Of a stretch of DNA of 64,000 nt, positions 1-64,000 are shown in pieces. The notes under the pieces were generated by a model. It was not told the DNA's origin. It searched no databases and saw nothing but the letters and a program-made list of their open reading frames with translations. The stretch is taken from NCBI GenBank assembly GCA_037447605.1, contig CM074813.1, positions 1,116,001-1,180,000 on the forward strand, written 5' to 3'. Positions within the stretch are counted from its first letter, which is position 1. Each line of letters starts with the position of its first letter. The position numbers and the translations under genes were made by a program. Source of the stretch: Zygnema circumcarinatum SAG 698-1b. Lineage: Eukaryota; Plantae; Zygnematophyceae.

Positions 1-2098
1 TCAAGCAGCGCGTGTCGGTGTGGACGGTATTACATCGTATTGAACAGAACCGTGACCCGCAACGGACACATGTGTACGGCGCAACGTAACCGCACACGGA
101 ACAGAAGTGTCGCCGTGACCCCGTTGACGGAGGGCCAACTGCCGCTGTCAAGTATGACGGAACATGGACCGGAAGCGCCTCAAGATTGGCCTGCAAATGG
201 CAGCACAGACAACCCCAATCCTTTAATGGTGTACTCTCTCAATCTAAACTAGCGCATTTTATCTTCAAGATAATGAAGCAGTATGGATGATACGAAGGAT
301 GAGCTTTCTTAACAAATATCTTGCCCTTCACTTAACTGAAGCAAATGCAATTCGAGATTTGAATGTTTAAACTCAGGCTGTGAAATCGGTGAATTAAGCT
401 ACGGTGCAAGCCAATACACAATTAACGTACTCTTGCACATCGAGACAACGAGAAATATGCAACACGCCACCGGCTTACAAGAGAGCACTCCCCTGTCTAA
501 AAACATTCGAGCACGTGGCGATATGAAGTGAGGAAAAGAGACGACAGCATTCGAGCGAGTGGATAGAAGAGAGGAATAAGAGGCGATAGGGAGAAGCAAA
601 CGAGTGGTAAAAAGAGAACAGAAAACGACAGGGAGAGCAGGGAGACATAGAGAGCGCACAAATGAATCAGTCAGATTCAGATCAGTCAGATGAGATTGAT
701 GATGAATCAGTCAAGCGTTCGGTATTACTAAATAGAAAACAGATGGTGAAGGGCAAGAGAAGCAAGAGGAAGGGAGGGGAATGCATGGGAAGCAGGAGGA
801 AGATCAAGAGAACGGCGTAGAGGAGAGAGAGGGAGAGATGGGGACGAGCGAGAATGTGAGCGAGAGAGAATGTGAGCAAGAGACTGTCTAAAGCTTGAAG
901 CTTTCACAGACTAATCAGAGTGGTTAAGCAAATGTTTGGTTTAAGTAGTACCTCCTGAAGGAGCTCTGCAAAGCTTTTGAACCCTTTCTTTCCCGCTTGT
1001 CTCTCTCTTTCTAACGCCTTCGACTGCCTCGTTTTCCGCTTTGTGCTAGTAGGTTGCTTTTTGGGATGACCAAATACACCTGGATTGTAAAAATAATAAT
1101 AACACGATCAAGGTTTCAGCGTATATGGTTACGGGTGAATGAAACTAGTAACTAAGGAGTTCCAAGAAGAAGCAAACACCGATAATTCTCATTTTCTATG
1201 TGTCCGGCGACGTACAGCTCGCGAATTCTTCTCATCTTCATGGACAATGAATCACCAACATTCTACACCTGCGAGTGATAAGTGAAACATAAGATCACCC
1301 AAACTTTTTTTGATTTGGTGGGACAACACAAGACACTTAGCAACAGACCTCATCTGTGCAATCAACCCAGAGGGAAGGCAGAAAATGGTGTGCATTAACC
1401 TAAGTAAATGGGAGCAAGATTCTGACCTTCCTCCATGTCCTGCGCTTCAAAATTTTCGTCGTCTTCTTCTGGTTCTGCTGCGTCCACATTGTCGTTTTCA
1501 AGTGATTCGAGTCTCGCTTGAGCGGCCTGCCCTTTAAAAACAAACACCCCAAGAAAGGGTCAGGAGATTTTGAAGGAGATTTTGAACCAAGGATACGAAA
1601 TGTGAAGAAACAAAGGGTATTTTTTTGGGTTTTTGGAAGTCAATTCCATTCTTCCAATGGGAAATTAGAATGGAAGAAAAGATAGACGTATCTGGGGAAA
1701 GCAGGATCCAAAAAAAGCCATACAAGTTGGGGAAGGGAAGAAAGGAGAGGGATTCACAAGAGGAAAGGTGAGGGGCAGATGGAAAGGGAAATGAAAGGAA
1801 AGAGGTAAGAGAAAGTATAAGAGGGGGAAGAGAGAAGTCGAGAGACGGGAGTGTGGTGAGAATGGAGGGGCTATAAGGAGGACGAGAAATAAAAAATGAC
1901 GAAATAAACTAGGGAGGGGAAGAATAAACTGGAGATGGAAAAACCGCTGAAGGATAGACATAGAGAGAGGGATAGAGAGCGCGAGGGAGAGAGAGAGAGA
2001 GCGAGAGAGAGAGAGAGAGAGGGAGAGAGGGAGGGAGGGAGGGAGGGAGGGAGGGAGGNNNNNNNNNNGAGGGAGGGAGGGAGGGAGGGAGGGAGGGG

Positions 2099-2129
<31 letters not shown>

Positions 2130-2310
2130 AAAAAAAGAGAGAGAGAAAGAGAGAGAGAGTGAGAGTGAGAGGGGGGGGTGGGAAATGGGGGCTTACTCGC
2201 TTGCGAGTCCCCACGTCAACGAGGACGGCAGTAACCTTGGGAGCCACCTTCCGGTGGCGCGCGGAGGTGCGCCTGCCCTCTCCTGCCATCGCTTCCCCCC
2301 CGTCCGCCAT
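1..2310 (-). CDS. SWC6: SWR1 complex subunit 6 (SWC6/SEF/ZNHIT1), zf-HIT protein; 3' end lies beyond the window start
   Basis: Spliced exons 2310(or 2289)-2197, 1526-1427, 1079-952 and 190-<1, all GT-AG and phase-consistent. Translation: MAGEGRRTSARHRKVAPKVTAVLVDVGTRKR/AAQARLESLENDN.../...KRKTRQSKALE...KSFAELLQE/ANLEALPVHVPSYLTAAVGPPSTGSRRHFCSVCGYVAPYTCVRCGSRFCSIRCNTVHTDTRCL. This matches plant SEF, including the zf-HIT Cys/His pattern. Confidence 0.95.
1959..2172. repeat. GA/GGGA microsatellite tract in SWC6 intron 1, with an N gap at 2059-2068
   Basis: Direct reading: (GA)n and (GGGA)n runs. Confidence 0.9.
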
Positions 2311-2751
2311 GGCCCTCCCCCTCTCTCGCTCCCCTCCCATCCCCGTCGCTCCTCATTTAGCGCTGCCCCGTTTCACTGTTCTGTCGCGTACCACGCAACT
2401 GGAAAATATATGCAGTAGCAAACGAGGACTTACTGCAGCTAAAATTTAACTGGGACTGTAACTGTGATATTAACAGTGCCGGCATGTAGAGCACGCACCG
2501 GAGATGGGAAACGGGGACCGCGCCGCGGGAAGCTGCGAGGGACAGACAGGTCCGGCTGGTCGCGCGAGGTTCGGAACTCTGGCTCGGCGGAGGCTTGCTG
2601 CCGTTGGATGGAGAAAAGCTCTGCGATCGCAGGTTCGGAGAGTGTTCAGGCTAGGTCCGGTTGAAATTGGGGCGCCTGTCTGTCACGCTGGCGGAATTTT
2701 TCTTAGGGAGCGCGACCTCGTGTGGATTACCAGCCCAAGAACGAAAAGTTG

Positions 2752-2891
2752 TAGGGTTGAGGGTCCAGGGGGTAGGGGGTAGGGGGTAGGGTTGAGGGTC
2801 CAGGGGGTAGGGGGTAGGGTTGGGGGTTCAGGGGGTAGGGGGTAGGGGGTAGGGTTAGGGTTCAGGGTTAGGGGGTAGGGTTTAGGGGGGG
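2752..2891 (+). repeat. Degenerate interstitial telomere-like G-rich array
   Basis: Units GGGGGTA, GGGTTA, GGGTTCA, GGGTTGA and GGGTTTA over about 140 bp. Confidence 0.75.
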
Positions 2892-3179
2892 ACCAAGGTT
2901 AGATTGAAAAAGAACCACAAATTGCGTTGGAGGCGCGATGGCGACACCGAACACCACAAGGGCAGGCGACACATCCAAAGCATGTGGTGCGTGCGTGCAC
3001 ATGCGATGGCCTCATCCTCGTGAGACCAATGCCGACCCAAAAAGCCTTCTAGACCGCAACACACCAACAGAGTACAATGATGAAAGCCAAGGCACCTCGC
3101 ACGCCTAAAGACAACTTGTTTTTACACATGCTTGTGCACTTGCGTACTCATTTTCAAAGGTTCCGATATTTGTCTCCTT

Positions 3180-4050
3180 CAGGAGCAATTATTGAACGAA
3201 AAGTATGGCAATGAACAAGCAAATCAACCAACAGGCTCGGAGACTTGCACAGGGCTCAGAGGCGACTTGTGAATGCTATATTACACATCTGACTATCAAA
3301 TCCACTCTCTGTTGCTCTGAAGGATGACGCTCTCTTCCCTACGCTTACTGTACGCGCGACGCTCATGTTCAGTGCTCGCCTGCGCTTGCCCAGCAGCATG
3401 ACCATGGCGCAGAAGAAAGCACGAGTAGATGACCTTCTGGCGGTGCTCGGACTGGGCAAATGTGCCGATACTGAGTGGGCTAGGGAGTGTGGGGCCTGAA
3501 CAAAACTCAGCTGCTTGGCTACCATTCATGCTCTGCAAAGATGCAGACGCTCAGCATTCCTGAGTGAGACAGATGTCCTGCGCACCCAGTTCTGTCTTCA
3601 TGGGTTGTTTGAGGCTTCCTCGCTTCATACAGTTTGGCAGTCAAGGCCCTCTAATCGTCACAGCTGTTGAGTTGTGCAGCTCACTGCCTGCAATCCATGC
3701 AGGTGAGAGGAGTTTCCGGTGGTGAGAAACGTCGGTGCTCCATAGAGGTTGATCTCATCCATGATCCTGCAGTACTCTTTCTGGACGCAAACTTCAGGTA
3801 GAGCTTAAACTGACCTCGGAAGCTAGTGACGGGGGAGAGGGCAGGAAAGACCGCTTGATGGTAACGTTAGGACATCAGAGACGCTCCCATTTTGAATCGT
3901 GCGTTTTATTTCTGCTCTATCATGAACCGTTGAACCGTTTAAGTTGGAAGTGTGACATGACTGTTGACAGGTCTGGACAGTACATCTGCAGTGAATGCAG
4001 TGGAGATATTCCACAGCTTTGCTAGCGAGGCGAGCAGCCTTTCAACATTG
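3180..4050 (+). pseudogene. ABCG (WBC-type) transporter nucleotide-binding-domain fragment with introns, decayed
   Basis: 3325-3470 reads DDALFPTLTVRATLMFSARLRLPSSMTMAQKKARVDDLLAVLGLGKCADT. 3703-3797 reads [28 protein letters not shown] (ABC signature and Walker B), with a 2-nt deletion in the DEPTSG codons (ctggacgcaaacttcag). The next exon at 3971 reads GLDSTSAVNAVEIF and then degenerates. No Walker A or membrane domain found. Confidence 0.85.
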
Positions 4051-4429
4051 ATCAAACAATTTCGGAAAATGTCCTCATAACATTATAAGATTAAGATCTT
4101 TGTGTTCTTCTTGAGGGGCTCTCGTTTCCTTATTCTTGTGTTATATTGCAGTTATCCGCTGCAGGACGAGAAACCCGAGAGGAGTACTCTCTCTCATGAC
4201 GAGTTCACTTATTTGAAAGTGGAAGATAAAGACAAAATATGTAAATATAACCCGTGCAACCCCCCACAATTCCAGAACACACAAATCAAACAGCCGTTCC
4301 ATTTTCTTTTTTCACTAGATGACGTCGTGTGACATTTTGAGATGTTATCACTTACAAGAAGCTTCCAATATGGAAGAAATGCAGTTTACTCCAGCGCGCA
4401 CAGTTTATCCCAATGCTCGATTATGTGTT

Positions 4430-4517
4430 TTTCAAATTTGAGACTTTTCTCTTTCCGCTGAAATTCAGATGCGCACAATCAGCCGCCCACTGGCTTGCCT
4501 CTGCCGGCGGAAACGAT
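4430..4517 (-). pseudogene. Possible isolated AP2/ERF-domain C-terminal-half exon
   Basis: After a polypyrimidine tract and AG, the exon reads SFPPAEASQWAADCAHLNFSGKRKVSNL. This aligns by eye to the AP2 pattern TFxTAExAAxAxDxAAxxxxGxxAxxNF. The match is short. Confidence 0.35.
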
Positions 4518-4859
4518 CTAAAAAAGGAGGGGAAGAGTAAAGGGGCAGAAAAAAAAAAGGGCATAAAGCAGATGTTGCAGCATTGTACAAAGTAGAGGGT
4601 TTCAGACCTGAAGAACAGCCGAAATGAAATGCCTCGTCATGTTACCACTCAATTCACAAGAAAGCGCGTACTGATTTCGAACTCCAAAGTGTGAAAGCTC
4701 TAAGTCTGAACCCACCTTCGAATGAATGGACGTGAGATTGCCACAAAGCTCGAAGGAAGAATAGAGAAGAGGGGAGAGAGAACGCACCGGAACTGTTAAG
4801 TGATGATTCCAACATTAGGTCGTAACACCATGGCGACTTTCCCACATCAGACGAAGTTC

Positions 4860-5934
4860 CTGTGCCTCTTCATCATCCCTTTGACAGTCTGCTTTGCCAG
4901 AGTGCTTTTTGGGTGACCTTTCGCTTCCTCCTTTACTCCTCCCCTCTACCAAGAAATGATCTACTTTCCCATCAGCCTCGCTACTTCCCAGAACTGCCAA
5001 TCCATCCAAGTACTTCATCCTTTCAACAAGTTCAGGATCTGAAGGATTAGGGTAGGGCATACCGACCACAATGACGCATCTTCCCATGCCGTCGCTGAAA
5101 TCAATACCTTCCGACATTTTTCCTCCCACTACACACAGCAGCAAAGCACAGCCTTTCTTCTTTGGCTTTCTGCCCATAAAGTCACCTACCCCAAATGTTC
5201 CAAGACCTGCAGAACTTCCCTGTTCTCCATTTCCTACTCCTTCAATTATCTCAGTTATTTTTGGCGATCCAGAAACTCTCTCATAGTGATCATGCAAGTT
5301 GCGATTTGCTTCACAGGCTCCACCCCCATCACCTCCATCGGCCCTTAACCCCTGGGAGCAACTTGCATCGACGGCGCAATCTGCTTCCACTACCTGATTC
5401 CCATCGTCTTCTGTGCTCTCACGATATTGCCGCAAAACCTCTTCCATGCCTGCGGTGCTGTGAGGTTCCCGATACACCACCTTTTTTGGTTTAATCGTGC
5501 GAAGAATCCCGACATTTTGCCATGTCTCCCAAACTTCTCTGTGGTAAGCAAACGAGGGAAAGAAGTATACAACGCCCTCGGGAACAACAGAACAGAGGTT
5601 GATAAGCAGCCGGCCGAGCTCTTGCACCTGAAGAAGCAAGTCATTGTAGAGGGGTTCCAATTTTTAGGGTTACAGCGGCATCAACAGGGGTTCCAAGAAA
5701 GCCAGAAGTGGCAACTGATGCTTGTAAGGCCCTGGGTACTCCGCGACTGAAAGCTGAAGTCAAAAGATTTTCCAGACAGTCCCCTGGCTAACGCAATTGG
5801 CAGCACAATATGGCCACAGGAGAACAAGTGCAGTTGGTTGAGAGGCAGGTGAGGGAAGAGAGTCTCTCTCAGGGTGGCCATAGGCTGCAGAGTGCCACCA
5901 GCCAGTACAACAGCTCTGGCTTCCTGAACAACCT
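4860..5934 (-). pseudogene. DDX11: DDX11/CHL1 (ChlR1) helicase C-terminal fragment
   Basis: Motifs VVLAGGTLQP...FSCGHIV, ELGRLLINLCSVVPEGVVYFFPSF and CVVGGKMSEGIDFSDGMGRCVIVVGMPYPNPSDPELVERM. The usual short segment after CGHIV is missing. The donor at about 5718 appears mutated (acaagc in place of gtaagc). Both the N-terminal helicase domain and the final NQSIGRAIRH exon are absent. Confidence 0.85.
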
Positions 5935-6062
5935 GCACTCAGTCTCCAGATCAACTTAGTCGAACAGAGGAACAAAAATAACCACACTCCTCCTTGGAGG
6001 CAAACGCTTAGGCATTTGTCAGATGATGCGCAGGTGTTCTTTTCCCACTTTTCATACACGGA

Positions 6063-6345
6063 AGTCGTCAGCATATATCGCCTTTAAAGCCTCCACCTGA
6101 ACCGAAATTGCAAATATATTTTAAGAAAACTTTCTAAAACCAATAAAAACAAGACATTAACATTAACCAATAACCTTTTTAAAAAATCTTACTTTATTTC
6201 ACATTTTAAGCGCTAATATCTCGTACTCTTGCTCCTGCATGTTCCGCTCTCTTTCCTTCGCAGAAACCAAAGCCTCTCCTCCGCCCGCCACGTGTCCAAG
6301 AAACGTCTCCACCTCCTCCGCCATGGCCGCACCACCTTCAGCTCC
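6063..6345 (-). pseudogene. RWD-domain-like N-terminal fragment
   Basis: MAEEVETFLGHVAGGGEALVSAKERERNMQEQE, then an intron whose donor appears to lack a G, then cag|VEALKAIYADDF. This resembles the RWD start motif QxxExEALxxIYxDDF. The rest of the domain is not found. Confidence 0.45.
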
Positions 6346-7005
6346 GCCATGGCCATGGCTTCCCGAGGCAGCCATGGAGAAGGCCATGGCCAAGGCCAAG
6401 GTGGCGCTTCTCCCTTCAAAAACGACCACCTCGTAGAATCCCTCATTATACTCACTTCAAAACCCTAAATCCCTAATATCCGTGTCCTGAACCTCCCTGA
6501 GTCCCAGAACCCTGAAGGCCGCTCAGGATTCAGGGACAACGAAAGGAGCTACAGCGCAGTTGAAAGCGCGGCCATGGAAGCCCTGCTCCTTCCTCCGATC
6601 GTCTGAACCTCCCCCTGCTCTCTCCTGGGCTCATCCCGCTGCCGTCATCCATGGTTGCCGCGGGAGGCCTTTTGTAAGGGGAGGGGACCGCCATAGCGTG
6701 CTCCACACGGAGTGCGAAGCGCCTCGGAGTGGGAAGCGCCTGTGGACTGCCAGGACCCGGACCTCTCAGGGCTATAGGCTCTCAGGCCGTACAACTAATG
6801 TAATGGATGGCACGGTTTAAGGGAATCAACTTGGGCATTGGACCGTCCGATCGTTCACAAAACGCCAAAAAAGATTTTATGGGGATGACTGATGGCCAAA
6901 CACCATCAAAATCATTGTCCTCGACCTTTCCATATTTTCATTTTTTGCTAGTCCTCGACCTTTCCATATTTTCATTTTTTGGTGGAGAAAACAACAACAA
7001 AGACG
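6263..7005. repeat. Dispersed direct repeat, copy 1 (about 700 bp; copy 2 at 9471-10105)
   Basis: Long near-identical blocks, e.g. gaaaccaaagcctctcctccgcccgccacgtgtccaagaaacg and aaccctaaatccctaa...cctgaaggccgctcaggattcagggacaacgaaaggagcta, with scattered indels. Confidence 0.9.
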
Positions 7006-7489
7006 CTGCGCATAGTGAGATGCAATGGTAAAGCTTCTTATGAACTGGGTGGTAATAAAGTAGATATGAAACCACCCACAATCAAATAACCATTGTCACG
7101 GTTATTCACTTGCTGTGTGCCTTCACATACACCTCATTACCACCACTTCCATTAAAATGCCGACCATTGCAACTCCTAATGAGCCACGCCTCTGTTGGTG
7201 CCAGTTCACCTTACCAACGAAATTTGTCGGCGGCCTACTTTGTACTCTGGGCGGGGAGGTCCTTTGCAGCACATTGTGGGAGAACTCCAGCCCCTCGCGC
7301 TACTCCTGGGAGGACCGCCGCGCCGTCCACACTAAACACACGAACGAACTCGTCGGTCTCGCGAGGCGAACACAATCCGAAAAAGACAAAACACAACCTC
7401 CGCCGCCGCCGCCGCCGCCGCGTCCGCTCCCGGGGCCACGTCGGCAGGCTGACCGGCCCCAAGTCTCGCAGGAAGGGCCCGGAACCTAG

Positions 7490-8160
7490 GATCGCCGGCG
7501 GAGGGCTTCCGGGGCCGTGCATCTCGAAGGAGCGATGGGAACGCAAACTTTCATTGAACTCGCGATGGCGAGGCCATCAAATTTACATGGATAAAGGCAA
7601 AATGTGGAACCACGAAGGACTGGTCACAAAGGACCGAAACACAATAAAACGAAGCTAGGAGCGGAAAACTACGCCTAGGCACAACAACGCAGCCCTAGAA
7701 GCAGCCGCGAAGGTCACCGATGTGAGGCACGTCGCGAGGAGGGAGCGGCGGAAGTCCACCAACACGGTCACCAACAACTGCAGCACGCCGAAGTAGCGTA
7801 GAAGCGAGGCAACGCTGAAGGGCGACGGAAATACGTTGTCGATAAAAGGTAGCCAAGATCGCCGGAGGAGGGCTTCCGGGGCCGTGCATCTCGAAAGAGC
7901 GATGGGCGCACTGGCGAAGGAAGGTATCCAAACGGGTGTCGAGGCAGCCAAAAAAAAACAACGCTTCTTCCTGCCTGTGCGACACAATTCGGAGCCGTGC
8001 GACGACGTTTGGATCCCTGCGACCCCATGCGACGCCGCGGAGCAAGGCAGCAAGCGCTGTGCGACGCGGCTGGGGTCGTTTGACGACAGCGCTGATCGGA
8101 CGGCTGAATCGCGCAGATTCGGAGAGGAGCGGTCTCGGCCGTCGATGACTATCATCGGAC
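7490..8160 (-). mobile_element. Degenerate 3' fragment of a non-LTR retrotransposon of a restriction-like-endonuclease clade (CRE-like)
   Basis: Frameshifted minus-strand translation ...FFGCLDTRLDTFLRQCAHRS...ILATFYRQRISVALQRCLASTLL resembles the QRISxAxQRxxA C-terminal motif of RLE-clade LINEs. A 50-bp piece is duplicated at 7491-7540 and 7857-7906. No RT domain is present. Confidence 0.5.
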
Positions 8161-8400
8161 GGTCAGATTTGATCGCGGAGGTGGAATTATTTTGGAACGG
8201 GGAGGCCGCAGAAGCGCCGGAACGGGATCGGTCGGTCGGTGGTTCGCCGAACCGGGCGGGCGGGCGCGCAGTTCCATGCGCGGCCCAGTTCCATGCGCGG
8301 CCCAGTTCGGGGGCCGTTCCACAGAATCTGGACTGTGCAGCACATGGAACCACGAGAGGCCCACGGTACAGCGAGGGGCCCTCCTGAGTCCTGACCCGAG

Positions 8401-8779
8401 TAGGGATGGCCCGCGTTATAAAGTCCGACTATATTATATACTTTACAACGGGTTTAAAAGTAGTAATATAGTACAAAGTAAAACACTTTATTACATATAT
8501 TATACCCACTCGTTTTGAACAATTAACGACCGTACGACCGTACCCGTACGGTCGCACGGTCCTACCATACCAAAATTAGGTCGTTTTGGCGTTGGCGTTG
8601 CGAAATGCGTCCGTCTGGTTCACTCTGTCTGCTCGTGCATCCGTACCGCATAATACCGTATGACCGTACGACCGTACATGTTGTAAAGGCGTTGTAAAGT
8701 ATTATATAACAGCCGTTATTTAGTCGTCACAGTTATATAATATAATATATATTATATAGTCGTAATTAAGCCATCCCTA
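8401..8779. mobile_element. hAT-type MITE (379 bp)
   Basis: 10-bp TIRs TAGGGATGGC...GCCATCCCTA, flanked by a perfect 8-bp TSD GACCCGAG (8393-8400 and 8780-8787). The AT-rich interior carries GACCGTAC subterminal repeats. Confidence 0.92.
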
Positions 8780-8851
8780 GACCCGAGTGAGAGGCAGGGC
8801 AAAGACTCAGTGCAGGTGCTTGAAGGGGAGAGTAAAAGAAGCTTTACTTTC

Positions 8852-9336
8852 GGAAAATGATACAGCCGCCCCACTTTTTGGATATCCGCGCCCCCTTTCG
8901 GGAAAATTTGTACTTTCATTTTGGCTAATCACGCCCCCCCCTTGGATCTTTCGGGAGGAGATCTTTCGCCAAAATCTTGTAGACAATCGGACCCCGCGCG
9001 CGAGGCGCAGGATCCGACCGTGCACCGACGTACGGCGCCGCGCCGCGATTGTCTGCAGTAAGCAGTCCTCATATTTTCGCCATCGGGGCGAATTTCTTGG
9101 GGACGCACTGTACAGGGTGGAAAATATGACTCCTTACTGTAGGCAATCGCGGCGCGGCGCCGTACGTCGGTGCACGGTCGGATCCTGCGCGCGACGCGCA
9201 GGGTCCGATTGTCTACAAGATCTCTCCTCCCGAAAGATCCAAGGGGAGGGGGGACGTGATTAGCCAAAATGAAAGTACATATTTTCTCGGAGGGGGGGGC
9301 GGATATCCAAAAAGTGGGGCGGCTGTATCATTTTCC
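8852..9336. mobile_element. Long-TIR foldback MITE (MULE-like), diverged copy
   Basis: Starts GGAAAATGATACAG and ends CTGTATCATTTTCC, with imperfect inverted arms of about 200 bp. Same family as 37395-38884. No TSD is recognisable at this copy. Confidence 0.85.
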
Positions 9337-9470
9337 ATCAGGAAAAAATGCACTAGTAGTTCAGCTACAACAACCTCTCTACCTTTGTCAGCTGTACAAC
9401 TTGCCTAGATCGACCATTTCATCACAACAGTGACGGCTAGCTTGATGAACTTATCCCAGGCTTTGGCTTG

Positions 9471-10105
9471 AAACCAAAGCCTCTCCTCCGCCCGCCACGT
9501 GTCCAAGAAACGCCTCCACCTCCTCCGCCATGGCCGCACCACCTTCAGCTCCGCGATGGCTCGGGCAGCCATGGAGAAGGCCATGGCAATGGCCAAGGCG
9601 GCGCCTTTCCCTTCAAAGAAAGGCCACCTCGTAGAATCCCTCCTTATACTCACTTCAAAACCCTAAATCCCTAACATCCGTGTCCTGAACCTCCCTGAGT
9701 CCCAGAACCCTGAAGGCCGCTCAGGATTCAGGGACAACGAAAGGAGCTAAAGTGCAGATGAAAGTGCGGCCATGGAAAGCACTGCTCCTTCCTCCGACCT
9801 TCTGAACCTGCCCCTGCTCTCTCCTGGGCTCCTCCCGCTGCCGCCATCCATGGCTGCCGCGGGAGGCCTTTTGTAGGGGGAGGGGACCGCCATAGAGTGC
9901 TGGCCACGAGGAGAGAAGAGCCTGTGGACTGCCAGGAGTCGTCCCGGACCGGGCCGCACACTAATGGATAATACTTTCCAAGGGGTCTATTTGGGCATTG
10001 AACCGTCCGATCGTTCACAGACGCCAATTGAGGATGGCCAACGAATCTAATAAGTCCTTCCTTTCCATTTTTTCATTGTATGGTGGAGACGAAATAACGA
10101 CAAAG
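9471..10105. repeat. Dispersed direct repeat, copy 2 of 6263-7005
   Basis: See copy 1. Similarity stops abruptly at 9471, where the flanking sequence differs from copy 1. Confidence 0.9.
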
Positions 10106-10665
10106 AGAAAATCGTCAGAAGCCGCCATGGCAGAGCTGGTCAGGAACTCCAGGCGGGCACAGATAAAACAACTGGCCACCCAGTGGTTAGCTGCTTAGCT
10201 TAAACTGTGCCAAGCTAGAGATTCTCACCAATTCTGTCCTAGTCTCTACTTCGATCTACTGTCTTTGAGACGCCATTTTTCGTCACTCTGAGAATTAGAC
10301 TGGCGGCCTTGTCAAGGACTGCCGGGCTTGTCAATGCCGTTGAAGAGTGGCGGCCTCCTCTGTACCCTTGGCGCGGCTGAGGTTTGTATCTAGCCAACAA
10401 GAGTGTAAATAACATCAACAAAAATTGTATCCAAATATCCCGATATTGTACATGATATCGATGATACGGAGACAATACCTTATATTCCGATACGTTACAA
10501 TACTTGGCGATACGCTCGGCGAGCTGCCTCCATCTAAGGGCGTCCCCCAATTCCTTCCTGCTCTCCCCCCGGCGTGGCCCGCTCCGGCCCTCCACGTAGC
10601 ACCGCCCGCAGCCATCTACGTGGCAGCTTGGCAGCGCCCTCGCGGGCGGCTTAGAAATACCCGCC

Positions 10666-12502
10666 ATGGCGTCAGAGAGGCCGAAGGAGCTGCAGCTGGA
10701 CGAGAAGTGGGACGCGTGTCTTGATATCACGCTCCGCCGTGGAGTCTATGGCGCCCTTGCGGGCGCTGCTGCAGGCCTGCTGCTCTTCAGTCAGTGTTTT
10801 CGGCACCCTCTACCCCCTTCTCTCTCTCTCTCTCTCGCTCGCTCTTTCTCGTTCTCTTTCTCTGTCCCACTCTCTCTCCCTCTCTCTTTCTCTCCTCTTT
10901 CTCTCCTACTACTCTCCCCTGCTGCTTTAGCTTCTCTCGCCTTGTATCTCACTCGTCTCTCGTTCCCCTTCCCCCTCCCCCTCCCCCTCGCCGGTCTCCC
11001 GTCTCTCCCTCTTTGTCACTCTCCTTCTTCCCTTCCCCCTATTCCTCACTTTACCCCTCCTCCTCCTCTCTCTTTTTTTACTCAGTTTTTGTCCGTCCGT
11101 TTGTTTAACATATGAGCTTCTCTTTGTATTTTTCTATTCCCGATCCCCGGCATCCCCGTTCTCCTTTTTGACGCTGATCTCCCGTTCATCATGATTTTTT
11201 ATTTTAGATACTTTTTCTTTCCTCTGCATCCAGTCATTTTCCCTGACCAGCAGATGAAAACTGAAATAGGAGAAGTGGAACATGGAAACTTTTGATCTGT
11301 GAACGACTTATTTCGCAGTAAACTGAAAGCGCAATCAAGGTCAAACTGAATCATGAAAACATTCTCAGAGCGTGTTTGAAGTGAACCATAGATGAAAAAA
11401 TTAACCAGAATTCAAGCATGGGAAACAGTCTTTCGTGCCGGGAAAATGAACTGGAACATGGCTAACGGTTTAGGGCTGGCAAGGAAGCAAATTGGTGGAA
11501 AATGAATCAGGTTGACGTGTTTTACATCATAACTGACGCATAAACGTATGTACGTGTTGTTCAAATATCGTCTGCCTCTGAAGTGCTAATGATGGATTGT
11601 TTCCAATGCATTTGTTTCTCGGAAGGAACCTCCATCGTCATTCCTAAGCATGGGTTTTATGACAAGATACTTTTTTTTCAGCTTCGTCATAATAAGTAGA
11701 CGATTATTTTTTTATGGTCCAAGTATTACAGTGGGAGGTTTATCGAGACCCTCGCATTTCCCATTATGAATGCATGCCTACTTTAACTTTTACGAAGATA
11801 ATACACAAGAACACACCTTTATCTCGAGTCCTGTGGTTGACTGGCATCATCATCAATCCCTTGATTGTAGTTTTCAAGATATCGTCTTGTAGGTCAGAGG
11901 AGCAGTTTTGAATGGGCTTGTCTTCTCGTTTTCTCTTTGACTCCCGTATCACATTATTTTTCTCCTTCTACCTCCTTTCTTTCCTTCCCCCTCCGTCTCT
12001 CACTTCTTCTTTCGGCTTCCTTGTCCCTCTATCCTCCCATTTATTCTCTCTCTCTCTCAGCATCTTGTAGACGTGAGTGTTCATTGTTCCAGAAGTTTCT
12101 GCGATGGAAGAGGACCTAGAATGGCGTTATTCGCCAGCTTCCGAAAACCCTGGAATATGCATTGGCCAATATCCTGAAAGCCTAACAAACTCAATCGCCA
12201 TCACAGTGGGATTCCCCTCCGTAATTGTGGATCTTTCCTCCCTTTTCTGTTCTCGGCCTTGAATCGAGATGTTTTGGAGTCATCAAGTGATGTGCTTGTG
12301 TAATTTCTCCCATTCTGACTTGGCACTCTGTGATTGGCTGCTGGGTGCAGGGAGCCCTGTAAGCCGCTGGTCTTCCCTTGCCTTTGGTGCCGGTAGCGGG
12401 TTGGGTTCCGCGTACACAGACTGTTCACACATGTTTGGGGGTCAGCTTCCTTCCTGGTCGCCTCCCGCTAAGTCGTCGACAACAGAGACACCAGCAACAC
12501 AG
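10666..12502 (+). CDS. MIC10: MICOS complex subunit Mic10 (MINOS1, DUF543); last short exon(s) not resolved
   Basis: Exons 10666-10789 and 12351-12502 give MASERPKELQLDEKWDACLDITLRRGVYGALAGAAAGLLLFR/SPVSRWSSLAFGAGSGLGSAYTDCSHMF, with the two Gly-rich TM segments of Mic10. The terminal exon may be ttgacag|GAGTAA at about 13113, but this is uncertain. Confidence 0.93.
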
Positions 12503-14111
12503 GTGGGCAAAGTTCGAACAGAAAAAACTTCAAAATCGTACGACTTCTGAACGACTTGAGGTCCTGAGGTCCTGAGGTCCTTTGCGACCAGTTCCTCGTG
12601 GTTTCCCATGATGATTTGTCCATGTACTTTTGATGGCATCGCCAACGTGAGATCAATGTCACATCCTCCCACTTGATAGTCTATCTGTGTCCATTGCATT
12701 TTGGGTAGTCGTCAAGGATGGGAGGTAAGTGGGACGAGATGGTCGACGAGCTCATTCGAGGGTTTTATATGCATGGAGTTTTGCGTGTATGTTCTGAATT
12801 TGAGGAGGGCGGAGCAGAAGGCAACTTGTTGGCATTCAACGGAATGCATAGAACATTAGGAGGATGCGAGTGGAAAGATGTGATACATATGCATGTGAAG
12901 CATGGTTGGCGATTCTTTCTGTGGATTTCTGAATGATATTTATCGGTCAAGGGTCACAATGGACAATTTGCATCCTGCTATTTGAAGTTGCCATGTGAAG
13001 GTATATGACGTGACTCAAGCACTATGGCGTGACCTTCACCAGTAGTGCATGAATACTTGTTTCCACAAGTGCACCTTCTAATGTGGGTTTCTAGGGGCGT
13101 TTTATGTTGACAGGAGTAAGGACTCAACAAGACTTAAGAAGAGTCGGTTCCCCCCCCCTTTTTTTTTTGGGCTTAGGCGACACTGGGCACAAAACTAGCT
13201 AAGAGTGACGGGAATAGGCCTCTCCTCCAAAGCTGGGGAGGGAGAGTGGTTAGGATGGTCAAAGTCTTTATGACTCACACTTAATGGCGATGGCTCCTTC
13301 TTCTCTCTCTAACTCCCACTCTACTCAAATTTGTGTGGTGTTGTTGTCTTAAGGAAGGGAACGAACTCAGAAATATATGTAACGAGTATAATTTAACACA
13401 ACATCTGCCGCGTGCTTTTAGAAATTGTGACCTAAGCTCGTGACTATCAACTTCATTCGTACATATACAGTAGTAGAAAACAATGTCATTAAACATATTT
13501 TAAGCTTAGAACTCCTAGGAGCCATCCAGTCAGTAATGTAGTTAACTTGGAATCAGGGGAAATGTTTGCCAAGTGAAATTTCTTCGAGTCAGGCGCCATT
13601 TTTATGTCGTGTCAAGTTTCGAACTCACCACCTCCCTGACAACGACGATGTCGTTTGCACTCTCCACTGGCAACTGCAGCCTGACCGTACGACTGTGCCG
13701 TCCGTATCACACGTGTGAGGGTCCGGTGGTTGACCGCCGAACGGCCGTTTCCTGTCGCTGTTACCCCGCATGGAAGTTTCCGCTGCACCAAACGAAAAAA
13801 AAAAAAAAACTTGAAATCACTCCCGACCTCTGGACCAATCAGAAGCTCCCATTGCACCCAACGGTCAGAAAAATAATGCGTCCGGGCATGTAAAACTTCT
13901 CCAGAAAGTTTTGATTTGGGATCATCATAACGGCTAAAAAGTTTTCAATTATAGTAAGTGCCAGGACAATTTTGCCACGTGTACATTGTTCCACCTATAG
14001 GTCAGTGAATGGCTGAAATATTTCTCGGGCACCTTCAATAAATTTACTTCTGAACTCAAATTATAATTTTCCTTTCCTTTTGTGAAAAACAAACAGCGAG
14101 CAGGTCCAGTC

Positions 14112-14261
14112 GTACAGAAATGTACGGTATGTACAATTGTACTTTTAACCGGACCGTGAAGTATGATTTTGTACGAATATGTTTCAAGCGTACACTGTCG
14201 ATCTACAGTACATAAATGTACGATTATGTATGAATTCGTACAATGTGTTTCCATTGGGTAC
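14112..14261. promoter_or_regulatory. Dense GTAC cluster (10 sites in 150 bp), candidate SBP/SPL-binding or transposase-binding array
   Basis: GTAC counted at 14112, 14122, 14131, 14139, 14171, 14190, 14208, 14218, 14238 and 14258. The function is inferred. Confidence 0.35.
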
Positions 14262-14612
14262 TCTACGTTTTGTCAGAGGGGGAAAGTCCGAGGTCGGGCG
14301 GTGTTGGAGGGCCAATTGGCCAAAATTAGGGTTAACTATGCCAGATTTTCTGAGAGAATTTATTTGGAGCTGTTGCATATGACGAGGGCATGGAAAGGTC
14401 CCCATTGAATCTGAATGAACATTTTCGGACCAAATCGATTATGCTTTCCGAGAAAATAAGGTGTATTTCTGCGTTCGTTCTGGAGCAAAAACGGCTGCGG
14501 AGTTCGTGTTTGTTTAGAATTAGACTTCAGTTTATGGCCCTTTAAATAAGAATTGTCTTTTAATTACGCGTAGTATTCCGCCCTGACCTCATTCTTTTCA
14601 TCAGTGCAGAAG

Positions 14613-14653
14613 TAGGGTTAGGTTTAGGTTTAGGGTTAGGGTTAGGGTTAGGG
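14613..14653 (+). repeat. Short telomere-like array (TTAGGG/TTTAGG) near the inferred start of the WEB-like gene
   Basis: Sequence tagggttaggtttaggtttagggttagggttagggttaggg. A donor follows at about 14680 and opens a pyrimidine-rich intron ending ccccttcag|gcagccATG at 15692. Confidence 0.8.
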
Positions 14654-15691
14654 CTTCCGGACACAAGAGCTTCTCTCAGGTGATTTCAGCTTTCCTTTTT
14701 TAAATCCTTCTTAAAAACTGCATTCGTGCTCATTTACTGTTTAACTCCTCCGATGTCGCCCCACTGTCGTTGTACCCTTTATAACTTCATTTATCTTAAT
14801 ACCTTTCGCCTTTTTATTTACACCAGACATTTCCTCTCTGATGTTTGCTTCCCCCCAACATTCATTTTCGTTAATCACCTTCGTTTTCTTCCCACTTTTT
14901 TTGAAGCTTGTCCTCCCATATTCTCCAATTTTTTTCTCCTTATGTTTCCAAATTCAGTGCACCCCTGCAGGCCTTGTATCACCTTTACCTTTTTAACCTA
15001 TTTTGCTTCTCTTTTTTTTTCCTGCTAGCCTCATTTTTATTCGCACTCTCCTCTGAGCCCAAACAATGACTATCTGGTTAAGCCAAATGACTAAAGTTGA
15101 CCACTCAACGAGAGAAATATTACTAGTTCTCTGATCTTTCACTGTATTTGTTTACGAAGCGGAAGTTCTGTCTCTGATTTTTTTCCTCCACTTCCTAGTA
15201 GTAGTCCTGATTCCTCTTTCTTTGTGTCCGTTTCCGTCTCTTCTATACCCTCTCTTCTCTCCCATATAGTCTATTCTCTTTCATGTTTCTCACCCTTGCC
15301 CGTCCTTTTACCCTAATTCCACTTCTCTCCCGCTATAACAAATGGATTTATTCTCTTTCTTTTCTCTTTCTCCCCCTGCTGCCTCTTTCTCGATTACTGT
15401 TTCTCCTTCTCCCTCAATCTCCCGCTCTTTCTAACCTGAACCTCTTTCACTTCCTAAACCAATTCCCTCCGATTTCTATTTCCCAGTCCCTCCTTCCCTT
15501 TCTAATGCCCCATTAATCACTTTTGACCTTCTGTCTCACAACCCTTTCCCTTCCCCGATGGTCACGACCCCCTCTCCCCACCCGTACTTTTCCCTTCCCT
15601 CGCCTTTACGGCCAATGTTTCCTCTCCTACTTTTATTACCTCAATCTCCCCGTCCCCTCCCTCTTAACCCTAATTCCCCCTTCAGGCAGCC

Positions 15692-18600
15692 ATGGCGGAC
15701 CCCACGAGCAACGAGGGGCGAGCCTCTGTGCGTCAGCTGGCGGGCGTGTTCAACAAGCGCGAGTCCTCCGCCCCCGTTCCGAAAGCGGCAGAGAAGAAGT
15801 CGCAGCTACACGTGGATTGGCTCACGAAGGGAAACCTCGCCTCGCCTGCCAAGAAGCCAATCCCTCCAAGGCAGCCGCAGCCGCAGTCTCAGCCGCCCCT
15901 CGCCCCGTCTGATCAGGTGCGCAGATACCAAGTGATGTCTAGGGCTTCTGAAAGGCCTTTGCATTGGGTGAAGTTTAGTTGGGCCAGCGTAGTTCGAGTG
16001 CAAAGGGGAAGGTAAGTGAAAATTTTGGAACGAATAATCGTGTGCAGGTGGCAGGGCAGCTACGGAAGATGGAGGAACAATTGGAGCTGACGAAGAGGGA
16101 ATACCGTGAGCTGCGGCAGAAGCAGGCCGAGCAGCAGAAGGAGTTCTCTAAACTGGAGAACGAAAGGTTGGGGCTGGAAATGTCAAGAAGCAAAGTCGTG
16201 GCGCAGCTCGAGGTGGTTAGGAGGGAGACGGATGCCAAGATTCGGAGCCTGCAGGTGAGAGAGGCGATGGGAGAAGAGGCACGGGGGATCGCAGGGGTGG
16301 TGGTAAGCAGGGAGAGGGAGGAGGAGAGGAGAGGAGGGGAGAGGAGGGAAGGGGAGTGGAGGGGAGGGGAGGGATGGGGGAGAGGTAAGAGAGGAGGCAG
16401 GGAGGTGAGGGGTAAGGGAGGGCTAGAGGGACTGTGGGCTAGACATAGACAATGTGGGACATAGAGGCAGAAATTCGGAGCATCTCCGTTCATGCCATAG
16501 AAAAGAATTCCTTCAGGCCTTTAGTACTAAATCATAAGCGGTTTTACGTGCAGGAAGCGTTGGCGAATGCAGAAATTAAGGAGAAACAGGCGGTTTCAAA
16601 TGCGGAGGCTCTGAAAGCAGCACATGTGGATGCACTATCTTCCGCCCAAATGGCACATGAAAATTCCGTGAAGGAGATGTTGGTTTCCAAGGGCGTGAAT
16701 GAAAGAATCAGTTCTCTGCAAATGGAGGTGACGGCACTGGAAAGGGAGAAGACAATGCTTGCCACTGACATGGGACTTGCGATAAATCGTGGCAACGAGC
16801 TTGAGAGAGAGTTGTTGGTAAGCTAGCGTCCTGGTTTCTTGGCTTTTTTTTAACAACTCGGTGGGTTTGTCTTGTACCACTCGTTATATTTCGTTCCCTC
16901 TTCATCCCGCCTCACTTTCTTTCTCTCTTCCTCCAGTCAACCTTTACTAGGCCCTGATAGCTTTTTCTATCGTCTTTCCCGCTCTCACTTCCCATCCTCT
17001 TCCCTTTTTCTTCTCCTTTCTCTCCAACCTCTCGCCCCTGATTCTTATGTCCTGATCCCCTTTCTCTCACTCCCCTTTCCATCTCGCTTGACCTCTTTCT
17101 CGCCCACCTCTCTTCCCTTCAAAAAACGAAGTTTCAAGGAAACGTCCTTTCTCTCATCATCTCTTTGTCCTGTGCATGTGCAACCAGACTGCGAAAACGG
17201 AACTGGCTGAAAGACTGCAGGAGGTATCAGCTGAAAAAGTTAAAGTGAAGGAATTGGGGGAAAAGCTGAAAGCTGCAAGAAAAGCTGCTGATGCGGCAGA
17301 GCGAGAAGTGCAGGATCTCAAAACTGCAGTCACTAAAGCAGAGGCAGAACGAGATAATGCATTTGCTTCGAAGGAGGTGTGCTTAGCCGAGACTAGGACT
17401 GCAAGACATGAAGCAGAAGCTGCAAGAAAAGCTGCAGCCTCGGTAGTGGAGGAGCTTCAAAAAGCAAGAGATGAAGCGGATGAAGCTTCTGCAACCCTTG
17501 AAGAGCTGAAGAGAGAGATAGCAACCATCAAATCGTCAGCTTCGGTGGCAGCAGCGGCTGCAGCATTGGCAGCCACAACTTCTGCAGCCGAGATAGAGAA
17601 GGCGAGAGGGGAATTATCGGCTGCAAAACTCTATGCTTTAACGGCAGAAAGCAGAATTCAGGCTATGCAGAAGCAGGTGGAAGCGGCTACAGCTGCAGAG
17701 GCATTCTTCAAGGCACAGGCTGCAGACGCTGCAGCGGAAGCAAAAAGGCGAGAAGAGGCGTGCATGCTGCTTGAGCAGGAGGTGGAGAAAATGCAGGAGG
17801 AAGTTGTAGCGGCGCAGGAGAAAGCGGCGGAGGCGGAAGAATTAGCAGAAAGAAAAGGAAATGCTGCAACTGCAATGATCTCGGCAGCGAAATTGGCGGA
17901 AATTGAGAGTTTGAAGAAGTCGGAAGCAGCCATGGAGGAGGTTCTTGAAGTGAGGAAGGCGGAGGAAGTGGCGAAGAGGGCTTTGGGTGAAGCTCGTGCA
18001 GAGGAGCTCAAGCAGAGGGAGGCGACGGAGGCAGCCATGGCTGAGTTAGCGAAGGTGAAGGCAGAGTTGGAAGCTGCAAAACTGCAGACTGCCACTGCTG
18101 AAAGTCGGTATGAAGCGGCTCGGAGAGAGGGTGAGGCTGCGAAAGCAGCGGAGCTAATGGCGTTAAGTCAGGTGGCCGTGAAGGCAGTGAAGGAGGGAGA
18201 GGTGGTAGTGCAGCAGGAGGAGATGGAGGACCTGCAGAGGAGGCTGAGGGAGATGGAGGAGCTTGGAGAGAAGAGGGCGATGGCAGCCATGGCTCAGCTT
18301 GAGGCGGCAAAGGCGGTGGAGCAGGAGAGGCAGCAGAGTGCAACTGCAGCCATGGCTGAAACTCTCGCTGCGAGATTGGCAGAAGCAACTGCGAGGAAGG
18401 AGGCGGAAAGACTTGATGTGCAAATTGCGGAGAAGGACAGGGTGGGAGCGGAGATAGCAATGGAGCTCGCCTTAGTGAAGAAGGAGCTTGCGGCAGCCAT
18501 GGCGGCATCAGCGACTCTGGCGAGGAGACACGATAATGAGGAGGAGGCGGCAATGGCTGAGCTCGAGAAGATGAAGAGAGAGAGGGAGGAGAGAGAGGAG

Positions 18601-20436
18601 AGCTTCCGAAATATGGAGCAGGAGATGGAGGGGCTGAAATGCAAACTGGCAGAGGCAGAGGAACTTGCAGAGAAAAGAGTCGTGGCAGCCATGGCTCAGA
18701 CGGAGGCGGCGAAGGCATCGGAGCAGCACAGCCTTCAAAAGTTGGAAATTGCACTAAGAGAAGTGCGAGCCGCGAAGGAGGAGGCAGCCATGGCGACCAT
18801 CGCAGTAGAGAGGGCGGAGAAAAGGGTGGGAGAGGTGAGAAGTGAGCTGGAGAAAAAGGTGGCGGACTTTGAGAACGCGGAGGGGTTAACCTTGGCTGCT
18901 GCAGACCTGAGAAACGAGCAAATGGCAGTGGAGGGAGGAGAGGTTGATTTGAACGGAGAACGAGGAGAGGAGGGAGAGGAAGAGAGGGAACGGGCGGTAG
19001 CGTTGGAGAAGGTGACGATCATGGCGGCTGCGGCAAAGGCGGCGGAGGCTGAAGCGAAGGCGAAATTGAATGCCATGGAGGTAGAGGTGCAGGAGTTGAA
19101 AGATAAGCTGAAAGCCGCAGTGGACGAGGCAGAGAAGCTCCGGGTATGTGATGTCTTGAAGAATGGCGTTTTTTTGTTCTCACAATATTTTGAAATTTTG
19201 ACGTTTTCAAGTTATTTGGTGCAGGAAGAACCTGAAGGGTGTTTGCTGTGTGCGCCAATCTTGCAATGTCAATCAAAGCAGAGCACATATTGACATGATT
19301 GTTGGGATGTGGGGCGTAAACAGGCTGAGCTGAAGGATGCAGAAGCAGCCTTAGCGGCGGCTGAAAGCCGATATGTGGCAGCTCTTGCAGAGACCGAAGT
19401 CGCCAAAGTGGGAGAGAAAGTTGCTCTGCGTCAGGCAGCAGCGGGAGGAGGGGCTGGCAACGCAGCTGCATGGAAAAGGTCGACCACATTCGGAGGGTTT
19501 AATTCGTCAGTTTCGGCGAAAATTTCTGCAGATTCTCCAATGGAAGTAGAGACACTACGGAGGCAGCTGAAGGAAATGCAGGAGCTTGCAGGAATGAGGG
19601 TGGAGGCAGCACAGGCGGAGGTAGCAGCCGCTAAGGCAGCGGAGCAGGAGAGCTTGAAGAAGGCAGAGGCGGCCATGGCGGAGTTGGCGGCTGCACAGGA
19701 GGCAGAGGTGAGGGCAAAGTCGCTGGAGGAGAGGGAGAGGGAGCAGGAGGAGAGCATGGGAAGGAGGGCGGAAATTGCAGCTTCGGAAATTGCTATGGCG
19801 AAGGCGGAAGCGAAGGCGGCGAAAAGGGCTGAGGCAGATGCCCTATGGCAGCTGAATGCTTTGTTGGGGACAAAGGAAGTCTTGGAAGGAGAGCTCAAAA
19901 AATGGCGGGAAGAAGCAGTAGTGAGGAGGAGGACTGCTGAAGCAGTAGCAGCGAGGCAGGATGACGTGGACCGTTCTCTCCGTTTCCGGTTGGCGGCGGA
20001 GTCTATGCGCAGTTACAGTGCAGACATGTCATTTCCGAGCTCTCTGCCAAATTCGGGTCCCTTAGTGTACGGAGGGGAGTACAGGTTTGGGGGCAGTCAG
20101 TCCTTCAAAATGCGGCCGTCCAATCCAACGTCTCCAAAATTGTCTCCAAAAATGTCTCCAGCGGTGGCAAAATCCTCCCCGGAAAGAATCGATCTTGACT
20201 ATCCGCCGGTGTTTCCGGGGATGGAATTGGAATTGGATCCGGCTCTTCTTTCGGGAGTCGAGAGGGAGAGGAGGAGGGAGAGGAAGAGGGAGAAAGGGAA
20301 GGAGGCGGCGGCGGCGGCGGCGGCAGTGGCGGCGGCGGTGAAGAGGAGGAAGGAGAGGAAACAGGAAGGAGAGGACGAGGAGTTGATGGGTCCAATTGCG
20401 AAAGACATGCCGAAGTGTGGGTGCGTCATTCAGTAG
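15692..20436 (+). CDS. WEB-family (DUF827, WEB1/PMI2-like) giant coiled-coil protein, 1,254 aa, with C-terminal CaaX
   Basis: Exons 15692-15916, 16048-16254, 16554-16817, 17188-19143 and 19324-20436, all phase 0 and GT-AG. WEB motifs recur: AESRYEAARREGEAAKAAE, AEELAEKRVVAAMAQTEAAKASEQHSLQKLE and KEVLEGELKKWREE. The protein ends KCGCVIQ*. Confidence 0.85.
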
Positions 20437-21906
20437 TGGGAGAGAGTGAGAGGGAGGGAGGAGGGAGGAGGGAGGGTGAGGGAGGGAGGTGGGGGAACTG
20501 GGGGCCGAAAGTGATATACGACGGTTAAGTATGCAAGATTTGTAAAGCGTAAGTTGTGGGGATTTGCATTGTTTAGGACATGAGGATACGGATTAAGTTT
20601 TCTTGAGATGGTTGCAATGTGATGGGAGGAGATATTAGGTTAGGTTTCAATTATTGGGTGGGGAAAGGAGAATAGAGAGGGGAGGGGAGAGAGGATGAGA
20701 GGGGAGAGGTGAGGGCTGAGTGAGGCACAGCACAAGGCAAGCTAAAGTGTAGGCAGTGGAGGCAGTGGGAAGATGTCGAAGAGTTAAACTACTACGATAA
20801 AAGTATGGGTTGTGTAGAATTCACAGTCAGCCTTATCTTATTTTCCCTTATTTTCTTTGTCGTTAGGAAGATCCTTAAGTGGCAGGGAAATGATTTGTTG
20901 TCGCCGATGCAGTCAGCCCCTCCGCCTGGTCCGGTACATATCTCAATAACGTTTTGGGTTTACCAATGGATACGAGACCTTTTTAAATTTGAGCTGCGAT
21001 TCTCGGTGGCAAAGAAATGTGTGTGGAAATCGAAACTTGCCAGAAATCATGCGAACTTGTAGCAGCAGCTCCGTTCGTGGTCTGTGCTTTTCTGGTTTTC
21101 TTTGTCCAACTTTCCAGCAGGTCGGACCATGAAATTGGCGATTTGGAATTTAGTTTTTGTGAGGAGGTTTCTAGATTATGATGGAATCTAAGAAGGTGAT
21201 ATTTGGAGTAATGCATGATGGATGGAAATAGAGATGGAGAGCTTTGGGTGGAGTCTACAAAGTTTTGATGCACGTGGGTCTCTGAATGAGTAACTTTATG
21301 TTGTGATTGCCCAATGCACAAGTGTTCTCATTGATTGGTTGAAAATCCAATCTATAAAAGTCGAAGAGTCAAATTCCAAGATTTTTGCCCAATATTATTT
21401 GTCGAAACCATGGCGAAAATATTTGGGGGGGGAGGGGGTACTGTAACACTGGCCGCTGGCCTGCCGCCTGCCTGCCCGCGGGCCGGGCTGCCGCCTGCTA
21501 AAAAAACCAGTTTAGGGGACAACCCCTTATCTTGTGCCGAAACCCGTATTTAAAGAGGCACAGTGATTGCAAACGAAAGCGACAGGCAAGCGATAGGCTG
21601 GCAGTCTGGGACGTTCCACTGACGTCAGATTTTCTGTCGCTTTGAATGAATACTGACTGAGCAGCAGAGACGGCATGTCCAATGGGAGGCTGCCACGTGT
21701 GTTACTTGAAAGGTGGGCCGCGATATAGTCCCGAGGGAATGTGACGTCATCGAGGATGCACGTCGACGAGGCCTGAGGCTGTCGGCGAGAAAAAACGATA
21801 TGCCAGCTGGCGCGCCAGCCTGGCTACGATTGGTCCATAAATGGATCGGATCGCGCCCAGTCAGCGCTGGACACGTGGCTGGAAAAATGCTTGAATGCAG
21901 TAGTAC

Positions 21907-22067
21907 TAGGGGGTGTCAGACTTAACAAAATCTTACGAAAAGCGTTACGAAAAAAAAGGTTACGAAAGTACTCCGCCGCAGGAGGATCGTGATTATACTG
22001 GAGTACTCGTTCTGATGTCAAACTTACGAACACGCGTACTGAAATTTTTGAAGTCTGACACCCCCTA
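21907..22067. mobile_element. Small MITE (161 bp) with 17-bp inverted ends
   Basis: TAGGGGGTGTCAGACTT...AAGTCTGACACCCCCTA; the terminal TA could be the TSD. A related end, TAGGGGGAGTCAGACC, lies at about 38927. Confidence 0.75.
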
Positions 22068-23434
22068 TTGTAGTTGGATTGACTACAGGAACTTTTCTTT
22101 TGCGCGCGATGTGATTGGTGTGCCGCACATCGACGGTCGGCGCCCTGGGAGGGACGGCTTGAAGCGGTGTTTGAGCCTAGGGATAGCTTTGCGCTCCGAG
22201 CTTTTTTCTTCTGTCCCTAGGTCCTTTGCGACCAGTTGGTTCCTCGCGGATCCCCATGCTGATGTTGGCCACGCACATGTGATGGCATCATCGCCATGCG
22301 TGAGATCATTTCCAATTGCCACTTCCTCTTTCTTGTCGCAATACTGATCGCGAACTTTTCGTAACTTTTTGCTGAGTCGGACAACCCCTAGCCTCGTACT
22401 GGAGACGATTTAGGCAGCGCCTGTGTGTACGGACGATGGATCCTTTCGTGTACGGCCCGATCAGTCCGAGCGAGCGGCGCCCGACAACATCACGGCACAT
22501 CGCTGACGACGCTGGAGTCAGGTCGCGACATTTCCACCCTCTTGATAAACGACAATTTGCCGCCCTGTCCTCCCTGTCCGGAACCTTCCCCGGAGCTTTG
22601 AATGTGCGAACGCCGGTCCCGCTACCCGACAAGAAGCAATATTCGCTGAAATCATAACTGCCGTAAGGTCTCGCTCCGATTTTGTCCCATGGGATTGCGC
22701 CGCCGCCCTGAGGCGCCGCTGATTCGGCCCACGTAGGCATCTCGTTAATAAGCCAAAAAAGAAACCTTCGTGGAACTTTCCCTTGTTGCCCATTGTCAGT
22801 GCCGATCGCACGCCGCCCGCCCGCCAGCCCTAGGGCCTTTGATCGGCCACAAGGGTCGTGCTCGCTCCAGTTCCGGGGTGAGAAAGATCTGGCTCGGAAA
22901 TCGTTCGTACGACCTTGGATTGGACCCGACCACGTTTCGTACGGGCTTGAACCAATGAGAGCGGGCGAGGCGAACCAGATCTGGCTCGCGCAGCCGCGCG
23001 TCCCCGAGCCGAGTTTGGCCCGAGCCAAATCGTGCCAGGCGGTTTGTCGCCGTCCACCGGAGCAGGGCACGACATTCACTGACGTGGCACGAGGCAGGAT
23101 TTCCGTACTGGGAAAAATTACTTTTCCAGATTTCGTCAGATGTGGAAAAATTGCGGCAGGGAACCATGACGGTTGTCGATGCGGCGGATCGTGCGGCGGA
23201 GAGCCCGCCACCATCACGAGGGATGCGCGGAACCGCTACCCAACAAAGCGGCGGCCACGTGGCGCTGCGCCAGCTCACGCGAGTGACTTTATCGGAGGGG
23301 TCGCGGGGCCAGAGGGGGCCTCTTGTACGATCGACTGTCGGGTAGGGAATGCGTCATGTACGGAGGTGGCCGCGGCCGGGCGCGTTCGTACGGTCTGGCC
23401 GGCGGGGAGTGACGCCGCCTGGGAGTGAGGCAGG

Positions 23435-23627
23435 AGGGCGGGGGAGGAGAGGGAGAGAGGGAGAGGGAGAGGGAGGGAGAGGGACAGGGAGAGGGAGAGA
23501 GGGAGAGAGGGAGAGGGAGAGGGAGAGGGAGAGGGAGAGGGAGAGGGAGAGGGAGAGGGCGAGAGAGAGGGAGAGGGCGAGAGTTAGGGAGAGGGAGAGA
23601 GAGAGGGAGAGGAAGAGGGAGAGGGAA
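23435..23627. repeat. (GAGAGG)n purine tract immediately upstream of protease gene A
   Basis: Direct reading. Confidence 0.9.
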
Positions 23628-23774
23628 AGTAGTTTTTAAATCTATTTAAACCCATCGACGCATTTTTGTCCTCCATGCTCAGCATCAGCGGGAGTGCATC
23701 TTTCGCCTTTTGAGGTGAGGCAGGGCTAATATCCAATGAAACGACGCCGTTCATCCACGTGGCAAGCTGCCGCC

Positions 23775-26700
23775 ATGGCTTCTGCCGTCCTGCTGGCGCT
23801 CCTCCTCACTCTCTGTGTCACCGCCAGCGAAGGTTCGAGTCTTACTATTCTCTCTTTCTCTCAGGCGTTAATGCTACATATATACATTTTCTGCCATTTT
23901 CCCTATGCCAGCTGATAAAGACATGGAGAACGACATTTGTTTGCCCGGAAACCTCCCCCCTCTCTCTCTCTCTCCCTCCCTCTCTCTCTTTCCCCCTTTC
24001 CCTCGCCCCCACTCTCCCCCTCTTGGAGCTCATCTCCTCCTTCCCCATGTAGTTACAAAGTTCAAGCATCACTTGCGCACTTCATGCGGCTACAGCTTCT
24101 GATAACGGAACCAAATGTCTTTTTTTTCCGTAGCAAGTCTCAGTCTTTTTCATAAGAAATGCGGTCCATGCGGGTGGCTGTGCAGGCCGACTGACGATGG
24201 GCAGCAATATGAGCGCTGTGAGCAATGACGAGAGGGGATCTCATCACGCGCGAAGTGAAGTTGGTCGACGGTTGGACTCAAAAGTGAGGGCCACGTGTCA
24301 CACCCTGTGAAGCCATACATACACGTGCTGCTTGTGAAGCTGCTGCATACATGCATACATACGTACATACATACATACATAGGGCTATCGTGTTCAAAGC
24401 AAATGGAACGAATTCTAAAGCCATTTCTTGTAAACGTCGCTTATCGGCTGCCTCGTATGTGCGCAGATGGAGCCTGTGAAGATTGAACTTCCGTGGACTG
24501 CCACTAATGCGAGCTTGAGTCTGAAAGTGACTCAGCAAGGTACGACTCCTGCCGCAACTCCGCCGCTGCTATTTGTTTTTTCAAATGCATTCACAGCGCT
24601 AAAGGCTTGGCGGAAAGACATCGATAAAGTATTCCTTGCTCCTCCTCCGACAACCATTATTTCTAGGCCAAGCGCTATTGATTGCATTGCTCTCCTGTCA
24701 CTGCGAGTCATCAGCGTAGTTTGGACAGTAGAAATGCCTCCTGAAAGCAAGCCCCTCTCCCTCTCCCTCTCCCTCTCCCTCCTCTCCCTCCCTCTCCCTC
24801 CTCTCCCTCTCCTCTCCCTCCCTCTCCCTCTCCCTCTCCCTCTCCCTCCTCCCTCTCCCTCCCTCTCCCTCCCTCCCTCCCTCCCTCTCCCTCTCCCTCT
24901 CCCTCTCCCTCCCCCGCCCTTGGCGCGCGAGCAGGGTGCGGCCCGAGCTTCAGCGGCGCGCGGTGCCCCTCCGGGTTGTGCTGCTCGTCGGCCTCCTCGT
25001 GCGGGACCCAGGCGTGGGAGTGCTCGTACGGATGCCAGAACGCGTACGGAACCTGCGGTACGGCCGCATGCGCTGCTCGCATGCATGGGGGGGCAGCCAC
25101 GTATGTATGTGCAGGCCGCTTCATGCGACTCGTCTTGTTCAACACTTAGTTCCTGACTATGAAAAGTTCCTGACTATGAAAGTGTGCAACACTCGTTTTT
25201 TGTATGAAGAATGCAGCTGTCGCCTGCTCCTTTGTTCCAGCCTTCTTGAAACTGCAAGCGCCGCAGCAGGTCCTAAGTCAAAAGGCGCTCTCCTCTTTCT
25301 CTCTCTCTCTCTATCTCTCTTCTTCTCCATTGCTGAGTTTGTACGACCTCTCATCCCATACGCGTGGCTCGGCTGCAGCCTGCGGAGCCTCACTGTACCT
25401 GCCGTGCCAGAGCGGGTTCTGCTGTTCGGCCGCGGGCCAGTGCGGGACCGACTCGAGCTCCTGCAACAGCGGCTGCCAGGCGGCCTGGGGCACCTGCCGT
25501 GAGCCTCTTTGCTATGGGGGGAGAGAGGGAGAGAGGGAGAAAGAGAGAGAGCGAGGGAGAGAGAGAGAGAGAGGGAGAGAGAAGGATGTGGGAAGGGGGG
25601 CAAGGGAATGGGGGAGGAGGAAAGGGAAAGAGGGAAAGAGAGTGATGAGGAAGGAAGAGGGGGGCGGGAGGAGGAGAGGGAGTGAGATAGAGGTACAAGG
25701 GGTCCGAGGCAGAGCTGATACAAACCCTAGTCCTATCCGCCTTTTCATTTAGAAGCGCCGCACGTATTGTAGAAATAACCTGAACTCCGCACGCCGTTTT
25801 CCTTGACTAAGATCCTTTATCTCGGGTTTGCTGAAGCTTTCTGAAGCTGCAGTGGAGGCATGTGAGGCTCTGCACAATATTCATCATGGCAGAGTGCATA
25901 TGAGACTCTCTCTGTAGGTTTCTGACGGCATGCATCGCGAGGGGGGTGCAGGCTGCGGCCCTAATTTCGGCAATGCGGTGTGCGCCGCCGGCTACTGCTG
26001 CTCCAAAGACGGCTTCTGCGGCAACACTCGCGCGGCCTGCGGCGCCGGCTGCCAGGGAAGCTTCGGCGAATGTCGTACGTTTTTTTTTTCCCTTCATCTT
26101 GATTGTTCATTGTGGAGCATCAATTAGCTCTTAGCATATGCCAGGGGGCAATCCACTGTGACTTACGAGAAGCTGCAATTTGTAGTCTTTAAGTATGCTG
26201 TTCGAGTGAAGTATGCATGGACCATGTCATCATCATTCAAGCAAAGCAACCTAATCAGGCGGAGGATATTTCCCAACTGATGCTGGTGCTAGAGAAATAT
26301 ATGGAAAAAAGGTATCATGCCTAAAGCGAGGCATTGGCGCCTGCTGCAGGATGTGGGCCAAACTATGATGGCAATACATGCCCTTCTGGAAAATGCTGCT
26401 CAACAGACGGAACCTGCGGAACGAGCCTTGATGCTTGCGTATATCATTGCATGCAGGCCTATGGGGACTGTGGTATGTGCACACTTTCTGCATAGAGATG
26501 ATGCTCATGTCATGCATGCATAGCATGCGAATGATCTAGCCGGCATTCGAAAAGCTTCTGGATTGAGCACTAACACCAGCACACTGGAGAGAGTGGTAGT
26601 TTCTAGCAGGCAGGGTTGTTTCATGTACGCGTAGCGATGCTGAATGTCCAAAGTTAGTTCAAGTGTGAAGCGGGCTGTCAACGATAGTCCAGGTTAAACC

Positions 26701-29700
26701 TTAAGATAATCAGGTTCTAATTGAAGATTGTATTTTCAGTGCGCCTTTTCGTATTAAACTTCCATGTGGTTGCAGGGTGTGGATCGCAAAATTATCGTTC
26801 CTGTGATTCCGGCTACTGCTGCTCAGGAAGTGGGTTGTGCAAAACAGACAACTCCTCCTGCGGAGCCGCATGTCAGATACAGTACGGCACTTGTCGTAAG
26901 TCGTTCTTCTCACCCCTCTTCAGGGTTTCTTTCTTGAGTTTTTGGAGTTTTGAGTATTGTCTGAGACATTATGCACAAAAGAACGCGTTTTCATTACATT
27001 GACTTCTGAATCCATGGTTGCGTTCTGCAAGCGTGGTCTTAGAAATGGGAGGAGGAATGTTCCTTGTCAATAACTCAGCATGGTTTGCGCATTCTGCACC
27101 CTCTAAGCACCGCAAGCTTTTGACTTGGACATAAACCGTACCGATGTTGGAGGGCAGGATGCGGAAGAAACTTCAACAACGCGAAGTGCCCTTCCGGCTA
27201 TTGCTGCTCGAGCAGCGGCTACTGCGCGCAGGACAGCGTCTCCTGCGGGCTCACCTGCCAACCAGACTATGGCGAATGCCGTACGGTCTCCATCTCCCTT
27301 TCATGCATCACCCCTGCCTGCATCGAGAAGCTACTCCGCTTCCATTGTTGCCACCTTCATGTTTGCCTGATGGTCGTCCATGGGGGCGGGCCTGCCTGCA
27401 GGCTGCGGGCCAAGCTATGGCGGAGCGAGATGCCCCTCAGGCTTCTGCTGCAGCAATGAGGGGAAGTGCAGCGACAGTCTGTCTATATGCTCATCATCTC
27501 AGTGCACAAATTTATACGGCGACTGTCGTAAGTGCTTCAACGCATGCACATGTGCATGCGTTTACATGTGTGTTCGACTGAAAGCGTGGGCTGTTAGACG
27601 CCGACATTTTGCGTTCTCGAAAGTGATTCATTTGGGGGTGTTGCAGGGTGCGGCGAGGGATACTTCTGGCGGTCGTGCGAGAGCGGGTTCTGCTGCTCTG
27701 CAGACGCGTGGTGCAGAGCAGACAATACTTCTTGCTCCGCAGGATGCCAACCACGATTCGGCACTTGTCGTAAGCAGGCCGTATAATGCCATGCATCTGC
27801 ATCTGCATTCGATTGCGGGTTTGAGCTTTGGATACGTTGAGAAAGAGGAGTGGCTGAAGCAAAACCTGACATTGGCACGCAATGTGATGCTGCAGGATGT
27901 GGGAAAAATTTTGGTAATACCAAGTGCCCTTCTGGCTACTGCTGTTCAGCAGATGGCTATTGTGGCACAGACAGCTCTACTTGTGGGATTGGATGCCAAT
28001 CGGACTATGGCGATTGTCGTAAGCTCTTCAAAAGCCCAACTTCAAGAAATTGCTGTTATATGGGCATTGTGCTTGATAGCTTCAATTCCCTTGTGGTCCG
28101 TCTAGGGTACACTTCATAAAGGTGATCTTTGTTGGCCCTCTCTCTGTCCACTTCACTTCACAGGCTGTGGGCCGCTTTATGGCGGAGCAAAGTGCCCTTT
28201 AGGGTTGTGCTGTCAGCCATCGGACGGGTCCTGCAGCACTCTGCAGTGGGTGTGCGCATCATCCACCTGCCAACTGGCATATGGCACATGCGGTGCGTAG
28301 CGTTTTATTCACTACTGCTAACCACCTTCCTTTTCAAGAAAACGAAGCTCCTGCTCTTAGCCTTCCATACTGAAACTCACTCTATTGGCTTGGATCTTAA
28401 TTTGAAACGTGCTGGACCTATTGATATTCTTGATAGTTTCCTTCTCACTCCTGCTTGATGTTGCCGTATTCTGCTCTCCACTCTCCCCTTCAGGTTGCGG
28501 AGCAGCATACTATTCTCGTTCGTGTGATTCCGGCTCTTGCTGCTCTTCACAGGGCCTCTGCGGAACAGACAGCTTCTCGTGTGGCCAGGGATGCCAACGG
28601 AGCTATGGCAACTGTCGTAAGTAAAAAAAAAAAAAAATACAAAAATGTATTGATATTTGGTTTCTCGCCGCTCCCCTGCTCACTTAATGCAGGCCAACTC
28701 TCAACTCATGCACTTCTCCCACGTGCTTTCGTCGGCTAGGGCAGGTTTTACTTGTTGCGCTTGAGGATGCAGGTAGCTATGGATTTTGTTTCTTCGTGCA
28801 TGCTTTGAAATGTTCTGACCCACGTTCTTCAGGAGACCCGAAAGGACCTGAAATTTGTCTTTTCTTGGGATTGTGCAGGATGTGGGCCGAACTATGGCGG
28901 AGCTGTGTGCCCCACCGGCTACTGCTGCTCGCAAGATGGCTTCTGCGGGGCGGACAGCTCGTCCTGCGGAGCAGGATGCCGAGCGAGCTATGGAACTTGC
29001 CGTGAGCTACATGTTGCCCTGCCCTGCTGTGAATGTATTCAGTTCGGAAATACTTTGTTTGATTTCGCACTTTGTAGGCTGACTCCTCATTACTTTTCCT
29101 CCATACGCTCCCCACATTCCCTCTCTTGCTTGTCTCGTCGCCCCCTCACCCTTTCCTCCTTTCCTTACTTCCTTCACTCCCAGTTGGCTTGCTTTTTCTC
29201 TCCTCCTGCTCTCCCATTTTCTCCGTTCTCTACTCCCTCGTTTTCCGTTCCCCCTCCCTCTCGCTCCCTCCTCTTGCGTATCATTGCGAGTGGATCTATG
29301 AATACGGAAAAGTAGGTGCTTGAAGCCAGCAGCCTGCTGCTGATGCCGATACGTATTTTATGCATTACTAGAATGAGTTTCACACCTCCAGTACCAGTTC
29401 CGTGGTTTATTTTCCAATAAAAAGCAACTACGTGAAAGACCCCAATGACCATTATACATAAAAAGACATGGAGAAGAATCTGCTTGGACCCTCTTCAAAG
29501 AGCACTCATTAGAGGCCGCAAAATGGCTGAAGTCCGTTTTGCCAAGCTCCTATTCCATTATGTGCATACTCTTCTGTGGTCAATTGAAAACCGAAAAAGC
29601 CAAAAGAACATGGCTCCCTTTGAAATCTGTGTGCAGCTGAATGCTCCTGTAATCTTCACCTCATTTGCAAAAGCCATTTTCATATTGCTATTGCAAGATT

Positions 29701-32700
29701 GGTTGAAAACTGATGTGTTTAACCAACCACCCTTGCAGGCTGCGGGCCTGCCAATGGCGGGGTGACCTGCCAGTCCGGCTTTTGCTGCTCCCAGGGCGGA
29801 ACTTGCAGCACAGATTTCTCCGCCTGCAGCTCACTATGCCAACAGGGCTATGGCGACTGCGGTAAAACCCCGCTAGTTCAATGGGTCAACTTATGCGCTG
29901 CAAATTTACGACTGTCCTTCTGCCTCCACTCTCAGGGCCGTGGTCAAACAGTGTGACTTCAATTCCTAACCAATGGTTGGGCTCTTGTAGGATGTGGGCC
30001 TAGCTACAACTACGTGCAATGCGCCACCGGTTCTTGCTGTTCATGGAATGGCTGGTGTGGAACAAACAACACATACTGTGGGCCAGGTTGCCAAAGGGGC
30101 TACGGCGATTGTGGTGAGTGCATGTTTTCTAAGTTTGCTCTGACCACTTTCCGTCGATCACCATGGAGAAAAGGTTCAATCTGACTTATGGGTTTGGCTT
30201 AGCTTAAGGACACTACCGCAGGAGGAGAAGAAGTTCTTGGAGTGTAAGAAGGGTAAATGGCATTCTTGATAGATATCGAGATGGAATTACTCGGGATGAA
30301 CAAGCCCATTCGCTTACAAGTGACTAGTTGTGGACTTACGCTTGTAGGTGCAAATGCCCTCCCACCAAGTCCACAACCTCCACGCTCGCCACCCCCTCGG
30401 CCTCCCCCTCNNNNNNNNNNCCCCTCCGCTGTCCCCATCTCCTCCTCCCCCTTCACCTCCTCCGACCCCGTCTCCTCCCCCTCCTTCTCCTCCTCCACCA
30501 TCTCGTCCTCCTCCCTCTCCCGCTCCATTATCTCCATCCCCTCCGCCCCCATCCCCTCCTCCTCCCTCTCCCCCTCAACTACTTGCATCCCTACCGCCCC
30601 CTTCCCTTCCTGCTTCTCCCTTTCCTCCCTCTCCTCCACCACGCCCCCCCCCTCCTCGCTCTCCACGCCCTCCTCCTTCCCCCCCACGCTCCCCACCTCC
30701 TCCCCGTTCCCCTCCTCCTCTCCGGTCCCCTCCTCCTCCCCGTCCACCCCCACGCTCCCCTCCTCCTCTCCGTTCCCCCCCTCCTCTTCGTTTCCCCCCC
30801 CCTCCCCGTTCCCCCCCTCCTCTCCGTTTCCCCCCTCCTCCCCGTTTCCCTCCTCCTCCCCGCTTTCCTTCTCCTCCCCGTTCTCCTCCCCCACTGCCCC
30901 CGTCTCCTCCTCCTCCTTCCCCTCCTCCGCCTCCCCCCTCCTTCCCTCCTCCTCCTCCCCCTCCACCATCTCCTCCTCCTCCATCCCCTCCGCCTCCTTC
31001 TCCTCCCCCCCTCCCTCCACCGTCTCCACCTGCACCACCGCCACGTGGTATAGCCCTACCCCTTTTTGCATACACACATGCTGATCCTACCGTGCATGTT
31101 AGTGCTTCACCTGAAATTTCACGCTGGGAGCCACCCCTGGGTGAATCGTTTGTGGCTGGCCTCAATGTCTTCGATTTTTTTTACTGATTATGTGTAGAGT
31201 AGGATTCGTTCGGAACATGGCACTGCTAAAAAAACAAAAATCGGAGTCCACAAATCATGAGTGAAGACATGTTTTTCCGTTCCTACGCTCCTCGACTTTC
31301 TGAAGATGCCACTTATACTTCCAACCATTCCGCTCATACGGATTGGCCTGTGCAGACGATCGCAAGGGTGGATTAACAGTGGAACCAACTGTAAGAGTCC
31401 GATACATGAACACATACTTCCGGTACACAAGCTCGGGATTCATCAATTCGGATGACGTGACGCAGTCTTGGGTCGGTGCCAACTACTGGAATTGGGCAAA
31501 GCAGACTGGAGTGGTTCAACCGGTGAAGGACCAAGGAACATGCTGTGAGTGATGAACCTCACCTCGTCCATTTCAAAGAGTATGAGACTGATTTTCAAAA
31601 ACGCGTCAACTGATTGCTGATATTGTGCTCAGAGAAAAGAAGAGTCAAGGCAGTTTTCCACGTCTTCAAACTGTTCACGTCACGTTGAAGTCATATGGCT
31701 AATGGTGAATACATAGAATCTGTTTTAAGTCACGTGCTATGCTGGCTTCTGTGCAGTTACTTGCTGGATTTATGCCCCGGTCGGCGCAATCGAGAGCGCA
31801 TATTTTATCGCCAATGCTAAGCGCTTAAGCGTGACGAGCATTTCAGAGCAGCAAGTTCTGAACTGCAACAAGCTGAACCTCACGTGCATGAGTGGCGGCT
31901 GGCCAACGAACACCCTCAACCTTGCATCGACAAATGGGCTTCTCTTTTCGTCGGAATACAGTGTATCAAATGACTGTGACTCCCAGGTAAAATTTCTGCT
32001 TGAATCACCACTGTAGGTACATTATGCACTTGTTTTCTATTATGTGGCAGAAATGCTCTTTTGTTCGGAAGCATTGTATCATTGTGAAACATAAAGAAGG
32101 CCCCCCAAAAAAGTAACATTCCAACGCCCCTCGGCTAACTTTTCATAGAACCTCACTACAGTACTGGCAAAAGATTAGACTCCACTCCACCTTCGGATCC
32201 CATTTATTAATAATGTCACTTTATACAGTTTCATAAATACATTCTCTTCAGATGAAGAATCAGAATTTCTGCATTGAGTTACGCTCAATTGACTTGGATC
32301 ATATTGCTCTTCTATTATATTAGATACATTTTTCAATATTTCATTTGCACATTTCTGTTGCATGGTAACTTCACTATTTCACAGTCCGGTCACTGATGTG
32401 GAGATGAAACAGAAAGCCATCCTTGTATTGCGTGCAGGTGCCGAGCTCTGTGAGGATATCTGCATATGAACAGGTCAATGTGAACGATTGGGTGGGCCTC
32501 TGGTTGGCCCTTCAGCAGCAGCCGGTCATTGTGAACATCGAGGGAAGCAGTGACAGTTTTGTCAACTACAATGGCACGGTGCGTATGTAAGCTTCACTAC
32601 TGCAGTTTCTGCGGCAGTGACAGTACTCTTACGGTCTTCGGACTTCTGCTAAGTGTGTAGCTATTCTGACTGTCAAATGCTGGCGATATAGTTGAACTTA

Positions 32701-35679
32701 CTGTTGTGTTTTTAGAGTTTTGAGGGGTTATTGGGGATCTATGGCTGATGATGGCTGCTGTTATGAATAAACAAGTGGTGATCTCTCTAAATGGATCCTG
32801 GATGATTGCTGTTTGCAGTACATCTACGGCGATGAAGATTGCTTTTCCAACGGTATCGACCACAGCGTGCTCTTAGTCGGCTATGATTTGACCAATGCCA
32901 TCCCAAATTGGATCATCAGAAACTCGTGGGGTACGACTTGGGGGGATAAAGGATACATGAGAATGAAGATCACAACAGGAGATGGCATATGTGGAATAAA
33001 TACTCAGCCAGGCTTGATTCCCGTCTTTGCTTTTCCGAGTAAGTACGAGCAAACCTCAGCCTTCACATACGAGCATACTGCTGCATCCCGATGCTCTATA
33101 TCCCACATGACATTCTAATATTCTCTGTGTAATATTTAAGGTTTTGACTATTTGGTTGTAACTCAAGCAGTACATAGTAAGCCACCTTGAATTTAAAATG
33201 TATGCCTATCACACTTCTAGTGCAGTACTGTACGTGAACACGTGAAGTGAGGGGCTGGTGCCATAGCTTGAAAACGAAGTAATGCTGGAAAGAATCATCT
33301 CGTTTAGTCTAATCCAAAACTTCTCCACTATGCCAAAACTCATTCCCGACTGACTTTTGACATAAACACTAAAAAAACTGACTCTGACAGAGCATTCCTG
33401 ATGGTCTTTCTTGCAGGTGTCGACCCCTGCAATCGGAACAACTACGCTGTGGCGAACGGCAACTCTGACACAAGTCTCGGCTCCATGAACCCGTGCGGAG
33501 GGGGACGATGTGTTCCATCCGGCACGTCGTACCACTGCGAGTGCAGCAAACCAGTTTTTGTTCCTGTTCTCAACAGCGACAACACAGAAACTTGCGCTCC
33601 GGGTGGGTTTCCAATGAGCAACTGGGAGTAACTGAATGCTACAAGGCATGTTTGGTGGAATTTTGGAATGAAAGCTGAAGATATTCGATGGATCGTGAAA
33701 ATACTCAACATAAAGTGTTTTGTGAAGCAGCTTCTCCGTGCACCTTCTACACATCGAATCCCTGCGGGATTGGGACTTGCTTGAATTCGGACGGAGCAGT
33801 GGGTACATACACATGCATTTGCCCCCTTGGGTATGCTCTCGACCCGGCGGACAATAGCTCATGCCTCCCCGGTAAGTCTCTCTTAAACATCATGCGAAAG
33901 TTTTCCTAGCAGTGAGGGCTTCGCACAGGCAGGACTCCACGAAAGTGACAAACTGAAGCAGAAAGGTTTTAAATCAGCGTGAAAGCTTCATTCTATGATC
34001 CACTGTAACGTTTTATCTGTTGAAACTTCCATTACTCCCCGGCTTTTTCGAGTGGTTTCCAGGGTTGCTCCCATATTTGCATAACCTTTCTGTAGTCTGT
34101 ATCTATCATCAGAAATGCTCTCCAAAAACAGTCATTCTTGCAAGCTATATGTGACCGCAAATGAGCAGATACTGATGTGAATCTAGCGATGAGATGCGGG
34201 CGCAGCGGCTGCTCTCACGGGGCTGAAATCCTTCGTTGTCCCTCCGGGATACAACCTTTCCTGTTCCATCATTTATAATGTCTATGGCATCGACGCAGAC
34301 ACATTTGCCAGGCAGAACCCGGTAATTCTTCATCTCTCTTGAACATACTTTCTGCAGGTTGGCATTCGACAGATATCATGGAACTGTGGCCTGAAGACAA
34401 CTTCCCTTCCTGTGCAAGGACTGGGCCATGCGTTGGAGCTGCCGACCTCATTCGATGCTTCATTTCATGTCCTTTGAATAAGAAGATGATGTTGCTTGTA
34501 AAGTGTGACATTTCATGGATTCATGGGCTTGATATGTCGATTGGGTTTTTGGGCTTGCAGACAATTGACTGCACCCAGACGGTTCCTCCGTCGGTCGTCC
34601 TCAACATCACGAATTCGCAGAACTGTTCGCTGGTCTATGCGGCCGATGAGGTATGTGAAGGTTGCAATCACCGTTTCTCACCAACTACTTTTTATCAGTA
34701 ACTTGTAAACATGACGCCATCTTGCATGTTGCTACTGGATTCCTGAAATGAATGTCAAATTTCTGGACTTCGGGATTGTTCCTGCATGCAGGACGATAAC
34801 TGCACTGCAATTGAGGAGAAATTCAATCTTAACACGTCACTGGATGGGCCGGGCTCCCCGAATCCCGGACTGAACTGCTCTCTCATCGAGCCCTATCAGC
34901 AGGTCAGCTTCATACTGTAACTATTCCTTGTCTTCGCTTAACCCTAACAAAGAAGCACTGCACTGCAGACCAGCCTATGTGAGTTCAGTGGACCTGGGAT
35001 TTTGGATCTTGGAAGTAAACTTCAAAGTAGTAACCCTATTATCATTGCTGCTTGAATGGGTATACACTGCACACCTTACAGATATGCATCCAGAGAGGCG
35101 CCCTCCTGTACCTGGGGTCCTGCACGCTGTTCTATGTCGTCCAAGAGGGCGAGACCTGCTCCGACATCATAAGCGCGCGCTTGGGCGGCAACGCAACCCT
35201 GTTCTATCTGCTGAACCCCGGAATCTACTGCGGCCGCATCGAGTTCGATGTCTCCGCGAAGTCGTTTGGGCAGAAGGTGAGGGAGGGAGGGAGGGAGGGA
35301 GGGAGGAAGCCGACCTGAAGCTGGCGACTTAGGACATACATGATCTATATATATGCGTTTTTATTTCCTTTTCTCTTTATCCCTTTTGTTGTAGAGTTTA
35401 ACCACTGCAGCGTATTCGTTTTTCCCCCCTTTCTTTGTGAATTGTCCTTTATAGGTCTGCCTCGAGGCGGGCACCTTGGGAGGCGCCGTGGCGGGCTGCA
35501 AGGGACGAGGGCTGGCGATCGCGGCTAAGGACAGCTGCGCGAGTCTGAGCAAGTGCTTCACTAAGAGGGAGACCTTCAAGACGATGAACCGCACCCCCTG
35601 CACCTCCACGCTGCTCAAGAAGCTCCTCGGCGCGAGCAGGAGCCCTGTCATTTGCATTCCGAAAACGTCGCCTTGCTAG
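23775..35679 (+). CDS. Gene A: secreted signal peptide-14x hevein/CBM18-Pro-rich stalk-papain C1A protease-2x EGF-4x LysM-like protein (29 exons, about 1,500 aa)
   Basis: Signal exon 23775-23832 (MASAVLLALLLTLCVTASEG); leader exons 24186-24283 and 24467-24539. Hevein exons: 24935-25057, 25379-25498, 25952-26074, 26350-26472, 26776-26895, 27158-27280, 27402-27527, 27647-27769, 27896-28018, 28164-28292, 28494-28616, 28879-29001, 29739-29861, 29991-30113. Pro-rich exon 30348-31044 (contains an N gap). Papain exons 31356-31544, 31757-31986, 32438-32578 and 32819-33038 (KDQGTCFTCW, IDHSVLLVGY, IRNSWG). EGF exons 33417-33602 and 33731-33871. LysM exons 34206-34321, 34561-34650, 34792-34902, 35082-35276 and 35455-35679. 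All junctions are GT-AG and phase-compatible. The two leader exons are the least certain. Confidence 0.9.
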
Positions 35680-36467
35680 AGCAGGGATTAGGGCACCGCC
35701 CGTGGAGGGACACCAGATTTACTTGTCACTCATTCACATTGTGACCTTCCTTCCTCCTCCCTCGCATTGATTCATTGAGTTGTTACTTTCTGGCCCCTTT
35801 AGAGGGCTCCCCTCCTCTGCGGGCCATCATCAAAGGCTGGAGTTGCACTGAATAAATAAATAAATAAATATTGTGATGGAGGTGTCACTTGCTCACTTCC
35901 AGCAGGCGCATGACGGACGCATCCCTCAAACCCTAAACGTCCCTCAATCCCAGGGGTCATGTGCACGCAAGCAAAGACATCAACACGTTTCTCAAAACTC
36001 TGTCTTTATTTCGTCTAAGACCTTCATACATTTCACTGCATCCTTCTCGCTGTCTCTCTCTCTCTCTCTCTCTCTGTGCTGCTCAGCTCCATCTCTTCTC
36101 GAAATAAAATAAAAGTATCGAAATAAGTCCGACAACAACAACAGCAACAACAACAATAACAACAACATCAACATGCACGCAAGCGCCGAGGCCGACGTTT
36201 GCCGTCCTCGGCGCGGTCCCCTCGTGGTTTCTGTTGGGTCAGAGAGACTAAATTGGCCGCCCGGAGGCAAGGCTGGCTGACTGTACGGCAAGCGGCTGGC
36301 ATACAATTTGCGAAGTTGCGAGTCCGCTGCGCGACAGAACTGACACGTGGCAGGACGTACTTCGCCGATGGTCGGCCGCCACGTGACGTAATATGAACAG
36401 TTTTGAAACAATGACTTTCTGTCGTCATTTGTGACGTTTGCTTACGTCTGCAGAACACATGCGGACA

Positions 36468-38791
36468 AGCGAAGCGACGCGATCAGAGGCGATCAACTTA
36501 ATTGAGGGGCCCCGACCGGCAGCGACTGCGCGCGCGGGGCCATCCGCGCCAGAGGCGAGTGACTTTATCGAGGAGCCCCGCCCGGCACCAACTGCAAAGG
36601 GGCGCCAGTGTCCGTTTGCATCTCCCTATAGGCCGGATGTAGAGTGTCACGTCACGGCTCGCTCGCTGCAGATTCTGAGCCTGTTTCTGTTGCCCCGCGC
36701 GGGTAAATTTCGGATGCAGATGGGCTTCACCACTCAGCTTCTAGAATGAACTGCAACGAAAAACAGTTTAAGTTGGCCAAGCAGCTTAGAAAGATTGGAG
36801 TAGATCATTTAACTTAGAAAACAGCATAGAAAAAGGGGTGCAGTTTAGAGTTTTCGCTTTAGGTTTCCCTTCCAACGGCCTCCTTGAGGTCTGCTGATGC
36901 AGCTGTAGGCTCCTCCCCTTGTGGAGTGTCCCTTAGTCATCACTTGTAAACTCATCTCATTATCAATACCTTCTTCGGAACTCTGTTTCCATGCTGAAAT
37001 TCGTCTGAATTCTGAGGTGAAAACTGCAGTGGAATGCTTGGTGATAGCGAGATGTAAGTTTGTCTTGTGGTCAGTTTGCACGGTATTTAGACTCAATACG
37101 AATCTGCCACTCTGCAAGTCTATGTCCCTTTGTTTCACTCAAGAGCCATTCAATCAGCTGCGCCACAGAATAACATGCAGAACTTTGACACTGAAAATTG
37201 AAAGGTTTGCCTTCGATTATAAAAAGAGTGATTACAATAATAGCAGGGTGGAAAATTTCATTGAACAACAAGTTTTCATTACAATAATGGTTTCTCTGGC
37301 GGCCACCTCTCTCTAAACACAATCAGAATCCACATCACCGTCAGTTGCATCCGTACACACCCTGTACGGTAACTTCTAGCCTCCTATTTTTTTCGGAAAA
37401 TGATACAGGCGCCCCACTTTTTGGATATCTGCGCCCCCTTTCGGGAAAATTTGTACTTTCATTTTGGCTAATCACGCGCCCCCCTTGGATCTTTCGGGAG
37501 GAGAGATCTTGTCGACAATCGGACCCCGCGCCTCGCGCGCAGGATCCGACCGTGCACCGACGTACGGCGCCGCGCCGCGATTGTCTGCAGTAAGCAGTCC
37601 TCATATTTTCGCCATCGGGGCGAATTTCTTGGGGACGCACTGTACAGGGTGGAAAATATGACTCCTTACTGTAGGCAATCGCGGCGCGGCGCCGTACGTC
37701 GGTGCACGGTCGGATCCTGCGCGCGAGGCGCGGGGTCCGATTGTCGACAAGATCTCTCCTCCCGAAAGATCCAAGGGGGGCGCGTGATTAGCCAAAATGA
37801 AAGTACAAATTTTCCCGAAAGGGGGCGCAGATATCCAAAAAGTGGGGCGCCTGTATCATTTTCCGAAAAAAATAGGAGGCTAGAAGTTACCGTACAGGGT
37901 GTGTACGGATGCAACTGACGGTGATGTGGATTCTGATTGTGTTTAGAGAGAGGTGGCCGCCAGAGAAACCATTATTGTAATGAAAACTTGTTGTTCAATG
38001 AAATTTTCCACCCTGCTATTATTGTAATCACTCTTTTTATAATCGAAGGCAAACCTTTCAATTTTCAGTGTCAAAGTTCTGCATGTTATTCTGTGGCGCA
38101 GCTGATTGAATGGCTCTTGAGTGAAACAAAGGGACATAGACTTGCAGAGTGGCAGATTCGTATTGAGTCTAAATACCGTGCAAACTGACCACAAGACAAA
38201 CTTACATCTCGCTATCACCAAGCATTCCACTGCAGTTTTCACCTCAGAATTCAGACGAATTTCAGCATGGAAACAGAGTTCCGAAGAAGGTATTGATAAT
38301 GAGATGAGTTTACAAGTGATGACTAAGGGACACTCCACAAGGGGAGGAGCCTACAGCTGCATCAGCAGACCTCAAGGAGGCCGTTGGAAGGGAAACCTAA
38401 AGCGAAAACTCTAAACTGCACCCCTTTTTCTATGCTGTTTTCTAAGTTAAATGATCTACTCCAATCTTTCTAAGCTGCTTGGCCAACTTAAACTGTTTTT
38501 CGTTGCAGTTCATTCTAGAAGCTGAGTGGTGAAGCCCATCTGCATCCGAAATTTACCCGCGCGGGGCAACAGAAACAGGCTCAGAATCTGCAGCGAGCGA
38601 GCCGTGACGTGACACTCTACATCCGGCCTATAGGGAGATGCAAACGGACACTGGCGCCCCTTTGCAGTTGGTGCCGGGCGGGGCTCCTCGATAAAGTCAC
38701 TCGCCTCTGGCGCGGATGGCCCCGCGCGCGCAGTCGCTGCCGGTCGGGGCCCCTCAATTAAGTTGATCGCCTCTGATCGCGTCGCTTCGCT
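36468..38791. repeat. 2.3-kb palindrome: arms 36468-37583 and 37676-38791 with a 92-bp loop, ending at the N gap; probably an assembly fold-back
   Basis: Mirror-identical ORFs in the track (36845..37138- equals 38121..38414+; 36921..37316+ equals 37943..38338-), and spot-checked ends are symmetric about 37629.5. Confidence 0.9.
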
Positions 38792-38884
38792 NNNNNNNNN
38801 NCGTGATTAGCCGAAATGAAAGTACAGTTTTTTCCCGAAAGGGGGCGCGGATATCCAAAAAGTGGGGCGCCTGTATCATTTTCC
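37395..38884. mobile_element. MULE-like long-TIR MITE; its left end is at 37395 and its true right end at 38884, after the gap
   Basis: Left TIR GGAAAATGATACAGG at 37395 and right TIR ...CCTGTATCATTTTCC ending at 38884. A perfect 9-bp TSD ATTTTTTTC lies at 37386-37394 and 38885-38893; 9-bp TSDs are typical of Mutator. Confidence 0.85.
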
Positions 38885-39560
38885 ATTTTTTTCTGTCCGC
38901 CAATAATAGGGGGAGTCAGACCTTGACCATCGCCCGCGGAATTGAAAGATTTCGCCGGCGGAAAGGTATTGATTTCGATTTCCGAATTCGGATCGGAAAC
39001 CACGGCTCCCCCCGAACCTGTCTGTCACGTCCGTACGGTGGAATAGGTTACAAAAATGGCCCCAAATTTCAGAATTCCGCGCTCCGAAACGGGGGGCCTT
39101 CCGTTTCGAAATTCCAGCTTTCCGCCGATGAGGAATCGTGCCCCGCCTTGTCGCCATGCGCGTCACGCACGGGCGAGCGCCTCTCGCACGTGTGAGGCGC
39201 TCGTGGCGACAAAACGGAGGGCGGCGGGCGGCGGGCGGCGGAGGGAGCGCGGGGGGACGAAAAGGGGGGAGTCAAACCTGGCCCGGAGATACCGAAGGTA
39301 AAATAATTGCTCTCTTGAATTCGCGGCGCCCGAGCCTGTCGAACGTCCACTTTTGGCGGAAAAGGCCTGCCGTACAACGCGGAATTGGCCCGACGGTCGC
39401 GGAATTGGTTTGGCGATGAACAAGGTCTGACTCGCGCGGCTGCTTCCAACCAGACGGGGTCCGCAGTTTGTTGCGAGAAACCAACCCAACCCGGTTCGAG
39501 GCGAGTTTGCGGCTTGCTTCCGCCCTCACGACAAACCGCCCGAACCTACGGGGGAGATCG

Positions 39561-40060
39561 CCCCTGCGGCTGTACGGACCAGCCGCGTCCAGCGTCCTGG
39601 ACGAGAAACGATTTGCGTTGAAAAAGGCCGAGGAACCGGAGAACTCGCCCGCGCGGGCGAAGAAACAACAAACGCAGGATACGACGCACGGCCCTCTAGC
39701 CCATTATTAGGGGCGCTGCGCGCACTTGCCGAATCCTTGTCGCCTTTTGGGGCGGCGTACTGCAGAAGGACCAGATTGTCGGCACAGTTGTTCGTACGCC
39801 TGTCATGTACGGCAGGCCCGCAAAATGACGGAACCGACCGACCTCCCGCTACGCGAGCGGCGCTAGTGCGCCGTACGGAGGGCACAAACGTTCGTACGAA
39901 TGGACACAGTTTCGTACGGACGGCCCACAGCGGTGCCGGCACACCAATGGCGTCGCAGCGGCGGCGACTGGATGCGGTTGATTGCTGTCCGGTCCGTCCA
40001 CCCTTTTCAACGCAAATCGTTTCTCAACCGGGACGCGATTGGTCCGTACAGCCACGGGGT
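39561..40060. mobile_element. Degenerate foldback/MITE-like element in the promoter region of gene B
   Basis: Inverted arms GGCTGTACGGACCA...GAGAAACGATTTGCGTTGAAAA (about 39568-39625) versus TTTTCAACGCAAATCGTTTCTC...TGGTCCGTACAGCC (about 40003-40053). No TSD seen. Confidence 0.6.
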
Positions 40061-40386
40061 ACTGTTTCTGGTGTGGCACGCGCCACAAGAGATATGGTTT
40101 TCAAGCCGACTTTTGGACGATAGCGGGGAGTGGACCGCCGCCGCCGCAGGCGGGAGGGAACGGGGACGGGGACAGGCCGACGGAGCCGCCTCCGTCAGTC
40201 CGTCCGGCCGTCGGGGCGGGCGGGAGGGTAGGGGAGGGGAGGGAGGGGAGGGAGGGAGGGGAGGGAGGGGAGGGAGGGAGGGGAGGGAGGGAGAGAGCGG
40301 AGGGGAGAGAGCGGAGGGGAGAGAGCGGAGGGGAGAGAGCGGAGGGAGCGGAGGGAGCGGAGGGACTGACGGCGGGCGGGCTCGCC

Positions 40387-43300
40387 ATGGTGCAAATGTA
40401 CGGACGGTAGCGCTGGCGGTCTTCTTGGCGGGGAGAGGGGAGTGGGAAGAGGGAAGAGGGGAGAGGGGAGAGGGGAGAGGGGAGAAGGGAGAGGGGAGAG
40501 GGGAGAGGGGAGGGGAGGGGGAGAGAGAGGGATGAGGGGAGAGGGATGAGAGGGATGAGGGGAGAGGGATGAGGGGAGAGGGATGAGGGGAGAGGGATGA
40601 GGGGAGAGGGATGAGGGGAGAGGGATGAGGGGAGAGGGATGAGGGGAGAGGGATGAGGGGAGAGGGATGAGGGGAGAGGGATGAGGGGAGAGGGATGAGG
40701 GGAGAGGGATGAGGGGAGATGGTGGAAAGGCGAGTAGAGATAGGAAGGGAGATGGGAGAGTGAGGAGAAATGCGAGAGGCGAGAAGGAGGAGAGAGAGGC
40801 GAGAAGGAGCGGGGGAGATGAGGGGAGAGGGTAGAGAGGAGAGAGAGGGGCAAGAGGAGAGGGAAATGGGGACTACAAGCAGGGAAATGGGGAGGAGTGA
40901 AGCTAAGAGGGAAGAGGGGAGGGGAGGAGGGCAGAGGGACGTGTGGAAAGACTGAGGGGAGCGAGGCGGAGAGAAAGAGGGAGAAGGAGTGGGAAGGAAA
41001 TGTAGCCTGAGAGAGTGAAAATATAGGAAAGGGTAATGGAACGGGAGCTAACAGGGAGTGCGAGAGAAACGGGAGACCAGGAACGAAAGAATGTTCTTTG
41101 GAGGGAAAAACAAAGCAGATGGAGTTGATTGGAGACGGAATGAGCGGGAACACGCCTCGTAGTGAAAGGAAGGATCAGAGTGGGATTGGTGAAGGACAGA
41201 GGGAAAAGGAGTGGGAAGACAAATAAAAAGGCATGGAGGCATGCGGTTGATGATTCTAGCACACTGTTTAGTCAAAGAGAGACAGTATCGTTCACTAAAC
41301 AAAAAAAAAAAAATAGTGGGGAATGGGAGACAGACTGCATATGCTTCTGCTTGTTCAGTTGGCTGGTTATTTTTCGGCCATATGGAACATGGAGAGGTGG
41401 TCGTGAAAGAGACTACAAGCAGGCAAATGGGGAGGAGTGAAGCTAAATGTAGCATTCTAATTTTTCCGCGTTGCCTTCCTTTCTTTTAGAGAAACCGATA
41501 GCACGGCGTTATATGCTGAACATTGTGCAAAGTCTTTGGGGTTGATGCAGTCGAAGGCCCCTCGGCTCTAGGGCTTTACTCTTGTTCGTCTTTCTCGCCG
41601 GTCTCTCGTTGCTGGCGGATGCAAGGAGTAAGAATTCACAACTTGAGACTCCTCACCTTGAGTTACATTCAAAGCGAGCAAGAAGTTGTAGCTTTAGCAG
41701 GTTGTCTGCACTTTCAACATAATTCTACACGCATTTCATGGGTACGAATATCTTAATATATATCTTAATACTGTATACTTTACTTTTTTTTTTTTTTTCA
41801 TTTTGGTTTCTTTTATTGACATTTTTTCTCCCTTCGATGCTTACTGAATTCCTCGTCCGCAGCTACATTGAGGATATGATTTTTTTTGTCGTTCTAAATG
41901 TACTCCAGTGTCCAGCCTAACAGAAGCCTGCATTCAGACGCTGACCAGCTGAAGGTTTAGTATATTGTACAGTAGCAAATATGCGAGAGACGTACGTTCT
42001 ATGCTTATAGTTGCCTTCACTGTGAAACAAGTTCCATGCCGTATGCGCATTTAGCTGCACAAATCCTTTCAGCCAAAAGGATATCATCCGAGTCCCAGCG
42101 TGAGCCTTCGTTATTCACTTTCCTCTGCATGGCGGCATACCCTTACTTAGGGCTTGGTGAAGCATCTTTCGAAGTTTCACCCAAACATTCTAGACTCCTA
42201 ACAACCACTTATGGCAGGGCCTCGAGCACCTCCACCTCCCTGGTCAAAGGTGAAGCCGTTTCCAACACGCGGATTTCCTCCCCCTCCTTCACCACCATCA
42301 CCACCTCCCCCAACACCTCCTCCTTCACCCCCGCCCCCACCATCTCCTCCACCGCCCCCTTCTCCTCCTCTCCCACCCTCTCCTCCTCCGTCCCCTCCTC
42401 CACCAACACCTCCATCCCCTCCTCCATCCCCTCCTCCCCCTCCGTCACCTCCACACCCACCGCCTCCTCGCCCACCTTCACCCCCTCCACCTCCGCCCTC
42501 ACCACCTCCATCGCCCCCACCATCACCTCCTCCCCCAAGCCCTCCTTCTCCACCTCCTCCCCCAAGCCCTCCCTCTCCACCTCCTCCTCCAAGCCCTCCC
42601 TCCTCCACCTCCTCCCCCAAGCCCTCCTTCTCCACCTCCTCCCCCAAGCCCTCCTTCTCCACCTCCTCCCCCAAGCCCTCCTTCTCCACCTCCTCCCCCA
42701 AGTCCTCCTTCTCCACCTCCTCCCCCAAGCCCTCCCTCTCCACCTCCTCCCCCGAGACCTCCTTCTCCACCTCCTCCCCCAAGCCCTCCCTCTCCACCTC
42801 CTCCTCCAAGCCCTCCCTCTCCACCTCCTCCCCCAAGCCCTCCTTCTCCACCTCCTCCCCCAAGTCCTCCTTCTCCACCTCCTCCCCCAAGCCCTCCCTC
42901 TCCACCTCCTCCCCCGAGACCTCCTTCTCCACCTCCTCCTCCAAGCCCTCCGTCTCCACCTCCTCCCCGAAGCCCTCCTTCTCCACCTCCTCCCCCAAGA
43001 CCGCCTTCTCCACCTCCTCCTCCCAGCCCTCCTTCTCCACCTCCTCCTCCCAGCCCTCCTTCTCCGCCTCCTCCTCCAAGCCCTCCTTCTCCACCTCCTC
43101 CTCCCAGCCCTCCGTCTCCACCTCCTCCCCGAAGCCCTCCCTCTCCACCTCCTCCCCCAAGACCACCTTCTCCACCTCCTCCTCCCAGCCCTCCGTCTCC
43201 ACCTTCTCCCCCAAGCCCTCCTCCACCTCGACCTCCTCGATCCCCTCCTCGATCCCCTCCTCGATCCCCTCCTCGATCCCCTCCTCCCCCAAGACCTCCT

Positions 43301-46300
43301 CCACCTCGACCTCCTCGATCATCTCCTCCCCCACCCTCTCCACCGCCGCAGCGGCCTCCTTCTCCCCCTCCTTCACCTCCCCTGCCACCTCCACTTCCCC
43401 CCCCACGGCCACCACCATCTCCTCCACGAATTTCCACAACACAAGGTGCCCCCTCAACTTCCTTTCTGCTAATGCCGGGAAATTTCTGAACTATTGTCGT
43501 CATCAGCGTACTCCTGTCTAATGCGATACAAAATAGGCGAGAAATGGCATAGTGTATGCTATGTTTTAGTGGTATGGCATGGTTTCTCTGACTGAGGGCT
43601 TTCGTTTGAGGGCTTTTTTTTTTTTTTTTCGGACTGAGGGCTTTTCATTGTGTGGTTTCCGCCCCACCAAAGTTTGGAACCCTCCCATGCTGCCCTCTGC
43701 CAATCGGGGAACCCTCTGGCGGTTTGAAATACAGTGTAGCCTCGATAAAGTGCTTACTACATGGTAAGTTGAATCAAGGATTTACCATGAAGAACGGAGC
43801 ACAGGAAGTTCTCGTACGGTTTAGTCACTCTGTCATTTGTACCGAGTGTAACGGGCCGATGGGGGCAACCTTTCGTACCAAAGGGGAAAACCTAGTGCCG
43901 TAGCTTTCAAGCCATCGTGTTCTTTTTGGTTTAGGAAAGCGAGAGAGCATTATCTTAAGCTAAACTTTCTGAGGTAAGCTTTAATTTATCGAGGTTTTAT
44001 TTCGACAAAAAGTACACCGTTCTTCTATGAGCAGCACATCATCCCGGCGGCCGACGACTCCTTGCGTGACGTACGAATGCTCCAAAAAAATTGCTATCCC
44101 CGATTCTGGCGGTACAGTAGTCTGCCGCGATATTTGCGATAGACTGACGATATACTGATTGCCAGGCCCTTGAAAACACTGGCTACCAGTAATGTGTACA
44201 GATGTGGCTACCAGCAATTCTTTAATCTCCGCCTTCGTTGTTTATGTTGTGCCAGAGGAAATCCTGTTGAAGGTCAAAGCTGCTATTACGACAGACCCCG
44301 CCGGAGTGCTGCGAACATGGTCGCCTGCAACGGCTGCATGCGACGGAGGATGGAGCGGGGTCGATTGTGGCGGCACCGCTCTTGTCCAAACCATGTAGGT
44401 CCGCTTGTGCTCAACGTGTCACAATTTCTCCATGCGGCATAACGAATGACCCGGCTACGAATTGCATATCTGGAATACGTTCTGCTTTGAGGTGATCAGT
44501 GCTTTGGTTGCCCACTGCAGAAAACTCAACAATGTGAATCTGAGGGGAACCCTATCGCCATTCATAGGCGAACTGGTCAGCCTTCAGGAATTGTAAGTAG
44601 AAAGGATGTATCGTAGATTAATGCTGTATGCATAAAGCATTTGGATTCGAGAAGTGGCTTATCTCTGTTGCATTCGCCAAAACTTGATATCGTTATATTT
44701 GCAGCTCAGGTTGACGCTGTCACGTCATCATGGGTTTCCGTTTCACTCATACTTGCAGGAATTTGGCGGGCAACCAGTTTCAGGGCACCATACCAGCTTC
44801 CATTTTCAGCCTTCCCAACCTCAAGATCTTGTAAGAAATAATTTTATGGTAATATGTTATGTGATGTTTAACTTGTGTTTTGTGATGCCATTGGCTCTGT
44901 GCATCACTAATCTATTCAAGCATCCTCGTTTTTGGATAACATTCAATAAAGGCGGACATCTTTACTGCACCATATGTGCAGTGTTCAGTTGGGCATTTAG
45001 AACTTGGGATGGAATGTCAACAAGATATTCCTTGGGAATTGCTACTAATCTTCCTCTTTTGTTGGCCTTCTGCAGAAACTTGGAGGGCAATAATCTGACA
45101 GGCTTTATCTCTACCTTCCTCACAGCATCGATTGCTAGCTTGACGACTCTGCAAGAATTGTATGGCTACTGCTAAGCAATTTTTTCCACTGTATCAATTC
45201 ATCATTATTGATATGAAAGGCTTCAATAATGTGATGCGATCTCACTAGAAGAGATCTCTCTGCCAGACATATCTACTGGAATAAGGGAAAATGCTTCGTA
45301 AGACTTTGGTTGTAGCTTTCTTTGACGTGACATTTGGAAGGTTCTATGGGATTGCAGACGTCTTGGCAAGAATAAGTTTTCTGGTGCTATTCCGGACACA
45401 TTGGGGAACGTAACATCTTTGCGCATACTGTGAGTATTGCTTTGCTTAACCCTTTCAAGTAGCAGGTGCCATGATGGGATTCTCACCGGTCGGATCAATG
45501 AAAAGAGCAGATTAAGGGGGTAGTAGAGGAGTGGAGAGATTGGGGGACTGATGTTTGCCTGAATGAGCCTAAAACAAGATCCTTTTCTGCTGTACTTCAG
45601 AACCTTAGATGGGAACAACTTGACTGGCGAAATTCCGGACTCGCTCGGGAACTTGACCGGCCTCTACAGACTGTATGTCAATCGTGGCCTTTCGCACATT
45701 TTTATTGTATAAAGCGCATTTGAAGTTTTAGCTGCTGCAGAAATATGCCTTGGTAAAGGGAGACACGTTTGAGCCAAGCAGAGTACTTCAGATGTACTCT
45801 ATCTGAATGCTGAGGGAAAAAACGAATTAGTTTTATAAGTAGTTAAAAATCTGTATTTGTTCCTCCTTTTCATTTCTTTTGGTGCAATCCTTCCCAAGGA
45901 CGGCTCTATTTGAAGCTTAGATAGTGTGTGCTATGAAGGCATGCTAACAAATGCATGGGTTGCTTTTCTGGCAGGACTCTGAACAACAATAAACTTACAG
46001 GACTGATTCCGTCGACCTTCAGCCAATTTCAGAGTTTGAGCCAACTGTGCGATATGTGACTCTTAACTTCAGTTGCATGAATGGCCATGAGGGAATTTAC
46101 GTTTGTCGTGAATGCACTTCTTATACTTAAAAATGTTCTGGAGTAAAAGTGAGAAGATAGAACTTTGGAACGCGACAGAGGCGAGAGAGCAGGAAGGAGA
46201 GGGCAGTGTGGATAGGGGAGGGGGAGAGGTAGATCAGGTGTGTGTGTGTGTGTGCGTGTGTGTGAGAGAAAGAGAGAGAGAGAGAGAGGATGCAGGAACT

Positions 46301-49300
46301 TTCTCAAGCAAGCTCAATCCCCGAAGCTTGACTTGTTTCCAAATCACAATAAATGAGAAAATTCTTTGGTCCTTGTATGCAGGGATCTGAGCGATAACCT
46401 CCTCTTCGGCTCTGTTCTGATCCAAATAAATTCACTCATCACTCCCACTATCAATTTTGACTCCAACTATTTGTCCGGATCGCCATTGCTTACAGTCAAT
46501 GGCAACCAGCAATGCGGCAGCTTTTCAAGCAACTGCTTCACCTTTGCTGAGACATGGAACGCTGTTTGCGGCGCCAAGCCATCTCTCCGAGGAGACTGCG
46601 GCAGCTTCTGCAACGCTTCCCAGGCCATGGGGGCATGCGGCGGCCATGGCTTCTGCTCAGGGATCAATGGAGTCTGCACCTGCGATGCGGGATACTCTAA
46701 CCAAGACTCTCCATTCACTTGCATATTTGGTATGTCCCCCTCAAACAGAAATTCTTTACATGAAAATCCTGTCTGATTTTCGGAGACCTTCTTCTCACCT
46801 TTTCCAGACTTTTCCGCCATGAGCAGACCCTTCTTTCATATCTGTTTCCTTCCCCCACTTCCCAGTCCCCCCCCCCCCTTCCCTCCTTTTCCAACCCCAC
46901 ATCTTCATCATCTTCTTCATCTTCCCATCTTCTTCATCCTCTCATCTTCTTCATCCTCCCATCGTCTTCATCTTCCCATCGTCTTCATCTTCCCATCGTC
47001 TTCATCTTCCCATCTTCTTCATCTTCCCATCTTCTTCATCCTCCCATCTTCTTCATCTTCCCATCTTCTTCATCTTCCCATCTTCTTCATCCTCCCATCT
47101 TCTTCATCTTCCTTCCCATCTTCTTCATCTTCCCATCTTCTTCATCTTCTCTTCATCTTCTTCATCCTCCCATCTTCTTCATCTTCTTCATCTTCCCATC
47201 TTCTTCATCTTCCCATCTTCTTCATCTTCCCATCTTCTTCATCTTCCTTCTTCATCCTCCCATCTTCTTCATCTTCCCATCTTCTTCATCTTCCCATCTT
47301 CTTCATCTTCCCATCTTCTTCATCTTCCCATCTTCTTCATCTTCCCATCTTCTTCATCTTCCCATCTTCTTCATCTTCCCATCTTCTTCATCCTCCCATC
47401 TTCTTCATCTTCCCATCTTCTTCATCTTCCCATCTTCTTCATCCTCCCATCTTCTTCATCTTCCCATCTTCTTCATCTTCCCATCTTCTTCATCCTCCCA
47501 TCTTCTTCATCTTCCCATCTTCTTCATACTCCCATCTTCTTCATCTTCCCATCTTCTTCATCTTCCCATCTTCTTAATCCTCCCATCTTCTTCTTTTTTC
47601 CCCCCCTTTTTCCTTCCTCCCACTCGCAGAGGACCGCGGGCTGGGTCTGGAGGAGCCCTCCGCGCCGCGCCTCGCACGTGTGAACGCGTACTTCCGGTAC
47701 GCGAGCGCGGGGTACCTCGCGGGGGACGGCGGGGACTCCGCGTGGCTCGTGGCGACCAGGTGGTCCTGGGAGGGCCGCCGGGCGGTCCCCGCGGTCAGGG
47801 ACCAGGGGACCTGCAGTGAGGACCCGCCCGCCCGCCCGAAATTTCGTCAAGGCTTTTTTTTTTTTTTTCCTCAAAAAAAAGTTAAAAAAAAAGTCGAGAT
47901 GGAGAGTCATGCTTCTGTACAGCTCGGAAGATAGTTTAACGTTGATTGAATCTTTCACTGCTCTGTCGATTGGGCTCAATCTGTAATGGAATTTGAGCAG
48001 AGTGTTTTAGATGTGGGTTTGAAAGGCTATCATCACCGTCGAGAGAAACATCTTCACTGCAAGGATGTGTTTCTGTTCTTCGGACAAGGGAGAGGAGGTG
48101 GAAAGGAGGAGGGGAGGGAGGATGAAGTAGTGCAGAGACGTATGCATGCTAAACGTTGCTGCTCGTTGTGCTGTTCCCCTGTGGTGCATAGACACGTGCT
48201 GGGTATTCGGGCCCATATCCGCCATAGAGAGCGCGGCATACATCGGCGGAGGGGGCCTGCAGGCCGTGCCTGTGCTCGCGGAGCAGCAGGTCATCGACTG
48301 CTCCGCTCTCAGCACCGACTGCACATCAGGAGGCAATCCGTCGGACGCATTTGAATATGCGGAAAATTCGAACCTCATCCCCAACAGCTCCTATGCTGGC
48401 CCTTCAACATGCGCTGCAGGGCAGGTAATTGCATTGTGACAGTCAATCACATCTCTCTCTTTCTCACTCTCTCCCTCTCATTCACTTTCTCTTTCTCTTT
48501 CTCACTCCCGCTCTCTCGGTGCTTTTTTGTAACCAATCCTTTGCTGCTTTCGTTTTCAAGACCGTGTTGCTGTTTTATTGAATGAATCAAATTGAATCAG
48601 TTGCACTTGTTCGCTTGTTTAATGTAACTTTTTTGAATGCAGGCTGGGAGTAGCATACGCATATTGTCATATGAAAGAGTACAAATGAATGGCTGGCTGG
48701 GCCTGTTGTTGGCCCTCCAACAGCAGCCCGCAGTTGTCAGTATTGAAGCGAGCAGCGAGAGTTTCATCAATTACAACCCTCAGATGGTGAGTGTATGATC
48801 TCATGTTAAGATTACATTACATCCTGGTTCAGGGAAAGATCATCGCCAGGGACAGTTTCCGTTAAGTGATACGAATAATAAAAAGCAATTGAGCATGCAT
48901 GCATGTATGCATGCCTGCCTGCATGGGCATGCTGAATTCTAACTAGAGCATGGCCGTGCAGGGCACATATGAGGATGAGGACTGCTTCTCCAATGGAGTC
49001 GACCACGTGGTGGTAGTCGTCGGTTACGACTTAACATCCTCTCCGCCGTATTGGCTCATCCGAAATTCATGGGGTTCAGCCTGGGGAGAGGGCGGCTACA
49101 TGCGCATGAAGATAGCAGGGGGGGACGGGATCTGCGGAATCAATACCCAGCCTGCTCTAATTCCGAACATTCGGCCCAAAAGTAAGTCAAACCTAAAGCG
49201 TTTGTTGTGAATTATGTGACCTTAACAACGCTCTATGCAGGTAAGGCATCATGTATAGTGCTGGTTGCCCTCTCTCTAGAAGCAGTCGAAGCTTGAACCT

Positions 49301-51834
49301 TACCTGGCTAACTCCACCTGACCAACTCACGTTACATGCGCAATCGTTGCCTTTTTTGCAGCAAACGACCCATGCAACCTTATTGACAACTTCCCTCAGA
49401 GAGCCCTCCGCTCGAGATATGGTCCGGGAGAGATGAACCCTTGCGGCAATGGCGTGTGCATTCCGGCCGGCTCCTTGAACGAGTGTTTGTGCGCTCAAAA
49501 CTTTGTGGCGGTGACGAACACAGACGGCATGCAGACATGCGCCCCAGGTCAGATACAATGTCACGGAAATGCAGCTTGTGACCAACTTTGACCATGTCTG
49601 CATGTGACCAACTTTTCTCTATTCGAAGTGGTTTGTAGGGGAGGAGTGCTTTTGAGTCAAGACTGGCAATTAGTTTCTGTACATGGATACGAGAGACTCC
49701 TCGGATTGCGGTATGCCTGATGTTTTTTAATGCATTGATTTTGGCAGCGTCGCCCTGCACATTCACGCCGAAGAATCCATGTGGAGTGGGCACATGCGTG
49801 GACTCCACCGCAGTCCCGGGGACATATGCATGCGTGTGCCCTATTGGCTATGCTGCTGACTCCGTAGACAGTGTTCAGACATGCTTTCCAGGTGCCTCCA
49901 TCATCCCTCCCTCTCTCCCCTCCTCCCTCTTTGTGTGTGTGATGGGTGTGCTGAACACTGCGTTGCTTTCATTGATCAGTTATGAGGTATGTTTTGTGAT
50001 GAATGATTTCATTCACAGCCTAGTCCATGCCTTGCTTTGCTGAATAGTGTGTGTAGATTTCCTAGCACTTGTTGTCTGCAAAGTGCATACTTATGGATGG
50101 ATACAGCACACTTCCTTTCTCGACATCACGAAAAAGAAGATCAAGACTAGGAAAGCCTTCAAATTGCTATCCTGCTTGTATAGAATGGTTTTGAATTTAA
50201 AAAGTGGCGAAATCGTGTGAGTAGAGTCGATCGAATCCAAAAAGAAGAGTGAGTTTCGTTCTTTGAGATGAAGTTTGTGCTGGCATGCTTTCTAGATAGT
50301 GTCTGAATTAGAAGTTCCAAAACAGCCGATGTATGGATTCATTCATGCAGCCACTCATTGGGCAGATTATGCCTCTGTACACAACTTCTGATGTTGTCAA
50401 CTTTTGCATAAAAACCGAGTGACAGATTCTTTGTTTGTCAATTGGAATTGCAGCGGCTGCCTTGCAAGGTCGTAAATTGAACTTCACTGTGCCCGAGAAC
50501 ATCACTCTGCCCTGCTCCACAATCTCCAGCGTGTACGGCATCCCCGCAGTTGAATTCGCTTCACAGAACCCGGTAAACTGGACCTCTATGCTCTAAATAA
50601 TGCTTTTCGTCGCAGTTATTTCAACGCTGCCGCTTGACTGGTAAAGCTCCAACATTGGAAATTAGATACCTTTGTCGTTTCTATCTGCAACGATAAAGTG
50701 TGGTGCAATGCACTGCACCTGCAGGGTCTAAATTGCAACGCAACCTTGGGATCGGGAACATTGGTGAATGTGACTAACGCTCGCAACTGTTCAGTGACAT
50801 ATTCGGTGAATGATGTAAGTTCTTTCAAATACTCCCTAACCCAGCTTTTGAACTAGAAGTGTGAAAGTAATCTTGCTCTTGTTCTTTCCTATCAGATGAG
50901 AAAGTTTACGACCCTCGACGAACTACAACATCTTTATATAAATGCATGTATTCTCAGTCATGTTCAATCTCGCCTTCTGATTGTGTTGCAGGGTGACACG
51001 TGCGCCTCCATTGAGCAACTGTTTAACCTAACCACACTTTCCGGCCCGGATTCTCCAAACCCGGACCTGGACTGCTCACAGCTTCAGACTTTTCAGCAGG
51101 TAAACAATGACTCCTCCAACAACCACTGTTTTTATTATTAACCACTGTTAACAACTGTCTATTGTTATGTTAAGTCAAATTTCGTTTTCCAAAAACGCAG
51201 GCAAATCACTCCTTCCCTACTTCTTGCAGATCTGCTCCCAGCTAACGTGTAGCTTTATCTCATCTTTCGCAGATCTGCATTCAGGGAGGAGTAGTGGAAT
51301 ACCAAGGACCGTGCACGAAATTGTACACTGTGCAGGCGAGCGAGACGTGCCTGTCCATCATACGCGACCTTCTGGATGGCGACGCGTTGAAGTTCTACAC
51401 TCTGAACCCCGGAGTGCACTGCGGGCAGCTGCAGGTCTCTTCGGGGGCTGGCGGATTTGTTCAAGAGGTGAACTGCAAACTCTTTCTTCCTTCAAAACAT
51501 TTTATCCCTTGCCTTTTGTTGTCAGTCCGATATTTTAATACGCCTTTCCGTCAGCCTCCACGGATCAACTGAGGATGTGCGGAATGTCCCGCAGGTCTGC
51601 CTCGAAGCGGGAGACTTGGGAATCAGCACAGGGTGCTCCGGCTACAGTTTGCGCATTAAGAACACTGACTCGTGCTCGCGTCTGAAGCCGTGCTTCACGA
51701 AAAAAGAGACGTTCAAGAAGCTCAACAGCGGCAAGGCGTGCACTGCCAAACTCCTCAAGAGCATTGTCGGGACGGCGGCTCCTAATTTATGTGTGCCTAA
51801 AGTGAGGCAAGCAAAGTGTCCGTACAGCTATTAG
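40387..51834 (+). CDS. Gene B: secreted signal peptide-extensin-like (SPn) stalk-LRRNT-LRRs-EGF-papain C1A protease-2x EGF-4x LysM-like protein (23 exons, about 1,387 aa; apparent +1 frameshift near 42602)
   Basis: Exons 40387-40406, 41551-41627 (RALLLFVFLAGLSLLADA), 42055-42099, 42218-43445 (Pro-rich) and 44256-44394 (LRRNT, W..VDC). LRR exons 44521-44592, 44759-44830, 45076-45159, 45358-45429, 45601-45672 and 45975-46046, then 46383-46729 (LRR end plus EGF). Papain exons 47630-47815, 48192-48424, 48643-48786 and 48962-49181 (RDQGTCNTCW, VDHVVVVVGY, IRNSWG). EGF exons 49362-49547 and 49748-49891. LysM exons 50454-50572, 50725-50814, 50992-51099, 51273-51467 and 51595-51834. Confidence 0.88.
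40520..40720. repeat. 14-bp tandem repeat (GGGGAGAGGGATGA)n in intron 1 of gene B
   Basis: About 14 near-perfect copies read directly, within a larger purine tract at about 40420-41000. Confidence 0.9.
42535..43215 (+). repeat. Coding 27-bp minisatellite (CCAAGCCCTCCTTCTCCACCTCCTCCC)n encoding PSPPSPPPP
   Basis: About 25 variant units, inside the Pro-rich exon of gene B. Confidence 0.9.
46900..47590. repeat. Intronic pyrimidine minisatellite, unit about 17 bp (CATCTTCTTCATCTTCC)
   Basis: About 690 bp of CATCTT/CTT/CC variants between the EGF exon and the first protease exon of gene B. Confidence 0.92.
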
Positions 51835-52394
51835 CCTAAGAGGAGGCTTGGGGCGAGCGACTAAGGGAGATGATTGTGGTCAGAAAGCGGTTAAGGAGCG
51901 CATCCCATACTTCTTCGTCAATTCGAAGTCTGCACAACCCGAGGAGGTCGACATGAGATGGAGAAAAGGACAGGGAGGGGTGATGCCACCTTTGCTGACA
52001 AATAAGCGACAAATTTTTGGTGTATGATTACTATGTTTGTGAGTAAGCTTTATATTAGTGTTATGCCCAGTTTTCAAGATATGGGAGGACCAATCAGAGT
52101 TTGTGTGATTGCATTTTTTGTAATAATCATAAAACCAGTTGACAATGTGATACTTACGTGCTTCATTTTAAAGCCTGCATGCCATGCTATGGCTTGTTAA
52201 ATGTCATCATGTTCCACCCATGCCAAACCAATGCCAGGCTATGAAGCGATGCACAGGTCGGACCATCGGATCAACCATTGGAATTCTTGCCAACCATTTA
52301 TTGCGAATGCATTCAACCATTGCCATTGGTCCGAACCATTGGATTTAATGATCGCATACCATTGCCATGGTCCCACAGTAGCAAACTTCTGCAG

Positions 52395-55300
52395 TCACAA
52401 AAACTGCGTAGCCATGGCCATGTCCCGCAGGTCCTCCACAATGTGCTCGGGCTCGCTGCCAATCTTTCTCGCGACTTCGATCTGCCTCTGGGTGTCCAGC
52501 AGCTCAAACCTACGCCCCAAAACAATGGGAGGGGAAAAGAATGTCAGCAGAGACATGTTCACAAAACAGGTCCACTCTAAGGTTGCTTCCCAGGCAACAC
52601 ATTAAGAAGGAAACGCCTAAGCTTATCTTTAACTGAAGAAGGAAAAAAAAGAAATTCCATGACCGATGCACAAATCATTTTTTGTCGGACCTTGAACTCT
52701 ACAAAATCTTAAAAGCCCACCTTTGTGTGAGGGAAGTTGGGAGCACCTTCACTTTCAAGAGCACACAAGCCTTTTGCATTCACAGGAAATGGAATCCCCC
52801 AAAACCCTTCTTACTGTGCGAGCAGTTCGCAGTCGATGACGGTTGCGGCTGCGAGGTGCGGCATCGCCCCCGCGGCGCGAAACTGGCGGAAGGCGTGAGG
52901 GTTCAGGCCGGCTGTGTGGGCCACAGCTTCCACCAAACATTTCTGGGGGCGAGGAGGGAGGGAGAGTGAGAGGGAGGGAGGGAGGGAAGGAGAGCGGGAG
53001 AGTGAGAGGGACAGAGGAAGAGAGGGAGAGAGTGAGGGAGAGTGGAGAAATAGGAAAAAACAGAGCAGGAAGTGAGAGAGACACGTTTGAGTCAATGTCA
53101 TCCATTTGCAAATTTCAGTCCTACAAGATAGGAGAAGAGAGTTAGGGGCAAAATGCGACTGGTAAAAAGGAGCAATACTTTTCACCGTCAGTTTTGGAGT
53201 AGGGCAAAACATGGATAACTTCTATTTCGTTCAAAACGTCGTCAAAACGTCAAAACGTCAAAACGTTTCAACTCTTCAATAACTACTGCCGCGTTTGGAC
53301 TGCCTACGACAGAATCCATCAGGAAAAAGTCTTTACGGATGTGAAAAATGTGAAACTTTTTTACTCTTTTTTGTTCCATGTTTCAGAAAGCAAGGAGCGC
53401 ACGCCACCTGGAGGGATAGCAGCCGTCGATATGTGCGCTCGAGGATCGGCGCCAGCTGGCAGATCCCGCCGTCCAGCGTGAAGCATAGAACTGCGTAGCG
53501 GTTGACCGGTGGCCGCCCGGACGGCTCTACCGGGGGAGGCAGCATCTGCAGCCGCAGAAACCGCGAAATCTGCGCTCCCGCATGGAACTGCGAGCGGGGG
53601 ATGAGCCGCTGCCCCTTGAAACTTTCGGCAACTTTCGGAGCGTATTGGAATATCTGCAAGGGCCAGTCCGGCGTGTTTAGGCGATTAGAATATTAGGTTC
53701 TTTCTATGGTCACGGTTCTAAAGTTTTCAATTTCAAGCCCACTTGAAGTTCTCATTATTTAAGTGAGATCGTGGGGAAGTTACTCGCTGCTAAGCTTACC
53801 GAATTCGACAAACATATAGACATCGGACATACTCATGCATTTCTATCCTGTATCGGCAGAGAGTAGTAGCCATATACTTTCTTATCACTTCGTCTAAGTC
53901 CACAAATGCCGCATACATACCATCAAATACAAAAAGCAGTTTCCGGGACACTTTCTAAACCTTTCCAATAACAAACACATGAACCTCGCAACAATCCCAC
54001 GTGCCGTCCCCGTCTGCCTTGCACGACACACCCCCCCCTTCCCCTTTAAACCCTCCAACCCCCCCTAGCAGAAGCAGTCCCCCCACCTGCAGATTCCGGT
54101 CGCAGTCCGCCACGAGCAGGCCGAGCGCGGCCCCGTCCACGAGGAAGTCGGTGGCCATGGCGGCCGCGCCCTCGAAGGCCTTCGCGAGGAGGGCGAGCTG
54201 CGCGCCCGCCTCGCGCCACTGCACGAAGTGGACGCCCTTCTGCACGTCCCCCACCAGGACGAAACTCTTCACCTGCAACAGGTGAAGAGAAGAGAAGAAG
54301 AGGAGAAGAGAAGAAGAGAGGAGAAGAGAGAGGAGGAGAAGGAGAAGGAGAGGAGAAGTATTGGTTGGTTCACGGCTGCACACACCCACACTCTGCACTA
54401 CACCTAACTTTGGCTTGCTAGCAAGGAGGAGGAGGAGGAGGAGGATGCAGGAAAGCGAATTAATTGTACTGTTTGAGAAATGTAAGTCTTCTTGAAATTA
54501 CAGAGTAAGAACCCTAAAGGGTTAGAAGCTTTCAACATAGAAACCATCCCTGCGTGCGGGCTAACGGACCGTGTTGAGGGTGACGGCATAGAGCGGTGCG
54601 TCGAAGAAGGCGACCGCCTCGAGGTCCGCGCCGCTCCATCCGTACAGCGTCAGCTGCCGCCCGGCCGCCGCCAACACGTGGCCGCCCAGGGCTGCGACAG
54701 CTGTCACGGGGCCCTTCAGCTCCTTGGAAAACACCTCCTGCACAACAAACAGGAGTGGGCTGGAAGGTTGGAACAAGGGAGCTGAAGGGGGGAACTGGAA
54801 AGTGGACCTCGAGGTGGGGAATGGAAATGGGAATGCTGTTGAGCAAGCAAAGGTTGAATACACTGAAAATGTGGGTTTGGCATACAAGCATTGTTTGGAA
54901 AGTTTTTTGCTCTATCTGTGTTCCATGGCTTTGCATACAGCATGATCACGTCAACACTCTAGAGCTCAGATAATGTTGAAGATTTCAAGTGTGGTTAAAA
55001 CCATGATTCCACTCTCCTGTCATTCAGGTTCGTACTGGCGATAAAAGCATGTTCGCACTGCAAATGACCTAAAACTCTACAGACTCTAAAGTTAACTCCA
55101 GCGAAAGGTTCTGTTAACCTAGATTGCATACCCGAAGACCTCTGAAACCCTAAATACAGACGAGTACCAAAGTACATTCAATGCACAAGAACACTTAATC
55201 GACAAGCAAAGCTCTCGCAAAAGCAACATATGAATGCCAGTGTGCAGAGGAGATCGACGATATTCCTACTTTGAGAGTAGCGGAAGCGCCGACTGTCTCC

Positions 55301-58300
55301 GAAAGAGGTGCCGTTTCATACATGAGAATCCGCCCCTTGCAGGCGACATCTTCCCCCTGAACATATGCCGTTCCTATCACAAGAAGGGGCTGCATTTCAC
55401 CGCTCGCTTTATTCTGCATCCTCCACACAAATCCAACATAGCCCTTTTTCTGAGAACTTTCCTTCCTTGTGTTATCCTGATTTCCAAATGCAATATTCTA
55501 GGTCACTTGTTTCTCATACTCATATACGTCTCCCTTTTGCTGGTCGTTTCTCCATTTTCCTTCTTTTCCAACGTACCTTTACAGAGAGCGTCTTCATGCA
55601 GAGCACATTTTCTGCAGTGTTAAATGTATTCTGAAGCTCCAAAGCCCACTCGCTGCGGGCGGCCTCCTCCTGAGGGGGGACGACCACATGCAGGCGGAAC
55701 TCATCCGTTGAGACGAGTTCTCCCTCCTCTCCCTCCTCTCCCTCCCTGCCTCTCCCCTCCTCCTCCTTCTCATTCGGAGCAGCCAACACTTGGGCCAGAG
55801 ATTTTTGAACCTGAAACAAGCTCCTCTCTGTCAGTACCAACTAAACAGAACTTAACAATTGGGGACGCATTGATGGTAGAATAAAATCGTATTCCGTGAT
55901 TCGCGTTTACGTTTTAGGCTCTTTGACTTCACCGTGGTGGAAGATATGAGGTAGTAAACTTTGGCTTCCAAGGAGTAGGACACAAGGTGGGGAGTCGCCC
56001 GCAATGCCACCTGTCAACCAGGCTGAGAACTGGGGTGAGAGAGAGGAGAGATAGAGAGCGTGAGAAAAGTGGCTGAGAGGCGAGATAGACCTAAGAATAG
56101 TGATGGACATAGTGAGAAAGGTAGGGAGAGTACCCAGAGGAGTGTGAAGGGGGAGACTGCGAGAGAGTGAAAGAGGGGGAGAGAGAAATGGTTGCAGCGG
56201 GAGTGGGTGAGAGGGAGAGAGAATGGGAGAGAGAGGTAAGAGAGTGCTCCGATAAAAGAGTGGGAGCACCTTATGGACGGGCCAATCGTTATCGTAGTTG
56301 AGAAGAGTCGGCAATTGGCAGATCTTGAGGTGCCCCTGCATGCCGCATTGGCTCGCTTCTACTGTAAACAATAGTTTAAAGGAATGGCATAAAAACAAAA
56401 AAAAACGACACAAACATAACAGCAACATCTCTGTTGCTTTGGCGGGGAACATCAAAGAAGTAAACGAAGGGGAGTGGGAGGAGAAAGAGGGAAAAATTGT
56501 GAGAGAAAAAAAGAGGTGAACAAAAAGAGAGCAAGAGAAGGGGGAGAGTGAGCATGAGGCGACAGAGGGGAGAGTCGGGGGTGGGAGGCAGGACGAAGAG
56601 ATGGACGACGGGAGAGAGGGAAAGAGAGAGAGGGAACGCACCTCTCCCGTTGCCTCTACAAAGCTGTGCCGACAGTTCATAAGGTGGAGAGGAGCAAAAG
56701 CGACAATCGGTCCATCACACACCTGGCAGCCCCCCATTCGTGCATTCAGACTCGTCTTTCTACACCATGCAATTGTAGAGCCACAGGCCAAATTCGAGCA
56801 AAGGAAAAAATATGAATAAGAAAAATGTTGCTGATGTGAATAGTGGTGACATTGATGATTAAAGAAACGACAGCTTGACATTCATGGTGTTGCAGTCAAG
56901 ATAATGAAGATTTAATGATAACGACGAAGATGATGGCAGTTGTGGTGACATTGATGTGATGTTGGACTGAAGTGGTTGAAAGAGATGAACTCATTTTGTG
57001 GGTCAATGCCAACATTAATGAAAGATGTAGGCCCCACCACCGATCAGAAAACAAGCCTCAAAAGTAATCTTAATCGATTCAAACTTCGTGCCTTAAAGAA
57101 AATCGTCAGAAATCTGAAAACCCCAAAACCTCATACTAGAAAGAAAAGCTGATTCAGAGTTCCATGAGATGAATGTTGACCTGCGGATGAATGCGGAGCC
57201 GTTCTCGGCACGCCATTATCCAAACGGGCTGTCGGCCCGTCACAAAGACCCCTTTAGACCCATTTTCCCCCACATTGTAAAAAACCACAAACTTTTCAAA
57301 CACTTCATCCTGCCCAGAGCTTCCGGCATCCCCAGAAACTTCCTCCCCCTTTCCTCTGCTCTTCACCCAATTCAATGGCCGCCTCACAAACCTCAAACCT
57401 CCAAAATCAGATCTCCGACTTCCTTTGTCTCCCTCTGTCAAATTACCATCTTCCATTTTTTCATCGCTGCCCGCCTCCTCGGGCATGTCCTCAACCTTTT
57501 CTCCCTCACTGACCCCTTTCACGGGCAGCTCGCAAACCCCCTCGTGGGAGTACGCTCGGTAGCAAAACATTCTTCCATCAGAGAGGATTACAAGGATAAA
57601 AGGCCGCCCAAACGGATGTCCCCACGTTTCCATGCATATTTCCGTTATTGTAACTTCTTTTTTCGCCTCCTCCTCCTTTCTCTCATCTACATTTTCGTCG
57701 AGCTGCCCGACATCTCGGTCAGTCTCCACTCGCTTTTCCACTTCTCCGAGCCGAATTCCCGCGTCCAACAATATTTGTCGGCCCATTGCTATCCCCATCG
57801 CCACCCAAATCCTGTTGAATCCGGGCAGCTCATAAATTTCCAGCTGCCCCAACTTCCGGCAAACGATGCAGAAAACTTCGCCCCGGTCTGCCCTATTTGA
57901 CGCTTCCCCCCCTCTTCCTCTGCTTGAAGTTCGCTGCAACCTTCCTCCAGGCCCCCCTTCTAACCCCAATCTATGTAACACTTTAACGTTAAACTGTTGT
58001 GCTTCAGTTTCACAGCATCTCCGTAACCACGGCGTTTTCCCTCTGTCGTGAAACAGTGTACAAGCAGTGATGGGATTTTCTGCTTCTTCGCTGATAAACG
58101 GAGCTGTTACTGTAACAGAACATGTTTCCGGATCTGCACAAGGAAAGACTTATTCTTCCTCAATCAATGTCTTTCCTCTCGCCCCCCAATTCCTTCTCTG
58201 TCCTTTCCCCTCTCTCATTCTCTCATTCTCCCTCTCCCTCCCTCTTCTGCTTCTCGTCGCCCTCTACTACTATACCACAGCCCCCCAAACAAGAGCCCAC

Positions 58301-61300
58301 CCACCTCCAACAGCCAATCGCAGCGTGCCATCTGTCATGGTGAGCAGCACAAAGGGGTCCTTAATGACGGCGGCGGAGATCTGAGGTGGCAGCCTCTCAT
58401 TGGCCGGCTCCTCCCCTTCCTTCCGCCCGCTGGAGGGGAAGTGGGCGGCCGCCGCCTCCTGCGTGAGGGCGGGCCCCGCCAACACGCGCAGGCCCCCAGG
58501 GTGGACCTGCGCCACGCGCCGCCTGCACCGGAGGGAGGGAGGGAGNNNNNNNNNNAGGGGGGAGGGGGGGAGGGAAGGAGGGAAGGAGGGAGGGAGGGAG
58601 AGAGGTGCGGGGAAAGGAGTGGATGAGAGGCGGTGAGAGAAGAAGTGGCGATTCGTGTTGGGAAGGGGAAGGCAGGCCAGAGAGTGGGGGCGAGAGAAGG
58701 GGAGTGGTCGGGGGTTGGGGGGGGGGGCGGTGTATGGAACGCTGGAATGAGAAAAATGAGGGAGGGAGGGAGAGGGAAGGGCAGGAAATGGGACGATGAA
58801 AGGGGAGAAGCGAGAAGAACGAGGGGCGGCCCGACGAGAGGAGACGAATAATCGCGTATCACAAGCCGCAGTCTCCTCCTTTCATGAAGAGGACAGAAAC
58901 AAGAGGGCATACCGGGATGCAGGCGTTCAGGGTCTGCAAGTTCACCTGCCGAAGAGGTTCCCTGCCGCTATTGTACGGCCCGTCGCGAAATACTCCACCG
59001 TCGCACTCACATCCGAGAGCTCCTCGCCCGTTTCAAACACCTGTCACCAACCCCATTCCGTTACATGCATTCCGCATATCCGCATGCGTAATTCAAAGGT
59101 ATATTAAACATGTTGACGTGTTCAATACATACCCTGAAATGAGTATGCCGCAAGAATTGTGTATTAAGTGCATATATGTAGAATAAACATGTATAAGCGG
59201 TGCAGTTAGACTGATGAGTTGCTGCATTTTGCACATGTACACACCATAGTCCTTGTGTCGAAACTGAGGATAAGGTACGCATGGAATGGCTCATCCGCTG
59301 CAGAATGCATCGCTGATGGTTGATCTCCCTCATGATGGACGGTCCAGATCCCTCGAATTCCAGGGAGCTCCACCTGCCCGTTCGAGAGAAAAAAAAAAAA
59401 AAAGAGCAGCCGTCAAAAACAAAAGCTTATCAAGAGATTACTGGAGTATCGCACAAGATATTTCCTCAGTTTCTTCAGTCTCTGGAAACGGCATCCAGGC
59501 CAAATTAAAAAGACAAAAGAACCCATAAATTGTCACTGCTAAAAATAAACAAAACCACCACTAAACCAAAAAAAAGGGACGGTTTTCGGAGGAAGGAGAG
59601 CTAAATTCTGGGAGGCATCTCAAGTTGTGAAGCTTATTTCCGCACCTTGTTGACTTCATCGGGGCGAATGGAGCGCTGAAGGATGGAGAGGGAGCCGTTT
59701 TTCCCATGGCCGGAGCAGGCCACAAGCTCGTAATTGCTCTGCTTGGCCGCCCCTGAAGCAGAGGGGTCGTGCCGGCTTCGCACACCATAGGCGATATCTC
59801 GAATAGGGCCGATATTTACAAGGGAATCTCGCACTGCAAAGGAGAAAATTTTTCTCTGCAAAGGAAGGGTAGGAAAGGGATGGCAGTGACGAGTGTCCGG
59901 GGATGGAAGAGGGAAGTGACAAGCAGGGGAGAGAGCTTTCAATGCAGTTCTTAGAATTTGCGGAGTCTCTATAGTGCATATGACCAGTCATGCCAAGTAC
60001 AGAAACATCCGGAAACAAAAAAAAAATCTAGAAAATGATTCAACTTCCAAGAAACCCGTGGTTTTATGGAATCAAAATCAAAAAACCAAAAGCTATGGAA
60101 AAGCTGATTGGACTTACTCTGGAGGAATGTGCGACTGAAGTGAAGGAGTTGTAGAGTGAGAGCTCGTCCGCCCCGAGACTGTCCTCTGAAAGCGATCTCT
60201 TCAACCTTTTCGCTTCCGGTTCTGCATCACCTCCTTCATCTTCCTGACAGAGCAGCTCCCTCACAACCTCAAGAATCTTGAAATAGTATTCGCATATATG
60301 CTCCAACTAACTGCGCTTTTTAGTTCCAGTGGTAGTTCTGTATGTGGTCGATTTACCAGGTTAATACTCGCTAACTTAGGGATTTTTTTGAACGAAACGA
60401 AGTCAGAATCTCCATGTTGTTTGGCTCCATGGAAAGTGTGTTTCGGAAATGGAGGTCAAGAGTACAAACCTCATCTTTGGTCATTCTTGAATTCGATCCG
60501 ATCCCAGTGCCTGCCTGATATTGAACCAAAAGACTATCTCCAAGTCGGCTGCCCAAAAATACAAAATTTTTGCCGAGTGTACATATGCTAGATGCCAAAA
60601 CTGCGGATTTGCTGCGCTCTAACTCCAACTGCTTCACTTCTCTGAGAAAAAAACCAAAAAAAAAAAAAAAAAAAAAAAAGGAAATCAGAAATATATGTCA
60701 AGTGTGTTCATCACAAGTAGTCAATGCATTTACAGACCTTCAACGTTGAAAATTCTAGAAAAAATCCATTTTTTAAAGTGGACAGAAGCAAACAAAGGAG
60801 GGAGCAGAACACTCGAGATTCCTGAACTTCTAGTAACTTCAAGGGTTTAAGATTCGTGGATTTATGGTACACCCAAACCCTCAAAAAGGCTACAGGGGCT
60901 GTAGGGCTTCATTACCGGCCGTCAAAATCCAGAAATAGCTCCAAAAGGTCTCCCGATTTTGTCGAGATTAAAGCAACTTGTGAAGTCAACCAAACTGCAT
61001 GCGCAGCGTCGAGTTCCATTCCGTTCAACGCATCTTTGACTTTTTGCATTTCCGGATATCCTTCCTTAACTGCAGCAAACTTGTTCAAAGCTAAAACTTT
61101 TTTCGAGGTTTGACTTGAATAGAAGATTGCGTTGGTTGAAAAGATGAGTACGCCTCCAATCGGAGCTGGAACGGCAACTAGTTTATACACATCATATGGT
61201 AGGTCCTGCATGTGATGAATTTTGACAGAAATTTCTTTGAGATCACTCAATCAAAAATCTGTGAGTAGGTCGTAGGGGTGAAGAAAAGAGCGACTACCGA

Positions 61301-63731
61301 ACCATTCAAAGCAACAATAAACGGAACTGAAAAGGAACAGAACAATTACCTTGTCCTCCCATAGAACGGGATGTGTCTTGAGACCCAAATTGAGTGTGAG
61401 GGCTGTGAGCCCGCAGGTAAATTTTTTTACAGCTGCCCGACCTGCCCAGGTCGGTTCCTTTTCGTCCAGTAGTACTACCACGGGTTCGTTATATCCATGT
61501 AAGTACGTTAAATCTCTAACATGTTTAACTCCATGAGTTTTCAAATCGACCACATAGGACCCCTCCACACGTGCCGTTGGAACACCGCCACCTGGTCCAA
61601 TCAAAAAGTCGTCGTCTCCTATCCCGTACCCAAGCTGCCAACCACGTCACAGCCTGATTGAAATTAATTTGCGACAATCACCATCAGCAACTCGCAAAGG
61701 TGAAAACTTATGTTGATGAGCCTGCAAAGTTGAGTAAGAACGTTTTTTATTGATTAAACACTAGGAGGAAAGAAACAGAGAGGGAGACAGGAAGGGGAAG
61801 GGAGGCCACAAGTACTACTGAAAGGAAGGAAAACGGAGGGAATGCGTCAGGGAAAAGTAAACGAAGGTAGAGAGGAACAGCACAAGCGAAAGAGGTGGGG
61901 GGGGAGGGGGAGGCAGAGGGGGACGGGGAGGGAGAGGGGAGGGGGAAAACCTGAGCAGCTTTAAGGAGCACCATCTGAGAGTGGAAGAGAAGCACGGCTG
62001 CACATCGGCCCAAGGGATCTGCCCGAACCATGGGGCCCCGCGGGAACGTCATTCGTCCTCCCCTCAGATGGGCCCACTTTGGACCTTCCATGGCATGGAG
62101 AGAACTGCATAGTGCAGCGTTCTACAGTGAGATTCCAATTTAGTTGCAGAGAGCTTGTACGCATGGGTGCGCGCACGGAGATAACTCAGAGATTGATTTG
62201 CAGAAGGTTGTTAGCGGAGCTGTAAGCAGTGAAATGTATTGATGTTGTTGGTTTTCGGTTTGAAGGTTTGGTCTCACTGACATGGAGAGATCTCGGTATC
62301 AAGGAAAGAGAGAGGAAAGCCACTTACCTCGCCTTTAATGAGTGCGTGGTATCATCAAATTCTAAAACCGAAAACTTTGCTTCACGAAATGTGAGGATTA
62401 TGGCATCACGTCGCTGCCGGCCATCGTCTCGGCGATGAGAAAGAACCGCCATACTTTCTACGTTCCCATGTAGTCTGCAGTTAGACCAACAAGACTACAC
62501 TGTTGGTTCAAGGTAGCTTTAAACTGAGTTAACTTCTCCTCAACAATTGGAAAAAAAAAAAAAAACATCGCCACAAAGGGTTAGGACAATATAGCGCTGA
62601 TTTTTGGCACTAATAGCATAATAAAGGTTTTTGAATTTATTTTCGGCAAAAGGCAAAAAACAAACACACATTCTCTCTCCTTCAACAACCTCTCGAAACG
62701 TTAGCTGAATATTGTGTGAAATTTCAATAGCTTTAACACGCACTTGTTGAGAGATAGCTTGTGGCCATTCTATTCTAAAACTCCTATATGAGCTCAGTGC
62801 CTATGCCCTCCGACCATGAATTTTTGAGGAAGAACGGTTTCATTACATTTTTTGAAAGAAAGTATTGTCCCTGCATTTTACTAAACTAAATCACCACTAT
62901 TAACACCGGTAAGAAAAAAATGCAATTTCCTTGAAGAACACACTCATTTCTTACTCCCATTATTTAATTACTAAACTATGTTAGTGTAATTTATGTTTTA
63001 GATCATGTGTGTGCAGATCATAAAACGAAAGAAGAGAAAGAGTGACGAAACGAGGAAGAGTAGTAAGCCAGGCAAGGCAGAGGAAGAATGAAGCAGAAGG
63101 GAGCGAGTCTGTAAAAGCGATAGAGAGTGACGGGAAAGTGGGGGGGGGAGGGGGAGAGAGAGAGAGGAAACGAGACCCACCGGTACTCACACGCAAGCTC
63201 AAGCCACGCTTTCGCGACTGACCCCATAACTTGCGCTCCGCCCTTTGACCCCTCCGACTGTACCCGTCCCTCTCCTTCTTCTCCCTCTGCTTCTTCTCCT
63301 CCTCGTCCTCTTCCTCCTGTACCCTCCTCAGCTCCGGAGCTGCTGTTCTCCCTGCCAGCTGTCGCTCCCACTGCAACCGTCCGGACATAGTAGACCTCCA
63401 GCACATTCGCTTTGGTTAAAATTAAATTCGGAAGCTGCTGCATTCTGGAAAGGGGGCTTCCTCCCTTTGCTGCTCCACGCAGGCTGTGGCCGTTGCCCAG
63501 CAAGGAGTCGGAAGGGTCGGAATCCAGCAGAGGAACGCCATTAGGGTTTCCATGTTCTGAGAGGGACTCCTGGGTTTCAAAGCTTTGAATATGCTTAGGA
63601 TTAGGGCTGAGAGATTGAAAGGCCCGCCCTCCCTCTGTGTCGAGGTCTGCGGGGCAGTGCGTGAGGTAAGCGGAGGCACAGCACTCAACGCCGGTTGGAG
63701 CGTGCACGACATTGAAGGCTGCAAAGCTCAT
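52395..63731 (-). CDS. CPSF1: Cleavage and polyadenylation specificity factor subunit 1 (CPSF160), 22 exons, 1,591 aa
   Basis: Exons 63731-63181, 62474-62328, 62104-61951, 61634-61350, 61205-60916, 60641-60470, 60243-60118, 59855-59646, 59373-59245, 59040-58946, 58522-58305, 58133-57181, 56722-56642, 56335-56270, 56010-55933, 55810-55577, 55413-55270, 54737-54570, 54272-54087, 53653-53408, 52942-52815 and 52509-52395 (4,776 nt, in frame). Motifs MSFAAFNVVHAPTGVE, LHGNVESMAVL, EPTWAGR, FLGSRLGDSLLVQY, GTAYVQGEDVACKGR, AGLNPHAFR and the C-terminus MATQFL* match plant CPSF160. Confidence 0.97.
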
Positions 63732-64000
63732 CTCTCTCTCTCGCTCTCCCTCTCGCTCTCTCCCTTCCTTTCACTCTCTCACTCTCGTTCCCCTTCCCCT
63801 CAGTGTACCACTCCCTCTCTCTCTCCTCCCGCACTCCCTCGCACCCCGTGCACGTGTCGCGTCACGCCCTTGGGCTTTCGAGCCGAGGCATCCAATGGCT
63901 ACTCGCCACGTGTAAACTACTTACACGTGGCGATTTATGATTGGTACGACTCACTCCGCGCACACCCGTCGGCTCTCGCGCCTCGCCTCGAGGTCGTCTC

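Follow-up and report, generated by a model that had tools for sequence, protein, structure and literature searches.

Papain-like C1A proteases of the land plant apoplast, such as RD21, Rcr3, Pip1 and XCP, carry an I29 prodomain and, in some cases, a granulin tail. In class I chitinases a binding module tethers a hydrolase; this module is the 8-Cys hevein domain, which is also found in WGA and pokeweed lectins. Eukaryote-type LysMs with an internal disulfide occur in chitinases of ferns, Equisetum and Volvox, in Ecp6, and in the ectodomains of CERK1 and CEBiP. Solved relatives of both hevein and LysM modules bind GlcNAc polymers. Plant LRX and PGIP-type proteins combine LRRNT_2 with 24-residue plant-specific LRRs, and LRX proteins have an SPn-rich region in addition. 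VcPap-11 of Volvox carteri, a pheromone- and wound-induced cysteine protease (Amon, Haas & Sumper 1998, Plant Cell 10:781), reportedly combines the protease with three chitin-binding repeats and a spacer of the extensin type; this chlorophyte protein is not known to carry LRR, EGF or hevein modules. It is a C1A enzyme that belongs to none of the cathepsin B/F/H/L groups and is induced by sex pheromone (PMC2474614). The closest counterparts of the genes reported here come from Closterium spp. and Mesotaenium endlicherianum. They have the order LRR-(legume lectin)-papain-EGF-LysM and are all unnamed or hypothetical entries, among them CAI5959345.1, GJP36725.1 and Mesen1 ME000166S01720.

The stretch of DNA analyzed here (the window) covers 64,000 nucleotides of Zygnema circumcarinatum SAG 698-1b. 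According to our gene models it contains two adjoining tandem paralogues, A and B, both on the + strand, as are all exons listed below. The pair combines a fixed protease-EGF-LysM cassette with unrelated N-terminal modules, namely 14 hevein domains in A and LRRs in B. Most structural claims of the original prediction could be reproduced, including the 11-exon cassette with all of its exon lengths and intron phases, the intact catalytic residues in both genes, the hevein array and Pro stalk of A, and the stalk, LRR and EGF head of B. The absence of TM segments also held, none being found in either model beyond the signal peptide of A. A signal peptide had been claimed for both genes; it was recovered for A (23775-23832) and not for B from the start proposed at 40387.

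The cassette opens with a conserved pre-segment some 45 aa long, followed by a papain C1A domain, two EGF domains and three to four LysMs. A tblastn search of region A against region B returned 11 collinear + strand matches with 33-67% identity, and the two cassettes are 49% identical overall. Exon lengths between AG and GT sites are nearly the same in A and B (189/186, 230/233, 141/144, 220/220, 186/186, 141/144, 116/119, 90/90, 111/108, 195/195 and 225/240), intron phases are the same (1,1,0,0,1,1,1,0,0,0,0), and both spliced cassettes read open to the stop. The pre-segment and papain domain occupy exons 1-4 (31356-31544, 31757-31986, 32438-32578 and 32819-33038 in A, by Pfam and transcript contigs; 47630-47815, 48192-48424, 48643-48786 and 48962-49181 in B, by sequence). 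Single exons of A reached 36.6 and 66.1 bits with Pfam Peptidase_C1, B reached 36.9 and 66.6 bits, and the catalytic Gln/Cys/His/Asn are present in both. A confident AF2 model of a homologue's cassette (pLDDT 84, pTM 0.86) places its protease domain at TM 0.92-0.95 to papain-like enzymes, the closest solved structures being plant papain-like enzymes and cathepsins K/S/L. The C1A fold and catalytic residues are shared with RD21, Rcr3, Pip1 and XCP, but the cassette family has neither I29 prodomain nor granulin tail and carries carbohydrate-binding and LRR modules instead. Because the prodomain is missing, the likening of A and B to Rcr3 and RD21 made by the original prediction proved to be a loose one.

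The two EGF-like exons lie at 33417-33602 and 33731-33871 in A, with Pfam EGF scores of 25.3 and 27.7 bits (cut-off 21.5) and joints seen in four runs, and at 49362-49547 and 49748-49891 in B. The LysM region follows in exons 7-11 (34206-34321, 34561-34650, 34792-34902, 35082-35276 and 35455-35679 in A; 50454-50572, 50725-50814, 50992-51099, 51273-51467 and 51595-51834 in B), ending at the stop codon in each gene. Each cassette has four LysM-like units of the disulfide type, of which three are clear and the fourth is weak or degenerate. Using a unit HMM built from homologues only, we found the clear units of A at cassette residues 380-416, 429-477 and 488-541 (E 7e-9 to 3e-15) and the fourth at 561-592 (E 0.006), while B gave E 1e-10 to 6e-16 and 1e-3 for its fourth unit. 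Pfam LysM on exon 10 of A alone reached 18.1 bits, under the cut-off of 20.9. When compared with solved chains, the family profile matched 5bum (E 5.6e-11), 4pxv, 4b8v, 5k2l and, weakly, 7vs7; the best matches are LysMs that bind chitin, from chitinases of plants and Volvox and from Ecp6. The cassette units share the internal disulfide of these LysMs but stand as four in tandem at the C-terminus of a protease, with putative ligand binding.

The head of A begins with a start codon and a predicted signal peptide, MASAVLLALLLTLCVTASE, in exon 1 (23775..23832, phase-1 donor), which forms a single open frame of 594 aa when joined to the first hevein exon. Fourteen hevein (CBM18) exons follow in 24935..30113, as judged by 8-Cys pattern, Pfam and profile match: units 1-5 at 24935-25057, 25379-25498, 25952-26074, 26350-26472 and 26776-26895, units 6-10 at 27158-27280, 27402-27527, 27647-27769, 27896-28018 and 28164-28292, and units 11-14 at 28494-28616, 28879-29001, 29739-29861 and 29991-30113. 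Each exon is 120-129 nt long, phase 1-1, and encodes one domain. All 14 units keep the 8-Cys pattern without variation, and their profile matches pokeweed lectin-C 1ulk at E 1.3e-16 as well as WGA and hevein (class I chitinases, WGA and pokeweed lectins together span E 1e-16 to 1e-6). Pfam Chitin_bind_1 scored 34.3 bits on unit 14 and 22.7 bits, under its cut-off, on unit 1. Only six units keep an aromatic residue at the Trp23-equivalent, the main sugar-stacking position, and the full aromatic set is confined to unit 14. The arrangement follows the logic of class I chitinases, yet here 14 units, most of them lacking the aromatic triad, sit on a protease instead of a glycosidase.

Between head and cassette, A has an extensin-like Pro-rich stalk exon with SP3-5 motifs (30348..31047, ending in phase 1; transcript contigs and composition). 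It encodes 146 Pro, 34 Ser and no Tyr in 233 residues; Tyr cross-link motifs are absent. An assembly gap at 30411-30420 falls within this exon. Ahead of the gap the Pro-rich sequence is open in window frame 2, past it in frame 0, which indicates that the 10-N placeholder is not the true gap length. Transcript contigs from four public runs (including X1, X2, X3 and X6), aligned to gene A, reach and run past both edges of the gap. The splice from hevein 13 to 14 was seen in four runs, and a loose contig end matches the end of unit 12. Runs X1 and X2 contain the joint of hevein 14 to the stalk (30113/30348), and three runs contain that of stalk to cassette; both joints are GT..AG, in phase 1, and keep the frame. 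Contigs X3-13 and X6-19 align without a break along 30529-31047 and extend into exons 1 and 2 of the cassette. Every joint of the A cassette is present in the contigs, GT..AG and in frame, with X6-20 extending from exon 4 through the stop.

The head of B was delimited from sequence and splice models. The start at 40387 yields no signal peptide. A candidate first exon (41545..41627) encodes a signal-peptide-like segment, RRPLGSRALLLFVFLAGLSLLADA, and has a GTAAGA donor in phase 1 which fits the acceptor at 42218; the closest ATG, at 41545, misses the frame of the segment itself (41546-41627) by 1 nt. The Pro/Ser-rich stalk exon (42218..43445) is open in all three frames, has a candidate 3' end at 43445 if read in frame 2 and near 43507 if read in frame 1, and includes a tandem repeat of period 27/54/81 spanning 42524-43221. 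An LRRNT exon (44256-44394; Pfam LRRNT_2, 31.2 bits) is followed by six LRR exons defined by splice sites (44521-44592, 44759-44830, 45076-45159, 45358-45429, 45601-45672 and 45975-46046), each 72-84 nt and phase 2-2, and by a last head exon (46383..46729, splice model) with a final LRR and a Cys-rich EGF-like module (Pfam EGF_2 19 bits, under its cut-off) that ends in phase 1. These make seven plant-type LRRs, and the region is open in frame through to the cassette. It matches LRR regions of family members by blastp at up to E 4e-37, and the head is collinear with the transcript-derived homologue P0172 (head end at residue 402, cassette start at 408). LRRNT_2 and 24-residue LRRs are shared with LRX and PGIP-type proteins, but in B the stalk stands ahead of the LRRs, the reverse of the LRX order, and a protease is attached to the LRR head. 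The head-cassette intron of B contains 41 copies of a 17-bp tandem repeat (46900..47593, TRF score 1110).

Cassette family members were found in Closterium spp. and Mesotaenium. The proteins named above share the whole cassette in the same domain order, with 30-45% identity over about 600 residues, and their LRR-EGF heads align with that of B. An Inhibitor_I29 propeptide is absent from every family member, while ordinary papain-like matches of the same searches have it. Heads are variable, being LRR or LRR plus legume lectin; a hevein head was found in none of the other members retrieved, and the Closterium and Mesotaenium proteins have no stalk between head and cassette like that of A. The original prediction held neither architecture to be characterised. 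This stands in so far as no characterised relative was among those retrieved, but the B-type LRR-EGF-papain-EGF-LysM order is already in public annotations. As judged from domain content, the A-type combination of hevein array, stalk and cassette is matched by none of the retrieved relatives. A tree of 57 cassettes groups A and B, together with one unplaced transcript-derived protein, in a single clade (SH-aLRT 100). The clades around it have LRR heads, so that A seems to have exchanged an ancestral head for its hevein array. The head-cassette junction is a phase-1 intron in both genes and the module exons are phase-symmetric (hevein 1-1, LRR 2-2), as expected from the exon shuffling proposed earlier, and other heads do occur on the same cassette in relatives.

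We consider it somewhat more probable than even that A and B are Zygnematophyceae-restricted, large, secreted, non-membrane C1A proteases tethered to glycans. Surface tethering is what we infer from the GlcNAc binding of solved hevein and LysM relatives. The two modules would hold the enzyme on surfaces with chitin, chitosan or peptidoglycan, fungal, chytrid or bacterial walls among them. With the proline-rich rod as a spacer, the protease could then cut proteins at the glycan-bearing surface, and the LRR head of B would in addition bind a protein or peptide. Gene A most likely exchanged an ancestral LRR-EGF head for its present one through phase-1 exon shuffling, once a local duplication had taken place. 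Several features weigh against this reading: the predicted loss of aromatics in eight of 14 hevein units at the Trp23-equivalent, the sub-threshold Pfam score of the window's own LysM exon, and the absent I29 prodomain, which leaves folding and latency without explanation. Another possibility, which we regard as tentative and rather unlikely, is that the substrate is the extracellular matrix of the alga itself, for instance during division, conjugation or protoplast release, with lectin and LRR heads binding self glycoproteins and not microbes. Extensin-like stalks, an LRR head akin to wall LRR proteins and expression of gene A in ordinary culture runs from three studies are consistent with this, and the pheromone-induced Volvox enzyme represents the only reported physiological role of an algal C1A protease (PMC2474614). 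Many divergent copies with varied lectin heads, however, suit an arms race better than housekeeping remodelling. Hevein and LysM also point to GlcNAc polymers, and we know of no zygnematophyte wall in which these are a major component.

The original prediction instead saw a sensor-protease. In a ligand-gated version of this view, a microbial pattern bound by the head or LysM would activate the protease or set free a signal for the cell to perceive. LRRNT with 24-residue LRRs, EGF and LysM are indeed modules of land-plant pattern receptors, and a conserved pre-segment stands ahead of a protease missing the usual I29 latency device. Neither model, however, contains a membrane anchor or kinase, regulation has left no sign, and plain tethering, known from chitinases with hevein or LysM modules, accounts equally well for this architecture. 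We therefore regard ligand gating as improbable, and a "pattern-recognition" or "sensor" function of A and B could only be inferred. It is very improbable that annotation or assembly has fused two genes, one for a hevein lectin and one for a protease, into a chimeric gene A, or that the proteins are inactive lectin-like adhesins. The gap inside the stalk weighs against the model of A, as do the lack of any transcript contig covering the whole gene, or head and cassette together, and the depth of run X1, which is 5-9 times higher over the 3' cassette than over the hevein part. But in-frame GT..AG joints flank the stalk exon, in two and three runs respectively, X2, X3 and X6 have comparable depth over head and cassette, and neither a stop nor an alternative start was found between the modules of A; intact catalytic residues argue against adhesins.

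A Pfam search of intergenic ORFs between A and B found no domain. The assembly gap in this interval (38792-38801) lies 3.1 kb past the stop of A and 2.7 kb ahead of candidate exon 1 of B, clear of any coding exon. Short repeats occur on both of its flanks, 37373-37880 matching 38806-38914.

Genes A (23775-35679) and B (about 41545-51834) are tandem paralogues on the forward strand, the first expressed and the second well modelled, in which a constant protease-EGF-LysM body (the cassette) is joined to exchanged N-terminal parts (the heads), and they belong to an unstudied zygnematophyte family. The window is eukaryotic in composition, with a G+C content of about 50% and four gaps of 10 N. Translated comparison of the two gene regions gave 11 collinear matches on the plus strand with 33-67% identity, spanning 31343-35664 in A and 47617-51801 in B. 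Once AG acceptors and GT donors were placed, every cassette exon length listed in the original prediction was recovered, and the intron phases, which had been said to match, run 1,1,0,0,1,1,1,0,0,0,0 in each gene. The spliced cassettes are open to the stop codon if entered in phase 1 and encode 613 residues in A and 620 in B; their overall identity is 49%, and the protease, EGF and LysM parts are each about 50-53% identical. A third tandem copy was considered, but tblastn of the window with family proteins gave no cassette-like match beyond genes A and B.

Pfam, folding and length-filtered searches were run with single exons or homologues as input. Peptidase_C1 (PF00112, cut-off 20.7 bits) was matched by single exons of A at 36.6 and 66.1 bits and of B at 36.9 and 66.6 bits. 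An intact catalytic triad had been predicted, and Gln19, Cys25, His159, Asn175 and Trp177 (papain numbering) are present in both genes, within the motifs VKDQGTCFTCW, IDHSVLLVGY and RNSWG in A and VRDQGTCNTCW, VDHVVVVVGY and RNSWG in B. An AF2 model of the cassette of a homologue (P0171:540-1178) reached a pLDDT of 84 and a pTM of 0.86. Its protease domain has a papain fold, aligning with papain-like structures at TM 0.92-0.95 and rmsd 1.5-1.9 Å, and Foldseek matches of the homologue model in the PDB were confined to this domain. The I29 propeptide (ERFNIN-type, PF08246) is typical of cathepsin L-like proteases and plant PLCPs. No match to it was found in any scanned family member, whereas ordinary papain-like proteins in the same searches do carry it. 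In its place the family has a conserved pre-segment of about 45 residues (N..FRY.S.GF) upstream of the mature domain, and only about 45 residues separate the stalk of A or the EGF module of B from the mature protease. A papain lacking this prodomain poses the question of how it would fold and stay latent.

The remaining parts of the cassette were assigned from A exons and from homologues. EGF modules with the 6-Cys pattern (PF00008, cut-off 21.5 bits) were detected in cassette exons 5 and 6 of A, the exons scanned, at 25.3 and 27.7 bits. For LysM (PF01476, cut-off 20.9 bits), exon 10 alone scored 18.1 bits in A and gave no match in B, the other units being split by introns; the same Pfam model is passed by homologues P0102 (69.6 bits) and P0019 (67.4 bits). 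A profile of the family C-terminus matched the solved LysM structures 5bum (E 5.6e-11), 4pxv (E 2.9e-8) and Ecp6 (E 8.5e-5). The solved LysMs matched by the profile, which are chitin-binding, come from Equisetum and Pteris chitinase A, Ecp6 and a Volvox chitinase, with a weak match to CERK1. A unit HMM trained on homologues only, without A or B, found three clear LysM units in A and B (E 7e-9 to 6e-16) and a weak fourth (E 1e-3 to 6e-3).

The head of A carries a long hevein array. Fourteen hevein cores were located within 24937-30121 by a regular-expression scan, each of them one exon of 120-129 nt running from 2 bases ahead of the first Cys codon to 1 base past the last, so that every intron is in phase 1. 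If translation starts at 23775 and the first exon ends at a phase-1 donor (23832), the signal peptide and all 14 hevein exons lie in one open frame of 594 residues, in which adjacent hevein domains are linked by one residue; the complete gene model has at least 1441 residues. All eight Cys of the hevein pattern are invariant across the 14 units, and a profile built from them matches pokeweed lectin-C (1ulk), WGA, class I chitinase and hevein with E values of 1.3e-16 to 1.5e-4. Relative to the Pfam Chitin_bind_1 cut-off of 27.8 bits, unit 14 lies above (34.3) and unit 1 below (22.7). Hevein stacks sugars on Trp21, Trp23 and Tyr30, and an aromatic residue equivalent to Trp23 is found in only six of the 14 units (3, 6, 8, 9, 12 and 14). 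The units bearing it fall mostly at every third position. The full aromatic set is present in unit 14 alone. Units three or six apart share a mean identity of 0.55, versus 0.46 at other lags, modest support for a putative three-unit super-repeat in the array.

Behind the hevein domains, A has a stalk of 233 residues that contains 146 Pro, 34 Ser and numerous SPPPP motifs. The Ser-Pro(3-5) repeats in the stalks of A and B are shared with extensins, which are cross-linking HRGPs. The Tyr cross-link motifs of extensins are missing from the A stalk, where neither YXY nor VYK was found and which has zero Tyr and zero Lys.

Public RNA data support the modelled joints of A from hevein 13 to the end of the cassette. 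Six public runs of one organism contain about half of the words sampled from 30421-38791, and contigs of four runs (X1, X2, X3 and X6, from three studies) were placed on 29700-35690. In these contigs, GT..AG joints link hevein 13 with hevein 14 in four runs (29861/29991) and hevein 14 with the stalk exon in two (30113/30348), and all cassette junctions of A are found at the modelled positions. Two contigs, X3-13 and X6-19, match the genome collinearly over 30529-31047 and then jump to 31356, reading on into cassette exons 1 and 2; where 156 contig letters fall between their listed pieces, those letters are exactly 30891-31046. Since the G at 31047 and the first two bases of cassette exon 1 make up one codon, the stalk joins the cassette in phase 1 and in frame. 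At the other end of the gene, contig X6-20 extends from exon 4 through the stop codon and at least 380 nt further. Contigs retaining introns were seen at low depth over A, as expected for RNA libraries.

Read depth over head and cassette of A is even in X2, X3 and X6. In run X1 (31300-35690), the cassette from the end of exon 2 onward has a depth of 200-750 versus about 55-98 over the hevein exons, a 5-9-fold excess, and cassette exon 1 is nearly without cover. This excess could be caused by 3' bias or by a shorter, cassette-only transcript.

The Pro-rich stalk exon of A is interrupted by an assembly gap (30411-30420). The upstream splice sets window frame 2, which reads GANALPPSPQPPRSPPPRPPP as far as the gap, while the downstream splice sets frame 0 and gives 208 Pro/Ser-rich residues after it; because the frames differ, the run of N is not of true length. 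A left-hand contig has 20 C-rich letters past 30410, and right-hand contigs have 26-48 letters beyond 30421. With contigs overrunning both edges, the stalk is probably continuous across the gap, though none of them reads through.

Gene B has an entirely different head. The large ORF at 42036-43472 does not encode LRRs and is a Pro/Ser-rich tandem-repeat stalk (SPPPP/SPPSPPPPP) open in all three frames. Two options were found for the stalk end, 43445 (frame 2) or near 43507 (frame 1). Farther along, an LRRNT exon (Pfam LRRNT_2, 31.2 bits versus a cut-off of 20.7) precedes six LRR exons, 72-84 nt long and each bounded by phase-2 introns; the 72-nt exons were missed by tblastn with family proteins and were modelled by hand. 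The model contains seven LxxLxLxxNxLxGxIP repeats, the plant-specific LRR of 24 residues. The last head exon (46383-46729, plus strand) combines the final LRR with a Cys-rich EGF-like module, which scores 19 bits with Pfam EGF_2, below the cut-off, and it ends in phase 1. The B head matched Pfam-verified LRR regions of family members by blastp down to E 4e-37, and B is collinear across the head-cassette junction with P0172, a transcript-derived homologue whose head ends at 402 and whose cassette runs from 408. Most of the intron between head and cassette of B consists of a 17-bp tandem repeat, CATCTTCCCATCTTCTT, at 46900-47593 (41 copies, 91% matches). This repeat is open in three plus-strand frames and could pass for coding sequence.

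Signal peptides and the lack of transmembrane segments had been predicted for both proteins. For A both hold, with a signal peptide and no further TM-like segment, and the model of B from stalk to stop has neither a TM segment nor an internal stop. The start proposed for B at 40387 was rejected, as it reads MVQMYGR and then a stop and gives no signal peptide. A crude scan of 38800-44200 for Met plus a hydrophobic run yielded AT-rich, intron-like ORFs only. A segment of textbook signal-peptide form, RRPLGSRALLLFVFLAGLSLLADA, lies at 41552-41624 within a candidate B exon (41545-41627), and the GTAAGA donor behind it is compatible in phase with the acceptor at 42218. The sole adjoining ATG (41545) is 1 nt out of frame with this segment, with a run of four C between them (41556-41559). 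The offset may reflect a miscounted base in this C run, an additional small exon upstream, or a genuine frameshift.

When all 1.84 billion representatives were scanned with exon 4 of A, many long proteins were recovered that carry the entire cassette at 30-45% identity, preceded by 100 to more than 1000 residues. The proteins of A and B themselves seem absent from the collections, as nothing above 68% identity to exon 4 of A turned up among the representatives and the last head exon of B gave no match. Members of the cassette family come from at least eight Closterium strains, Mesotaenium endlicherianum, EukProt transcriptomes and a Leptophrys vorax transcriptome, and all entries are annotated as "unnamed" or "hypothetical". 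The co-occurrence of Peptidase_C1, EGF and LysM with interchangeable heads, central to the original prediction, extends to other zygnematophytes, where tabulation of the heads showed LRR, LRR with a legume lectin, or lectin alone; no hevein motif was found among the first 150 retrieved proteins. In a profile search, the family (at least 334 bits) was cleanly separated from ordinary cathepsins (164 bits), and no land-plant or chlorophyte members were found. Among AlphaFold DB clusters, the best match to the homologue model was a 590-residue "LysM domain-containing protein" (aligned over residues 66-639 of the model, 20% identity), which indicates that papain-LysM proteins exist elsewhere, and a search of the ESM Atlas gave generic C1 clusters only, with scores of at most 0.78.

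A maximum-likelihood tree of 57 cassettes placed A, B and P0007, a protein from a Logan transcript, in one clade (SH-aLRT 100) nested in a group with LRR- and lectin-headed proteins. Because of this nesting, the hevein head of A would most simply be a later replacement. Two proteins from the Leptophrys vorax transcriptome (P0020 and P0164, EukProt EP00475) fall within a Closterium clade. Leptophrys is an alga-eating amoeba, so these are probably prey transcripts. Two models of Closterium sp. NIES-65, P0109 with an aldo/keto reductase and P0138 with a weak Myb/SANT match, carry unrelated C-terminal domains behind the cassette and are probably merged gene models.

A comparative study (PMC2474614) describes many algal C1A proteases outside the cathepsin B/F/H/L groups, and names as the sole reported physiological role of an algal C1A protease that of a sex-pheromone-induced Volvox enzyme, citing Amon et al. 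1998. Full-text search found no published description of the cassette family, nor one of a Volvox-type architecture. The Volvox protein is reported to join a cysteine protease to an extensin-like module and three chitin-binding repeats, and wounding is said to induce it as well. On the pattern of hevein- and LysM-bearing chitinases, we infer that modules binding GlcNAc polymers would tether the secreted protease of A and B. Defence would be the likelier role of such a tethered enzyme, ahead of action on the matrix of the alga itself. A "sensor" function, as originally proposed from the domain content, would be an unlikely further role of these proteins, and none of the results points to it. 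A rather unlikely reading makes the family an extracellular immune system of the algae nearest land plants: a single secreted molecule would couple LRR, LysM and lectin recognition directly to a protease effector, exon shuffling under pathogen pressure would swap the heads, and ligand binding would target or activate the prodomain-less papain. If true, such a system would stand beside the receptor-kinase logic of land plants as an alternative, or precede it as a forerunner.

Land plants have the Zygnematophyceae as their sister group, so the extracellular recognition and defence proteins of these algae bear on the origin of plant immunity. Land-plant pattern receptors use LRR, LysM, EGF and lectin building blocks, which in the cassette family are joined instead to a papain-type enzyme. 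The family comprises many divergent copies with differing heads, and in the A/B pair two closely related paralogues differ by an exchange of heads at a phase-1 intron. With gene A expressed and both genes tractable, a role in defence, wall remodelling or mating can be tested directly in Closterium-type model algae.

Between A and B, a gap at 38792-38801 lies beside short repeats and touches no exon. Direct and inverted short repeats at 37373-37880 and 38806-38914 flank this gap and could mark the termini of a repeated element. No Pfam domains were found in the intergenic ORFs of 35992-41153; a 350-aa minus-strand ORF at 40101-41153 is of low complexity and without a Pfam match. Unrelated neighbours are a minus-strand ORF at 4815-5660 with Helicase_C_2 (89 bits) and a 705-aa plus-strand ORF at 17176-19293 with a weak coiled-coil-type WEMBL match below the cut-off. 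Long GGGAGA/GAGAGG microsatellite blocks occur upstream of both genes, at 23421-23626 and 40214-40861.

Follow-up and report, generated by a model that had tools for sequence, protein, structure and literature searches.

Land plants deploy extracellular C1A proteases in immunity, such as RD21 and Rcr3/Pip1; these proteases carry an I29 prodomain and lack lectin modules, and RD21 has in addition a Cys-rich C-terminal granulin module. Architectures that combine Peptidase_C1 with two to three LysM domains have been catalogued in Chlamydomonas reinhardtii with no function given (PMC2728734; PMC6362431, Table S3), and the combination has been lost in vascular plants (PMC2728734, PMC6362431). Catalogued hevein proteins contain at most five copies of the domain, and the partners listed are GH18/GH19, Barwin, RlpA-like, kinase, NodB, lysozyme-like and jacalin domains, no peptidase among them (PMC6362431, Table S3), in agreement with what the original prediction had said of known partners. 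A longer array is found in Batrachochytrium dendrobatidis, in which the lectin-like CBM18 protein BDEG_01757 has 11 units, the largest CBM18 expansion known to its authors in 2012 (PMC3569864).

Here we describe Gene A, one large transcribed gene of a zygnematophycean green alga (related to Closterium and close to land plants) that encodes a papain-type protease with 14 hevein and four LysM units. The gene lies on the + strand at positions 23775–35679 of the window (the whole 64-kb stretch of DNA that was analysed), comprises 30 exons and encodes approximately 1,500 residues in the order signal peptide, short leader, 14 hevein/CBM18 units, basic extensin-like Pro-rich rod, C1A protease, two EGF-like domains and four LysM units. 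We establish how the gene is divided into exons and spliced, which domain each part encodes, and that the catalytic residues are intact. The novelty is the hevein head, placed on a protease family that is uncharacterized, though already catalogued.

Gene structure and transcription

Every exon of the model has AG/GT borders and compatible phases. RNA contigs from four runs confirmed every splice joint from hevein unit 13 to the stop codon (13 introns), and exons 1–3 and hevein joints 1–12 are based on splice signals. Expression is seen in four RNA runs that come from two studies: a 1,569-nt contig extends upstream from hevein unit 14, a 1,172-nt contig (run X3) connects the Pro-rich exon to protease exons 1 and 2 with an onward joint to exon 3, and a 1,248-nt contig (run X4) covers the EGF-like exons through to the 3′ untranslated region, which reaches at least 35800 (35680–35800; contigs of X2 and X4 continue past this position).

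Exon 1 (23775–23832, donor GT at 23833) opens with the start codon, encodes the 19-residue signal peptide and ends in phase 1 after one further nt. The signal-peptide stretch is strongly hydrophobic, as is no other 19-mer of the protein, and hydrophobicity analysis of the whole protein revealed no transmembrane segment. The leader continues in exon 2 (24186–24283; phase 1 to phase 0) and exon 3 (24467–24539; phase 0 to phase 1), both placed by AG/GT signals and frame and neither with a Pfam match. An RRL motif had been singled out in the leader; the string VGRRLDSK is present in exon 2, but it does not form an RxLR motif, and no meaning is known for it in green algae.

The extensin-like Pro-rich exon (30348–31047; phase 1 at both borders, each confirmed by an RNA joint) encodes at least 228 residues, including 146 Pro, 34 Ser and 19 Arg with 20 SPPP+ motifs and neither Tyr nor Lys. 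It contains an assembly gap (30411–30420) written as ten Ns. Such a gap might hide a stop codon, a frameshift or an assembly join, in which case the hevein array and the protease would be made separately; none of the visible RNA contigs bridges it, and as written the exon measures 700 nt, which is off frame by one. We consider this very improbable. The N run is a placeholder length and the known letters add up to 63 + 627 = 690 = 3 × 230, so that a missing piece whose length is also a multiple of three would preserve the frame. The RNA joints 30113|30348 and 31047|31356 fix the frame on either side of the gap, all three reading frames stay open beyond 31047 when read from 30421, and a search of the known letters of the exon found no stop codon in any frame. 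One X2 contig enters the gap by 20 letters, all C or T and still in-frame poly-Pro; a tract made up of C and T alone is unlikely to contain a stop. In runs X2–X4, RNA spliced from hevein unit 14 into the exon and RNA spliced onward from the exon to the protease are of comparable depth. The predicted single secreted hevein–protease–LysM architecture is thereby borne out as a single transcript, the unread gap excepted.

The hevein array

A regular-expression search and tblastn (14 matches, E about 1e-21 to 1e-25) identified exactly 14 hevein units in the 64-kb window and no further copy (all other tblastn matches, E > 0.03). Each unit occupies its own AG/GT-flanked exon of 120–129 nt, and all 14 exons are phase 1, because each begins with the last 2 nt of one split codon and ends with the first nt of another. 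Eight Cys and two Gly residues are invariant across the aligned units. When scanned singly, all 14 matched Pfam Chitin_bind_1 (PF00187; E 2.6e-9 to 0.011), with units 3, 6, 9, 12 and 14 above the gathering score on their own and nine of the 14 below it. The original prediction, 14 symmetric phase-1 exons each encoding one 8-Cys hevein/CBM18 unit, therefore holds by motif, homology, phase and profile. Profile searches of the PDB matched the array to pokeweed lectin-C (1.3e-16), wheat germ agglutinin (WGA) and hevein; an AF2 model of the divergent unit 1 (pLDDT 92) superimposed on pokeweed lectin-C with a TM-score of 0.77 and an r.m.s.d. of 1.5 Å.

The array displays a period-3 repeat of unit classes A, B and C. 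Class A comprises units 1 (24935–25057; PF00187 22.7 bits), 4 (26350–26472; 24.6 bits), 7 (27402–27527; 19.9 bits), 10 (28164–28292; 17.2 bits), which in the alignment has CCQ instead of CCS and two insertions, and 13 (29739–29861; 18.0 bits), whose 3′ end is the loose end of the RNA contigs before 29990. Class B comprises units 2 (25379–25498; 20.9 bits), 5 (26776–26895; 19.5 bits), 8 (27647–27769; 16.4 bits, the lowest of the 14) and 11 (28494–28616; 24.2 bits), and class C comprises units 3 (25952–26074; 37.5 bits), 6 (27158–27280; 28.3 bits), 9 (27896–28018; 37.6 bits) and 12 (28879–29001; 34.8 bits). Unit 14 (29991–30113; 34.3 bits) is joined to the Pro-rich exon by RNA in three runs.

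Among the residues that contact sugar in hevein, Ser is the only one generally kept (13 of 14 units). The Trp21 position is aromatic in no unit, the Trp23 position in six (Phe in units 3 and 12, Tyr in units 6 and 9, Trp in units 8 and 14) and the Tyr30 position in one (Tyr in unit 14). Because the aromatic contact residues are mostly absent, perhaps five or six units are competent rather than 14; the array may be a weak binder, may recognize another ligand or may in part have a structural role. The "very high avidity" that had been proposed is accordingly doubtful, with only units 3, 6, 9, 12 and 14 looking canonical.

Such degeneracy would also fit a wall or mucilage enzyme whose substrates are extracellular glycoproteins of the alga itself (for example in wall remodelling, adhesion or conjugation), with the heveins serving as a rigid disulfide-rich stalk or as binders of the alga's own N-glycans. 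The nine units that fall below the Pfam cutoff and lack aromatics, an extensin-like rod typical of wall proteins, and expression in four runs (two studies) without any hint that infection is required are all consistent with this reading. We nevertheless judge it unlikely: constraint has preserved the eight Cys and the Ser, five units are canonical in full and a second GlcNAc-binding class, the four LysM units, is attached. Chitin is not known in zygnematophyte walls, which also counts against an endogenous target. Still less credible is a polyprotein precursor from which 14 hevein-like antimicrobial peptides would be cut, with the attached protease as a possible processing enzyme. Plants do produce antimicrobial peptides of the hevein-like type, and a single Arg is found at 9 of the 13 inter-unit junctions, but one residue separates Cys8 from the next Cys1, as in uncleaved lectins such as WGA, and hence there is no accessible linker between units.

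The protease–EGF–LysM body and its family

Protease exon 1 (31356–31544; RNA joints 31047|31356 and 31544|31757) encodes a short pre-domain segment and the oxyanion Gln (Gln19, in VKDQGTC), and has no Pfam match; an I29 prodomain is absent from the protease. Exon 2 (31757–31986; RNA joints) supplies the catalytic Cys (TCW; PF00112, E 6.5e-9), exon 3 (32438–32578) is collinear with the homologous transcript P0007 and has RNA joints 31986|32438 and 32578|32819 in four runs, and exon 4 (32819–33038) supplies the catalytic His (DHS) and Asn (NSWG; PF00112, E 6.1e-18). Peptidase_C1 was thus found on two exons by Pfam. Cys25, His159 and Asn175 align with those of cathepsin F, actinidin and cruzain (exon 2 with cathepsin F, exon 4 with actinidin and cruzain), and the seven Cys residues correspond to the catalytic Cys and three papain-type disulfides' worth. 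All four predicted active-site residues are therefore intact.

Two EGF-like exons, missing from the title of the original prediction, follow (33417–33602, PF00008 25.3 bits; 33731–33871, 27.7 bits), both phase 1–1 with RNA joints. The LysM region spans exons a (34206–34321; first half of unit 1; RNA joint 33871|34206), b (34561–34650; end of unit 1 and start of unit 2; RNA joints, collinear with P0007), c (34792–34902; unit 2; RNA joints), d (35082–35276; unit 3) and e (35455–35679; unit 4 and the stop codon TAG). No extra exon lies between a and b, because RNA joins 34321 straight to 34561. Pfam scans were performed on Gene A exons taken singly, and unit 3 is the only LysM unit scannable in this way; it matched PF01476 with E 0.0026 and 18.1 bits, below the 20.9 cutoff. 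Its atlas neighbours are LysM clusters, and it aligns to Pfam-positive LysM domains of P0007 and P0102. Exon e had no Pfam match alone. The structure of the block was assessed on P0007 as a stand-in homologue, which is collinear with the Gene A region at 45% identity and passes Pfam for LysM; its model contains four β–α–α–β units, the fourth of lower confidence and equivalent to exon e, that match Ecp6, CEBiP and a fern chitinase LysM. The four predicted LysM domains consequently stand as LysM-like units by homology and model, but not by Pfam on Gene A's own exons. The placement of the protease between two GlcNAc-polymer-binding classes, hevein and LysM, was likewise upheld at the level of architecture.

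The protease–EGF–LysM part stays the same throughout a large zygnematophyte family (Closterium, Mesotaenium) with variable N-terminal heads, a relation that the original prediction had missed. Members, all unnamed or hypothetical, include Closterium sp. NIES-67 GJP59109.1 (P0130), Closterium CAI5959345.1 (P0019), Mesotaenium endlicherianum ME000166S01720 (P0102) and the Logan transcript P0007. They share with Gene A the protease, two EGF and four LysM domains in identical order and a C-terminal motif, whereas at the head they carry LRR, a legume lectin or both. Hevein (PF00187) was found in none of about 250 proteins examined, and the I29 prodomain (PF08246) in no family match. The protein of Gene A itself is absent from databases, the best match of protease exon 4 being 68% identical. 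Further downstream in the window, Gene B (47629–51801) belongs to the same family and has the same exon count and layout; the two genes are tandem sisters (SH-aLRT 99 in a quick tree).

The family heads are modules of the type found in land-plant immune receptors (LRR, legume lectin, LysM), and a protease with no prodomain needs some other control of activity. Both would suit a sensor, in which the lectin modules detect chitin or peptidoglycan fragments and switch on or relocate the protease, so that a signal is released or another protein activated; if true, pattern-recognition modules would be coupled to a protease rather than to a kinase. We regard this, too, as unlikely, given no transmembrane segment, no known signalling partner and no sign in the sequence of ligand-gated activity; 14 tandem lectin units also resemble an avidity or adhesion device more than a sensor.

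Proposed function and comparison with known systems

Gene A probably encodes a secreted, non-membrane glycoprotein that acts as a glycan-targeted extracellular protease in defence or possibly feeding (a probability of roughly 60%, judged from sequence). The protein would be secreted into the wall or mucilage, where the basic, Tyr-free rod may act as a long spacer and tether the protein to the acidic pectic matrix. Both the hevein array, with about five canonical units of 14, and the four LysM units are predicted to bind GlcNAc polymers. The candidate ligands are chitin from parasitic fungi, chytrids among them, and perhaps the peptidoglycan of bacteria; a chitin-targeted protease is plausible. 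Binding would concentrate the papain-type protease on the target surface, where surface or secreted proteins could be cut, which would make the product an extracellular defence, or possibly feeding, enzyme. The missing I29 prodomain bears on folding and latency and counts against this reading, as do the many hevein units without the aromatic sugar platform. The hevein head probably arose through phase-1 exon duplication in groups of three and was joined to a duplicated body through exon shuffling.

Compared with described systems, Gene A resembles the Chlamydomonas proteins in having a C1A protease followed by several LysM domains, a likeness of listed architecture only; their partners are galactose-binding-like, SRCR and C-type lectin domains, and hevein occurs in none. 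BDEG_01757 likewise has a long homogeneous CBM18 array from tandem duplication, but it is a fungal protein without a catalytic domain, thought to target the fungus's own chitin (PMC3569864), and is shorter than the 14-unit array of Gene A. Atlas neighbours of one Gene A hevein unit were chytrid and ascomycete CBM18 clusters, with scores below 0.9 that make them a lead only. The multi-hevein lectins WGA (four units), pokeweed lectin-C (three units; 1ulk) and Arundo donax lectin are the best sequence and fold matches of the hevein units and share tandem 8-Cys domains with very short linkers; they have two to four units with the full Ser/aromatic site and no enzyme, whereas the 14 units of Gene A are mostly aromatic-free and fused to a protease. 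Ecp6 (4b8v), CEBiP (5jce) and CERK1-type ectodomains are the best structural matches of the family LysM block and share its Cys-linked multi-LysM packing, but their three LysM domains stand alone or are linked to a GPI anchor or a kinase, whereas those of the Gene A family are attached to a protease.

Gene structure, transcription and the assembly gap

Gene A (plus strand, 23775–35679) is, its assembly gap aside, one transcribed gene, and its product comprises 1,494 known residues plus those of the gap. The surrounding window is eukaryotic in character, with a G+C content of about 50% and four 10-N gaps. Exon 1 (23775–23832) provides the start codon and a typical signal peptide, which is the one hydrophobic stretch in the predicted protein; no transmembrane segment was found, and the product has no membrane anchor. 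Exons 2 and 3 (24186–24283 and 24467–24539) encode a leader of 57 residues devoid of Cys and of Pfam matches. The hevein array (14 exons, 24935–30113) is followed by a Pro-rich rod (one exon, 30348–31047), a papain-type protease (four exons, 31356–33038), EGF-like units (two exons, both phase 1-1, 33417–33871) and a LysM region (five exons, 34206–35679, with the stop codon TAG), all on the plus strand. The original prediction had drawn attention to an RRL motif in the leader; taken as an oomycete RxLR(-dEER) motif it does not hold, as the string is RRLD and the organism is a streptophyte alga. Long GA/CT-type simple repeats lie just 5′ of the gene (23429–23646), immediately 5′ of the first hevein exon (24745–24920) and within the intron after hevein unit 2 (25500–25700). 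The upstream neighbours, a helicase-like gene (minus strand; Helicase_C_2-type exon at 4818–5663) and a long coiled-coil open reading frame with a weak WEMBL-like match (plus strand, 17092–20433), have no evident link to Gene A.

Five public RNA runs from the same organism contained 49–58% of the sampled words of 31300–35700, as the exons predict, and RNA contigs from four of the five were aligned to 29900–35800. These alignments gave GT..AG joints at 30113|30348, 31544|31757, 31986|32438, 32578|32819 and 33038|33417 and, in the 3′ part, at 33602|33731, 33871|34206, 34321|34561, 34650|34792 and 34902|35082. The joint 31047|31356 took the form of a skip in which 40 letters intervene, matching the final 40 of the Pro-rich exon; by arithmetic, a contig of 1172 nt from run X3 is collinear with 30529 to 31047 and onward into protease exons 1–2, and it also contains the joint to exon 3. 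Joint 35276|35455 follows from the arithmetic of a 1248-nt contig from run X4. Between hevein units 13 and 14, the end of unit 13 corresponds to the loose end of the contigs before 29990, and a 1569-nt contig from run X1, read in its downstream part, also reaches back from unit 14. Exons 1–3 and the joints among hevein units 1–12, outside the RNA-aligned interval, are based on splice signals. In-frame AG..GT candidates had suggested an extra exon in 34322–34560; this was ruled out because RNA joins 34321 straight to 34561.

Contig depth differed among the runs. In X1 it was 300–950 over protease exons 3–4 and the EGF exons (32461–33839), 53–98 at hevein unit 14 and 0 at the LysM exons, with X2–X4 even at 20–90; the uneven X1 profile could reflect a biased library, the filtering of contigs or a shorter transcript. 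Unspliced contigs cross the introns at 33039–33416 and 33872–34205 (seen at 33011–33446 and 33842–34234) with a depth of between about one-tenth and one-third that of the spliced form; they could derive from pre-mRNA, retained introns or carried-over DNA. In the intron sequence at 32211–32243, one X1 contig carries four substitutions and a 9-nt insertion relative to the window, all within 35 nt, probably through allelic or strain variation.

The Pro-rich exon contains a run of 10 N (30411–30420) and, as written, measures 700 nt and is out of frame. Taking the N run literally produces a false frameshift; we treated it as a placeholder and considered the flanks separately. The known letters number 63 + 627 = 690 = 3 × 230, so the hevein and Pro-rich frames join if the length of the missing segment is divisible by three, and the codon split by the gap would read CCC (Pro). 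The frame 3′ of the gap is set independently, since the RNA-verified donor at 31047 must give the protease exon phase 1. One X2 contig extends 20 letters into the gap with C and T only, as in-frame poly-Pro, and none of the visible RNA contigs bridges 30411–30420. A stop within this exon, which had been named as one event that would truncate the protein before the protease, is absent from all three frames of the known part. A continuous frame is very likely, not proven; an unlikely rival reading is that the gap conceals two separate proteins. At 30555, 30618, 30685 and 30838, several RNA contigs match the exon partly and then continue into unrelated sequence, and one such contig begins with an ATG-containing leader. 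The Pro-rich repeat is probably common to other extensin-like genes, which makes RNA assemblies at this exon unreliable.

The hevein array and the proline-rich rod

Regular-expression and tblastn scans found exactly 14 hevein-type units, all on the plus strand at 24937–30112, and none elsewhere in the window. As originally predicted, each unit occupies its own exon (120–129 nt, AG before and GT after) with two split-codon bases at the start and one at the end, that is, phase 1 throughout. The units follow the pattern C-x8-C-x4-CC-x5-C-x6-C-x3-C-x(n)-C, with eight Cys and two Gly invariant in all 14 and small indels in units 2, 5, 7 and 10. The assignment to Chitin_bind_1 on which the prediction depended was also obtained: PF00187 was the sole Pfam match for every unit (16.4–37.6 bits), and units 3, 6, 9, 12 and 14 passed the 27.8-bit cutoff singly. 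In the PDB, a profile of the 14 units retrieved only hevein-type chains, among them pokeweed lectin-C (1.3e-16), the Arundo lectin, WGA, hevein and Ac-AMP2. The AlphaFold model of the divergent unit 1 (pLDDT 92) superposed on pokeweed lectin-C, the CBM18 of rice chitinase and WGA with TM scores of 0.72–0.77 and rmsd of 1.1–1.5 Å, and on hevein (1hev) at 2.1 Å; 31 of its 32 structural matches were hevein-type, and the modelled fold is that of hevein.

The array has a period of three units, with identity of about 55% at lags 3 and 6 versus about 46% at other lags. Pfam scores track this period—the canonical unit is the third of each triplet (3, 6, 9 and 12), joined by unit 14. The intron between units 12 and 13 (29002–29738, 737 nt) is two to three times as long as the other array introns, and tblastn recognised no decayed hevein unit within it. 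From the last Cys of one unit to the first Cys of the next there is a single residue, Arg at 9 of the 13 junctions and otherwise Gly or Ala. Release of 14 hevein peptides from a polyprotein was considered and is unlikely because the linkers are one residue long.

Sugar-contact positions were compared in hevein numbering (Ser19, Trp21, Trp23 and Tyr30). Ser19 is Ser in 13 of the 14 units, the Trp21 position is aromatic in none, the Trp23 position is aromatic in six (3, 6, 8, 9, 12 and 14) and the Tyr30 position is aromatic in unit 14 only; the full set occurs in no unit. This makes one part of the original interpretation doubtful, the very high avidity of a protease plausibly targeted to chitin; the architecture described there is supported. 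A less likely rival reading takes the array as mostly structural, in an endogenous wall or mating enzyme.

Among the 228 known residues of the rod are 146 Pro, 34 Ser and 19 Arg, and Ser-Pro(3–5) is repeated along it, with 20 SPPP+ motifs. The known residues include no Tyr cross-linking motif (YxY or VYK), no Tyr and no Lys; judged by this composition, the rod is basic and extensin-like, and not a cross-linking extensin because Tyr and Lys are absent.

Protease, EGF and LysM regions and their relatives

Pfam and AlphaFold analyses of the C-terminal body were run on single exons and on P0007, a homologue from Logan transcripts. Protease exons 2 and 4 matched PF00112 (Peptidase_C1, papain family, MEROPS C1A) at 36.6 and 66.1 bits (cutoff 20.7). 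TCW, DHS and NSWG align with the catalytic Cys25, His159 and Asn175 of cathepsin F, actinidin and cruzain, and the oxyanion Gln19 is read directly in VKDQGTC, so all four residues named in the original prediction are in place. Seven Cys fit the catalytic Cys plus three disulfides. The exon before the mature domain has no Pfam match, to an I29 prodomain (ERFNIN type) or otherwise, and the stretch between the Pro rod and the protease domain is only about 45 residues long; PF08246 is absent from all family matches and present in insect cathepsins of the same search. A less likely rival reading makes the protein a ligand-switched sensor-protease.

Both EGF-like exons passed PF00008 (25.3 and 27.7 bits, cutoff 21.5), and their 12 Cys amount to six per unit. 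For the four predicted LysMs, the evidence is divided between Gene A and its homologue. Unit 3, which lies within a single exon, scored 18.1 bits against PF01476, below the cutoff of 20.9, with the match cut by the exon end; the unit 4 exon alone gave no PF01476 match, and introns interrupt units 1 and 2. The Atlas neighbours of unit 3 are LysM clusters, and the whole region is collinear with P0007 to the C-terminus at 45% identity. Pfam LysM scores were 38 bits for P0007 and 69.6 bits, in three stretches, for P0102 (Mesotaenium endlicherianum ME000166S01720). Four beta-alpha-alpha-beta units can be seen in a model of the homologue (P0007:230–494, pLDDT 72), though confidence in the fourth is low, and the top PDB matches of the model were Ecp6, SleL, NlpC/P60 LysM pairs, CEBiP, LYR4 and a fern chitinase LysM (TM up to 0.86, target-normalised). 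Four LysM units are well supported for the family and, through collinearity with this Pfam-positive, modelled homologue, for Gene A.

The protein of Gene A itself was absent from the representatives searched with protease exon 4 (best identity, 68%). That search returned many long proteins that resemble Gene A in the sequence of their blocks, from protease through EGF to LysM, and phmmer comparison of Gene A segments with the matches found this order kept in dozens of them; a search with P0007 returned three proteins only. The relatives, all unnamed or hypothetical proteins, come from Closterium spp. (NIES-53, -54, -64, -65, -67, -68, Naga37s-1 and Yama58-4), Mesotaenium endlicherianum and the EukProt and Logan transcriptomes, and their N-terminal heads are LRR, legume lectin or both. 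Gene A belongs to this zygnematophyte head–C1A–EGF–LysM family and clusters within its tree. Searching from the side of the protease body, we found no combination of hevein (PF00187) with C1A in 150 representatives (regular expression and phmmer), 88 family matches or a further 17. Gene A carries a novel 14-unit hevein head on a protease family that is catalogued and functionally unstudied.

Downstream, the body of Gene B (plus strand, 47629–51801) has the same 4+2+5 exon layout as that of Gene A; the two are 74% identical across protease exon 4 and about 50% identical across the LysM exons. The head of Gene B, as first read from the sequence, would be extensin–LRR–EGF. A quick maximum-likelihood tree placed the two genes as sisters (SH-aLRT 99, long branches) within a clade of LRR- or lectin-headed transcriptome proteins, apart from the large Closterium clades. 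The simplest history is local duplication of the body followed by replacement of the head, which would have been easy because head, rod and EGF exons are all phase 1-1.

Proposed function and known systems

Plant defence has two classic classes of GlcNAc-polymer binder, hevein and LysM domains. In Gene A, both flank an apparently active protease within one secreted protein, in an algal lineage that is sister to land plants. The protein would be secreted, with the hevein array and polyproline rod acting as a long spacer and the Arg-rich rod possibly retaining it in the acidic matrix of the wall; multivalent binding to GlcNAc polymers would come from about five canonical hevein units together with the four LysM units, and proteolysis would take place on the bound surface. 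We prefer, at a probability of roughly 0.6, extracellular defence against chitin-walled parasites, because such algae have parasites. The original prediction is confirmed as an observation and, as an interpretation, partly supported.

If chitin-bearing parasites are the target, the protein would represent a defence design not retained in vascular plants, a lectin-guided protease. The locus would also let module swapping be studied as a natural experiment, since in the sister gene, 12 kb downstream, the same body bears another head, of LRR type. The A-B-C repeat, in which only the C units (3, 6, 9 and 12) are canonical, allows a direct test of how many units of a lectin array must bind. A broader and rather doubtful idea is that the algae closest to land plants possess an extracellular 'recognise-and-cut' immunity, with LysM, LRR and lectin modules mounted on a prodomain-less papain protease. 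Land plants couple those modules to kinases instead. In the algae, heads swapped onto a duplicated body would create new specificities, and Gene A would be the chitin-specialised member with the largest hevein array that we found described. The value of the find is tempered by the presence of the family in public proteomes and by a functional reading drawn from sequence.

We found no paper on the zygnematophyte family, only listings of domain architectures. Peptidase_C1 + LysM has been described among the architectures of Chlamydomonas that angiosperms have lost (PMC2728734), and a lectin survey lists it with several partner domains (PMC6362431, Table S3). The same table, in which zygnematophytes are not included, has no protein with more than five hevein copies and no hevein–peptidase combination (PMC6362431), in agreement with the earlier statement that the usual partners of hevein domains are not proteases. 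Eleven CBM18 copies in a Batrachochytrium protein, fewer than the 14 units of the Gene A array, were described in 2012 as the largest such expansion then known (PMC3569864).

What the first reader, a model, noticed from the sequence alone, without database searches (positions are those of the whole stretch)
40387..46729. Gene B: an extensin-LRR-EGF ectodomain fused to a protease instead of a kinase
Seen: an LRRNT exon and six phase-2 LRR exons (five of 72 bp, one of 84 bp; LxxNxLxGxIPxxLGxLxxL type), then a Cys-rich cap and EGF. Established: this exon layout is the hallmark of plant LRR receptor-kinase ectodomains, and LRX proteins have LRR then extensin, the reverse of the order here. Inference: a receptor ectodomain was recruited to drive a soluble or wall-tethered protease, giving a kinase-free receptor-protease.
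Basis: partly seen in the sequence, partly recalled or inferred. Interest (0 to 1): 0.78.

Follow-up and report, generated by a model that had tools for sequence, protein, structure and literature searches.

The report
Algal LRR-EGF-papain-LysM mosaic protease gene
This is a real, transcribed gene of a green alga close to land plants in which a proline-rich rod, receptor-type leucine-rich repeats and an EGF knot are spliced directly onto an intact papain-type protease followed by EGF and LysM sugar-binding modules. It is one more member of an unstudied algal family, not a one-off fusion.

Summary
RNA-derived contigs from four runs in two studies skip every predicted intron at GT..AG.

The frame stays open through Peptidase_C1 (Cys, His and Asn present, no I29 prodomain), two EGF exons and LysM-like exons to a stop at 51834. 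I saw no membrane span or kinase.

The "recruited receptor ectodomain" idea is partly supported.
- The same cap/EGF module sits in front of a transmembrane kinase in a Mesotaenium protein.
- It also occurs alone, and in front of a Pro-rich tail.
- It occurs with the same intron positions in front of papain exons in a second organism.
So it is a shuffled cassette and an old family-level architecture, and no donor can be named.

The neighbouring paralogue, Gene A, joins its Pro-rich rod straight to the protease.

The 5' end is unresolved: there is a 1-bp frame change in the Pro-rich exon and no in-frame ATG for the signal-peptide-like exon.

The scan had already noted this family at least eight times on other pieces of this genome. 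Function is untested.

The parts
41545..41627 (+). Signal-peptide-like first coding exon (hydrophobic LLLFVFLAGLSLL, donor GTAAGA). The ATG at 41545 is one frame off the hydrophobic reading frame.
   Evidence: Its exit phase of 1 fits the Pro-rich exon. Not checked by RNA. Unresolved.
42218..43445 (+). Pro-rich extensin-like exon. It carries 39 SP3+ motifs, is 73% Pro after 42602 and has no Tyr. It has a 27/54/81-nt repeat array and a 1-bp frame change near 42598.
   Evidence: Its 3' end and donor at 43445 are confirmed by RNA contigs.
44256..44394 (+). LRRNT exon (plant LRRNT_2).
   Evidence: Pfam E=6.9e-8. The joints 43445>44256 and 44394>44521 appear in four runs.
44521..46046 (+). Six single-LRR exons, all phase 2: 44521-44592, 44759-44830, 45076-45159 (84 bp), 45358-45429, 45601-45672, 45975-46046.
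   Evidence: All joints are GT..AG in four runs.
46383..46729 (+). Exon holding the last one to two LRRs, the Cys cap and the EGF-like knot.
   Evidence: EGF_2 is weak. The module is conserved in six relatives with 15 invariant columns. Covered without differences by RNA contigs.
46730..47629 (+). Intron holding a 17-nt tandem repeat of about 41 copies (46900-47593).
   Evidence: Its removal is inferred from the loose end at 46729, which equals 47630-47659.
47630..49181 (+). Papain (Peptidase_C1) catalytic domain in four exons: 47630-47815, 48192-48424, 48643-48786, 48962-49181. The Gln/Cys (DQGTC|N|TCW), His (VDHVV) and Asn (IRNSWG) motifs are present. No I29 prodomain.
   Evidence: Pfam, PDB alignments, phases.
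49362..49891 (+). Two EGF-like exons, each phase 1-1 (49362-49547, 49748-49891).
   Evidence: Pfam EGF E=2.4e-4 for the second exon. Phases.
50454..51834 (+). LysM-like tail in five exons (50454-50572, 50725-50814, 50992-51099, 51273-51467, 51595-51834), ending in TAG.
   Evidence: The exon 51273-51467 matches the LysM of fern chitinase A, 5bum, at E=0.0025. Pfam is blank on the single exons.

Best explanation
Shown: Gene B is one transcribed gene. Its mRNA joins a Pro-rich extensin-like rod, LRRNT, about eight plant-type LRRs and a Cys cap/EGF knot directly to a papain-family catalytic domain.

Read from the sequence: the same frame continues through two EGF and about four LysM-like modules to a stop, with no membrane span and no kinase.

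Inferred: the product is a secreted, wall- or matrix-resident endopeptidase of about 1,340 residues whose catalytic core is flanked by binding modules.
- The LysM tail would hold it on GlcNAc-containing glycans such as chitin or peptidoglycan.
- The LRR-EGF cassette would supply a protein-binding surface for a substrate or partner. It sits where other papain enzymes carry the I29 inhibitory prodomain.
- The glycosylated Pro-rich rod would act as a spacer or wall-embedding stalk.

It is an ordinary member of an old family found in algae of the Zygnematophyceae type, built by exon shuffling of an LRR-cap/EGF cassette that the same algae also use in receptor kinases and in secreted LRR proteins.
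For: - Splicing: eight GT..AG joints appear in four runs from two studies. The loose end at 46729 equals 47630-47659.
- One X1 contig of 3,288 nt carries 2,169 nt beyond 46729. That fits 1,865 nt of predicted downstream coding sequence plus UTR.
- All junction phases fit and there is no stop before 51834.
- Peptidase_C1 hits at E=5e-9 and 2e-18. The Cys aligns to Cys25 of dionain-1. The His/Asn segment aligns to actinidin and cathepsin K/L. No Pfam hit, I29 included, on the 61 residues before the catalytic domain.
- LysM: the 5bum match has its Cys pair conserved.
- Family: Gene A has paralogous C1 exons at 37-74% identity. L001 is collinear for LRRs, cap/EGF, C1a, C1b and C1c, with the same intron phases.
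- Cassette contexts: kinase (P0004), Pro-rich tail (P0009), alone (P0010).
Against: - No activity, localisation or ligand has been tested.
- The 5' end is not proven. There is no in-frame ATG for the signal-peptide-like exon and a 1-bp frame change in the Pro-rich exon, so secretion is inferred.
- The EGF and LysM calls are weak at Pfam level.
- The rod has no Tyr, so covalent wall cross-linking of the extensin type is unlikely.
- The fold model of the cap/EGF exon was poor at pLDDT 63.
Confidence: 0.6

Rival explanations
1. The LRR-EGF cassette is a latency module. It takes the place of the missing I29 prodomain, keeps the protease inactive until a ligand binds or it is cut off, and the mature enzyme is only papain-EGF-LysM.
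For: No I29 or other Pfam domain lies between the EGF and the catalytic domain. A short stretch before the mature start (..YFRY.S.G..) is conserved between Gene A and Gene B.
Against: Gene A has the same protease without any LRR-EGF, its Pro-rich rod being joined straight to C1a, so the cassette is not needed for folding or latency in a close paralogue. No processing site was identified.
Confidence: 0.15
2. The protein acts on the alga's own wall or mating structures (wall remodelling, cell separation, conjugation), not on microbes. The LysM and LRR modules would bind endogenous wall glycans and proteins.
For: The HRGP-type rod is typical of wall proteins. Contig depth is high in all four runs, 150-440 against 5-15 for intron-bearing contigs, which suggests constitutive expression.
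Against: The LysM matches chitinase-type, chitin-binding LysM. From my own knowledge, GlcNAc polymers are not known wall components of these algae.
Confidence: 0.15
3. It is an expressed but 5'-broken gene. The frame change near 42598 and the missing start codon are real, so little or no full-length protein is made.
For: As assembled, the ATG frames (41545, 42211) and the frame that splices into LRRNT differ by one base.
Against: About 950 downstream codons are open, with catalytic residues intact. Both disruptions lie in C-runs of repeats, and the assembly has N gaps in similar repeats at 30411 and 38792. Transcript depth is high.
Confidence: 0.08
4. Two separate genes (an LRR-EGF wall protein and a protease) are joined only by read-through or by a wrong gene model.
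For: LRR-cap/EGF proteins without a protease exist elsewhere (P0010, P0009).
Against: All four runs show the exact exon-exon joint 46729>47630 and no alternative end. The phase is kept. The same order and intron phases occur in L001.
Confidence: 0.02

Closest known systems
Gene A in the same window (23775-35679) and the algal LRR-EGF-papain-EGF-LysM family (L001; earlier scan notes)
   Same: Same four-exon papain core at 37-74% identity, with EGF and LysM tail. L001 shares the LRR - cap/EGF - papain order and the intron phases.
   Different: Gene B has no lectin head, only a Pro-rich rod. Gene A lacks the LRR-EGF cassette and joins its rod directly to the protease.
Plant papain-like cysteine proteases (RD21, Rcr3/Pip1, actinidin; cathepsin L-like C1A)
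   Same: Peptidase_C1 fold signature with the Gln-Cys-His-Asn motifs. Secreted or apoplastic enzymes. From my own knowledge, tomato Rcr3 works together with the LRR receptor-like protein Cf-2.
   Different: No I29 prodomain and no granulin tail. The LRR, EGF and LysM modules are on the same chain rather than being separate partners.
Plant LRR receptor kinases, and Mesotaenium endlicherianum ME000014S01168 (P0004)
   Same: LRRNT_2, 24-residue plant-type LRRs and one LRR per phase-2 exon. P0004 shares the cap/EGF module at 39% identity over 115 residues, blastp 1e-17.
   Different: Gene B has no transmembrane span and no kinase. Land-plant LRR-RLKs have no EGF after the LRRs.
LRX / LRR-extensins
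   Same: LRR plus an SP3-5 proline-rich domain in a secreted protein.
   Different: The order is reversed, with the rod first. There are no Tyr cross-link motifs, and a protease and LysM tail are attached. An algal relative (P0009) has the LRX-like order.
LysM chitinase A of ferns (5bum, 4pxv) and LysM receptors (CERK1/CEBiP)
   Same: Cys-bracketed LysM modules in tandem.
   Different: Attached to a protease, not to a glycosidase or a kinase. Similarity is weak at E=0.0025.

Membership tests
Peptidase C1 (papain family) | Sequence match to Peptidase_C1 above the curated cut-off | tested here: met
   Exons 48194-48424 (36.9 bits) and 48959-49180 (67.6 bits) against a cut-off of 20.7.
Peptidase C1 (papain family) | Catalytic Cys25, His159 and Asn175, and oxyanion Gln19 | tested here: met
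   DQGTC|N|TCW: the Cys aligns to residue 25 of dionain-1. VDHVV and IRNSWG lie in the segment that aligns to actinidin/cathepsin K residues ~148-213. The Gln, His and Asn positions were read from the sequence.
Peptidase C1 (papain family) | N-terminal I29 inhibitory prodomain (typical of C1A enzymes) | tested here: not met
   No Pfam family on exon 47632-47814. The exon before it is the cap/EGF exon, joined directly in RNA.
Plant LRR receptor kinase | LRRNT_2 plus plant-type LRR ectodomain | tested here: met
   for LRRNT_2. LxxNxLxGxIP repeats in the six exons.
Plant LRR receptor kinase | Transmembrane helix and protein kinase domain | tested here: not met
   The spliced frame runs into papain, EGF and LysM exons and then a stop at 51834. 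No kinase hit was found.
Extensin / HRGP | Ser-Pro(3-5) repeats | tested here: met
   39 SP3+ motifs; 204 Pro in 281 residues.
Extensin / HRGP | Tyr cross-linking motifs (YXY, VYK) | tested here: not met
   No Tyr in either part of the rod.
Extensin / HRGP | Signal peptide | tested here: inconclusive
   There is a hydrophobic exon ending at 41627, but the ATG at 41545 is one frame off. No RNA check was possible.
LRX | N-terminal LRR followed by C-terminal extensin | tested here: not met
   The rod (42218-43445) precedes LRRNT (44256), and this joint is shown in RNA.
EGF-like domain | Six-Cys pattern with CxCxxG[YF], and a Pfam match | tested here: inconclusive
   The pattern is present and invariant in seven sequences. 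Pfam EGF_2 scores 19 bits, below its cut-off of 22.1. The fold model is too poor to use.
LysM | Match to LysM domain | tested here: inconclusive
   PDB 5bum LysM at E=0.0025 for one exon. Pfam is blank on the single exons. The joined tail was not searched.
Algal LRR-EGF-papain(-EGF-LysM) family | Collinear LRR exons, cap/EGF exon and papain exons with shared intron positions and phases | tested here: met
   tblastn collinearity on L001: cap/EGF 6e-16, C1a 9e-8, C1b 4e-9, C1c 2e-12. Phases 2, 1 and 1 at the three junctions, read.

The most novel reading that the evidence does not exclude
The sister lineage of land plants runs a family of extracellular "sense-and-cut" proteins in which pattern-recognition modules (LRR, LysM, and lectin heads in paralogues) are covalently coupled to a papain protease. 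The LRR-EGF cassette would act as a ligand-gated substitute for the I29 prodomain. This would be a fused forerunner or parallel of the land-plant pairing of apoplastic proteases with LRR receptors such as Rcr3 and Cf-2.
Probability: 0.12. Interest if true: 0.8.

Novelty: new variant of a known kind. Interest (0 to 1): 0.5.

Why it matters
Papain-type proteases, LRR ectodomains and LysM modules are the three main extracellular tools of land-plant immunity, where they act as separate proteins. Here they sit on one expressed chain, in a multi-gene family of the algae closest to land plants. The same LRR-EGF cassette is also used in a receptor kinase.

This gives a concrete case of exon shuffling of receptor modules before or beside the origin of land plants. 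It also gives testable candidates for glycan-targeted proteolysis outside the cell.

For this particular gene the gain is modest. It is the plainest member of a family that the scan has met repeatedly.

Tried and rejected
The left part alone was laid, so the joint 46729>47630 rests on loose-end letters rather than on a listed joint.
- An exhaustive HMMER search with the cap/EGF exon found only 8 representatives and not the window's own protein.
- A word search with the P0004 ectodomain was swamped by land-plant RLK/RLP repeats and showed no papain fusion.
- The same search restricted to the cap/EGF part found only P0004 itself.
- No genomic locus is on record for P0004, so the exon layout of the kinase gene could not be compared.
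- Pfam was blank on the single LysM exons, the first downstream EGF exon and the Pro-rich exon.
- The AlphaFold model of the cap/EGF exon had pLDDT 62.8, so I ran no fold search on it.
- PDB sequence search with the cap/EGF exon gave only chance-level hits.
- Paper searches for LRR/papain/LysM in these algae, and for the run or gene identifiers, found nothing relevant.
- The joined spliced protein was never built for a search or a fold. All searches were done exon by exon by reference.
- A donor RLK family was considered and rejected, because identities to the kinase, papain, Pro-rich and stand-alone contexts are all 34-39%.
Full report
**What is there**

- LRRNT: 44256-44394.
- Six single-LRR exons of 72, 72, 84, 72, 72 and 72 bp: 44521-44592, 44759-44830, 45076-45159, 45358-45429, 45601-45672, 45975-46046. 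All enter and leave in phase 2.
- A 347-bp exon (46383-46729) holds the last one to two LRRs, a Cys cap and an EGF-like knot.

Pfam gives LRRNT_2 at E=6.9e-8. EGF_2 reaches only 19 bits, below its cut-off of 22.1. Upstream, the Pro-rich exon 42218-43445 is an array of 27/54/81-nt repeats. It encodes 39 SP3+ motifs, is 73% Pro in its larger part and has no Tyr.

**RNA test**

Five public runs of the same organism hold 29-51% of the words of 44200-49200, roughly the exon share. Laid on 43300-46860, contigs of four runs from two studies skip all eight introns at GT..AG, with no differing letters. The first of these is the joint from the Pro-rich exon to LRRNT, 43445>44256.

At 46729 every run has a loose end reading AGGACCGCGGGCTGGGTCTGGAGGAGCCCT. 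That string occurs only once in the window, at 47630, the first base of the predicted papain exon. One 3,288-nt contig runs 2,169 nt beyond 46729. That fits 1,865 nt of predicted downstream coding sequence plus a UTR.

Low-depth contigs (5-15, against 150-440 for the spliced ones) cover some introns. These are probably pre-mRNA or DNA carry-over.

**Downstream**

All junction phases fit, with no stop until TAG at 51832-51834. The frame passes through these exons:
- four papain exons: 47630-47815, 48192-48424, 48643-48786, 48962-49181
- two phase 1-1 EGF exons: 49362-49547, 49748-49891
- five LysM-like exons: 50454-51834

Peptidase_C1 is hit at E=5e-9 and 2e-18. The Cys in DQGTC|N|TCW aligns to Cys25 of dionain-1. 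The VDHVV and IRNSWG segment aligns to actinidin, cruzain and cathepsins K/L.

The 61 residues before the catalytic domain hit no Pfam family. The exon before them is the EGF exon, so there is no I29 prodomain. One LysM exon matches the Cys-bracketed LysM of fern chitinase A at E=0.0025 (5bum). Pfam is blank on the split LysM exons. I saw no membrane span or kinase.

**The 5' end is unresolved**

The frame that splices into LRRNT reads PPSPPSPPPPP only from about 42602. Before that point the extensin-like frame is the neighbouring one, which holds the ATG at 42211. The switch coincides with one extra C relative to the repeat unit.

An exon ending at 41627 (donor GTAAGA) encodes a signal-peptide-like LLLFVFLAGLSLLADA, and its phase fits the acceptor at 42217. 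Its only ATG, at 41545, is again one frame off, across a C-run.

The assembly has N10 gaps in similar repeats, at 30411 and 38792. I therefore think assembly indels are more likely than a broken gene, but I could not test this.

**Relatives**

Within the window, Gene A has the same four papain exons at 31358-33022, at 37-74% identity. Its Pro-rich rod (about 30400-31030) runs straight into the protease exon, with no LRR or EGF.

An exhaustive HMMER search of 1.84 billion representatives with the cap/EGF exon found only eight proteins. Six share the module. The alignment has 15 invariant columns, including all the Cys. Their contexts differ:
- P0004 (Mesotaenium endlicherianum ME000014S01168): LRR, cap/EGF, a Pro-rich stretch, a hydrophobic span, then Pkinase.
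- P0009: signal peptide, LRR, cap/EGF, then a Pro-rich tail. This is the LRX-like order.
- P0010: a complete secreted LRRNT, ten LRRs and cap/EGF, and nothing else.
- P0002: a cap/EGF exon on a 4-kb intron-containing contig (L001).

L001 carries LRRNT, about 13 single-LRR exons, cap/EGF, and then papain exons C1a, C1b and C1c. It is collinear with Gene B. The intron positions and phases at LRR|cap, EGF|C1a and C1a|C1b are the same.

The LRR-EGF-papain order is therefore an old family architecture. The LRR-cap/EGF unit is a cassette shuffled among kinases, wall proteins and proteases. Identities of 34-39% to every context do not single out a donor.

**Earlier scan notes**

These are leads, not evidence. 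The scan had already recorded at least eight genes with the LRR-EGF-papain-EGF-LysM body on other pieces of this genome. It had also recorded an LRR-EGF-PAN kinase and an LRR-EGF/HRGP protein. My own results for Gene A, L001 and P0004 agree with these notes.

**Reading**

Shown: one mRNA joins the rod, LRR and EGF to the papain domain.

Read from the sequence: an intact catalytic set, no I29 prodomain, an EGF and LysM tail, and no anchor.

Inferred:
- It is a secreted protease targeted by binding modules.
- LysM holds it on GlcNAc glycans.
- LRR-EGF binds a protein partner or substrate and sits in the prodomain's place.
- The glycosylated rod acts as a spacer.

Rivals are a latency role for LRR-EGF, a role in the alga's own wall or mating, and a 5'-broken expressed gene. 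The two-gene or read-through model is rejected by the RNA joints.

**Literature**

I found no paper on such fusions. PMC3061892 supports domain-per-exon organisation in SERK/NIK kinases. That this layout is not general to LRR-RLKs is my own knowledge.

**Limits**

The fold model of the cap/EGF exon was too poor to use. The organism's name was not given by the tools. Its assignment to Zygnematophyceae-like algae rests on the Mesotaenium hit and on earlier notes.

Noticed in passing
window 46900-47593: A 17-nt tandem repeat (CATCTTCCCATCTTCTT, about 41 copies, 91% matches) fills most of the intron between the EGF exon and the first papain exon. It blocks read laying across the joint.
   Followed up: partly
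window 36498-38761: A large inverted repeat. Identical ORFs appear on opposite strands (for example 36921-37316 + and 37943-38338 -, or 37345-37593 + and 37666-37914 -), mirrored around about 37630. This looks like a foldback element between Gene A and Gene B, next to an N10 gap at 38792-38801.
   Followed up: no
window 2059-2068, 30411-30420, 38792-38801, 58546-58555: Four N10 assembly gaps. The one at 30411 lies inside Gene A's Pro-rich exon, which shows that the assembler struggled in exactly the kind of repeat where Gene B has its 1-bp frame change.
   Followed up: partly
window 45102 (inside LRR3 exon): In run X4, one contig has a 255-nt loose end before 45102 (AAAGTTCATTTGTAAACGCGTCATTTATTT...) that matches nothing in the window. 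It may be a chimeric contig or a paralogue-derived join. Unexplained.
   Followed up: partly
window 40214-40861: Long purine-rich microsatellites (GGGA/GGGAGGGAG and GGGATGAGGGGAGA units) lie upstream of Gene B, with GC skew +0.49 over 40-42 kb.
   Followed up: no
window 47630-49891: The first papain exon and both downstream EGF exons are phase 1-1 symmetric, the class of exon that can be inserted or removed without breaking the frame. This fits the head and cassette swapping seen between Gene A and Gene B.
   Followed up: partly
L002 80-1393 (P0010): A complete transcript from another sample encodes a secreted LRRNT, ten LRRs and cap/EGF with nothing attached. The cassette therefore also exists as a free-standing protein.
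   Followed up: partly
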